Of a DNA stretch of 64,000 nucleotides, positions 1 through 64,000 are shown one piece after another (the stretch's first letter is position 1; each line of letters starts with the position of its first letter). The DNA lies in assembly GCA_050613775.1 (NCBI GenBank), contig JBODTK010000120.1:124001-188000 (forward strand), in the 5' to 3' direction. The translations under genes and the position numbers were made by a program. The notes beneath the pieces are model-generated. The model worked only from the letters and a program-made list of their open reading frames with translations. It was not told where the DNA came from and did no database searches. This DNA comes from Neocallimastix sp. 'constans'. Its lineage: Eukaryota.

Positions 1-244
1 AAATAGAATCTATACCAGCTCCGACACTTGTTATCTCACCACTCCACTAATATATTTAATAGAAAATTCATTAATATATTATAAAAAAAAAAAAACAATA
101 AATAAATAAATATCATTTCATTTTATTTATTTAGTTTATTTATATTTTTATTAAATAAATATACATACATTTGATGTAGAAGAGTCGATCATATCTCCTA
201 ACAAATCTAATGAAGATCTGTTATTCCATATTTTAAATAAAGCC

Positions 245-276
<32 letters not shown>

Positions 277-330
277 CATTAGTATTAATATTAATATTAC
301 TACTATAATTTATGTATTTACATTTCTCTT

Positions 331-363
<33 letters not shown>

Positions 364-818
364 CTTTTCTATTATTTTCCTTTGACAAAAAAAATTAATC
401 TAATCATCTATATTGTTATTCTAATAGAAAATTTAATTATTTAAAATATATATATACCTTTCTTGCAAAATTCTATTTTAAAATATTTAATATATATATA
501 TATATTTATTATTTTAATAAATACTACTGAATTGATATATATATATATATATTTGTATTAACCTCAAATCTTGTATCTCCTGTTAATCTACTTAAAGTTC
601 CAAATTCTAAAATAAATGTACCTGCTCCTGCAGAACAATTATATAATGTGTCTGTATTGACGGAAGCTCCACTTTTTAGGTTGACCTAATAATAATTTAA
701 CAAATACATTTATATATTTATTAATTTCAGGTATATATGTAAGCTTTTTTTTTTTTTTTTAATGAATAATTATGCTTTATTATTAATAGTTATGATTAAT
801 TATTATTTGTTATTGTCA

Positions 819-857
<39 letters not shown>

Positions 858-1424
858 AAGATAATTAACCTTATTTAATGGAATTTCTGATGTCGAATTA
901 TAGAAAGCTGGTAATAATCTTTTTCCTAAATCATAAGCTAGATTTAATAATTCATCATTATAATTGTCTAATTTAACACCATAATCATCATTTATTGCAA
1001 ATAAATGTCCTGCTAGAAGTCCTCCTAAAATTCTAATATTACTTTCAAATGTGCTTACTTGACTATCTATATCAAAATTTACTGTATGGATCACTTTATT
1101 AACAGCATTTTCAAATGCCTTTTTATCTCCAATAATAGCTAAAGTATCCAAGGAATCAATGAGTGTCAATGTATAGTTTCCTAATATATCATTCACACCA
1201 TAATTATTTTCATTCTCAAAATCTCTATCTTTACCATCACATGCTAATGGATGTAATTCATCTGAAGGAAAAGCATAGTTCATATATCCATTAAAAGCAT
1301 GAAATATCATCTCTTCCACTTTTTCTTTCAATTCATTTTTTCGTTTAATTGTCATTCCATTTGAAATAATTACAAATATAATAGATAATATTAAAAATTG
1401 AATACTTAATTTAAATTTTAGCAT
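1..1424 (-). CDS. GH47 alpha-1,2-mannosidase, EDEM/Htm1(Mnl1)-like; 5' part only, the gene runs off the window start. Exons 870-1424, 563-685, 458-472, 169-243, 1-46
   Basis: ATG at 1424 starts a signal peptide (MLKFKLSIQFLILSIIFVIISNG). GH47 motifs AFPSDELHPL, LTLIDSLDTL, FESNIRILGGLL, CSAGAGTFILEFGTLSRLTGD and GAGIDS are joined by phase-0 GT-AG introns. Confidence 0.92.
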
Positions 1425-1630
1425 TTTTTTTTTATATATATATATATATATATGTTTTGTTTTTATATATATATATTCCTTCAATGATAATAATTTTAAT
1501 TATTTTATACAATTTATTTAATTTATATAAATATAAATATATTAATTTTTTTAAAAAAAAATAAAAAAAAAAAAATTATTTGGTCCAATATAAAAATTTT
1601 AAACTTTAAATAATGTTTTAATATAAATAA

Positions 1631-1663
<33 letters not shown>

Positions 1664-2734
1664 AATTTTGAATTTTGAAAATATATAATAATTTAACAAT
1701 AAATAAATAATTTCTATTTTTATATAAGCTAAATTGTATAAGAGAAATAGCAATTTTTTAAATAATAATTAAATTTCAATAATACTTTAATTATTATTTA
1801 AAAAATAAAATTCAATAATACTTTCAATAATATTTTTTTTATTATTATTAGCTTTGGAAGTGTTTCTTAGTTCTAATTCAGAATAGGTGTCTTTTCCATA
1901 ACCTATATACAATATAAATAGTTATATTTACATATTGTCGTGGTTGAAAAATTTTTTAATAAATTAAAATATACTTTATAAAGTTTTAAATTATTAAATT
2001 TAAAATAACAGTTAATTTATATTTATTAATAATTGATTGATAAATTTTAATATCAATTAATTTATATTAGCTTTATTAAGAATAACATAAAAAAATGGTA
2101 CATAATATAAATAAAACTTATTAAAATAAGCTTAGGTTTAAAACAATATGTTCATTATTGATCATTCATCTTATGTAAACAAAAATATATTGTGTAACAA
2201 TTTTTATGTAATTATGAAAATAATCTATATTTATTTTATATAATGATTTATTATAAAATTTTCTATTTTATAAATAAAATTTATGCTATATTCTAATACT
2301 TTTTATACTAAATATTTTAAATAGTTTAAATAGTTAATATAATAAAAAAATTATTTTTATAATGGTTATAATTAATTAAATATATAAAATAAGAACATTT
2401 CATTATATATATATATATATATTTTTTTTTTTTTACTAATTCGCTTTTGCCAGTTTTTCGTTTTTTTGCCTTTATTTTTAATATAAAAATTAATATTAAT
2501 AAAATATATAAATTAATAAATAATTCATAAAATATCCATTAATTTATTTTTATTTTTATTTATTAATAAAGTTTTCATATTATTAAATAAATAAATAAAT
2601 AAAAAAAAAAAAACATTTCTCTATTGTGCTATGGTAATTTTTTTTTTTTTTTTTTTTTTTGTATTTTTATTTTATTTTTTTTTTATTTTATTTATTCATT
2701 TAATTGTATTTAATTTTAAAATAATAGGTATGTA

Positions 2735-2765
<31 letters not shown>

Positions 2766-3505
2766 GGATTAATTAAATTTTTTGGAAACTTTTCAAAACA
2801 TGACATTAAAAATAATTTAATACCAATTTAATAGGAATAATTTTTTTTTTTTTTTTTTTTTTTTTAACTTATTTTTATTATTTGGATGAAATTTTAAATA
2901 CATATGTATATATATATATATTTCATATACAAATATCTTATAAATATTTATAAAAATATTATATTGTAATATAGTAAATCTTACAAATAAATCTATAAGA
3001 ATAAATTTATGAATTTTTGTATTTAACATATGATTATTTAATCTTTAATTATAATCATTTGTTTTAAACAAAAATTCATATTTATTAAATATAAAGCATA
3101 TATGATTATAATAAAAGAATTAAATATTCAGAATAGAAAAATAAATCAAAATAAAAAAAATTAAAATAAAAAATAAAATAAAAAATAAAATAATAATAAT
3201 GATAATTTTTTTTTTTTTTTTAATTTTTATTTTATATAAATGTAATTTTTTTTAATTAAACTTTATATATATCAATATATATTAAATTGATATTTTATTA
3301 AATATTATTAAATATTATATATATATATTTTTTCTTTTCTACAAAAACAATAATTATGAATAAATATTCTTATTAAAGATCGTTTATATATAAAAAAAAT
3401 TAATGAATAAATAGTCTTATTAAAGATTATTTTCAAATTTAATAATTTTTATCAATTCAGAAGATTTAATAATTTAATCTATAACTTATTAATGATATAA
3501 TTTAC

Positions 3506-6505
3506 TTAATTTGATTTACAAGTAGATGGAATTCCACACCAATCAAGGTCTTTAACACCCCAATCACCAGATTCATCAGTTAAGAAAACGTCACAGGTAT
3601 CACAGCATGGGTAACCGAATTTATTAGACCAACATTCATCGTAACCCTTGATACATTCATCTGAAATTCCACACCATTCACCATTTTCAACACCCCATAA
3701 ACCATCTTCATCTTCAAGGTAACTAACACAGTGAGAACAGCACTTGTAACCAAGAGCTTCGAATTTACAAGTGGCTTCGGTAGATGGTTCAGTTGGTTCT
3801 TCACCAATTTTACAAGCGGCAACATCAATTTCACATGACTTTTCATCTTCCCAACCCCATAAGGAACCATCACCACCAGTACCAGTTACTTCACATCCCT
3901 TACAGTAGGTCTTTTCAACAACTGGTGGATTTTCAATTGGAGTATTGTCATTATAACCACAAGTTTTTTTATCAATTTCACATGATTTTTCATCTTCCCA
4001 TCCCCAGAAGGAACCATCTCCACCAGTACCTGTAACTTCACATCCCTTACAGTAAACCTTCTTATTAATGAAAGTTGGAACTTCTGTTAATTCTGATGGT
4101 CCTGGTAAATATGGTTTTAACCATGCCATTTGTTCTGGGAAAGCCTTTTCGGCATTTGGTTCAATAGATAAAATATTGTGTCCCCACCATGGACCAGCGG
4201 CCCACCATTGGACTCCCTTAATAACATCTCTGTTTTCTTGGAGGTACTCAATAACTTCTTCAATGCAGGACTTACATTGACTATTAGCAAGTCCACCAAT
4301 TTCACCAACCCATCCCTTTAAGTTGTTAGTCTTGAGCCATTCAACAAATTCCTTAAAGTTATTTTGACATGGAACTTGAACACAGGTAGCTTTACTACCA
4401 GAATAATCAGTATCGAAATATTGGTGAACTTCAAAGAGAATATTTTCATCTTCAGAAGAGAAGTATCTTAAGGAAACATCAGCATTAGCTTCTCCATACC
4501 ATGCTTCCTTACCCCAACTCCAAGCACCAGTCCATCCATTACCTGGAATTAAAATGTTATTCTTGGCTCCTGTGGCACGAATACCATCAACAGCAGCACG
4601 GGCTATCTTGAACCAGTCATCAGTTTCCATATCATGTGGTTCATTAACTAAACCGAACCAAACCTTTTCATTATCTTTGAAAATTTCTGCTAATTTAGTC
4701 CAGAAATCAACAAATGCTTCAATTGGAACTTCTTCGGATCCAATAAGATTATTTTTGTAACGAGCATAATTATGTGGATCAAGAATGACAGTAGCACCTT
4801 CAGCAGTAGTAGCATCAACAACCTTCTTATATTCAGTGATATCAAATTCATTGAATTCACCAAATAATTCATGTTGGAAACGTTCCCATCTGAAATTGAT
4901 ACGGAAAACATTCATACCTTGTTCAATAGTTGTTTTAATGGAATCGATACTTGGATAAATATAATGTTTGTTGTAAATACCTGGTAATTCACCTTCACCG
5001 AATTCACCACAACTTTCATTAACACCAACATATTCAAGTTTTTCACCATTATTAATATTATCATCAGTAGCATTATTACCAATTTTACAAGTGGTAATAT
5101 CAATTTCACATGACTTTTCATCTTCCCAGCCCCATAAGGAACCATCACCACCAGTACCTGTAACTTCACATCCCTTACAGTAGATCTTTTCAACAGCTGG
5201 TGTATCAACTGGTGTATCAACTGATCCATCATCATTATTATATCCACAAGTTTCTTTATCAATTTCACATGATTTTTCATCTTCCCATCCCCAGAAGGAA
5301 CCATCTCCACCAGTACCTGTAACTTCACATCCTTTACAGTAAACCTTTTCATTAACAAACGTTGGAACTTCTGTTAATTCTGATGGTCCTGGTAAATATG
5401 GTTTTAACCATGCCATTTGTTCTGGGAAAGCCTTTTCGGCATTTGGTTCAATAGATAAAACATTGTGTCCCCACCATGGACCAGCGGCCCACCATTGGAC
5501 TCCCTTAATAACATCTCTGTTTTCTTGAAGGTACTCAATAACTTCTTCAATACAGGACTTACATTGACTATCAGCAAGTCCACCAATTTCACCAACCCAT
5601 CCCTTTAAGTTGTTAGTCTTAAGCCATTCAACAAATTCCTTAAAGTTATTTTGACATGGAACTTGAACACAGGTAGCTTTACTACCAGAATAATCACTAT
5701 CGAAATATTGGTGAACTTCAAAGAGAATATTTTCATCTTCAGAAGAGAAGTATCTTAAAGCAACATCAGCATTAGCTTCTCCATACCATGCTTCCTTACC
5801 CCAACTCCAAGCACCAGTCCATCCATTACCTGGAATTAAAATGTTATTCTTGGCTCCTGTGGCACGAATACCATCAACAGCAGCACGGGCGGCCTTGAAC
5901 CAGTCATCTGTTTCCATATCATGTGGTTCATTGACTAAACCGAACCAAACCTTTTCATTATCTTTGAAAATTTCTGCTAATTTAGTCCAGAAATCAACAA
6001 ATGCTTCAATTGGAACTTCTTCGGATCCAATAAGATTATTGTTGTAACGAGCATAATTATGTGGATCAAGAATGACAGTAGCACCTTCAGCGGTTGTAGC
6101 ATCAACAACCTTCTTATATTCAGTGATATCAAATTCATTGAATTCACCAAATAATTCATGTTGGAAACGTTCCCATCTGAAATTGATACGGAAAACATTC
6201 ATACCTTGTTCAATAGTTGTTTTAATGGAATCGATACTTGGATAAATATAATGTTTGTTGTAAATACCTGGTAATTCACCTTCACCGAATTCACCACAAC
6301 TTTCATTAACACCGACCTAAATTCCATATTTTTGTATTTATTAATATAAATTAATAAATAAATATATCTTTATATATAATTTTTTTTTTTATTTTTATAA
6401 AATATATTTATTTAATTTAAATTCTTATATTATACTTACATATTCAAGTTTTTCAGCTGAAACTAAAGTTAAAGCTGTTAATAATAAAGCTTTAGATAAC
6501 TTCAT
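3506..6505 (-). CDS. Secreted bimodular GH5 (subfamily 5-like) endoglucanase, copy 1: SP-GH5-2xCBM10-GH5-2xCBM10-2x fungal dockerin. Exons 6440-6505 and 3506-6316 (958 aa)
   Basis: Signal exon MKLSKALLLTALTLVSAEKLEY, then intron 6317-6439 (GTAAGT..TAG). Two GH5 modules with DPHNYARY, NEPHD (acid/base), EVHQYFD and GEIG (nucleophile). Four YCKGC..WGWE..SC modules and two C-terminal dockerins (GYxCC..WGVENGEWCG, WGVKDLDWCG). Confidence 0.95.
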
Positions 6506-6550
6506 TTTTTTTTTTAATAGATATTCATTAAATATATTTTAATTATATAT

Positions 6551-6567
6551 TATTGTTCCAGACAATA
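6551..6567. promoter_or_regulatory. Conserved dyad element TATTGT-TCCAG-ACAATA upstream of GH5 copy 1 (identical at 13846-13862; variant at 21342-21357)
   Basis: The same 17-mer lies upstream of copies 1 and 2 in otherwise poorly alignable AT-rich DNA. It has 6-bp inverted arms. Confidence 0.45.
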
Positions 6568-8317
6568 AATATTATGTTTATTTTAATTTATTTAATTAAT
6601 AATTAATAACAAAAAATTATATATTCAAATTTATTATAAAAATGTGTATTAGAAATATATTTAATATTAATTTTTTGAATAATGAAGGGAAACAATTGCA
6701 TTTACATGAAAAATTGATTCTTTTATATGTTTTTTCTTTTATATATATATATTATATATTATAAATAATAATAATAGTAATAATTAAAGTTATTTATTTA
6801 TATCTAATCTTAATAACTATCAATTATAAAATTTAATGTAATTTAATAATAAAAAAGAAATAATTAATGAACATTAATATTAAATAAAAAAATACAAATA
6901 ATAAGACATTTTTTAAAACAATATAAATTTTTAATATAAATAAGAAAATAATTATTTCATATTAATATTTTAAATTTAAATTTAAATATATTCCATAATT
7001 TAAATTAAAAAAAAAAAAAATAAAATAAAAAATGCAAATAAGACATTTTTAAAACAATATAAATTTTTAATATAAATAAAGGAAACTAAAAAAATAAAAA
7101 AAAATTAATTCATATTAATATTATTATTATTTTAAATTTAAATATATTCCACAATTTAAAAGTTTATTTGATATAAACACGGAAATATTTTTAAAATTTA
7201 AACAATAATTTTTTAATTTTTTGTTTTATATTTAAATTAATTTATAATAAAGTATATATATATATAATAAATTAGTGTTATAAATAGAATAATAGATAGA
7301 TATATAAATTTTATATTTATATTAATAATACTGGTATAAAATATACAAGTAATAAATTTATTGTTAAAAATAGAATAATATATAATGTAAAAAATAGCTA
7401 TCTTTAAATGTATTTTATAAATTATTTTTAATATAAATATTACCAATATTTTTATAGTTTTATAATCTATTAATTTATATTAATAATAAAAAAATAGATA
7501 TTAATCAAGTTTAATATTTTCCATGTTCAATAAATAATAATTATTATAACAATAATAATAATAATAATAATAATAAGTATAAATCAAAATTTTATTATTT
7601 TTAATATATAATAAAATTAGCTAATCATCGTATTTATTATTATTTTTAATCTTTTATATAATATTTATATATATATATTTTTAATTATTTTTCTTTGTTT
7701 TATTTTTTTAAAAAAAAATAGATATTTTTAAAAAAAAATAGATATTAATTAAACGTTTCTTATTCTATTGTTTTAGTATAATTTTAATATTCTGAATGAT
7801 GAAATTTTCCATGTTTTATATATATAAATATTTAAAATTGGTAAATCAATATTTTCTATCATCTAATAAAATTTGGATTAAATTAATTTTATGGATTTTC
7901 TTGTTATAATAAAGTTTATCATTCGTTTATAAAATTTTTTTTTTATCTTTTTTTCATTAATTTAATAAAAATGAAAATGATATAAATATAGTTAAATTAA
8001 TTATATTAATCAAAGAATTTATTCACCTAAAATATTATAAAATTATAAAATAAGATTGGAAAAAGAAAGACAAAATAATATTATTGAGAATTTAATAGTT
8101 TTAAGAGTGAAAAGTTAATCACTATTTATGCTTATTTCGTTATTGTGAAATAATTCAATTGAAAGTTTTTCTTTTTTTTTAAAAAAAAATATATATATAT
8201 GTATTTCTTATTTTCATTATTTTTTAGTTTTCACTATTTCGCTTATAATTATTGTGAATATTGTTGTAATAAGTTAAATATATTAATGATATATAATATT
8301 TAAATAAAAAGTAATAC

Positions 8318-8384
8318 TTAATGTAATATTTAAAGTTCAACTAATTTTTTTTTAAGTATTATTGAACTTTAAATATTACATTAA
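8318..8384. repeat. Perfect 23-bp inverted repeat with 21-nt spacer
   Basis: TTAATGTAATATTTAAAGTTCAA (8318-8340) pairs with TTGAACTTTAAATATTACATTAA (8362-8384). Confidence 0.9.
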
Positions 8385-9190
8385 CATTTTATTATATCAT
8401 ATAATCATTTTTAATTGATGAATACCATATAAACATTTTTATACATTGTTTGAAAAATGTTTTATATTACAATACATAGAATTAGACAAATTATTGGAGC
8501 TTAGTATATCCTTTATATTTAGTCAAAATTCAATTTTTTAATTTTTTTTTTTTTTTTTTTAAATAAAATAGTATAACGGAAAATTTAAAATAATAATAAA
8601 ATTTTATATTTTTATTTTTTATTTTTTTTTTTTTTTTTTATTAATAATTTGACGGAAAATTTTAAAGTAATAATAAAAAAATTATATTTTTTTATTTAAT
8701 GTAAAATAATAATTAAATTTAAATATTTCAAAACTTTGTTAGTCTTTTTGTTTCACATATTTATATATAATTAATAATTTAACTTAATTATTTATATATT
8801 TATTTACATATAATAATTAGTTTTTTTATTATTTTTAAATTATTTCATATATTGAAGGTTAACTTTAAAGAATAAGACTTTTTCAGTTTTTATGAAATAT
8901 TACTATTTATAAAATATTTTAATTTTAATATTTCCATAAATAGTAATATAATGTTATACAATCTATATAATTATTTAAAAAAAAAAAATCTAAACTGACT
9001 TTTTTTTTTTTTTTTTCTCACTCCTGTGTGTCCCAAGAAGACATATAATATATATACAATATTAATCAATAATCATTTGTACCATAGTTACAATTATGGT
9101 ACAAATAACGGCTTCCTTCTGTTAGATTATTTATTCAAACAATAGGCTTTATTTTAGTTATTATCTCATCAAATCAATCATCCACTATTT

Positions 9191-9221
<31 letters not shown>

Positions 9222-10755
9222 ATTTCCTATCATAAAAATTTGAAATAAAATTTATGTTAATTTATTATTATATTTATATATTTATTTATTAAAAATTAAT
9301 AGACTGTCAATTATATATTTATATATAATAATTTTTATTAGTTGAATAATTATTTTTAATATTTTTTTTATAGCCGCAATTATTGTGAACTTTAATCTTT
9401 ATTTGTTTATTCTTATATAAAATATATGAATACTTTTAATTTTAATAAAAAAATAAAAAAACACAGAATTAATAAAATAAATAAATATTATTTATCCAAT
9501 GTGAACATAATAATAAATGAAATAGTAACGTGAAAGAAAAAGTAATAATCAAAAATAAGTGTATAAATAAATTCAGAATTATTTTTAATATAAAAATCTA
9601 TTTAGAATATTATTATTGTTATTGTTATAATTATCATTAATATTATTATTATTATTATTATATCAATATTATTATTATTATCATTAATATTAATATTAAT
9701 ATTATTATTATTATTATTATTTAATAATTTTTACTAATTACATACAATAATGAAAATATTTATTTTTTGTTTTTTCATTTTATTTTTATTTATTTATTTA
9801 TTTATTTATATGTAATTATATGAACTTCACTTTTTCATTTTATTTTTATTTATTTTTTCATTTATGACCTTAATATATGTAATTTTTTTTTATATATATT
9901 ACCGTAATTATTGCTAACTTTAACCTTATTTAAATAATAATTAAATAATTAGTAATTATCTTAATAAATGAATAAATAAATAATATTTGAAGTTTAAAAA
10001 AAATTATATAATATATAATATTTAAATATAATGTTGCTGTTCACTAAAATTTTGTACTAATTACATAATAAAAGTTAAATTAAAAATAATACAATATATA
10101 TATATATAAATAACTAAAAAAAAAATAATATAAGAATTATAATAAGTTTATTTGTTTATTTTATTTATTTTCTGTTTTTTATTATTTTTATTTTTTTTTT
10201 CATTAAATAATTTATATTTAAACTTTGTTTTACATTCTAAATTATTTTTTTTATTTCTATTTCTTCTTTTATTTTTTTTTTTTATGGTTTTTATTTCTTT
10301 ATATTTCTATATATTTATTTATTTTTAATTATTTCTTTATTTTTAATTATTTTCCATCTATTTATTCTTTCTTTATTTATCTTTTTTTATTTTTATTTCC
10401 TTATTTTTTTATTTAGTTTTGCTAAATTTATATCAATTTTTCTAAATTTGATTATAGATTTCCAATTTTATATTTATAAAATAAAATTGTTTTAATATTA
10501 AAAGGGATTTAATCTTTATATAAAATATTTTATTTATTTATTTATTTCTATTAAAAGAAATCATCATATATTTGAATTAGATTTCTTTTTTAAACTACAT
10601 TTATTAAAATTATTTAAAATATTTTATGTAATTTTGATAAAAGAAATCATTATATACTTGGGATTAGATTTCTTTTTTTATTTTTCTTGGAACTATTATT
10701 ATTAAAACTTTAACTTTTTTTTTCATGTTAATATTATTGATCATTATATTAAAAT

Positions 10756-13725
10756 TTAGTTAGCTTTACAAGTGGATGGAACACCACACCAATCAAGGTC
10801 TTTAACACCCCAATCACCAGATTCATCAGTTAAGAAAACGTCACAGGTATCACAGCATGGGTAACCGAATTTATTAGACCAACATTCATCATAACCCTTG
10901 ATACATTCATCTGTAATTCCACACCATTCACCATTTTCAACACCCCATAAACCATCTTCATCTTCAAGGTAACTAACACAGTGAGAACAGCACTTGTAAC
11001 CAAGAGCTTCGAATTTACAGGTAGATGGTTCAGTTGGTTCTTCACCAATTTTACAAGCGGCAACATCAATTTCACATGACTTTTCATCTTCCCAACCCCA
11101 TAAGGAACCATCACCACCAGTACCAGTTACTTCACATCCTTTACAGTAGGTCTTTTCAACAACTGGTGGATTTTCAATTGGAGTATTGTCATTATAACCA
11201 CAAGTTTCTTTATCAATTTCACATGACTTTTCATCTTCCCATCCCCAGAAGGAATTATCACCACCAGTACCAGTAACAACACATCCCTTACAGTAAACCT
11301 TCTTATTAATGAAAGTTGGAACTTCTGTTAATTCTGATGGTCCTGGTAAATATGGTTTTAACCATGCCATTTGTCCTGGGAAGGCCTTTTCAGCATTTGG
11401 TTCAATAGATAAAGCGTTGTGTCCCCACCATGGACCAGCGGCCCACCATTGGACTCCCTTAATAACATCTCTGTTTTCTTGAAGGTAATCAAGAACTTCT
11501 TCAATACAAGCCTTACATTCATCATTGAGAGTTCCACCAATTTCACCAACCCATCCCTTTAAGTTGTTAGTCTTAAGCCATTCAACAAATTCTTTGAGGT
11601 TGTTTTGACATGGACGTTGGACACAAGTATCATGAGAACCAGAGTAATCAGTATCGAAATATTGGTGAACTTCAAAGAGAATATTTTCATCTTCAGAAGA
11701 GAAGTATCTTAAGGAAACATCAGCATTAGCTTCTCCATACCATGCTTCCTTACCCCAACTCCAAGCACCAGTCCATCCATTACCTGGAATTAAAATGTTA
11801 TTCTTGGCTCCTGTAGCACGAATACCATCAACAGCAGCACGGGCGGCCTTGAACCAGTCATCAGTATCCATATCATGTGGTTCATTGACTAAACCGAACC
11901 AAACCTTTTCATTATCTTTGAAAATTTCAGCTAATTTAGTCCAGAAATCAACAAATGCTTCAATTGGAACTTCTTCGGATCCAATAAGATTATTTTTGTA
12001 ACGAGCATAATTATGTGGATCAAGAATGACAGTAGCACCTTCAGCGGTAGTAGCATCAACAACCTTCTTATATTCGGTGATATCAAATTCATTGAATTCA
12101 CCAAATAATTCATGTTGGAAACGTTCCCATCTGAAATTGATACGGAAAACATTCATACCTTGTTCAATAGTTGTTTTAATGGCATCAATATTTGGATAAA
12201 TGTAATGTGTGTTGTAGATACCTGGTAAAGAACCTTCACCAAATTCACCACAACTTTCATTAACACCAACATATTCAAGTTTTTCACCATTATCAGTATT
12301 ATCATCAGAAGCATTATTACCAATTTTACAAGTGGCAACATCAATTTCACAAGATTGTTCATCTTCCCAACCCCATAAGGAACCATCACCACCAGTACCA
12401 GTTACTTCACATCCCTTACAGTAGGTCTTTTCAACAACTGGTGGATTTTCAATTGGAGTATTGTCATTATAACCACAAGTTTCTTTATCAATTTCACATG
12501 ACTTTTCATCTTCCCATCCCCAGAAGGAATTATCACCACCAGTACCAGTAACAACACATCCCTTACAGTAAACCTTCTTATTAATGAAAGTTGGAACTTC
12601 TGTTAATTCTGATGGTCCTGGTAAATATGGTTTTAACCATGCCATTTGTCCTGGGAAGGCCTTTTCAGCATTTGGTTCAATAGATAAAGCATTGTGTCCC
12701 CACCATGGACCTGCGGCCCACCATTGGACTCCCTTAATAACATCTCTGTTTTCTTGGAGATATTCAAGAACTTCTTCAATACATTCCTTACATTCATCAT
12801 TGAGAGTTCCACCAATTTCACCAACCCATCCCTTTAAGTTGTTAGTCTTAAGCCATTCAACAAATTCTTTGAGGTTGTTTTGACATGGACGTTGGACACA
12901 AGTATCATGAGTACCAGAGTAATCAGTATCGAAGTATTGGTGAACTTCAAAAAGAATATTTTCATCTTCAGAAGAGAAGTATCTTAAGGAAACATCAGCA
13001 TTAGCTTCTCCATACCATGCTTCCTTACCCCAACTCCAGGCACCAGTCCATCCATTACCTGGAATTAAAATGTTATTCTTGGCTCCTGTAGCACGAATAC
13101 CATCAACAGCAGCACGGGCGGCCTTGAACCAGTCATCAGTATCCATATCATGTGGTTCATTAACTAAACCGAACCAAACCTTTTCATTATCTTTGAAAAT
13201 TTCGGCTAATTTAGTCCAGAAATCAACAAATGCTTCAATTGGAACTTCTTCGGATCCAATAAGATTATTTTTGTAACGAGCATAATTATGTGGATCAAGA
13301 ATGACAGTAGCACCTTCAGCGGTTGTAGCATCAACAACCTTCTTATATTCGGTGATATCAAATTCATTGAATTCACCAAATAATTCATGTTGGAAACGTT
13401 CCCATCTGAAATTGATACGGAAAACATTCATACCTTGTTCAATAGTTGTTTTAATGGCATCAATATTTGGATAAATATAATGTTTGTTGTAAATACCTGG
13501 TAATTCACCTTCACCAAATTCACCACAACTTTCATTAACACCGACCTAATTTCAGATTTTTTATTTTAATTTTTATTTTGATACATTAATAAGCATATAT
13601 TTATATATATATATATTACAAAAATGTTATTCAAATACTAATTATATTTATATATTTACGTATTCAAGTTTTTCAGCTGAAACTAAAGTTAAAGCTGTTA
13701 ATAATAAAGCTTTAGAAAATTTCAT
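10756..13725 (-). CDS. Secreted bimodular GH5 endoglucanase, copy 2, same architecture as copy 1. Exons 13660-13725 and 10756-13545 (951 aa)
   Basis: Signal exon MKFSKALLLTALTLVSAEKLEY, intron 13546-13659, two GH5 modules with NEP/GE catalytic motifs, 4 CBM10-type modules and 2 dockerins. Confidence 0.95.
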
Positions 13726-14939
13726 TTTTTTTTTTTTTTTTTTTGTTTTTTTTTTGTTTTTTTTTTGTTTTTTTGTTTATTTATGAAAATTTATATTTTA
13801 TTATATATTTTCTTTTAATAATTAAAATCTTATTTTTATATTTTTTATTGTTCCAGACAATATTTCTTTTTAATTAATTTTAAAAGAAAGATGAAGAAAT
13901 AATTTATTTTTCTATTATTCAAGTTTATTTTTATTTCTAAAATAATTTTTAATATGTAACTGGAAAAAAAAATAAAAATGAAGAATGATTAAACAAAAAA
14001 AAAAGTACGTGAAAAAAATATTCTTTTTATATAATCGAGAATAATATAAAAAAAATATAATAATAAATAACTTTAAAATAGCAATTATATAGTTTATAAT
14101 TTAATTAAAAATTAATTAAAAATTTAAAGGTCTACAAACCTAAATAATAATAGTAACAATAATAACAATAAATAAAAAACATTTCTTTTTTTTTTTTTTT
14201 TTACAAAAATAGAATTTAATTACAAAGCATTTTTTCCTTTTAATAAATTATTAATTTTTAGTTTACAAATATAATTTTATGTTATATTAATATTTTATTA
14301 CTTAAAATAATATTAATATAAAATAAAGTTTAATAAAATTCCATTATATTAAATTAAATATAATTCCATTATTCGTTAAAATAATATAACTTATTTAATA
14401 TTACTTCAAATGTGTCATTTAAATATTTAAAACTTTAATAACTATTTTTTTTAAAAAACTATAACATATATATTGTGAAAAAAAATTCCTTTAATAGTAT
14501 TGTTTTTTTTTTTTTTTTTTTTATAAATATTGTATATTATAAAATTTGTATTAAATAAATATTGGTTTAAATATAAATTATTGTGTACCAAAATAAAATT
14601 ACATTGTTTTAAATTTTTCCATTAATTTTTTTTTATATAAAACACATTTAAATTCATAATAGTTTTTATTGTTTTTGATTATTACATTTATTATATATTA
14701 GTTTTAATTAAAATAAATTTATTAAATAAAATATTATTCTCCTATTGGTTTAGTAAAGGTTTAATAAAACAATAATAATTATGTCCCATTCAATTTATAA
14801 TTATAGTCTGATCATTGTTTAAATTAATAAATATTAAATATAAATTTAAATTAATATATTTAATATTTTTCATTATTGTAAAGTTTCAAAAAAATATTCT
14901 ATATATATATATAAAACATAATTCTATTTTAGTTTTATG

Positions 14940-15125
14940 CTCTTTTTGTTATTCATACTTTATATAAATATTTAGAATTCATGATACTCTTTTTGTTATT
15001 CAAACTTTATATAAATATTTAGAATTCATTATACTCTTTTTGTTATTCATACTTTATATAAATATTTAGAATTCATTATACTCTTTTTGTTATTCATACT
15101 TTATATAAATATTTAGAATTCATTA
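14940..15125. repeat. Tandem repeat, 47-bp unit, about 4 copies
   Basis: TCTTTTTGTTATTCATACTTTATATAAATATTTAGAATTCAT recurs at 14941, 14988, 15035 and 15082. Confidence 0.9.
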
Positions 15126-15539
15126 AAGTTTAAAATTTTCCTTTTCCTTTTTCCCTTTTTTTATTATTAATAAAAAATTTAAATATATATATATACATAT
15201 TTATTTTTTTTTTTTTATATTTACAATTATTTATATTTATTCATATTTATTTATTTAAATTGATTATTTAGTTTTTAATAGTATCACTCAGTTTTATTAT
15301 TTATTATTTTTATGAAATTGGAAAAAAAAAAAAAAAGGAATAATTATAATTTTTTTCTTTTTTTTTTCTTTTTAGTATTTTGAGGTATTAATAGAATAAT
15401 GTATTTATTATTAATGGAAAAAATCTTTTCTTTTTTTTATATAATTATATGATACATTTTTAATAAAATTAATGAGTCATATCAAAAAGTAATACTTCTC
15501 AAAATAGTAGATTTTTAATAATAATATTAATAGTTTCAC

Positions 15540-15583
<44 letters not shown>

Positions 15584-16420
15584 TCAAAATTAAAATATCT
15601 AAATATGTATTTTTAATTTATTTTTTTTTTTTTTTTTTTAATTTTTATATATTTTAATAAATATAAATATATATATTAAACTTTATATATAATATGAAAA
15701 TTTTTCATTTTTATAATTGTTTGTTTATTCCATTTATAATAAATCCACTCTAATATTTATTATTAAAATAATACTTTTTTTTAATCATTTTCTATTATTT
15801 TATTTAACATTTTAGCAATTAAATAAAAATTATTTATATTACTAATTACTCATATGCTTTATTATAATATTTATATTAAAATTTATTATATTTTATGTAA
15901 TTTTGAAAAGTTTACTTTTATTATTAATGTATCTTTATCTTTCAGTATGATTTAATAGCTATATTATATATATTTAATCATTGATTTTGTTATCTGAACT
16001 CTTTTAATTATGTACTGGATCAATAAAAAAATTTTAATTATATTCTATCTTTCGTTTATTAAACAAAAAAAATGAATATTAATATGTCAATATCTATAGT
16101 AAAGTAGTAATATAAGTTATTAAAGTAAAATATATTTTATTTATATCTATAAATAACAAAAAAAAATATATATATATAATATATTTTTGTTGTATACTAC
16201 ATATAAGTGTTAAATTTAAATAAATAAAAATTAAATATTTATTCATTACAGTTCTTTAATAATTATTAAAAAAAATAAAATAAAAAGGGAAATAAATAAA
16301 AAAAAAAAAAAAATAGAAATTCAATATTTTCCTTTTTTTTTTTTTTATAAAAAAAGATTAGAAAATGAAAATTTTTCAAAAATTAAAAATTTAAAAAGTT
16401 GCATGAACATAAACTATAAA

Positions 16421-16628
16421 TATAAATTGATATTATATATATATAAATTACAATAATAAATATATATTGATATTATATATATATAAATTACAATAATAAA
16501 TATATATTGATATTATATATATATAAATTACAATAATAAATATAAATTGATATTATATATATATAAATTACAATAATAAATATAAATTGATATTATATAT
16601 ATATAAATTAAAATAATAAATATAAATT
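16421..16628. repeat. Tandem repeat, 40-bp unit, about 5 copies
   Basis: TATAAATTGATATTATATATATATAAATTACAATAATAAA repeated. Confidence 0.9.
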
Positions 16629-16872
16629 TAAAGTATTAATATTTAAGTTTTATTTCATCTAAATTTTAATTTAGTTATTTTTTCAAATCAGTAATTAATT
16701 ATATTGTTATTTCTATATATTTTATCCTTAACGTTTTAGTTTTTTTTTTTTTTTTTAAAGAAAAAATTTTTTCTTATTATTATATTATTTCTATTTTCAT
16801 TATTATTAAAAATATCCAAACAATAAATAATAATAATAATAAATGAAATTAATTAAATAGAATAGTTTATTT

Positions 16873-16903
<31 letters not shown>

Positions 16904-18137
16904 TAATAATAATAAATAATAATAGTAATAGTAATAAAAAATAATAATAATAATAATAGTAATAAATAATAATAGTAATAATAGTAATAAATAATAATAA
17001 TAATAATAAATAATAATAAAAACAAACTTTAGTATTAATTAGTTTTTATCTATTTGTTTATTTAATGTTTTTTATTCACTAGTATTAAATTGTAGCTCAT
17101 CTAAAGTTAATGTTTCTACCAAGAAGGGACATATAAATGACAGTAATAATATAATAATAGGTAATAATGATAGGATTAAAATCTAATTAAACCCTAAAAT
17201 GAAAATTAGTGTATATACCACTATGATTGAATAAAATCTTTCTGAAGTAAATGAACTTGGATTTTTCATATAAAATTTCTTTATAAATTTTTTGTTTCAT
17301 TGTTAATATCACATTATTATATTTCAATAACAACACTAAGTGTGAGATTCTTCAGTCTACGAATATTAAAAGATTATTTTTTAATCAATAAAATAATTAA
17401 ATAAATGGAATTTTTTTTTTTTTTTTTTTAAATTTAATACTTCTTTAAAAAAAAAAAAAATGAAAAAAACTATATAATTAATAATCATTAATACTTTTTT
17501 GTATTCTATATATATAAAAAATATCATTACTCTATATTCATCAAAAATTATAAATATTAATAATAATAATAATTATGATAGTAATAATTATAATTTTTAT
17601 AATAAAAAACACTAAATTTTTCAAATTTTTCAAATTTTCGTTTATTTTTTTTTTTTTTTTTTTTTTTTTATAAATTATTAGTATATATGTTTTTTTAAAA
17701 AAAATAAAATAAACAAAAATATATGTATTTTGATTTTTGTTTCTATTTTTTATATTTTAATTTATTTTTAATAAATATTTAATTTTTTATTATTTTTTAT
17801 TTTATTATATATATGTATATATATAAATAATTTTATTACTTCTATTATTTTATTATTCTATTTTTATAAATATTTTTTATTATTTATTCTATTATTTTAT
17901 TATTCTATTTTTATTAATATTTTTTTATTATTTATTCTATTATTTTATTATTCTATTTTTATTATTATCTACTTTTTTTTTTATTAAATATTTTCAAAAC
18001 CTTAATAATGATTTTGAATACTTTCATATATTATTTTTTTATTATTATAATAATAGAATATAATAACTTTTTTTATTTTATTCTATTAATTTTATTTTTA
18101 TCTTATTACTATAAATTAATAAAATGAACTAATCTAC

Positions 18138-21100
18138 TTAAGCTTTACAGGTAGATGGAATACCACACCAATCATTGTCCTTGATACCCCATTCACCATA
18201 TTTATCAATGATGAATACATTACAGGTATCACAGCATGGATAACCATACTTCTTAGACCAACATTCATTGTAACTCTTAATACATTCATCAGAGATACCA
18301 CACCATTTACCGTTTTCAACACCCCATGAACCATCCTCATCTTCAATGTAACTAATACAGTGAGAACAGCACTTGTAACCAAGAGCTTCAAATTTACAAG
18401 TAGATGGTTCAACAACTGGTTCAACTGGTTGTTCGGTTGGTTCTTCAGTTGGTTCTTCAGTTGGTTCTTCAGTTGGTTCTTCAGTTGGTTGTTCATTGAG
18501 TCCACAAATTTCTTTATCAATTTCACATGATTTTCCATCTTCCATTCCCCATAATGATCCATCTCCTCCAGTGGCTGTAATTTCACATCCTTGACAGTAA
18601 ACTTTCTTATTAATGTAAATTGGAACTTCATCTAATTCAGATGGTCCTGGTAAGTATGGCTTTAACCATGCCATCTGTTCTGGGAAGGCCTTTTCTTCAT
18701 TTGGTTCAATGGCACAGGCAGTGTGTCCCCACCATGGTCCTGCGGCCCACCATGTAACTCCTAAAACATGTTCTCTGTTTTCTTCAAGGTATTCAAGAAC
18801 TTCTTGAACACATTCCTTGCATCCTTCACTAAGAGTACTACTAGTTTCTCCTAACCAACCCTTTAAGTTGTTGGTCTTGAGCCATTCAACAAATTCTTTA
18901 AGAAGGTTTTGACATGGACGTTGAACACAGGTATCATGAGTACCAGAGTAATCACTATCGAAATATTGATGAACTTCAAAAATAATATTTTCATCTTCAG
19001 AAGAGAAGTATCTTAAAGCAACATCTGCATTAGATTCTCCATACCATGCTTCCTTACCCCAACTCCAGGCTCCATCCCAACCATTACCTGAAATTAAAAT
19101 ATTGTTCTTAGCTCCTGTAGTACGAATAGCATCAACTGCAGCACGTGCAGCTTTAAACCAATCATCTGTTTCCATATCATGGGGTTCATTAACTAAATCA
19201 AACCATACTTTTTCATTGTCTTTGAAAACTTCGGCTAATTTAGCCCAGAAGTCTGCGAAAGCTTCAATTGGAACTTCTTCAGATCCAATAACATTATTGT
19301 TGTAACGAGCATAATTATGTGGATCAATAATAAGAACTGCTCCCTTAGCTGTAGTAGCATCAACAATCTTTTTATATTCTGTTAAATCAAATTCAGTTAA
19401 ATCACCAAATAATTCATGTTGGAAACGTTCCCATCTGAGTCCCATACGGAAAACATTCATACCTTGTTCAATAGAAGCTTCAATAGCATTAATATTTGGA
19501 TAAATATAATGTTCATTGTAGATACCTGGTAAAACAGCATCACCAAATTCACCACCAGCTTCATTGGTACCTAACTATATTTTATAAAGTTATAAATTTT
19601 ATTCATTGAGTTAAATTCAGAAATATTGATAAAATATTAATAAAATACTTGTTTTTTTGAAATATAATTTAATTTAGTTCAAATTAATTAATTTATATAT
19701 AATCAACAATTTTTATTTATATCTATTTAATAATAATTAACTATTATTTAAAATTAAATTAAATATTATCATATTATACTATTTATTTTAAATTGAATAT
19801 TCTCATATTTATTTATACATAAATTAAATTGAATAAAATAATAAATATTAAAAATATTATTATTTATTGTGTAACTTTAACTTACATATTGGAGTTTTCC
19901 TGATTCTTTAATTGGTTCTTCGGTTGGTTCTTCGATTGGTTGTTCGGTTGGTTGTTCAGTTGGTTGTTCAGTTGGTTGTTCATTGAGTCCACAAATTTCT
20001 TTATCAATTTCACATGATTTTCCATCTTCCATTCCCCATAATGATCCATCTCCTCCAGTAGCTGTAATTTCACATCCTTGACAATAAACTTTCTTATTAA
20101 TGTAAATTGGAACTTCATCTAATTCAGATGGTCCTGGTAAGTATGGCTTTAACCATGCCATCTGTTCTGGGAAGGCCTTTTCTTCATTTGGTTCAATGGC
20201 ACAGGCAGTGTGTCCCCACCATGGTCCTGCGGCCCACCATGTAACTCCTAAAACATGTTCTCTGTTTTCTTCAAGGTATTCAAGAACTTCTTGAACACAT
20301 TCCTTACATCCTTCACTAAGAGTACTACTAGTTTCTCCTAACCAACCCTTTAAGTTGTTGGTCTTGAGCCATTCAACAAATTCTTTAAGAAGGTTTTGAC
20401 ATGGACGTTGAACACAGGTATCATGAGTACCAGAGTAATCACTATCGAAATATTGATGAACTTCAAAAATAATATTTTCATCTTCAGAAGAGAAGTATCT
20501 TAAAGCAACATCTGCATTAGATTCTCCATACCATGCTTCCTTACCCCAACTCCAGGCTCCATCCCAACCATTACCTGAAATTAAAATATTGTTCTTAGCT
20601 CCTGTAGCACGAATAGCATCAACTGCAGCACGAGCAGCTTTAAACCAATCATCTGTTTCCATATCATGAGGTTCATTAACTAAATCAAACCATACTTTTT
20701 CATTGTCTTTGAAAACTTCGGCTAATTTAGCCCAGAAGTCTGCGAAAGCTTCAATTGGAACTTCTTCAGATCCAATAACATTATTGTTATAACGAGCATA
20801 GTTATGTGGATCAATAATAAGAACTGCTCCCTTAGCTGTAGTAGCATCAACAATCTTTTTATATTCAGTTAAATCAAATTCAGTTAAATCACCAAATAAT
20901 TCATGTTGGAAACGTTCCCATCTGAGTCCCATACGGAAAACATTCATACCTTGTTCAATAGAAGCTTCAATAGCATTAATATTTGGATAAATATAATGTT
21001 CATTGTAGATACCTGGTAAAACAGCATCACCAAATTCACCACCAGCTTCATTGGTACCTAACTATATTTTATTTATTTATTAATTTTATTTGATGAGTTA

Positions 21101-21317
21101 AATTCAACAATTATGTTATAATATTCATATATAAATGTATTATATATATAGTAATATTATTAATAATTAAAAGTATTTTGATATTTTTTTATAAATAAAT
21201 TTGATCAATATAATATATTTAAATGTATATCTATCATATATATATTCTTACATATTGAAGTTTTTCAGCTGAAGCTAAAGCTAAAGCCGATAATAATAAA
21301 GCTTTAGAAAATTTCAT
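18138..21317 (-). CDS. Secreted bimodular GH5 endoglucanase, copy 3: SP-GH5-CBM10-(EQPT linker)-GH5-CBM10-(EEPT linker)-2x dockerin. Exons 21252-21317, 19886-21061, 18138-19574 (892 aa)
   Basis: The two listed ORFs are joined by a phase-0 intron 19575-19885 (GTAAGT..TAG) at KLQY|LGTNEAGGEFG. The signal exon MKFSKALLLSALALASAEKLQY is followed by intron 21062-21251 at the equivalent position. Confidence 0.93.
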
Positions 21318-23957
21318 TTTAATATTATTATATTTATATTATACTGTTCCTGCAATACGTCTATAATTTAATTTATAGCACTTTTAAATATTATTATATT
21401 TTTTTTTAATTTATCTATATTATTATCTATTTTTTTATTTTATTTTTTATTCTATTTTTATTTTATTTTATTTTATTTTTATATATCTATATTATTATAT
21501 ACTTTTTATTTTATTTTTTTTTTCTATTTTTATTTTATTTTATTTTATTTTATTTTTTATTTATATATTTTATATAATTTTTTTATTTTTATTTTATTTT
21601 ATTTTTATTTTATTTTATTTTGTCTTTATTTTATTTTTATTTTATTTTTATTTTTTTTTTTTTATTTTATTTTTATACTTATTGTATTTTTTTTATTTTA
21701 TTGTATTTTTTTTTTTATTTCTATTTTTTTTTATTTTTTATTTTTTTTATTATTATTATGTTTTTTTATTCCTTTATATATATATATTTATTTAAATAAA
21801 TTGAATTCTAATTCTATTAAAACATTTAAATACTTAAATAAATAATATAAATAATATAAAATATTTCTAATTAAAAAAAAAGTAAAGAAAAGAAAAAAAA
21901 AAAAAAAAAAAGATGGGTAATTTTCTTTATTTATATCAAGATGAAAAAATTAGAAAAAAAAATAAAAAAAAAAATTAGAAATTAAGAAAATGGAGTAATT
22001 AATTAATTTATATTAATGGTTTCACCAAAAATTAACGAAAAATAATAAATTAATAATTTTTTTATTTTTTTTTTTAATGATGAAATCTAATATAAATATA
22101 TCTTTCTAATATTATTAATATAATATAAAATAAAGTTTATAACAAGAATACTATTTTGTGATGGACCAAACCTTATTGAGTGTAATAAAAAAAAATAATT
22201 GGAAAAAAGATTCTATTGGTGGAACGACACTAATGCAAAATATATATTTAAATAAAATAATCATAAATTTAAAGCCTTTATTTTTTATAGAATAATAAAT
22301 AAATAATTATAAAATTATAAAAAAAAAATTAAAAAATATATAGGAATGCATAAAAGAATATGATAAACATTATTATTAATATTAGAATAAAACTTATATA
22401 TAATAAAATTATTATTAATGTATATAAGTTTTAAAGAAAAAAAAAAAAAATAGTACTATATGTAAAGAGTTTTGTATTATTTTATCAAATATATATATAT
22501 ATTTTTTTTATTTGTAACAGATATAGTATAAATAATTCAAATTTGATTTTCCATAGTCTATTTATATATATATAAATAAATTAATTATATAATTTATATT
22601 GAATATACAGAATATAAAATTAAATTGATGTATATATTTCTTGTTTCTTTTTCTTTTTCTTTTTCTTTTTCTTTTTTTTTTTTTTTTTAATATTAAAAGT
22701 TATATATTGGAATATAATATTAAAATATTATATTCTAATATATAACTTTTAAAATTATATAAATTAAATTTTATTTGTACCACTTTGTTTTTTAAGATTA
22801 TAAAATTTATACAGAAAATGAAAATCAATATATATGTTTACACAGAAAATATTCTTTTTTTTTTTTTTTTTTATTTTTATTATTTATTTTTTAAATGGTT
22901 ATAGTATAATTTTTATAGAACATTAAAATTTAATATATTAATTACACAAACCATATTCTTTTTATCCTTTTATATATATATATATGGATAGAGAAAACAA
23001 AAGAGATATATTCTATAAAGATTTTCAACTTTTATTCCTTTTCTTCTTTATTACTTAATATTTATTAACGTTTATATTTAATCGGAAATATATTAATTAA
23101 AGTTCAAAATTTCATTTTAAATATTTGATAATAACTATAAAATATTTAAAATAATATTAATTAAAATTTAAAATTTTATTTGATATATAATAGTAAATAA
23201 TAAAAAAAAAAAAAAAAAAAAGAATAATTTAAAGTATCCATTTTGTGTCTGTAACATATATTTAATATATTTTTTATGGTTTAAAAAAAATTTTTTTTTT
23301 TTATTATAATATTAAAATGATGGATTAGTTTTAAATTCAAATCCTTATTATTATTAAATAGTATCATTATTATTAAATAAATATATATATAATTTTTTAA
23401 ATTAAATAAAATTAATTATCACTTCATATAAATAAATTTTTAAATTAAAAAAGTCTCATGGAAACAAATAACATCATACATTTTTTTTCCCTTTAAAACA
23501 AAAAAAATGAAAATTAGTATATTACGTTTGTAAATAGTGAAGGTAAATTAAAATTTTTAAATAAAGATTGAAAATTAAAAATAAATTAAAATTTTGGAAT
23601 AATTAAAAAAAAAAAAAAAAAAAAAAAAAAGAAAAGAAAAAGGAAAAGATAGACTTTTATAAAATAAAAGTTTATTATTATTAAAAAAAAAATTATAAAA
23701 TATAAATATATATATTTATATATATTTATATATATTTATTATTCTTTAATATTTTATTATTATGACTATGATTAATAAATATACAAAATCTAAAATGAAA
23801 TTAAATAAAAAAATGTTTCATAAAAAAAAAAAATTTTAGATTTTATAAGTATTAATTTTTTTTCAGATTTTAATTTTTTTTTTTTTTTTTTAAATAAATA
23901 ATAATTAAATAAATAAATATTTTATTAATACATTAACAATATATATATATACTCTAT

Positions 23958-23959
<2 letters not shown>

Positions 23960-23995
<36 letters not shown>

Positions 23996-24094
23996 AATTA
24001 TTTAATTTATATATTATAATATTATTCATATAATACTAAAATATTATTTTGATAAATATATATAAAAAAAAAATTACTTAAATACAATTATAAT

Positions 24095-24128
<34 letters not shown>

Positions 24129-24233
24129 AATTATTTAATTTATATATTATAATATTATTCATATAATACTATAATATTATTTTGATAAATATATATAAAA
24201 AAAAAAATTACTTAAATACAATTATAATAAATT
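23960..24233. repeat. Tandem duplication of about 130 bp, each copy starting with a poly-T run
   Basis: GAATTATTTAATTTATATATTATAATATTATTCATATAATACTA..CTTAAATACAATTATAATAAATT occurs at about 23995 and 24128. Confidence 0.85.
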
Positions 24234-24287
24234 AAAATAAATATTTTTCTTTTTTTATCAGCTTACTAATAAATAATTTATAGCATT

Positions 24288-26925
24288 CTAGTTATTCTTC
24301 TTTTTTTTTAACTTTTTATTCTTTTTCATTTCTCTCATACGACGATCAAGAATATTATTCTGTCTATCTTCTTCATCTTTTATTTCTTCTTGATGTTTTA
24401 ATACTTTTTCTAAATAGCTATCCGTTGCAGACTCAAATATATTCATTTTATTTCTTTGTCTTAGCTCTTGTTTTTTATTCTTTGACTTTTTCATTCTTTT
24501 ATTCATATTATTAAACTTTTGGTCTAAAGAGTCGCTATTATTTTTTAATTTATCAAGTGGTCTTACCACTGTTTTTGTGGTTATTTTTCCTGAAAAAATC
24601 ATATCTATATCATCACTTTCAAACACATCCTTTTTCTTCTCCTTATTAATATCACTAAATTTTCTTTTCTTTTCCTTATTTTTATTATTATTGTTATTAT
24701 TGTTATTATTATTATTATTGGAATTGATTGAAGTACTAGATAAATTATTAAGATTCTCTTTTTTATTTTTATTACGCTCTTTGATTTTACTATTATCTTT
24801 TTTATTTTTATTACTACCTACATCTTTTTTATCATTAACCGAACTAAATAATTTATCAATTAAATCAAGACCATTAACCTCATCATCATCGTCATTATCA
24901 TCATCATTATTATCGTTATCGTTATCATTTTTTTCTTTATCTTTATTTTTATTACTTATACTAAATGGTAAAGAATCAAAAATATTATCAATGATATTAT
25001 CACTATCAGATTTTATAGCATTTTTTTTCTTTTGTTTTAATGTTTTCTTATTCTTTTTATTTGATTCTTTGGATTTTTGGGATTTTTGGGAGTCTTTCGA
25101 TTTATTAACTGAATTTGATAATTGGGTGGATTTATTATCGTCAGATGAATCAAGATGACTCCAAAAACTGGATGATAATTCATTATTTGTTTCTTCAATA
25201 ATAATTGGCTTTTCCTCTTCTTCTTCTTCTTCTTTTGCTATTATTTTTTCATCCTCATTCACTTCTATAAATAAGAAAATAAAAAATAATTAAATAAAAA
25301 ATTATAAAAAAATAAAATAAAATAAAGTATATATAAAAATAAATATAAATATAAATATAAATATAAATATAAATATAAATATAAATATAAATATAAATAT
25401 AAATATAAATATAAATATAAATATAAATATAAATATAAATATTAATATTATGAATTAATAAATTCATAAATATAAATATATTTTATATTTTTATATAAAT
25501 ACCATCATTTGTTTCTTTTGAAGTGGATTCAATAGCATTTTGAATATTTTGATAATTTTTAAATTCTTTTTTCATTGATCTTTTTTGTAATTATTTTTAT
25601 TATTAAATGAATACAATATATAAAAAATGATTATTTAAAATGCGTAATAAAAAATAAAAATAATTAAATAATATTATTATATATAAATGATTTTATATTT
25701 AATATAGCATATAAAAAATGTTTTTATATAATATGTAATAAAAATTAAAAATAATTAGATAATTATACAACATATAAATAAATTTATATTTATAATTTAT
25801 ATTATTAATATACATTGCTTTATATATATATATATAAATCTTACTTCGTATGTAAAACAATATCATCAATATTTTCAGTTAATCCGATTTCAAATTCTTT
25901 ATTTTTCACCTAATTTATTTGAATAAATATATTAATTTTTCTATCGTTATCATTTTCATATTACAAATTATTGTAAATACATATTTAAATTATTTAATAA
26001 GATGTAAAAGAAAAACGAAGAATATGAAATTACTTGTTTTAATGTTGACATCCAATGATACGTCGTTTTATAGCATATATTCATTTCTTTTAATAAATAT
26101 TGAAGATAAATATGAAGTCTACTTGTGGAGCATAATACAATTAATGCAAATGGCATAAATAAAGCTTGTCTTAAAATAGTATGAAAAGCACTAATATATT
26201 CATTAATATATTTAGATATTATTTATTTAAATTAATAAAAATAATTACAATTTTATTATTGCATACATACATATATTAATTAATTAATTATTTTATACAA
26301 TTTATATATATATATATATAACTTACACGTATGTATCTTCTAAAACATTAATAGTCTTTATAAAAATTTATAATATTAAAATAATTTAAATTTTTTTTTT
26401 TTTTTTATTTTTAAATTATATTTAATAATTTAATTATAAATTAATTATGCAATATTACTATAAAGAATTTAAAAAAAATAATATCTTTTATTTCTATAAT
26501 ACCTTTGATAATAACTTATAGCCACCTACTAAACGTGTTAAAAAGAATGAAACCATTTCTCTTGAAGGTAATTTATATATATCTTTATCATCAGTTCTAT
26601 TTTTTATTTTATTTTATTATATAATAAATAAACAAAACAAAAAAAAAAAAAAAAAAGGAAAAGGAAAAGTTAATATATTTATTTAAAAATTAAAATAACA
26701 TTATAATTTTAAGATTTACTTTGTTGGTATAATATAATTAAATATTTCTGCAAGACCTAATTCTTTAAAACGTTTTAAACATCTTGAAAGCTATTATCAA
26801 AAATTTTATTTTTCATAATTTTTAAATAAATACAAATAATTAATATACTTTATATTTATGGTCATAATATGATTCTATTATAATATTATGAATAATTATA
26901 TAATGATAATGATGATAATCCTATT

Positions 26926-26985
<60 letters not shown>

Positions 26986-27140
26986 TTAAAATATAATATG
27001 TTTTTAAATTGTTAAAATAATGTAAATTAATTATTATTGTTGAATAATGAATTAGTTTTTAATAGTCAATACATCTTAAATCAATAAGTGTGAAATCTAA
27101 TTTCAAAATTTCAAAATTTAGATTTTAAATTTCTTTAAAA

Positions 27141-27185
<45 letters not shown>

Positions 27186-27584
27186 GATAATGTTATTACA
27201 AATAATAATATATTTTTATAATTTTATAAAATTAAAAAATATTAAATATAATAATAGCTATTTATTCTAAGTAATATCAATTAAAAATCTAAATATAAAA
27301 GTTTAATATATATTAAGTAAAACAACTTTTTTATTAATTATTTAAAAATAAAATTTTAAAATAATTACCTCAATTAATTTTCTTAAATGTGCTGATTTTC
27401 TATGTTGTAATGTATTTTTATATAATATACGATGTATAATTGCAATTTCTTCCCAAAGTTGTCTTTTTGATAATAATCGTTGATAATAGTATAGTTTTGG
27501 AACCCATCCATCATTTACTTTTCCAATATCACCATCTGCCTCTGAACAAACGGGTAATTCAATCTTTCTTCTATTCCATTGCAT
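24288..27584 (-). CDS. Rmp1/NEPRO (DUF4477)-like nucleolar protein, candidate RNase MRP subunit, with a long K/N/D-rich C-terminal tail. Exons 27369-27584, 26720-26790, 26503-26596, 26327-26355, 26034-26190, 25845-25909, 25503-25579, 24288-25264 (561 aa)
   Basis: Eight GT-AG bounded exons sum to 1686 nt in frame. Motifs EIAIIHRILYKNTLQHRKSAHLRKLIE-LSRCLKRF, LPSREMVSFFLTRLVGGYKLL and QALFMPFALIVLCSTSRL resemble the Rmp1/NEPRO N-terminal domain (recognised from memory). Confidence 0.75.
25340..25443. repeat. (ATAAAT)n microsatellite inside the last intron of the Rmp1-like gene
   Basis: About 17 consecutive hexamer units. Confidence 0.95.
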
Positions 27585-28595
27585 TTTAGTTTTTATATTT
27601 AAATATGTCAATGAAAAATCTTATTAGATGTACTTATTTTCATTAAATTTTACTAAAATAAAAAGTTAAAAAAAAAAAGTTAAATTTTATTCTGATTCAA
27701 GTATTTCTTTCAAATAATATTAATATTTAAAAAATAAATTTGTTTATCATTATATTATATTTTATTGGATATTTGTTATTTTAATCAACATTTTTTTTTT
27801 TTATTTAGATTAAAATAATTGTTTATCCATATATAGACAAAAATATACACGTGTTAAATTAATTTATGAATTTTTATCATAAATTTTAATTTTTACATAT
27901 TTTTTTTATTTTTCCAATTACTTAACCTTTTTTATTATAAATGGTTTGGTTTACAAACACACAATAAAAGACTTTTACTTTAATATTTTAAATTTTTTAT
28001 TACCTTATTTAATTTATGCTTATTTTTATATATTTATCTTTGATATATCACTTTGAATTTCTATACATATAAATTACAACAAAAATAATAAATAAAAACA
28101 TTTAACATTATTAAAAAATTATACAAAGTGTAATATAAATTAAACAATTATTTTATTAATATTAACAAATTTTCATATATATTATAATTTTTTAAACTTT
28201 TTCTATAAATTTATAAAATATGTATTTACATATATATATAATTTTTAAATTTTTAAAGAAATGAATTGTCATATTTATTTGAATTATATAAATATTAATC
28301 ATTTCTGAATGTTTATAAAAATAATCAATACTACTGTATCATTAATATTATATTCCTTTAATATGTTATATGTAGATAATAAATCTTGAAAAATATTATA
28401 TTTTTTTGTAATACTATAAAAATAAAAAATATTACAATTTATATACTATATTATTAAGATATAATACATAATAAATGTATTCATTCATAAATTCATATAA
28501 AGTGAACCACTATGTATCACTAGTTATATTTGTATATATATAATGTAATTTGAAAAACATTACTTTTATTAATTTTTTTTTTTGATTTTAAATTA

Positions 28596-28632
<37 letters not shown>

Positions 28633-30231
28633 ATATATATTTTATTATTTTATTATTTTATTTATGTTTTATTTTTATTTTTAATTTTATTTTTTTTTGG
28701 TTTAAAAAAAAATACTTTTTTATATTATAATTGAAAATTTTAAATTTCCTTATATTAAATAGTTGATAAAAACGAAATAAAACGAAATTATATATTCAAA
28801 TAATTCTCCCTCAAATATTTCAACTTTTATAAAGTCAAAAAGTTATATATATATAAATATTCCATAGTGTTTACCTTTAAATTTGTAAAATTTTAATTAT
28901 ACCTTTAAAAGAAACTATCAATATAAAAGGAAATTATTAAAAATTTTTGTAAATCTAAAATAGAATAAATTAAAAAAAAACTTTTTTTTCTTTAAATTGA
29001 TAAAGTAAATAATAAAATAAAAATATTTAAATATAATTTTCATTATAGAATAATAGTAGAGATTTAGGATTATTTTAATAACAATATGTTTTAATATTGT
29101 ATAAAAACAGGCAAAAACAGTTTATTTCTTTTTATTATTATTTTTTTTTTACATAATAAATATGTATAGAAATATAATATATTAAAAAAATTTTTTATTA
29201 AAAACATTAAAATTTTTTACAAAACTCTGTAGTAGTAATTATACTATTAAAATTTATTTTTACCAAACTCTGTAATAATAATAAAAAAGTGATTATAATG
29301 ATTATTATAATTATAATATTCATATTAATAAAGACAATAATTGTTAATTATCAAAATTAAATTATTCATTATTAATCTTTTTATTAATCTTTTTTATTAA
29401 TAACATAAGAAAAAATATTTAAAGTAATTTTTTTAAAATTTTTTTTTTTTTAGTTTTAATATTAAATTTTAAACTATTTAAAGTTTTTGTACTCTATTAA
29501 AATAGAAAGTTTTAATTTTAATAAATTAAATAAGCAAATTTTAATATAATATAAACTTTATTTTTTTTCAAAATATATAACTTTATTAATTAATATTTTG
29601 ACTATGAACTTTTTAATATACAAAAAAATAAGTTACAGCTAAAGCTAATAAGCAGTTCATTTCTTGAGCTATTATAAGTAGACAATAAAATATAATGAAT
29701 AAATAATAAATATTTATTTATTTTACTTAAAATATTAAGTTGATTATGATTATATTTTTATATTTCAAAAAAAGAAATTTAGAAATTCAAGAATTTAAAA
29801 AAAATATAGTGTAGATAAATCAAATTAATTATTTTCTTTTTAAACGCATGAAAATTTTTAATTAAAATTTTTTGTCTAACACGAAAATAAGTATTTATCT
29901 ATATGCTATTATATGCATTATTATAACTATTTAATATAGTTCTAATAATGTAGTATTAATAAAAATATATATTATATTTATAATGTAATATATATTTATA
30001 TAATAAATTTTAATTTATTATCAGAAAATTTCAATTTTTTTTATATTTCCTAATTCAGTTTATAAAGTTTATGCTATCTATATTGGAATAATAAATTCAA
30101 ATCTAATTTAATATTAATTTTAATTATTTAAATATTATTGGTTATATTTTTAAAAGCTTATTCTTTTTTTTTTTTTTTTTTTTTTTAATTTATGATTATT
30201 ATTATTATTGTTTTTTTTTTTTACTTTAAAG

Positions 30232-30690
30232 AAAAAAAAACACCTTGGCTTCTTGTGTGGAAGAAGCCAGAAAAACTCTTAATGGTAAATAGAAAGTGCT
30301 ATAAAATTTTAAAAGATTTTTTATTGCTATTTTTTATGAAGTAATAATAATAATTTATATATATATATTTAAATAATCAATTTTCTAAATGATTATATTG
30401 TTAGACAGCTTTGGAAAAAACATTTGTTTTTAAATCAATAATTTATTAAATGACAATATTGTCAAACAATTTTGAAAAAGTACATTAATATGTATATAAA
30501 CTCAATTTTTAAATCTATTTATTTAGGTACTTTTTTTCTAAAAATATTAATAATTTAATTTATATCTAGTCAAAATTAAATAGAATAAATAATAACCTTT
30601 TTCTTGATTGCCAAACCCACTGGATTATCAAAACCAGAGAAAAACATATTGAGTATAGAGTATTTTAAGAAGAGAGCATTTAGTTCCATG
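30232..30690 (+). pseudogene. Possible decayed multi-exon coding remnant; strand and identity uncertain
   Basis: Three less AT-rich islands bounded by AG/GT read KKNTLASCVEEARKTLN, DSFGKNICF*INNLLNDNIVKQF* and INNNLFLDCQTHWIIKTREKHIEYRVF*. In-frame stops are present. Confidence 0.25.
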
Positions 30691-32534
30691 GTTTTGAAAA
30701 ATTTTATTTTATTTTAATTAATATCTATTATACATTAATAATAGTAATAATAAATTAGTTTTAAAATCTTAATTCAATTATGTATTATTTATATTATGAT
30801 TTAATATGTTTTATTTATATTATTATTTAATATGTATTAATGATTATTTATTATTGAAATTTTTTCAACATAATAAATAAAAATGACAAATATATTATTT
30901 ATTAAAGTTTATTAATAAATTTTCTTTGTAATTATAAAAAATAAAATTTATATATATTTATGTTTATAATACATTTAATATGTTTTATTTAAAAAGAAAA
31001 AAAATTAATATATAATTAATATATTTAATTTATTAGAACATAATTCTAATATAATATTACATATATAAAAATAGATTAAATTTAATTTATTTTACAATAT
31101 ATAGTTATAAAAACTGAAAAAGAACAGATATTAAAAGTAATAAAAGATTGAATTATAATTTATATTAATGTATTACAATAAAAAATTTTATTATATATAA
31201 TTATATATATTTTTTATATGTTATATTATATATTGTAATATCAACAAATTATATTTAAATAAATGAAAATATAATGTTTTATATAATATTAAGTACATTG
31301 TATAATATATTAAATGTTTATATATGATTAATAAGATTAGTACATTTGAATAAAATAAATATATTAATAATATATATCAAATGGTATACTATATTATTAA
31401 AATTAATTAATAAATAAATAGATAATAATAAATAAATAAATAAATAAATAATATATATATATAAATAATAAATAAATAAATAATATATATATAAATAAAT
31501 AATATATAAATAAATAAATAGATTTTTCTATTTTAATATATAATATTATATATTCTACTATATTCTATTGTAAATTTCAAAAATTATTTTTTATTATTTG
31601 ATATTTAAAATTATTATTTATTATTATTTATTATTTATTTATCATTATTTATTATTATTAATCAAAATTTGTTTATGATATGATTATTTCTTTTTTTTAT
31701 CTAAACAAAAAGCTATAATTTTTTTTATAAAAACTTTTTTAATACAAAATAGTTTTTAAAAAAAATTTTTTTAAAAAAATAAAGTAATTTAAAGGAAAAA
31801 TAAAAAAATATTAATTAAATTTTAAAGATTTTCTTTTAATTTATTAATTTATTTATTTGTTAAAGTATAAAAATAGAAAAAAAAAAAAAAAAAGAAAAAA
31901 GTAAATAAATTAATAAATTTAAAAGAAAAATAATAACTGAAAAATCTAATTAATATCAAAGAGAAAAAAAAAAAAAATTTAAAAAAAAAGAGAAAAGGCG
32001 TAATTAATTTAAATAACTATTCGTTGGTCTTTCTTTTCTTTTTTTTTTTATATATATATTCTTAAAAATTAAAATTTAAACAAATTAATATAAAGTAATA
32101 TTCTTATCCTTTTTTTTTTTTTTTTTTTTTTGATATACTTAATATAATTGATTTAATATATATTATATTATATTATCAAAACAAGCATTGTAGTTCTATT
32201 TTTCTCATAAATAAACATTAATCAAGGATTATTTTAATAATAAATTATTGGTTCTGGAGTTTATAATGAAAATAAAAAAGATATTTAAATAATAACATTT
32301 AAAAAACAAAAGTGAATTTTATATTTGTAAGAACAAAAAATTCAAAGCAAAAACAAACAAAAAAAAACTTATTAATAATATTAATAATAAGATTATGAAA
32401 GTATAAACAAAAGAAAAATCAAAATTAATTATTTATATTAAAAAAATTCATTTATAAAATGAAAATTATTGATAAAAAGAATAATAGTTCATTATAATTC
32501 ATTTTATAAAAAAAATCTCAGTAATAACTTTAAT

Positions 32535-33135
32535 AATATCAAAAAGCATTTAAAATAGAAGCATAAATTAAAAATATAAATATAAATAATAAATTAAATA
32601 ATTCTTTATACATAGGAAATTAAAATAATATCAAAGAGCTTCATTTTAAAATAGAAGCATAAATTAAAAATATAAATATAAATAATAAATTAAATAATTC
32701 TTTATACATAAGAAATTAAAATAATATCAAAGAGCTTCATTTTAAAATAAAAGCATAAATTAAAAATATAATTATAAATAATAAATTAAATAATTCTTTA
32801 TACATAGGAAATTAAATAATTTTAATATTAATATAAAAATATTTTTTTTTTTTTATAAAAAATATTTATTATTTTAAAAAATATGAAAAATAATTTAATA
32901 ATATATTTTACCTTTTATTGAGTTAAAAATATCTTGAAATTAAATTAAATTAAATATATAGAATTTCATAACAGTTTATAAACATAAGAAATTAAATAAT
33001 TTCAATATTAATATAAAGATATTTATTATTGTAAAAAATATGAAAAAAATTTAATAATATATTTTACCTTTTATTAAGTTAAAAATATCTTGAAATTAAA
33101 TTAAATTAAATATATAGAATTTCAAAACAATTTAT
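32535..33135. repeat. Compound tandem repeats upstream of the Ivy1-like gene: 96-bp unit x3, then a ~180-bp unit x2
   Basis: GCATAAATTAAAAATATAA at 32561, 32657 and 32753. The CCTTTTATT(G/A)AGTTAAAAATATCTTGAAATT block occurs twice. Confidence 0.85.
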
Positions 33136-33419
33136 TAAATTAAATTAAAGAATTTCATAATAGTTTATAAATTTGAAGTATTATTTATTTCATTATGAAA
33201 TAAATTAATTAAATTTAAATAAATTTATTTCATAAAATAATTATTCTCTAAAAATACTGAATTTTATATATATATAAATTTTATTTTATTTTATTTTATT
33301 TTATTTTAATCAAAGAGCTTCAATAAAAGATTAACATAAAATTTTTAATATATATTATTATAAAATTTATAGTAAATATTATTAAATAGTAAAGAAAAAG
33401 AAAAATTAATCCATAATAA

Positions 33420-34844
33420 ATGATGACCATTAATAAATCAGGAAAAAAAATTACAAAAAGTGACATTTCAGTTCCAGTCACTATGATGAAACCAATGAAT
33501 GATGGAAGTGTTTCTTTCCAGAAGGGAAAGGGTGCTGAAATTCCATTTATGGATCTTCAACTTGAAGAAGAAGCAATTGAAGAACCAGCCATGACCATGC
33601 AACAATATCAAGATTTCTTACAAGCTGTTGCTGCTTTTAGAAAATCTATTCAAGCTACTGCTATGACAGCTGAAAAGTTTGTTAGAGCTTTAGAAGATGT
33701 TACCAATTATGCTTCTAAGAGTAAATATATATATTTTTATAAAATAAATAACAAAGAAACAAAAATTAAAAATAGGAAATTAGTGAAAATGAATAATAAA
33801 ATAATAATATTATATAAAAAATTTTATTTAATAATATTAACAATAAAAATTTATAAACAAAATTGAATTATAATGTTTTAATAATAATTTTAATAATGAA
33901 ATTTAAAAATATATTTTAAATTAATTAAATAACAATAGCTAATATAACAAGACCACATATTTTAGCCGATCTCGATTTTCTTATTGATAGTACTCAATTA
34001 TTCGCTAACGCCAATATGACTTGGGTATATTAAAATTTTTAAATTGATTTCTAATAAATAAAATTATAATTGTCTTTATTTAAAATACATTTAAAGTTAC
34101 TAATCATTAATTTATGATAAAAAAAATTAGGCTGAAGCTTTAGAAAGAGAATTCGAAGGACCAATTGCCACTGATATTAAGGCTCATCAAGCTAGAGGAA
34201 AAGTAAGTATCAAATAAAATATTAAAATACTAAAATATTAAAAATAATATGAAATATATAAATTTTTTAAATATATAAAATATAGAAGATAAAATATAAA
34301 ATATAAAATATTAATAATTTATATTTACCTGATATTAAAATATATTTTGTATTTAAATATGTTAATTAATTTTTTTTTTAAAAATTTATATATTATTTTT
34401 ATTTTATAGCTTACTCAACATACTAATCAAAAGAAAATCAATGAATTGATTGCATCCTTCCACAAGGAAGAACATGATTCTTACAAAAAAGGAAAGAAAC
34501 AACAGAGAGATTTAGGAATGCTTACAAACGTAATAAATATTTTTTTTATTTTAATTAAAAAATAAAAAATGAAGTTAAAAAAAATATTTTTAATATCATT
34601 ATTTCAATAAAATTAATATAATTTTTATATTAAAATAAATATTTAGTCTTTAAACTCAAGAGTATCATATGTTACTGAGATTAAACGTTTATTGATTGAT
34701 AACTCAAGTATTTATGACCGTTTAGCTTCCGAATCTGTTGAATTTATATTGGAACATTGTGCTGTTGGTATTAGACGTGAACTTGAAACTTTTGAAACAA
34801 TTGTAGAAGGACTTAAGAAGGTAAAATATATAAAATACAAAAAA

Positions 34845-34880
<36 letters not shown>

Positions 34881-35090
34881 TATATATAATATATATATTA
34901 TTTTATATTAAATATTATAATTATATAATTAATAAAATTAAATTTAAATTAGTTGGGTGCTTTCCAAACTGCTCAAGAAGAAGAAGAACAATCATATATA
35001 GATGACAAAGCCCCATCAGATTTAATTTTCACAGAAGAAGAAGAAAAATTTAAATTGGATTTCTTAAGAGAAGCTTTAAAAGATATATAA
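33420..35090 (+). CDS. Ivy1-like I-BAR/IMD-domain protein. Exons 33420-33720, 33939-34024, 34131-34202, 34410-34529, 34647-34820, 34953-35090 (296 aa)
   Basis: Six exons total 891 nt in frame. The helical pattern YQDFLQAVAAFRKSI..AEKFVRALE..EFEGPI..KKGKKQQRDL..RRELETFE resembles the fungal Ivy1 IMD domain (recognised from memory). The gene model is more certain than the product call. Confidence 0.7.
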
Positions 35091-35527
35091 ACTGAATAAT
35101 AAGAATTGATATTTTTTTTTTATAAGATTAAAGCGAAAAACAAACACTATTATTTAATAAAGATAACTAATCAGAAACTATTTTTTTTTTCTTTAAAAAA
35201 ATAAAAAAAAAAATAAAACAATAATTTTCATAAAAAATAATAATAAACAATCAGTTTATTAATATCTACTTTTTTCTTTTATTTTTTTTTTTATTTTATT
35301 TTATTTTATATTTTATTTTCTATTTGTTTTTTAATTTTAAATTAAAATAATAAAACATAATTCTTATTAAAATTTAAATGAATAAATGAATAAATAAATA
35401 AATAAAAAGATATAAAATACAAATAAAAAATTAAAATAATAATAATAATAGTAATAAAATATATTAATATTTAAATTATTTTTAAGATTAAGAAAATAAA
35501 ATTTTTTTTAAATAAATAAATAAAAAA

Positions 35528-35565
<38 letters not shown>

Positions 35566-35789
35566 TAAAAAATAAAAAAAAAGAAAATAATAATAATAAT
35601 AATGATGATAATAATAATAATAATTTTAAATTAATAAAATTATAAAATATGTTTTTATAAAAAGAATATATAAAGTTTTTTTTTTTTTTTTTTTTTTTTT
35701 TGATATATATTTATAATATATTATAAAGTAATATATTAATTTTTTAATAATGTATTTTTATATACAGAATAAAAAAAAAAAAAAAAAAT

Positions 35790-36110
35790 GTTGTGGTAAA
35801 GGTGATCTGTTATTTATTTATTGGATATTTGAATGTTCTACTTTTATTCAAATGCTATAGATTTCAATCTAATATTAGGAAAAGTGGAACATTCAAAACT
35901 TGCTACAGTTTTAATATATTAATATTTAAATTTCAATCAGAATCTTTTCAGGGATCTTTGGAAAGACGATGTCTTGAGGAATCCAACCCAAGAAATTTAT
36001 AATGAAAATGCCAATCTTTTTAATTTTTCATTTGTAGAAGATACTAATTCATTAATATTGTCTTTAACTGGATGAGAGACTGTGAATGATTGATTATTTA
36101 TTTATTTTTG

Positions 36111-36158
<48 letters not shown>

Positions 36159-37185
36159 CCATTTCCATGTTTTTCCTAGAGCTAAACGAACGTTCAATTT
36201 TAATAATATTATTATTTTTTTTTTTTTGAATTAATTCACATAGTCTATTATACGAGTCAACAATTTCAGCAAATTCATTGGAATCACATGTAGATTTATA
36301 ATGCTTAATAAGTTTTATACTTGAGATATTTTATTTTTTAAAGACAATAAAATTTTTACGAAACATTCTTAAATATCTCTTTTCAAATTTCTGTTGACGA
36401 TGTTAATCAATAGATCCTTAATGATGGAATTGGTGGTGTTGATGAACTTTTCAATAATGCAATCTAATAAAAGTTAAGAGTGAAATTTGTAATCACAATA
36501 AATTTGATAACTTTTTTCACTCTTTAGTTTAAGACGTTTTTAGATCTACCCTATCCCATCAAAAAAATTTTTTTTTTTTTTTTTTTTCGGTAACAAAAAT
36601 GATTCATTTTTATTATGACTATTACTATTATAATTATTAGTAACTAATTTAAACTAATTAAATTCTTTTTATATATATACTAAATAATATTTATTATTTA
36701 GAGGTATTATTTTATTAATATTATTTTCATATTATTTTGCTATTGTCACGCCCGGATTCTCCACCAAATTTGATACGATATTTTATTTATGTATCTAAAT
36801 TAATATTTATTTATGGGCAATGACAATAAGGAATTATGACAAAATAATATATTCTAATATTAAATAGAAATAACACATACAATAGTACAAAATAAAGTAA
36901 TAAATATATCTTTTTTAATGTTCTCTTTAGTTATTATTAATTATTAATTATTACATCAATTATTATTATTACTTTCTTATATACATATTATAATTAATTA
37001 TCTCAAATATATATAATATCTTTTTTTAACTATACTAAAATAAAATATAAAAAATAGCTATTTATGTGAATTAATTTATCATAAGTAAAAAATAAAAAAA
37101 TTCTTCGTTTAATAATTATTATTCTAAAATTTTATATATTATTATAAAATTATTATTGTCCAATAATATTTAAGTATTTCTTTAA
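35790..37185 (-). mobile_element. Decayed, truncated LTR element ('element 0'): 5' LTR fragment E' (36771-37185), PBS, and a degenerate internal remnant to the left
   Basis: The LTR starts TGATACGATA and is alignable to solo LTR 59567-60032. An 18-nt PBS lies 4 nt away. Coding-like but stop-ridden sequence occupies 35790-36560. The left boundary is uncertain. Confidence 0.6.
36749..36766 (-). other. Primer-binding site TGGTGGAGAATCCGGGCG (tRNA-Ala-like 3' end)
   Basis: The complement ends in TCCACCA, lies 4 nt (AATT) from an LTR end, and is identical to 49777-49794. Confidence 0.85.
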
Positions 37186-38443
37186 TGTTAAAATTTTTGA
37201 ATTTAGGTAGGTAAGATTATTGTTAAAATTTTGGATAGGTAAAGATTATAGTTAAATCTTTATTGAGTGGTAGGTTAGATTCTTGTTAAATCTTCCTCAG
37301 TTTGGGTTAAATTGGTCAGGTCAAGATGTTTATTATTAATTATAGCAATTTAATTAAATTTAAATAATTATTGACACACACAAGTTTTATAGTTAAGAAT
37401 TCAATCTTTAAGATTTATGTTTAATTAGAATTTTATTTAATATATATTTTAATAATAAAATTAACTAAGATTAATATAAAGAATTATTTATTCTTATAAT
37501 TAATTCATTAACTTTATGTTAATAAGTTATAATTTATAAGTTAATAATCTTACAATGAATTCAAAATATGGAGTTTCAAATCCTTTATATACTAAACTAA
37601 AATAAAAATCAACAATATAAATAATTAATACATTTTAATCTTAATATATTCATACATGTATATAAACTATATAAAATATAATAATAAAATAATATTGATA
37701 AGAATCTTTTAATACAATAACTATATAATTATTCATAAAACAATTTAATAATAAAACAAATTTAATAATAAAACTAATTTAATAATAAGAAAATATAAAA
37801 TAAAATAAAATAAAATATTAAAACTAATTAAAAATTCTCTTTCGGAAATCTTTAGAATGATAAAGAATTCCTTAGAATCTTTTAGAAAATAATTGAATAA
37901 AAATATTATAATAAAATATATAAAACTTATAGACTTACTTAAATTATTATAAAACTATTACTAATAACTAATTCTTTATTTTTAATTAATAATATTTGTT
38001 CATAAAAAATTAATAATATAATTTCCAAGTTAAGAGACTTTATCTAATATAGATTTCTTAATTAATAATTTAGGGTCTTAATTAAATAATTAAATTATTT
38101 TTTATATTTAAAATATCTTTAAAGTCCAATATCTCGTTATCTAGTTATAGTTCTCGTCCATAGCTTTCTATGAATATAGTTTTAACGTGAATATCAATAT
38201 AATATTTCCATTATTGATCGTTGTTTTTCTTCAAGTTATTTTTATTAAATCCTTAAGGGTTAAATTAAATTAAATTATCTTTAATAAATAAGTCCAAACC
38301 CTTTGGTTTCTAATTCTTTAATGTTTCTAATATTTATTTTTATAATTAAAATCGAATTAAAATAATTTTTTGTCAATAACTAAATTAAATTTCAATTGAT
38401 CTAATAGTGAATTTTAACTTCAAATCTACTAGTATTTGTGACA
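37186..38443. mobile_element. LTR-like fragment(s) interrupting E'; TGTTAAAA start and TTTGTGACA end; probably rearranged
   Basis: Begins exactly where E' stops matching LTR E. Shares AGGTCAAGATG..AATTATAG with the reverse complement of solo LTR 58124-58783. No matching TSD pair was found. Confidence 0.45.
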
Positions 38444-38494
38444 TTATTTTTATGAAAAATAATAAAATTAACATTATTTGTTCATTCCTTAACA
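38444..38494 (-). mobile_element. Terminal 51-bp remnant of a Y-family LTR (X)
   Basis: Nearly identical to the last ~51 bp of 38499-39424; ends CCTTAACA. Confidence 0.65.
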
Positions 38495-38498
38495 AATT

Positions 38499-39424
38499 TG
38501 TTGAGGTTCGGGACAGAATAATAATAAATATAGAAATAAACACTAAAATAAAAAAATGAAAAAATTAAAATATATCTTTTTTTTAAAATATTTTATTTAT
38601 TTATTTATTTAATAAAAATTATTCAATTAAAACTAAAAATAATTTAATTTCTTCAATAAGATTATCTTTTTCAAGATTATTTTTCTCAAATACAATTTTC
38701 TCATCTATTTATATATTTTTTTTTTAATCGTTAGAAATGGTCAAGCCATTTCTTTAGAATATTTTAGAGTTACATGTTTGAATTGTATTTGAATTATAAA
38801 TTCATAATCTATTCTATTATAATAAATAATTATTATATATTATTAAATTCTAAACTATTTATTATTAATTGTAGTGATAATATATTTTAAAAATAATTTT
38901 ATTATTGTTACAGAACTATTAATAATAGAGTATTATTTAATTTTATACTATTTTTAAATAAAAGTATTTTAGATTATTATCTATTATTAATCTTATTATA
39001 AATAGGGTGTATTTTGGAAGGAAGTATTAATAATTTTAATGACAAGGATCATGGATTTAAGTAAAATATTTTTAAATCATTATTAATTATATTAATTTTT
39101 ATTAATAATAAATAATCTGTATTAGTAATATTTGTAAAATAAAATTTTCTTTAATAATAAAATATTGATAGAATAAATCATATTAATAAAACTAGATATT
39201 GATAATAATATTGATATTAATAATATAGTATTAATTTTAATAATAAAATATTGATATTGATAAAGAATTTATATTAATAATAATAATTTTAATATTAGTA
39301 ATAATTTGGCAGTAATAGAACATAAGAAAGTTCTCCAGGTAAGGAAATAAATAATTTAATTTTAGTGGTTAAGTTATTTTTATGAAAAATAATAAAATTA
39401 ACATTATTTATTCATTTCTTAACA
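38499..39424 (-). mobile_element. Solo LTR Y
   Basis: TGTTGAGG..TTCTTAACA termini, flanked by 4-nt spacers AATT and TTTT that separate it from the neighbouring LTRs. Confidence 0.7.
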
Positions 39425-39428
39425 TTTT

Positions 39429-40218
39429 TGGTATGGTTCATATAATTTTAGGAATATAATAATAATTAACACAAATAATAAAATTACAATAAAAAAAAAA
39501 TAATTTGTTTTAAAATCAATATTTATTTATTTAAATTTATAAAAGAAAAATAATAATATAATTATTTATTTAATAAAAGTAAGTTATTGATTATATTTTA
39601 TTTCACTAAAAATTACATGTATTTATATTTTTTTATCAAATTAAAATTTGTAAAGCCTAACTATTTTTTTTAATAAACTAATTACTAATTATTTTTATAA
39701 ATAAAACATTTAAATTGAAATTGAATTATTATTTTAGTTAATAATATTATTGTTATAAATAGTAGTTATATATTATTGAATTATTAATTATTTAATAATA
39801 GTTTAATACTAATATATATAAAATAAAAATAAAGAGATTATACAGAATATTTTATTGTGATTTAGTTAAATTTAGTAATTAAAAATAAATTTAAATTGAT
39901 AACGAAAATTTTAATAACTAATTAAATAGATTTGATTATTTTCAATATAACATAATACAAAAGAAATATAATATTAATATATTAAGTGGGCAAGGACAAT
40001 ATTCTTGGCTAAAGATTTTTAATACATTATAATGGAATCGGATCGATAATTCAAAAAGGAATTATAAGTTAATTAGTGATTTATTAACTTAAGATTTCTA
40101 TTTAGTAATATTTGAAGAATATTGGAAAGTTCCAATTATATAGAATAGAATAATCTATAAGGTTAGAATAATTTATATTATTCTAGCACAATTAGTATTA
40201 TTTGTTCATTCTGTATTA
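39429..40218 (-). mobile_element. Solo LTR Z with decayed termini
   Basis: TGGTATGG..CTGTATTA are transition variants of TGATACGG..CCGTATCA. TTTT lies on both sides. Subterminal TTATTTGTTCATTC is shared with X and nearly so with Y. Confidence 0.65.
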
Positions 40219-40849
40219 TTTTTGATACGGGCTGGGGTTGAAACACTAAGATATTCAAAACAAAAAAATAAATATTAACACATAACTATAAAAATAAGTT
40301 TGGAAACAAGAAAAAATTAAATTTTAAAATATTCTTTATTTAAATTTAAAATTAAAATTATTTGTTCCCAGTATTAAAAAGAAAGAAATTTATTCTTCTT
40401 TTTATACTTTTATTTTAATACATTTTATTTATTATTAATATATTCTTTATAAAAAAAAAAACTATTATAACTATTTTATTTTAATTTTTAACTATTATTT
40501 TAAATTATTTTTTTAAAAAAAAAAAATAACATTTATTAAATTAAAATATAAAAAATTAATTTGGAGCTTGTATCACGAAGGGCATTCCGGGCGGTAGCTT
40601 CTTCTTGATATTGTTATTCAGAGAGAGAATTATACAGAATTGATATTTTCTGTATTTTAGATCATTTTTATTATTGGAATTCTTCTGTATTTTAGTTCAT
40701 TTTTATTTTAATAAAGATTTAATATATTTTTAATTTTTGTTTTATTTTTAGTTTATTTCAAAGGTTTTAGAAAATATTATACAGAAACTTATAATTCTGT
40801 ATTTTACATCAAATATTTATTGAAATAGGTTTTTATTATTCTTAATATA

Positions 40850-41375
40850 AAAATAAGAATTAGTAATGATTTAAATATTATATAATTTTTAATAAGAATA
40901 TTTAGTAATAATTTTTATTATATTTAATATTAATAAAATATTTAATAATTATTTTTATTAGATTTGATATTAATAAAAGATTTTAATAAGAATATTTAAT
41001 AATAATTTTTATTATATTTAATATTAATAAAAGAATTTTATAAGAATATTTAATAATAATTTTTATTATAAAAGATTTTAATAAGAATATTTAATAATAA
41101 TTTTTATTATATTTGATATTAATAAAAGATTTTAATAAGAATATTTAATAATAATTTTTATTATATTTAATATTAATAAAAGAATTTTATAAGAATATTT
41201 AATAATAATTTTTATTATAAAAGATTTTAATAAGAATATTTAATAATAATTTTTATTATATTTAATATTAATAAAAGAAATTTATAAGAATATTTAATAA
41301 TAATTTTTATTATATTTGATATTAATAAAAGATTTTAATAAGAATATTTAATAATAATTTTATTTTATTATTATT
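40850..41375. repeat. AT-rich minisatellite (~54-bp and ~39-bp units) in the U3 region of LTR A; longer version at about 57435-58118
   Basis: Recurrent ATAAGAATATTTAATAATAATTTTTATTATA units. Confidence 0.9.
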
Positions 41376-41435
41376 AAGAGTATTTAATAGGAAATACAAG
41401 GTATTTAGTGACACCCCGTATCATAATCTCCCCGC

Positions 41436-44400
41436 TTAAGATGAGACTTCGTCCCCTGAAGTCTGATTATACCAAGTATAATAATGAACAAGATTTTTCT
41501 GGTGTACATTTCTGTCAGCTATTTCACCAGTGTAAATATCACAAATACAAGCGGTATTATAATTCATTTGAACAATTCTAAAAGGACCAGTGTAAAAGGG
41601 GTCTAACTTTCTTCTTGAGAAATTTCTAACTAAAACTAAGTCCCCTGGTTCAAAAACAGTATTCATAGATTTTTGTTGTTTTCTTCTATTTTCCCATAAT
41701 TTATTAGCATTATCAATATTAGCAGTGGCTTCCATAATCCATTTATGATGAGTTGTAATTTTTCTAATTAAATATTCATCAAAGGTTTCATTTATATTTC
41801 TATCATTATATGCAATTGTTAATTCGAATGGTTGTAGATCAGTTCTACCATATAAGAGTTCAAAACTAGAAAATTTTGTAACTTCACTTTTGCAAGTTCT
41901 TAAGGCCCATAAAGCAACTGGAAGAATTTCATCCCAATTCTTTTCTGTTCCTCCAAGTAGTCTAATATATTTTATAATTTCTCTATTTCTATTTTCAACT
42001 TGGCCATTACTTTCAGGATGGTAAGTACTGATGTAATGAACATAAACATTATATAAATCTAAAAATCCTTTTGTAGCATTGGAAGTAAATTGCGGACCAT
42101 TATCAGTGATTAAAATTTCAGGAATGCCATGTCGAGAAAATACATTAGTAAGAAACTTAATAACGTCTTTAGATTCAATTGTAGGAAATGGTTCGGCTTC
42201 TACCCATTTTGTAAAATAATCAACTAAAACAATTATGTATTTATTATTTGATTTAGTGATAGGTAAGGGTCCTATAATGTCTAAACCAACTCGAGTAAAG
42301 GGTAAACCTGGTTTAGTAGCAAATGATTCAGTACCTCTATTAATTGGTTGTGGTCTGTTCATTTGACAATCATGGCAAGTTTTAACAAGTAATTCTACGT
42401 CTTTGGACATGTTTTCCCAATAATATTTCCTTTTAAGTCTATCGTATGTTTTATAATAGCCTTCATGTCCAACACTATGCGCAGCTAATAATAGTTCTAT
42501 TTTCTCTTCTTTGTTTTCGACAAATTTACGAATATTTTCTCCGTCTTTAAAATATTTAATATTATCTATAATAATTATTTTCTTTTTCAAATATTCTTTA
42601 ATAGCAATACTATTATTTAATTCTTCAACTTCAGTATTATTACTATCATCATTAGTTGTAACAAAAATTATTTCATTTTCATTAAAATTATTTTCAATGG
42701 AATCTTTATTTAAAATATAATAATTTTCCAATTTATTATTATCTTTACTTTTATTTAAATTAATATTATTTTCATTATAGTTATCATTAATTTTAGAATT
42801 ACATATATTAAGATTTTTATTATAAGAATTTTCAGAAATATTAATTAAAGGATTTTTATCAAAATTATTTTCATAAAAATTTTTAATACAATTTTTATTA
42901 ATATTGTTATAATTAAGTTTTTCAGAAAAATTTTTAATATTATTTTGATTATGGTTACAAAATTCCTTTGAAAATTTTTTAATATCGTTACTACTATTAT
43001 TACAATTATTATCAAAATTTTCTAAATAAAAATTTTTGTCATTATTATTATTATTATTAAATTTTTCATAATAACTATTAACACTGGAATTATTATTTAA
43101 ATTTTTAAAAATATAATTATTATTATTATTATTATTATTTAATTTATTTAAAGAATTAATTATATTATTATCTAAATTATTTTTATTAAAATTAACGTAA
43201 TTATTTTCTTCAGAAATATTATTTATAGGATAATCATTTTTATTTGTATTATTCATTCTATTTATATTTTCAATAGAATCGTAATTAATATTTTCATTAT
43301 TATTCAAATGAATAAAAAAAGTATTATTTTTAATTTCTTTATTAATATTTTTAGAGTCAGGAATTAATCGAGAAAGTGCATCAGCAATAACATTTTTCTT
43401 TCCTTGTTCATATTTAACTACAATTTTTAACATACTAAAAGTTATAACCCATCTAGCTTGACGAGCATTATTTGGTTCTTTATTATTAAATAAGCCTATT
43501 AAAGGTTTATGATCAGTATATAAAATAGTATCATATTTATTACCACTAAAATATGGTTTAAATTTTAAACAACAATAATAAGCAGCTGTGCCTTCTAAAT
43601 CAGTAATACTATAATTTATTTCAGTAGGTTTTAAAGATCTACTAATGTATTGAATTGGATGTTCGATGTTATCTTTATCTTTCTGCATTAATACACCACC
43701 TATTCCATCTAATGAAGCATCCGTTCTAATTAAAAATTGTTTATCATAATCTGGATATTTAAGAATAGGAGCTTCAATAAGTTTTTCCTTAAGAATTTTA
43801 AATCTTTCTTCAGTTATATCATCCCAGATATATTTTATATTTTTCTTTAATAGTTTAAATAATGGTTGAGCAATTATAGCAAAATCTTTAATAAATTTTC
43901 TATAATATCCAATTGCACCTAAGAAAGATCTTAATTGAGTAATATTTTTAGGTGATTCCCATTTGGATATTACATCTACCTTTTTGGGTACTGGCTTTAT
44001 ACCTTCTGTGGATAAAATATGGCCTAATACTTCAACTTCTTGTTTAATAAAATGGCATTTTGATAAATTAGGCTTTAGACCATTTTCTTTAATAATATCA
44101 AAAACTTTTTGTAGATCCAATGTGTGTTGTTCTAAGGTATCAGAAAATATTACTAAATCATCCATATAAATGAACATACATTTACCAATTAAAGGCAAGA
44201 ATATTCTGTTCATTTCACGTTGGAAAGTTGCAGGAGCATTACAAAGTCCGAATGGCATAACTTTGTAATTATAATTTCCAAACATTGTTGTAAAGCAAGT
44301 TTTATCTCTGTCTTCTTTTTCCATAGGAATCTGATGGAAACCAGAAAATAAGTCAAGCGTGGTTAAGTACTTAACTTTATTGCCTATAGAAAATAATATT

Positions 44401-46977
44401 TCTTCTATATAAGGTAAAGGATATGCGTCTTTAATAGTAATATCATTTAATTTTCTATAATCCACTACCATTCTCCATTTACCATTCTTTTTAGGAACGA
44501 GAATAACTGGGAACGACCATGATGATTTTGAAGGTTCTATCAATCCATTTCTTAATAATTTACTTATTTCTTCTCTTAGTATACTCATTTGCTTCTTATT
44601 TGCTACTCGATACATTCTTTGTTTAATTGGCATTCGACCACTTATGATTTTTATTTTATGACTTAGTAATTTCGATTTATCTAAATCATCTGTATCAAGT
44701 GCCAATACATTTATATTATTTAATAATAAAAACTTTAGTTTGTTTCTAATTTTTGTTGGTGCTTTCGCCGCAATTTCATGAATAGTTATTTCCTTTACAT
44801 TTTTAAAATTCTTAACAGTATTTTCAATAGAAATATCAATATTTTTGATTACACTGTTTTCATAATTCTTTTTATCATTAATTTCATTTATTTTTGTTAA
44901 TAAAGAATAATTATTTTGTAAAGAATTTTTATTATCTTTTTTGTTACCACTTATAACGAAATCATTAATATCTTTAACATGATGATTAATTTCGAAAGAA
45001 TTTTTATTATTAACATCTTCATTAAAAATTGTGGAAAAATTTTTATCACTAATAGTATTATCAACATCTTTAGAAACTATATTATCATTATTATCATTAC
45101 AAAAATTTTCAGAAGGTTTATCAGTATTAATATTATTTTTATTAAGGTTTTCAGAAAGATTATTAATATTATTTTTATTAAAAATTTCAGAAAAATTATT
45201 AATATTATTTTTATTTCCAAAAATATTATAAGGATTATTAGTATTATTAATGCTATTTAAGTTTTCATAAATATTATTAATATTATCTAAATCTTTAGAA
45301 ATATTATCAGTATTATTAACATCATATAAATTTTTAGAGAAATTATTAATATTATTTTTACTATTAAAATTTTCAGAAGAACAATTTTTATTATTAATAC
45401 TATTCGAATTATTGATATTATTTTTATTAATAGGTTTTTACAAAAATATTATTAATTCTATTATTAAAAATTTTATTAGAAAAATTTTTATTATTAAAAT
45501 TTTTATTAGATAGATTTTTACTAGGAAAATTTTTATTAGAAAAATTTTAGATATTATTATTATTATCGATATTAATTTCATTTGGATTATCATGATTATT
45601 TATAGTATTAAAATTTTTGTTAGTATTATTATTATTAATATCTTTATTAGAAGAACAATTATTATTATAAATTTTAGAAATTTTATCATTATTAATTTTA
45701 CATCCAAATACATTCTTTAAATAATTATCATTATTATTTATATTGCAAAAATTATTTCCATCTTTATCATTATGATTTCCAAAGGAATTATCAATATCAT
45801 TATTATCATTATTTTCTTCATATAAAATTTGAATATATTTATCTTCGGTGGTTAATAAATAATCAACTAGCACATCTTTATTCAATTCTTCTTCGAATTC
45901 ATCTTTAATATCATCTTCTTCATCTTCTATTTCCGTCACACTTTCAAAACTTCCTATCTTTCGTATTTCATCTGTTTTTTGATACAAGGTGTAATCAGAG
46001 AAGTCCATAATAATCTTCATTCTAACTAGCGCATCCACACCAATTAATACTTGGAAAATATCATCTTTTTCAACCAATCTAAAGATTTCCTTAGAAGTAA
46101 TATTTCCAATTGTTATTTCTATTTCATATAATTTTGAGATGAGCGTGGTATTAGTACAAGCTTGATATAAAGTTTCTTTAATAGCAGAAATTGGTTTAAA
46201 TGGAATTTTATTATTTATCATGAAGGTTTTGGTGATCATATTAATAGAAGAACAGGAATCTAAATATACTGTAGTTTCTACGTTTTCTACCTTACATTTT
46301 GTTTTTACAATCTTATCTTTCTTAATTGTTGATAAGATTGTTTCTTCATCTTCTATAATTGTTGTAAACTTTAAGGCTTTAGATAATTCAGTTCTCAATT
46401 TAGGATTGATATTGAGCAACTGTCCGATGGTAATATTAGCGAACTTATTTCCAATATCGTCCACTATATTATAATTATCTTGATTTCCTGTTATTTTTAA
46501 TTTTTTTGTAATATTTTCCTTATTGGATTTTTCTACCTTTTTTTCACTTGGAAGTTGTATTTCTTTAGCTAATTCTTTTATTTCTTTTGCTCTTTCTTTC
46601 TTGTTTCTTCTTTTTGCTTCTTCAATTGAGGGTTCATTTATAAAAGATGGATCAAGATGATTTAACGCTTCTGTTTCTTTTTGATTTTCATTTCCTTTAT
46701 TATTACTATTAGTTTCACTTTCTGGTTCCATTTCCATTTGTTCCTGATTATTTGATGGAACTTTAATTGGTTGAGGATTTTCTTTTAAACTTTTCTTAGT
46801 TGCTTTCTTATATGGTTTATTTTCATTAGTTTTTCTACTTCTTCTTTCAGCTACAATGGCTATTTCTTTATTATCTTCTATATTCGAAGATTCTTTAGTT
46901 CCAGTAAGTGAATTAGTTAAAAGAGTTGTATTGGTTTGATTTATGGGAGTATTCCTTCTCCCATTTAGAAGTTTAAA
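41436..46977 (-). pseudogene. pol: pro-pol of element A (protease, RT, RNase H, integrase), interrupted in the Asn-rich PR-RT linker
   Basis: Protease YLDSCSSIN; RT LDLFSGFHQI, MPFGL, YMDD; RNase H TDAS, TDHKPL; integrase HSVGH..CHDC, DDE core, GPF. In-frame TAA at 45547-45549 and a frame change near 45445. Confidence 0.88.
46943..46977 (-). promoter_or_regulatory. Programmed -1 ribosomal frameshift signal (gag to pro-pol)
   Basis: Slippery T TTA AAC (46977-46971) at the gag end, 6-nt spacer, then stem ATGGGAG/CTCCCAT. The -1 frame is open for 80 codons into ORF 45547-46737. Confidence 0.85.
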
Positions 46978-48294
46978 GGTTGATTATTGTTATTAAAGAA
47001 ATTTTGGTTATTATTAATAGGATCTATGTTATTATGATTAGGATTTGAACTGTTATAACTAGTATTATTATAATTAGTATTAACATTAAAGTTTCCATTT
47101 GAGTTATAATTATTTACATTATTAGTATTAATATTAGAGTTTCTATTTAAATTACTAATATTATAATTACCATCATAGTTATTATTATTGTTTAGGTTAT
47201 GATTACTGTTTGTATTGCTGTTATTTGTAATGTAGAGATTATTGTTATTAAGTCTTCCAGTAGCTTCCATATCAGCTAGTTCTTGATAAGTATAAGGACA
47301 ATCTTGCATCCTATGACCAGGTTGATGACATTTAAAACAATTTAGATTAATATTATTAGACATAAAATTTTGATTTCTTAAATTATTTTTAATTCCGGGT
47401 ACTTTATTATTGCTAAAATTATTATTCATGTTGTTAAAATTTGGATTATTGTTATTATAATTATTACCACTATTATAACCATTTCGGAAATGATTTATAT
47501 TTCTGTTATTAATAGAGTTATTATAATTATTATTATAAGAATTTCGATAATTATTATTATAATTATTTGAATGATTATAACCATTATTTTTATTATAATT
47601 ATTATAATTATTATAGTTATAATTATTATAATTAGAGCGATAATTATTGTATTCATAATTATTAGGATTGTCATAATTTCTATTATTATAATTATTACTA
47701 TAATTATTTGGAAAAATAGAATTTAGACCTCCATAAGTATTGGTAAACATAACGACATTTCTATTTCTATTGGGCATTTCAGAAGCAGTCTCTGCAAGTT
47801 CAGCTATTTTAAATGCTTCTTCTAAATTAGCTGGTTGAGAATTTATTACTTCCTTTCTAGCATATGGACGACCTAATAATGAATCCGTGTAATCATTAAT
47901 AGTAATAAATGCTTGACTTTCTGGAGTAAGTGATCCGTATAATTTACCGTATCTCCAGTTAAAGTCTTTAATTGATTCACCCTTTTGTATTTTGAGTGAT
48001 TTTAGGTTAAAGCATTTTTCTTGAGGAGTAATATCTAAAAATTTTTTCAATGGCAGTTTTAATATCCGTAATACTTGGATATATGATCATTTCAGCCTCT
48101 TCATCTTCTTCTTTAAGATCTTCAATTACTCCTTTTAATCGTCCAGGAACACATTCTTTTGCCCAAGCAAACATTTTTCTAGGGTCATCAATATCTGAGA
48201 GTTCCATTACTCTATTGAACTCTTCAGCCCATGATTCTATGTCCCTATCGAAACTACCAAGTCGTGGCAATAATTTAGCTATTTCGCTAATCTT

Positions 48295-48297
<3 letters not shown>
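46965..48297 (-). pseudogene. gag: gag of element A with a one-base frameshift in an A-run near 48045
   Basis: ATG at 48297 (MKISEIAKLL) after a long poly-A run. Removing one A joins it to ORF 46965-48050, which has a CCHC knuckle (CFKCHQPGHRMQDC) and Asn-rich tracts. Confidence 0.8.
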
Positions 48298-48360
<63 letters not shown>

Positions 48361-48499
48361 AAGAACACAAAAGAACACAAAATTGCTTAAATAGAAACGA
48401 ATATAAAAAAATTTTTTTTTTTTTTTTTTTTTTTTATTTAATATTATTTAAAAATTGTGTTTTACAGGAAATTTATTTATAAGTATATATATAGAAATT

Positions 48500-48551
<52 letters not shown>

Positions 48552-48769
48552 TTTTAACAAAAAAAATAAATGATAAAGTAAATCCTATTAAAAGGAAAAT
48601 AATTATTATAGAAGATTTTTTTTTTATATGGATTTTAAAAAAAATGATGAAGTAAATCTTATTAAAAAGGAAGACAAATATTAATGAAGAAAATTAGTAT
48701 ATTTTTTTTTGTATATATTTTAATAAGGGACAATCAAATATATGTTATAACTTTATTATTATTTTCGAT

Positions 48770-48950
48770 TCCCGCAAGCATTTACTCTGCGTCTTTCGAC
48801 CTCCACTATTTAACCGTCAGTTCCAAGTAACCTTTAACTGTTCCTGCCTATTGAAACAAGGGCTTTATGGATTTTTCAATTAAAGGTCTGATATTGAAAC
48901 CTTATTAAATAGCGCTCTACTCCCCCGCTTATACAAGTAAACGCTCTTAT
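48770..48950 (-). ncRNA. Candidate structured cis-acting RNA domain in the 5' leader of element A
   Basis: GC-richer island with three nested 9-10 bp helices containing G-U pairs and a GTC-GAAA-GAC GNRA hairpin. Confidence 0.55.
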
Positions 48951-49452
48951 CTACTCTCTAATAAAAAGTTATTTTAATAATTTATTATACCTGAATTTAA
49001 TCAAGCCACTAATAAATTACCATATATTGTATATTTCCGGAAAACGATGCTGATTTTAGAAATAATTAATAATAATAATTTTTATTTAATTAATAATACG
49101 GAATTACTTAATTCACCTATCCCAATCGATGAGCCTTTAGCTATAGAGTTTTTCATCTAACAGCCGCTCTCCCTGATGGTAGGTACTGAATGAATTTAGT
49201 ATTCTAATATTAAGAAAATAAAAATTTAAAATTAATAATTATAAAACTTATTTATTATTGTTGAATAAAACTAATTATTCCAAGTTTTTCAATATCTTGA
49301 AAAATCCTCTTGATAGACTTTCCAGATAGAACAAACTCTCTTGATGGAAGTAATTATTTTAATAATAAATAAGAATTGAGCGGAAGTGCTCTTCTAAAAT
49401 GTAATTTTTTTTTTTTTTTTTTTTTTTTGAATTATTATATATAAATAATATA

Positions 49453-49486
<34 letters not shown>

Positions 49487-49575
49487 TTTTTATATTATTA
49501 TTATTTTTATTATTATTATAAGTAAAAATAAATGTTTTATTATAACAAATAAAATTTACGAATTAAGTTTCACAA

Positions 49576-49607
<32 letters not shown>

Positions 49608-49776
49608 GTATAAAATTTGTGTAACTAAGTAAAAAAAATTAAATAATTTTTCCAAAAAAAAATTAAAGTTTTATAAATTTTATATTCCCTATAACAAAAT
49701 AATAAGTTTAAATAAAAAAAATTATATGTTTAATATTTATTCTAATGTTTCTTTTCATCTTATAATGTGTTTCAGG

Positions 49777-49794
49777 CGCCCGGATTCTCCACCA
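49777..49794 (-). other. Primer-binding site of element A (tRNA-Ala-like), separated from its 5' LTR by insertion of element B
   Basis: TGGTGGAGAATCCGGGCG. Its last bases form part of the CCAAA TSD of element B. Confidence 0.9.
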
Positions 49795-50577
49795 AATGTA
49801 AAATGTTCCTTATGGAGCAGATTACAATTACGAAAAAAAAACAAAAACAACACTATCAATAACAATACTCAAATGAAATTTATTTTTTAAAAAAAATTCT
49901 TTTATTAATCACTTTATTATAAAAATTCTTTTTATTAGTTATTAACTGCAAAATAGTTAATAACAACTACATTTTCTTTAATAGAATAATTTTACATGTA
50001 TTTATATTTTTTCTTAATTATATTATAATATACTATTTCTATTTATTTAAATATATATTCAATATAAAATAAACAAAAACTAATCTAAAATTAAATAAAG
50101 TTATAAAAAACTAAAACTAATTCAATAAGCTTTTTATTCAATTTGTTTTGACTCAAATTGAATAAGTTCTTATTTATTATTTATTTATTATTCTTTTATT
50201 ATTAATACTATTAATTATATATTACAATTTAATTTTTATGATTATTAAACTAAACTAAAATTAAACTAAACTAAAATTAAACTAAACTAAAATTAAACTA
50301 AACTAAAATTAAACTAAACTAAAATTATTAATATATTTTATTACTAAATTTTAGGTTATTTAAAAATTAATTTTATATTTTTAAATTTATATATTATATG
50401 AAATATAAATTTATTATTAATTTTCATAAATCAATTAATTTCATAAATTAATATATTTTACATAATTTAATGCATTAGCATTATTTTGTAAACGTGAATT
50501 ACATTAAATAATTTAATGTACAAAATAAATTAATTAATGTACTAAAGATATTGATCATATCTTTACAATCTCGCCCT

Positions 50578-53500
50578 TTAAGTCGAGCTCCTGCGAGAAT
50601 CATTTCTTGAGGGAAGTTCTATAACAAAGGGTTGATATTTATGTCTTACAATGAAATCATTGGCATGATCATCATTCTTAATAGATTCTTGATCCTTTGT
50701 TCTTGTTTTATTTTTCTTATTTTTTCTAAAGTATTCCTGAATTAATTGTTTATCTAAAATTTGATCTTCATCTATCCAAGAGTCTTCATTTGATCCTTTC
50801 CAAGAGATAAGAAAACGATTCTTTCCTTTATAAGTTCTCATATTAATTATTTTATCTGGAATCATATCGGAATTATTTGTAGTTAAATTTATACTCTTTC
50901 GTTTATTAACATTTCTATCTTCAAATTCATTCTCATAATAAGGTTCAAGTAAAGAAACATGAAAAATTGGATGACAATGCATATTATTAGGTAGTTTAAG
51001 TTTGTACGCTAATGGACTAACTTTTTCAATTATTTCAAAAGGACCTATCAATTGATCGGCTAGTTTTCTTTTAACATTCTTAGTAGTAGATCCTTTAAGT
51101 AACCAAACTTTTTTACCGACTTCGAAATTAGGGGAAGGAAGTCTTTTCAAATCGGCGTATTTTTTATAAGTTTTCTTAGCTTCTTCTAAGTTTCTTTTTA
51201 AAAATTCAATATTTTTATTAATATCTAATATTCTTTTTTCAGCTCTACTTGGTCTTTCTGAGGATGGAATCTCAGGACTAAATTTAGGATTAAAACCATA
51301 GTTTGCGAAGAATGGTGATTGATTTATAGATTGATGTAAAGTATTATTGTAAGCGAATTCAGCGAAAGGTAGTAAATCGACCCAATTATTTTGCCTTTCA
51401 TTTATGAAACAACGAAGATATTGTTCCAATATTCCGTTCACCCTCTCCGTTTGACCATCAGTCTCCGGATGGTTGGAGGTAGAAAGAGAATGAGTAATAT
51501 CAAGAAGTTTACATAAGCGATTCCAAAATTCAGATGTAAATTGCGATCCTCTATCAGAAATAATAGAATCAGGGAAACCATGTAATTTAAAAATATTCGA
51601 GATAAAAGCATCAGCAGCAATTGAAGCAGTAGGAAGACAACGAAAAGGAATAAAATGAGCCATTTTAGTCAAACGATCAACAACAACCATAATTGTAGTC
51701 ATATCTTTAGACTTAGGTAATTCAACGATAAAATCCATAGAAATATCAGACCAAGCTCTATTAGGAGTGGACAAGGGTGAAAGAAGTCCATATGGCTTGT
51801 GTCTAGGAATTTTTGATTTACAGCAAACTTCACAAGACTTAATAAATTTTTTAACATCAAGAGAAAAATTAGGCCACCAAAAATTGCGGCTAAGTAATTC
51901 TAGAGTCTTAGAAACACCAAAATGACCAGCAGTAGGAGAGTCATGATGGAGTTCAAGAACTCTCGTTCGAATCGATTTAGGAACATAAATCAGATTATTA
52001 AAGAGTAAAAATCCTTCTTTATCAATCATAAATTTATTAATATTTTGAATTTTAGGGTTAACAGCATTATTAATAGATAAGGATGATTTAACAGAATTAT
52101 AGAATTCATCATTCTCAAGAGCATTCAAAATAGAATTAGCAAGGGTATCATTATTAATAGTAAAACAGTTAATAACACGACAAGAAGAATTAAATTCAAA
52201 ATTAAATAAATGATCACTTCTCCTAGATAGTAAATCAGGTTTACCCGATTTTTTCCCAGATCTATAGACAATATTAAAATCAAAACGAGATAAAAATTCA
52301 TACCATCTAATTTGACGTTGCGAAAGCATTTCCGGTTTTCTAGGAAATGTTAAATTTTTATGATCAGTGTAAATAGTAAAGGGATGACGAGCACCCTCTA
52401 AAAAGTGACGCCATTGCTCTAAAGCAACTTTAATAGCGAGAAGTTCCTTATCATAAATGGGGTAGTTTCTTTGAGACTTAGTCAAACTCGAAGAAATAAA
52501 GGCAACTGGATGGAGATTGCCATCAACTTCTTGAGAAAGTACAGCTCCAACTGCAAAGTTACTAGCATCAGTTTCAACGATAAACGGTTTATTACTATCA
52601 GGATTAATTAAAATTGGAGCAGATGTGAAAAGTTCTTTCAATTTAACAAAAGCATTCTGTTGCTCAGGTCCCCAAATAAAAGGTACATTTTTACGAGTGA
52701 GTTTATGTATTGGTAAAGCTATTTTGGCAAAATCTTTAATGAAAACTCTATAATAATTACAAAGTCCAATAAATGACTGAACTTCTTTGACATTAGTAGG
52801 TACAGGCCAATCTAAAATAGCTTTAATTTTTTCAGGATCAGGTTTAAGACCATCTTTAGATATGATGTAGCCCAGGAAGGAGGTTTCCGTTACATCGAAT
52901 TCACATTTTTCTAGTTTAACATATAAATTATTATCTAAAAGTTTTTTCAACACTTTTCTAACATGTTCATGATGTTCTTCTAAGTTATTTGAATAAATAA
53001 GAATATCGTCGATATATGAGATAACAAAATCATCTAAGTAGTCACTAAGAACATCATTTATAAAATGTTGAAATGTAGCAGGTGCATTCTTTAACCCAAA
53101 AGGCATAACAAGATATTCATAATGTCCATAACGAGTTCTAAAAGCAGTCTTATACTCATCACCTTCTTTTATTCTTACTAAGTTATATGCAGATTTAAGA
53201 TCTAACTTAGTAAAATATTTAGCACCTTTAACTCTGTCAATTAATTCACTTATTAATGGTAAAGGATATGAATTTCTAATAGTCATTTCATTTAATTTTC
53301 TGTAATCAATACATAATCTCAAAGTGCCATCTTTCTTTTTAACAAATAAGACAGGGGCACCAGCTGGTGATTTGGATTTTCTAATAAATCCTTTTGCTAA
53401 GTTTTCTTTAATATACTTTTTCAATTCATCCCTTTCTGCTTCTGTTAAAGGATAAATAGGACCATAGAATAGAATTGAATTATCCTTTAAATTTATTTCA

Positions 53501-55416
53501 CAATCATATTCTCTATGGGGAGGTAATTTATCACAATTCTTTTCATCAAAAACTTCAATATAATCGAGATAACAAGGAGGAATAGAAATTTTATTATCAC
53601 TATCGTTAACAATATTATTATTATCTAAATTCTGAATAATCAGACAGTTACACAAATTGTCTAACACACAATTTTGATAAGAAAAAAAATAGTTTGTTGG
53701 TTCGGCGACCAATTTACTTTCTTTATTTAAAATTTCATTTTTACATGATATAATAAAATTACATGATTTTTTGATTTTATCTATTGTACTAAGTTCTCTA
53801 AAATTACAAAAGTTAATTTTTTCTTTACTACAATCATTATCTTTAACACTAATATTAATACTATCACTATCACTATCACTATCACTATCATTAATGGTTC
53901 TAACTTTTCTTCCACGGACGTATTCAGCTTCGCTTTCTGATTCGGAATCCCAGAGGGGTTTACACTTATATGGAGTACTTGGTTCATAGGAATTTTCTTC
54001 TTCAGGTTCGATATCGATCTTACACTTCTTTGAACCTTTCTTGCTTCTATTTTTGTTTTTTCTTTTTCTTTTACCATTATTACAGTTCCTAGCGCAATAA
54101 CCAGAAGGAAAGGATATTTTTCTTGAATCATGATAATTCATTGGACAATGCTTTTCAATCCAAGGAATACCTAGAATGATATCTACATCAGGAATATAAA
54201 GTGCATAGAGTTGAATAACTTCAAAATGGTTCTTGAATCGTAAGATACACTTTTCAGTTTGTTCGTAGATGGTAGAGATACCATATCCTAGTCCAGTAAC
54301 ATTGAAAGATCTTTTAACTTCATTCAATTTAATTTTGTTTTTATTAACGAACGAAGGATGAATAAAATTCAAATCCGAGCCAGAGTCGATAAGAACCCTA
54401 ACTGGAACTTCTTCAATATCATTTGTTTTTATATAGAAAGTAATTATATTGTTCTTTCTTTTATTCATAGCATTTTCTTCATCAGTAATAGCTCTAATTT
54501 TTTGAGCATCATCGGATTCCTTGATCATTCTAATTCTTCTTAATTTTGCCGATGGAAGATTTTCATCTGTTTCTCTAATTTTATTCTTGTGTTTAACTCC
54601 AGAAGGTCTTTTTCTGTTAGGACAATTAAACTGTAAGTGTCCTGGTTGTTTACATAAAAAACAAAGACCTTTTTTCTTTTCTTCAGAAAAGTCTCTTTTA
54701 TTTTCAACATATAAATTTTGATTATAGTTCTGGTTGTATCTTCTATATCTATCATTTTTGATCCTAAATAAATCAACATCCATAGGATCATCACGACGAC
54801 TACTATTTCTCTGGTTGTGGTTACTGTTTTGTTGCGAATTTCTAACTCGTTGCTGATTATAATAGAATTCAACAAGATTAGTTCGCTTTGACAAATTTTC
54901 AATTTGAATTACATCGGTATACAACTTGTTAAGGGAATCTGGATTTGGGTTAACAACGGCTAATTGTTCCCTCATTTTGTAATGTAATCCTTTAAGAAAC
55001 ATATAAATTTTGGCTGATTCGTTGAAGTCCGAATTTTGGCAAGTTGTTTTGAACTGGTTAATATATTCTAACACTTGCCCATATTTTTTCTGACGAATGG
55101 TATCTAATTTACCATTAGCCACAATTGTCTCCACTTCTGGATCCCCATAATTAATTTTAAGTTCCCTCTTAAAATTATTTAAATTATCGATCAAGGGATC
55201 TTCATTATCCCATAGATTTGAGGCCCAATTTAAAGGATCACCTCTTAAGAATGAGGTTATAAATCTAACCTTTGATCTATCGTCTGGAAAGTCATCTGGG
55301 GTATCCTCAAAGTTCATATTTACAATTGTGAGGAACCCTTTAAGTTCTTTTCTTTCACCGTTAAAAATCGGTGGCTTACTGACCTTCCGTTTTTCTTCTC
55401 GTCCACGTTCCGCCAT
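50578..55416 (-). CDS. Single Gag-Pol polyprotein of element B (Gag, CCHC, protease, RT, RNase H, integrase, chromodomain); intact
   Basis: First ATG at 55416 (MAERG). Motifs [49 protein letters not shown] core, GPF and chromodomain [15 protein letters not shown]. Confidence 0.95.
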
Positions 55417-55734
55417 ATCTTCAATGTGGAGGTTTCTTAGCCTAATATTAAGTTCTTCCACTTTGAAAAAATAAAATTAAAAGAATTCTTATATACGATT
55501 ATTATTTTTATTTAAATTTACTATTATAATATTATGTAAAGTCGACTTGGCTCTAACCGCTTGAAAAGGTGCCCGTCGAGTAAACAAAATTATTATAATA
55601 ATAATAAGTTTAAATAAAAATAATCTCAAATATTCCAATATAATTAGTAATCACGGCGGCGACTTAATGGGTGCAATTATAATTAGTACTTCTTCAAATA
55701 GTACTTCTTCTATTATTACTTCTTGTTTCTTCTC

Positions 55735-55975
55735 TTAGTAATTCTTCAAATGGTAGTTTTCTAATAGGTAGTTCTCTAATTGGTAATTCTCTAACTGGTA
55801 GTTTTCTAACTGGTAGTTCTCTAATTGGTAATTCTCTAACTGGTAGTTTTCTAACTGGTAGTTTTCTAACTGGTAGTTCTCTAATTGGTAGTTCTTTAAC
55901 TGGTAGTTCTTTAACTGGTAGTTCTCTAACTGGTAGTTCTTTAACTGGTAGTTCTTTAACTGGTAGTTCTCTAAT
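55735..55975. repeat. 15-bp tandem repeat (TGGTAGTTCTCTAAC), about 16 copies, in the leader of element B
   Basis: Directly visible; reads (NYQLE/K)n on the minus strand. Confidence 0.95.
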
Positions 55976-56011
55976 CTCGTGATCGTAACGTGCTCCACTT
56001 TTTATAACAAG

Positions 56012-56022
56012 GTAGTTGTTAT
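56012..56022 (-). other. 11-nt self-priming PBS of element B (ATAACAACTAC)
   Basis: Abuts the 5' LTR, does not start with TGG, and is the exact complement of LTR positions 56186-56196 on the transcript strand. Confidence 0.85.
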
Positions 56023-58123
56023 TGTAAAATGTTCCTATTGGAGCAGATTACAATTACGAAAAAAAAACAAAAACAACACTATCAATAACAATACTCAAAT
56101 GAAATTTATTTTTTAAAAAAAATTCTTTTATTAATCACTTTATTATAAAAATTCTTTTTATTAGTTATTAACTGCAAAATAGTTAATAACAACTACATTT
56201 TCTTTAATAGAATAATTTTACATGTATTTATATTTTTTCTTAATTATATTATAATATACTATTTCTATTTATTTAAATATATATTCAATATAAAATAAAC
56301 AAAAACTAATCTAAAATTAAATAAAGTTATAAAAAACTAAAACTAATTCAATAAGCTTTTTATTCAATTTGTTTTGACTCAAATTGAATAAGTTCTTATT
56401 TATTATTTATTTATTATTCTTTTATTATTAATACTATTAATTATATATTACAATTTAATTTTTATGATTATTAAACTAAACTAAAATTAAACTAAACTAA
56501 AATTAAACTAAACTAAAATTAAACTAAACTAAAATTAAACTAAACTAAAATTATTAATATATTTTATTACTAAATTTTAGGTTATTTAAAAATTAATTTT
56601 ATATTTTTAAATTTATATATTATATGAAATATAAATTTATTATTAATTTTCATAAATCAATTAATTTCATAAATTAATATATTTTACATAATTTAATGCA
56701 TTAGCATTATTTTGTAAACGTGAATTACATTAAATAATTTAATGTACAAAATAAATTAATTAATGTACTAAAGATATTGATCATATCTTTACACCAAATT
56801 TTTATGATACGGGCTGGGGTTGAAACACTAAGATATTCAAAACAAAAAAATAAATATTAACACATAACTATAAAAATAAGTTTGGAAACAAGAAAAAATT
56901 AAATTTTAAAATATTCTTTATTTAAATTTAAAATTAAAATTATTTGTTCCCAGTATTAAAAAGAAAGAAATTTATTCTTCTTTTTATACTTTTATTTTAA
57001 TACATTTTATTTATTATTAATATATTCTTTATAAAAAAAAAAACTATTATAACTATTTTATTTTAATTTTTAACTATTATTTTAAATTATTTTTTTAAAA
57101 AAAAAAAATAACATTTATTAAATTAAAATATAAAAAATTAATTTGGAGCTTGTATCACGAAGGGCATTCCGGGCGGTAGCTTCTTCTTGATATTGTTATT
57201 CAGAGAGAGAATTATACAGAATTGATATTTTCTGTATTTTAGATCATTTTTATTATTGGAATTCTTCTGTATTTTAGTTCATTTTTATTTTAATAAAGAT
57301 TTAATTTATTTTTAATTTTTGTTTTATTTTTAGTTTATTTCAAAGGTTTTAGAAAATATTATACAGAAACTTATAATTCTGTATTTTACATCAAATATTT
57401 ATTGAAATAGGTTTTTATTATTCTTAATATAAAAATAAGAATTAGTAATGATTTAAATATTATATAATTTTTAATAAGAATATTTAGTAATAATTTTTAT
57501 TATATTTAATATTAATAAAATATTTAATAATTATTTTTATTAGATTTGATATTAATAAAAGATTTTAATAAGAATATTTAATAATAATTTTTATTATATT
57601 TAATATTAATAAAAGAATTTTATAAGAATATTTAATAATAATTTTTATTATAAAAGATTTTAATAAGAATATTTAATAATAATTTTTATTATATTTGATA
57701 TTAATAAAAGATTTTAATAAGAATATTTAATAATAATTTTTATTATATTTAATATTAATAAAAGAATTTTATAAGAATATTTAATAATAATTTTTATTAT
57801 AAAAGATTTTAATAAGAATATTTAATAATAATTTTTATTATATTTAATATTAATAAAAGAAATTTATAAGAATATTTAATAATAATTTTTTATTATATTT
57901 AATATTAATAAAAGAAATTTATAAGAATATTTAATAATAATTTTTTATTATATTTAATATTAATAAAAGAAATTTATAAGAATATTTAATAATAATTATT
58001 ATTATATTTAATATTAATAAAAGAAATTTATAAGAATATTTAATAATAATTTTTATTATATTTGATATTAATAAAAGATTTTAATAAGAATATTTAATAA
58101 TAATTTTATTTTATTATTATTAA

Positions 58124-58783
58124 TGTTAAGATAATAACTGAATTTCAATTCAATTTCAATTTCGATAATTCAGTTATTTGAATTTCAATATTAATAAATA
58201 ATAATAATATAATAATTATTATTAAATTAACTTTATTAAAATATTTAGGAATTAGTCTAGGCCAACTAATTACTAAATATTATTAACATATTGAATTTAA
58301 TATATATTAAATAATGTAAACACGTGATTGTCATATTAAATTAATTTCTACATATTATATTTTAATTATAAATTATAATATTTAGCAATATTTGATTCTT
58401 ATATTTTATTTATATTAAATATTTATATTATTATCTAACTTTATATTATCAATATCAAACTTATATTAATATTATTTACATATTCATATTAATAATTAAT
58501 ATTTTAATAATTAATTATTTTATATATATACATGTTTAAATTCTTTTGATTAATCCTTTGTAGGATTATTGTAATTTAAATTATAGTAATAATTATATAA
58601 AATAATAATGTAATAAAATATTATTAAGATTAAATAAAATTTATATTTTAAACAAAAACTTAATTATAAAATTTACTAATAACAATATGTTTTAAATAAG
58701 AGTAAAATTAAGTTATTAATTAATTACTATAATTTGGCATCTTGACCTAATCGTTAAGAAAATATTATCTAAAAACTTTGACA
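58124..58783. mobile_element. Solo LTR (660 bp) nested in the 5' LTR of element A, TSD ATTAA
   Basis: Absent from the 3' LTR copy. TGTTAAG..TTTGACA termini, with ATTAA at 58119-58123 and 58784-58788. Confidence 0.9.
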
Positions 58784-58838
58784 ATTAAGAGTATTTAATA
58801 GGAAATACAAGGTATTTAGTGACACCCCGTATCATTTA

Positions 58839-59563
58839 TGGTGCAGGTACACAATAAACTTCAAAAAAAAAATGAAAATAATATATTAGTTAATAATTTA
58901 ATTTCAATTTCCAGTTTTTTTTATTTTTTTTAACTCCTCCTTTTTTATTAAGTATTTTCTTTTTCTTTTATACTTTTTTACTACATGAATTTTTATAATA
59001 ATTTAAATTATTTTAATTCTTATTAGTATAATTATTACATGTGATTTTAAATAATATTTTTTAAGAGTTATTTTAATAATAAAAATATTAATACTAATAT
59101 AATTAATATTATCTTTAATGACAAATATTATTAATGATAAAATTAAAAAATTTAACAATAAAATTATTGGTAATATTTTTGATAATATAATTCTTGAAAC
59201 AATTTAATATTAATAATAATTAAATATAATAATAAAACAATTTAATTAATATAAGATAATAATTATTTAATAATTAGTCATTTATCAATTTAATTAAATA
59301 ATGATTTTTTTAATAATTAGTCATTAATCAATTTAATTAAATAATAATTTTTTAATAATTAGTCATTAATCAATTTAATTAAATAATAATTTTTTAATAA
59401 TTAGTCATTAATCGATTTAATTTGATAATTTATATAATTATTTTAAATTAAGAATAAAATTTTGGAATTATAAAAATAGTTTAAAATATTTAATACATAA
59501 AGTTATTAAACTTAATTATAATTTCCAATAGTATAATATGAATTATTAGTTAGTTCCGTATCA
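58839..59563 (-). mobile_element. Solo LTR C1
   Basis: TGGTGCAGG..TTCCGTATCA. A second copy starts at 60037. Internal ~42-bp repeat x4. Confidence 0.85.
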
Positions 59564-59566
59564 TTT

Positions 59567-60032
59567 TGATACGATATTTTATTTATGTATCTAAATTAAT
59601 ATTTATTTATGGGCAATGACAATAAGGAATTATGACAAAATAATATATTCTAATATTAAATAGAAATAACACATACAATAATACAAAATAAAGTAATAAA
59701 TATATCTTTTTAATGTACTCTTTATTTATTATTAATTATTAATTATTACATCAATTATTATTATTACTCTCTTACATAAATATTATAATTAATTATCTCA
59801 AATATACATAATATCTCTTTTTAACTATACTAAAATAAAATATAAAAATAGCTATTTATGTGAATTAATTTATCATAAGTATATACTTATAAATAAAAGA
59901 ATTCTCCGTTTAATAATTATTATTCTAAAATTATATATATTATTCTAAAATTATTATTGACCAATAATATTTAAGTATTTCTTTAACCTAAAGAATCTAC
60001 CTAAATACCATTTTTATAGTGGTCACGTATCA
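59567..60032 (-). mobile_element. Solo LTR E
   Basis: TGATACGA..CACGTATCA, homologous to 36771-37185. ATTT on both sides, with the left copy overlapping the terminal A of C1. Confidence 0.88.
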
Positions 60033-60036
60033 ATTT

Positions 60037-61277
60037 TGGTGCAGGTACACAATAAACTTCAAAAAAAAAAATGAAAATAATATATTAGTTAATAATTTAA
60101 TTTCACTTTCCGTTTTTTATTTTTTTAACTCCTCATTTTTTATTAAGTATTTTCTTTTTCTTTTATACTTTTTTACTACATGAATTTTTATAATAATTTA
60201 AATTATTTTAATTCTTATTAGTATTATTATTACATGTGATTTTAAATAATATTTTTTAAGAGTTATTTTAATAATAAAAATATTAATACTAATATAATTA
60301 ATATTATCTTTAATGACAAATATTATTAATGATAAAATTAAAAAATTTAACAATAAAATTATTGGTAATATTTTTGATAATATAATTCTTGAAACAATTT
60401 AATATTAATAATAATTAAATATAATAATAAAACAATTTAATTAATATAAGATAATAATTATTTAATAATTAGTCATTAATCAATTTAATTAAATAATGAT
60501 TTTTTAATAATTAGTCATTAATCAATTTAATTAAATAATAATTTTTTAATAATTAGTCATTAATCAATTTAATTTGATAATTTATATAATTATTTTAAAT
60601 TAAGTATAAAATTTTGGAATTATAAAAATAGTTTAAAATATTTAATACATAAAGTTATTAAACTTAATTATAATTTCCAATAGTATAATACGAATTATTA
60701 GTTAGTTCCGTATTGTAACAGATACATGGTAACTTCAAGCCTATCCAATGATAGTTCTTTGGTTACGTAACGTATCTCTAAACAGCTAGCAATTTCGGCT
60801 AATCAAATAAAATCTTTTATGACTTTCGTACATTAAATTTTATTATTTTATAAATAATTATATAGTTAAATATTTATTTAAATATATTTTATTTAGTGAT
60901 TAGTAAACTAAGTTAAATTAAATTATTTACCAATCATAATGTTATTGACATGTATAAATAATAATTGAACTTGTAACTGTAACGCACTAGCGTTACTATT
61001 AACGTAAATTGTTATTATAAATATTAATATTAATAAATAAAATTATAATTATTAAATAAAAAATATTACTCAGTGTAAGCCCAGTAACTGATAACAAATA
61101 GAGTTATAAAGTACTGCGCTATACTCTCGTGTAAAAAGAAATAATAATCACAGAATTAATTAATTTGGTGTTTATTATTAACAACTCGAATAGAGAGGTG
61201 TTAAGTTATCTTAGCCTTTAGATTTAGTTATTATTCGTTATTTTAGTTAATAATAAACTTACCTTTTACACGTATCA
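60037..61277 (-). mobile_element. Solo LTR C2, its last bases split off by insertion F
   Basis: Alignable to C1 with one fewer ~42-bp unit. The terminus CCGTAT|CA is restored after removing 60714-61270 and one TSD copy. Confidence 0.85.
60714..61270. mobile_element. Solo LTR F, TSD CGTAT
   Basis: TGTAACAG..CTTTTACA, with CGTAT at 60709-60713 and 61271-61275. Confidence 0.88.
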
Positions 61278-61278
61278 A

Positions 61279-61760
61279 TGTAAGAAATTACTTATAAAAT
61301 TAATTATAAATAATTTCTTAACTACAAATTAACATTAATTATTACTAATTAACATTAATTTGAGAAAATAAAATTAAATATAATTAAATAAATATGAAAT
61401 AATATAAATAAATAATTATACTTAACTTAAATATAAGATAGAGTTTATTATAGAAAGTTTATAATAAACAATAACACAAAAGGAATAAAAGACACAAATA
61501 TTTATAAAAAATGTTTTATTAAAAGGGTTTTGTTTTATTAATTAATTATTTTATTTGAATTATTATTTATTATAAAAATTCTAAAATAATAACTCTTGAT
61601 TTCTCGAAGAGAACTCAAGAGAATCAAATATATATAAATTAATAATTAAATATTATTGGTTAAAATAAATACAATAATTTAATGTATTAAATTAATGTAT
61701 TAAATAAGAAAGATAGATAAATTTTATAATAAAATAATAAATTTATCTAAGTTTCTTACA
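61279..61760. mobile_element. Solo LTR G, TSD ATCAA
   Basis: Perfect 9-bp TIR TGTAAGAAA..TTTCTTACA, with ATCAA at 61274-61278 and 61761-61765. Confidence 0.9.
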
Positions 61761-61767
61761 ATCAATT

Positions 61768-62650
61768 TGTAAGAATCTATAATTATTTGCTAACAAATAA
61801 TTATATTTTCTTAGTTAAGTTATTATAACTATAACTTTATTTAATTACATATAATATTTATTAAATTTATTTAATTTAATTTTAAATATTCATTAATTTA
61901 ACAAAATTTATTTAATTAATTTTAAATAATATATTTACAATATGTTAAATTCTCTACTGTAACTAATGTATTTTGTATTGTATTCTATTCTGTATTTTAT
62001 AATGTATTCTGTATTTTATAATGTATTCTGTATTTTATTAACTATTTAATTTTATATTTTTAATATAAGGATAAATTATATGATCGAAATATCTTTTATT
62101 ATTTTATTCTTTTATTTTCGATAATTAGATTAGATTGGAAAATCGGTTAATTAAGATTTTTTCCAATTACTTTTTAGAAGTAATCGGTTTTACTTAATTA
62201 ATGCGATGATCGATATGGATAGAATATCGATCGGAAACTTATCTAGGTTTTTCTATCTAATCTTTTCCTAGATAAGAGATTTGTTAAGATTAGAAAACCC
62301 TTTCTTATTTAACCTTATTTTCATAAAAAAATATAAATAAGGCTCTTGAGTTCTCTTTGAGAAATCAAGAGTTATTATTATAAAAAAACATAGTTATAAT
62401 AGTAACATTTTTATATTTTTAACTTTAATAAATTAATAAAAATATTTTATTCAAAAACATATTTTTAAGATCAATTTATACAAACAATTCTTCTCTTACA
62501 TTTTGTGTTATTATTATAATTAATTTTATAACAAACTCTACATTAAAGGTAAAAAAATTTATTTTATTTTATTTTCTCAACTTAATGAATTAGTCGTTAA
62601 GTTGTAGTTAATAATTCTATTTTGAGTTAGTTCTTAATAGAATTATTACA
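61768..62650. mobile_element. Solo LTR H, TSD CAATT; related to G in the opposite orientation
   Basis: TGTAAGAAT..ATTATTACA, with CAATT at 61763-61767 and 62651-62655. Positions 62343-62380 are the near reverse complement of about 61586-61622. Confidence 0.85.
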
Positions 62651-62656
62651 CAATTT

Positions 62657-64000
62657 TGACAAATGTTGATTATTATCTTAATTTAGAATTTACTTCTAAA
62701 AGTGATAATAATTTGTCAATTAAAAGGGTAGTTATTAACACAAAAATGTTAATTAAAACACTACAGTTTAAAATAAGAAAAGAATATTTGTTTTTTTTTT
62801 ATAATAAAACTTTATTTATCAATATAAAATTGTACCTTTTATTATTTTGAATATTTATATTCTTAATAAAAAGTATTTAAAATAAATGAGAATAAAAGAA
62901 AATAATTTATTAAAACTTAAATTTTAAATTTTTAATTCTTGAATTCTGATTTTTTATTTTTAAAGAAATATTTACATGTTTTTAAATTTTTCTTTTAAGT
63001 TTAAATTATTTAAAATAAAACTATATAATTATTTTAAGTAAACACTTTTAAGATAAAATAAACAATTTTGTTATTATTAATAAGTTTCTTTTTAATTAAT
63101 ATTAATATCAATTTAAACTGAGATTTAATTTAAAATCGTTAAAGTAAAATAAAAGAATAATTTAATATAAAATACATTGTTCTTTAAATTAAAATAATAT
63201 TTATTTAATAATTTTAAATCTTTTAATTTATTTTTATTAAAATATTATTTTTTAATTATCAATAACTAATTAAGAGGGTTATTATTTAATTTTATTGATT
63301 TTTCTTAATTTATAATTTGGTTATTTATCAATTCCTCCACCATCAGATTGAACTTCGTCTCTTGAAGTTGTAATATTTCCTTCTCTTATTGTATATGGAT
63401 AAACATTTTTAATATGTACGTTTCTTGCAAGTAATTTTCCAGTTTGTGGGTCTTCTAATACTACTGTGTTGAATTTTGGTTCTTTTACAACCCTAAATGG
63501 TCCGTAAAAGTAAGGGTCTAATTTTGTCCTGTTAATTAATCTTATCATCACATAGTCTCCAATTTTGTATTGTTTCTTTAAGGCTTTATTGAAACCTATT
63601 CTGTGTTTCCAATATTTATTAGCATATTCTGAATATCCTATTGCTTCTTTTACCCATTTGTAATGTCTTAAAAATCTTCGAAAATTAAATTCGTCTTCTG
63701 TTTCTCCTTCTTCTTGGTGAATATCCGGAAATATGATTTCCATTGGCCAAGTATCCCTTCTTCCATATAATAGTTCAAAACTGCTGAATTTAGTTTTTGA
63801 ACTTTTTGTTGTTCTAAGTGCCCATAAGACTGATGGAAGACATTCGTCCCATTCCTGTTCTTCCGTTATTAATAATAGTAATATTTTTCCAATCTCTCTA
63901 TTTCTGTTTTCTATCATTCCATTTGATTGTGGATGGTGTGGTGCAGTAAAATGTACCCATGATCCATATAAATCGATCATCATTTTTGTAATATCCGAAA
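62657..64000 (-). mobile_element. Ty3/gypsy element D (related to A): 3' LTR 62657-63330 plus integrase end; continues beyond the window
   Basis: TGACAAAT..ATTTATCA termini and PPT GGTGGAGG 3 nt from the LTR. Confidence 0.85.
63321..64000 (-). CDS. pol: C-terminal part of the integrase of element D
   Basis: HPQSNGMIENRNREI, LWALRT, TKFSSFELLYGR, GPF and TSRDEV parallel the element A integrase (HPESNGQVENRNREI..TSGDEV). The stop codon lies 10 nt inside the LTR. Confidence 0.92.
   Translation of the reverse strand, partial: SDITKMMIDLYGSWVHFTAPHHPQSNGMIENRNREIGKILLLLITEEQEWDECLPSVLWALRTTKSSKTKFSSFELLYGRRDTWPMEIIFPDIHQEEGETEDEFNFRRFLRHYKWVKEAIGYSEYANKYWKHRIGFNKALKKQYKIGDYVMIRLINRTKLDPYFYGPFRVVKEPKFNTVVLEDPQTGKLLARNVHIKNVYPYTIREGNITTSRDEVQSDGGGIDK

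What the first reader, a model, noticed from the sequence alone, without database searches (positions are those of the whole stretch)
38444..63330. Head-to-tail stack of co-oriented LTR elements separated by only 3-4 nt: apparent LTR-end-targeted integration
Seen: after removing nested 5-bp-TSD insertions, the region reads X-AATT-Y-TTTT-Z-TTTT-[element A]-TTTA-C1-TTT-E-ATTT-C2-ATTT-D, with no host DNA between members. At least six different LTR sequences take part. Orientation is directly established for A, D and E (ORFs, PBS). It is inferred to be the same for X, Y, Z and C from shared subterminal motifs and repeat position. Random nesting would interrupt elements internally rather than abut them seven times in a row. 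Inference: this clade integrates site-specifically with a 4-bp TSD at the end of a resident LTR. Alternatively it integrates at a fixed site that pushes older copies outward, as Ty3 does at Pol III start sites; no tRNA or 5S gene is visible in this window. I do not know of a description of this in anaerobic fungi.
Basis: partly seen in the sequence, partly recalled or inferred. Interest (0 to 1): 0.92.

Follow-up and report, generated by a model that had tools for sequence, protein, structure and literature searches.

The report
Retrotransposon pile-up before fungal tRNA genes
A gut fungus carries a real chain of retrotransposon ends joined head to tail by only 3-4 bases, most likely because a little-known retrotransposon lineage keeps inserting at one spot about 16 bases in front of a tRNA-type gene and pushes older copies outward, as yeast Ty3 does.

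Summary
The stack is real. All seven junctions (3-4 nt, A/T only) are in the sequence, and five of six nested inserts have perfect 5-bp TSDs. A and D belong to one chromodomain-less Ty3/gypsy lineage, seen here only in gut-fungal-type DNA and not close to Ty3. In two other samples a clade LTR starts 17 nt (L023) and 15 nt (run X4, only 12 nt seen) before a tRNA-like 5' end, both pointing away from it. New: a second LTR type sits exactly 51 nt inside the U3 end of three unrelated LTRs, and three chromovirus-like LTRs lie within 6 nt of one junction. So position, not sequence, is being measured. The anchor of this stack is not in the window, no genome is held, and only two direct anchor loci were seen. 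The scan noted 16-bp tRNA-Leu stacking before on another probable gut-fungal genome (e1-8067551). Verdict: new variant of Pol III-gene-targeted LTR retrotransposition; my literature searches found no report for anaerobic fungi.

The parts
36749..36766 (-). 18-nt tRNA primer-binding site (Ala-type; identity recalled) behind LTR E0; internal region beyond it is largely lost
   Evidence: same 18 nt as the site of element A
36771..37185 (-). E0: E-family LTR, cut by ins0 at the point 51 nt (with TSD) from its U3 end
   Evidence: 96.6% to E
37186..38443 (.). ins0: 1258-nt TG..CA insert of the TGTTAA..TGACA type; flanks differ, likely a recombinant of two copies with loss of the DNA between E0 and X
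   Evidence: recombination is inferred
38444..38494 (-). X: 51-nt U3-end remnant of a Y-family LTR
   Evidence: 49 of 51 identical to Y tail
38499..39424 (-). Y solo LTR (926 nt)
   Evidence: 70% over 312 nt to L023 LTR
39429..40218 (-). Z solo LTR (790 nt), decayed U3 terminus
   Evidence: 78% over 108 nt to L023 LTR
40223..41423 (-). 3' LTR of element A (1201 nt, internal tandem repeats)
41424..49776 (-). Internal region of A: PPT, pol (RT, RNase H, integrase without chromodomain; 41436-45437), protease-like ORF (45547-46983), gag in two frames (46965-48297)
49777..49794 (-). tRNA primer-binding site of A, followed by an 8-nt A/T spacer that B interrupts
   Evidence: spacers of 2-9 nt in L023, L077, L078, L083, L148
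49797..56793 (-). Element B: full-length chromovirus, LTRs 769/771 identical, TSD CCAAA, single 1632-aa ORF, likely self-priming
56805..58834 (-). 5' LTR of element A, interrupted by insA
58124..58783 (.). insA: 660-nt solo LTR (TGTTAA..TGACA type), TSD ATTAA, 51 nt inside the U3 end of A
58839..59563 (-). C1 solo LTR (725 nt)
   Evidence: 99.1% to C2; primer site side
59567..60032 (-). E solo LTR (466 nt), ATTT on both sides if the last base of C1 is counted
60037..60713 (-). C2 solo LTR; its last two bases lie behind F at 61276-77
60714..61270 (.). F solo LTR (557 nt), TSD CGTAT
   Evidence: relative in L078
61279..61760 (.). G solo LTR (482 nt), TSD ATCAA
   Evidence: 68% to H on the opposite strand
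61768..62650 (.). H solo LTR (883 nt), TSD CAATT
62657..63330 (-). 3' LTR of element D (674 nt)
63331..64000 (-). PPT and integrase 3' part of D; runs off the window
   Evidence: 59% to A integrase over 88 aa

Best explanation
The stack is a run of LTRs of one gut-fungal Ty3/gypsy lineage that likely integrates at a fixed distance, about 15-17 nt, upstream of a tRNA-type Pol III gene predicted to lie beyond element D, so that each newcomer lands flush against the previous one. Shown: the junctions, the shared orientation, 4-bp repeats around E, C2 and Z, the lineage of A and D, and two other loci where a clade LTR faces a tRNA-like 5' end back to back. Inferred: the integrase is positioned by the Pol III initiation machinery (as for Ty3 and DGLT-A), cuts 4 bp apart and always in one orientation, U3 next to the gene and element transcribed away from it; a 1-2 nt wobble gives the TTTT, TTTA, TTT and ATTT spacers; LTR-LTR recombination then leaves solo LTRs and removes some junctions. 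Two other element types likely used the same landmark while a given LTR was nearest to it: the TGTTAA..TGACA type 51 nt further out (about 66-68 nt from the gene), and chromovirus-like F, G, H 1-6 nt further out. Age should fall from left (E0, X, Y, Z) to right (D).
For: L023: Y/Z-related LTR starts 17 nt from a sequence with A box and B box at tRNA spacing, opposite strand; it is the only such A+B match in 118,967 bases scanned (window, L023, L075-L086). Run X4: the U3 end of an E copy is followed by 15 nt and then 12 nt that read like a tRNA 5' end. Both gaps begin with a CAA like the yeast start-site motif in PMC6673722 (passages). E is flanked by ATTT twice only if C1's last base is counted, i.e. 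the cut ignored the LTR end by one base. Three unrelated LTRs are interrupted exactly 51 nt from the U3 end, with three different flank sequences (about 1e-6 if positions were uniform, computed after seeing it). F, G, H TSDs end 6, 3 and 1 nt from D. Stacks recur elsewhere: E-to-E with 4 nt between in X1, C-like LTR flush with two F-like LTRs in L078. Decayed and diverged LTRs lie on the left.
Against: No tRNA or Rfam match in the window; the anchor of this stack is unseen. The L023 sequence is cut by the contig end, has no Rfam match at E<=5 and its anticodon arm does not pair in the usual way. The X4 evidence is 12 nt of one contig. Of 5 distinct non-PPT flanks behind E's U3 end, 1 is tRNA-like, 2 are LTR-like starts and 2 are neither within 30 nt. 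Only 1 of 73 motif hits was a true relative. A's flanks differ (TTTT, TTTA) and AATT to TTTT needs lost junctions. A's LTRs are almost identical although at least seven insertions must be younger. B sits 6 nt from the U5 end of A's 5' LTR, far from any such anchor, and a G-like LTR lies inside a gag frame in L086.
Confidence: 0.72

Rival explanations
1. The resident LTR terminus is itself the landmark: the integrase of this lineage recognises or is tethered at an existing LTR end and inserts flush with it, and other elements measure from the same end; tRNA genes would only seed some stacks or none.
For: Seven flush joins among six LTR sequences; the 51-nt offset is exact relative to LTR ends; B lies 6 nt from a U5 end with no Pol III gene near; two stacks end at a primer site with an A/T spacer, and natural U5 spacers include AATT and AAAT; LTR-to-LTR joins in other samples.
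Against: Two loci show a clade LTR beside a tRNA-like gene with no LTR between. The 3-nt spacer with a TSD that overlaps the older LTR. LTR ends differ in sequence beyond about 7 nt. A fixed anchor gives the same exact offsets at one locus.
Confidence: 0.15
2. The lineage prefers a short A/T target sequence that the TSD regenerates, so repeated double insertion builds the array, as described for Drosophila tandem dimers.
For: All spacers are 3-4 A/T bases; double insertion at one site gives dimers joined by a TSD (bioRxiv 10.1101/158386, passages).
Against: Such 4-mers are everywhere in DNA of 10-20% GC; spacers differ; it does not explain one orientation, the 51-nt class or the tRNA-like neighbours.
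Confidence: 0.06
3. The array is an assembly artefact or the product of recombination and ligation of cDNA ends in a repeat-rich region.
For: No listed contig piece bridges a window junction; mismatched flanks of ins0 and A show that recombination did act; long homopolymers make single-base spacer errors possible.
Against: Five perfect 5-bp TSDs, three of them overlapping one another at the C2-D join; host genes on the left are collinear; same kinds of joins in independent samples.
Confidence: 0.07

Closest known systems
Ty3 of Saccharomyces cerevisiae (Ty3/gypsy, Pol III start-site targeting)
   Same: Distance: Ty3 TSD ends within 20 bp of the tRNA 5' end (PMC6673722 passages); here 15 and 17 nt. 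Same gene order RT-RNase H-integrase.
   Different: Ty3 makes 5-bp TSDs and inserts in both orientations; here 4 bp and one orientation. A's integrase scores 62 bits to Ty3 against 109 to foamy-virus integrase, while chromovirus B scores 194.
DGLT-A elements of dictyostelid amoebae
   Same: No chromodomain, short integrase tail, 10-34 bp upstream of tRNA genes, several elements at one gene; D. lacteum DGLT-A.1/2 at 55-65 bp is a precedent for the far class (PMC5006619 section 6 part 1).
   Different: DGLT-A inserts in either orientation (PMC5911963 passage); kinship with the gut-fungal lineage was not tested, as no DGLT-A sequence came up.
Tj1 of Schizosaccharomyces japonicus
   Same: Fixed orientation just upstream of Pol III genes (PMC4600332 passages).
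   Different: Tj1 points the same way as the gene, has a 5-bp TSD and self-primes; this lineage points away, has 4-bp TSDs and tRNA primer sites.
Tandem TE dimers by double insertion (Drosophila; bioRxiv 10.1101/158386)
   Same: Head-to-tail copies separated by one TSD.
   Different: Those are same-family dimers; here at least six LTR sequences alternate.

Membership tests
Ty3/gypsy LTR retrotransposon (elements A, D) | LTRs with TG..CA, primer site, PPT, and pol order protease-RT-RNase H-integrase | tested here: met
   for D only LTR, PPT and integrase end are in the window
Chromovirus (A, D) | Chromodomain and Tf2-type SH3 at the integrase C-terminus | tested here: not met
   no such Pfam hit in A or in the first 110 hits; separate side of a 99% SH-aLRT branch
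Chromovirus (B) | Chromodomain and Tf2-type SH3 at the integrase C-terminus | tested here: met
   SH3_Tf2-1; chromobox matches; relatives carry PF00385
Ty3 proper | Close integrase kinship to Ty3 | tested here: not met
   62 bits, below foamy-virus integrase at 109
Ty3 proper | 5-bp TSD | tested here: not met
   4-bp repeats around E, C2, Z
Pol III-gene-targeted LTR retrotransposons (Ty3, Tj1, DGLT-A type behaviour) | Insertions 10-35 nt upstream of tRNA 5' ends | tested here: inconclusive
   met at two outside loci, one unrecognised by Rfam and one 12 nt long; anchor of the window stack not visible
Pol III-gene-targeted LTR retrotransposons (Ty3, Tj1, DGLT-A type behaviour) | Genome-wide enrichment at Pol III genes | not testable with these tools
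   no genome held
Pol III-gene-targeted LTR retrotransposons (Ty3, Tj1, DGLT-A type behaviour) | Integrase or RNase H binds TFIIIB, TFIIIC or Pol III | not tested
   no host factor sequence was at hand
DGLT-A | Groups with DGLT-A in an RT/integrase tree | not tested
   no DGLT-A sequence among the proteins fetched

The most novel reading that the evidence does not exclude
Once seeded, the stack grows by itself: a resident LTR end, not a host Pol III gene, is the ruler. One lineage cuts flush with it in fixed orientation, a second exactly 51 nt inside it, and chromoviruses within 6 nt of it, which would be an LTR-end-guided integration system shared by unrelated retrotransposons.
Probability: 0.15. 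Interest if true: 0.88.

Novelty: new variant of a known kind. Interest (0 to 1): 0.57.

Why it matters
It would add an early-branching fungal phylum and a lineage unrelated to Ty3 to the independent inventions of tRNA-gene targeting, with a fixed orientation opposite to Tj1 (the Tj1 paper knew no other wild-type LTR element with fixed orientation). The stacks are ordered records of insertion history at single-base resolution, and three element types appear to share one landmark at set distances. A site-specific native integrase would also be a lead for gene delivery in anaerobic fungi, which are hard to engineer (own knowledge).

Tried and rejected
No genome held, so no genome-wide count. ARAGORN and Rfam found nothing in the window; no A+B box pair in it. 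Motif scan of metagenome contigs: 72 of 73 hits showed no similarity to the LTRs and were dropped as chance. Viral contigs: one distant hit, then none. Of 14 loci from genome contigs, L075-L086 are clade elements; none holds a tRNA; most end inside the element. L077 and L083 show PPT-LTR-primer site, which I set aside as probably collapsed assemblies. L087 and L088 are distant and were not used. DNA searches of five handle genomes gave mostly low-complexity matches. The idea that A's 5' LTR is a solo LTR with TSD TTTA was rejected: 7-9 nt A/T spacers are natural in relatives. Contig depths were not used as copy numbers. F-H, H-H and H-F joints have odd letters between and were treated as leads only. 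Earlier-findings look-ups by place and sequence were empty.
Full report
Setting. The window is 9-39% GC by kilobase and its left part encodes GH5 cellulases with CBM10 domains, which points to an anaerobic gut fungus (inference from known gene families). No genome is held, so evidence from outside the window came from public contigs and runs.

Observation. In + coordinates: X|AATT|Y|TTTT|Z|TTTT|A ... A|TTTA|C1|TTT|E|ATTT|C2|ATTT|D, the last after discounting three nested LTRs. Boundaries rest on homology: A's LTRs have 1200 matches, 1 mismatch and one 164-nt indel in a tandem repeat; C1/C2 are 99.1% and E/E0 96.6% identical, and the 51-nt X remnant matches Y at 49 of 51. Five of six nested inserts have perfect 5-bp TSDs; ins0 does not. 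No tRNA, Rfam family or A+B box pair is in the window.

What the elements are. A is a Ty3/gypsy element with RT, RNase H and integrase but no chromodomain. A search with its integrase gave 404 hits; of the 120 listed, 110 are 46-78% identical, two are named as Pecoramyces/Orpinomyces gene models, and the rest fall to 28-35%. In a quick tree of the integrase core (64 rows: 37 of those 110, all 10 distant hits, 14 of 120 B hits, and A, B, D; SH-aLRT only, careful search unfinished, D fills 38% of columns) A and D lie inside one 99% group apart from chromoviruses. Ty3, Tj1 and DGLT-A were not in the tree. Against solved structures A scores 109 bits to foamy-virus integrase and 62 to Ty3; B scores 194 to Ty3 and matches chromobox domains. 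E shares A's kind of PPT and integrase end. C, Y and Z have relatives with tRNA primer sites (L078, L023), which fixes their orientation. F, G, H share B's terminal motifs, but no BLAST match to B was found, so calling them chromovirus-like is an inference.

Position is measured. Three things show a ruler. First, E is flanked by ATTT on both sides only if the last base of C1 is counted, which explains the single 3-nt spacer. Second, inserts of the TGTTAA..TGACA type interrupt A's 5' LTR, X and E0 at exactly 51 nt from the U3 end, with three different flank sequences. The chance under uniform placement is about 1e-6, a figure computed after the pattern was seen; two of the three points are the two ends of one probably recombinant insert. 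Third, the TSDs of F, G and H end 6, 3 and 1 nt from D.

What the ruler starts from. A degenerate LTR-end motif gave 73 hits in metagenome contigs; 72 were chance and one, L023, is a Y/Z relative. Its U3 end lies 17 nt from a sequence on the opposite strand with an A box at +8 and a B box at tRNA spacing, the only such match in 118,967 bases scanned. It is cut by the contig end, has no Rfam match and does not fold as a normal cloverleaf, so I call it tRNA-like. Contigs of four runs laid on the E/C2 junction gave 19 of 21 loose-end rows; 14 lie behind E's U3 end. They reduce to E's own PPT, two unusable mixed rows, and five other flanks: one with 15 nt and then 12 nt like a tRNA 5' end (run X4), one G-like LTR start after 3 nt, one start with only the clade's terminal motif after 5 nt, and two that are neither tRNA nor clear LTR. 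One search adds an E-to-E join with 4 nt between in run X1, and L078 shows a C-like LTR flush with two F-like LTRs. In both anchor loci U3 faces the gene's 5' end and the element points away. For the window this predicts a Pol III gene on the + strand beyond D. An earlier AI note of this scan (e1-8067551, unchecked) reports two LTR elements at the same four bases 16 bp before a tRNA-Leu gene in another probable gut fungus; it agrees but is not counted as evidence.

Against this reading. The anchor of this stack is unseen. A's flanks differ by one base, and the step from AATT to TTTT needs junctions lost by recombination. A's LTRs are nearly identical although C1, E, C2, F, G, H and D must be younger, which needs fast turnover. 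B lies 6 nt from the U5 end of A's 5' LTR, about 2 kb from where the anchor would have been, and a G-like LTR sits inside a gag frame in L086; so the 5-bp chromovirus-like group is not strictly targeted, and an LTR-end effect is not excluded. The runs hold at most 62% of the sampled words, so they are other strains or partial assemblies; none of the pieces listed bridges a window junction.

Comparison with the literature. I read passages of PMC5911963, PMC4600332, PMC6101501, PMC6673722, bioRxiv 10.1101/158386, and passages plus section 6 part 1 of PMC5006619. Ty3 inserts within 20 bp of tRNA 5' ends with a 5-bp TSD in both orientations; DGLT-A at 13-33 bp in either orientation, with D. lacteum relatives at 55-65 bp and several elements at one gene; Tj1 in a fixed orientation, same direction as the gene. 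The element here works like these, but fails membership in Ty3 (TSD, integrase kinship) and is not a chromovirus. Seven searches for anaerobic-fungal retrotransposons or this geometry returned nothing on the subject; the library holds open-licence papers only and appears to lack the gut-fungal genome papers, so absence from print is not established. No supplements were read.

Verdict. Real feature; most likely repeated, orientation-fixed, 4-bp-TSD integration just upstream of a Pol III gene by a gut-fungal Ty3/gypsy lineage, with a second type 51 nt further out (0.72). New variant of a known kind. LTR-end-guided integration remains at about 0.15.

Noticed in passing
L023:1-59 (minus strand): tRNA-like sequence with A and B boxes at tRNA spacing but no Rfam match and a non-pairing anticodon arm; could be a tRNA-derived SINE head or an unusual Pol III RNA of gut fungi.
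   Followed up: partly
window 56012-56022 and B LTR: B has no tRNA primer site; the 11 nt behind its 5' LTR are complementary to LTR position 598-608, as expected for Tf1-type self-priming (mechanism recalled).
   Followed up: partly
window 55694-56047 (minus): 117-aa stop-to-stop frame of short ELPVR/K repeats in the leader of B; function unknown.
   Followed up: no
window 41436-48297: A's gag and pol are split over four frames and carry long asparagine-rich low-complexity stretches between domains; some breaks may be programmed frameshifts or homopolymer errors.
   Followed up: no
window 3506-21061: Tandem cluster of four GH5 cellulase ORFs, two with double catalytic domains, three with CBM10 domains; a GH47 fragment at 852-1499.
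   Followed up: no
L075-L086; P0160: Several prokaryotic MAGs contain contigs of these fungal-type retrotransposons, and one chromovirus polyprotein is annotated as a bacterial hypothetical protein: probable binning contamination.
   Followed up: partly
L086:1-75: G-like LTR end inside the gag frame of an A-lineage element.
   Followed up: partly
P0001-P0110; window A and D: A short DEV motif ends the integrase in A, D and 26 of 110 relatives (some proteins are truncated); a candidate targeting or processing signal.
   Followed up: no
window 32532-33226: Degenerate direct repeat of about 110-nt units in host intergenic DNA.
   Followed up: no
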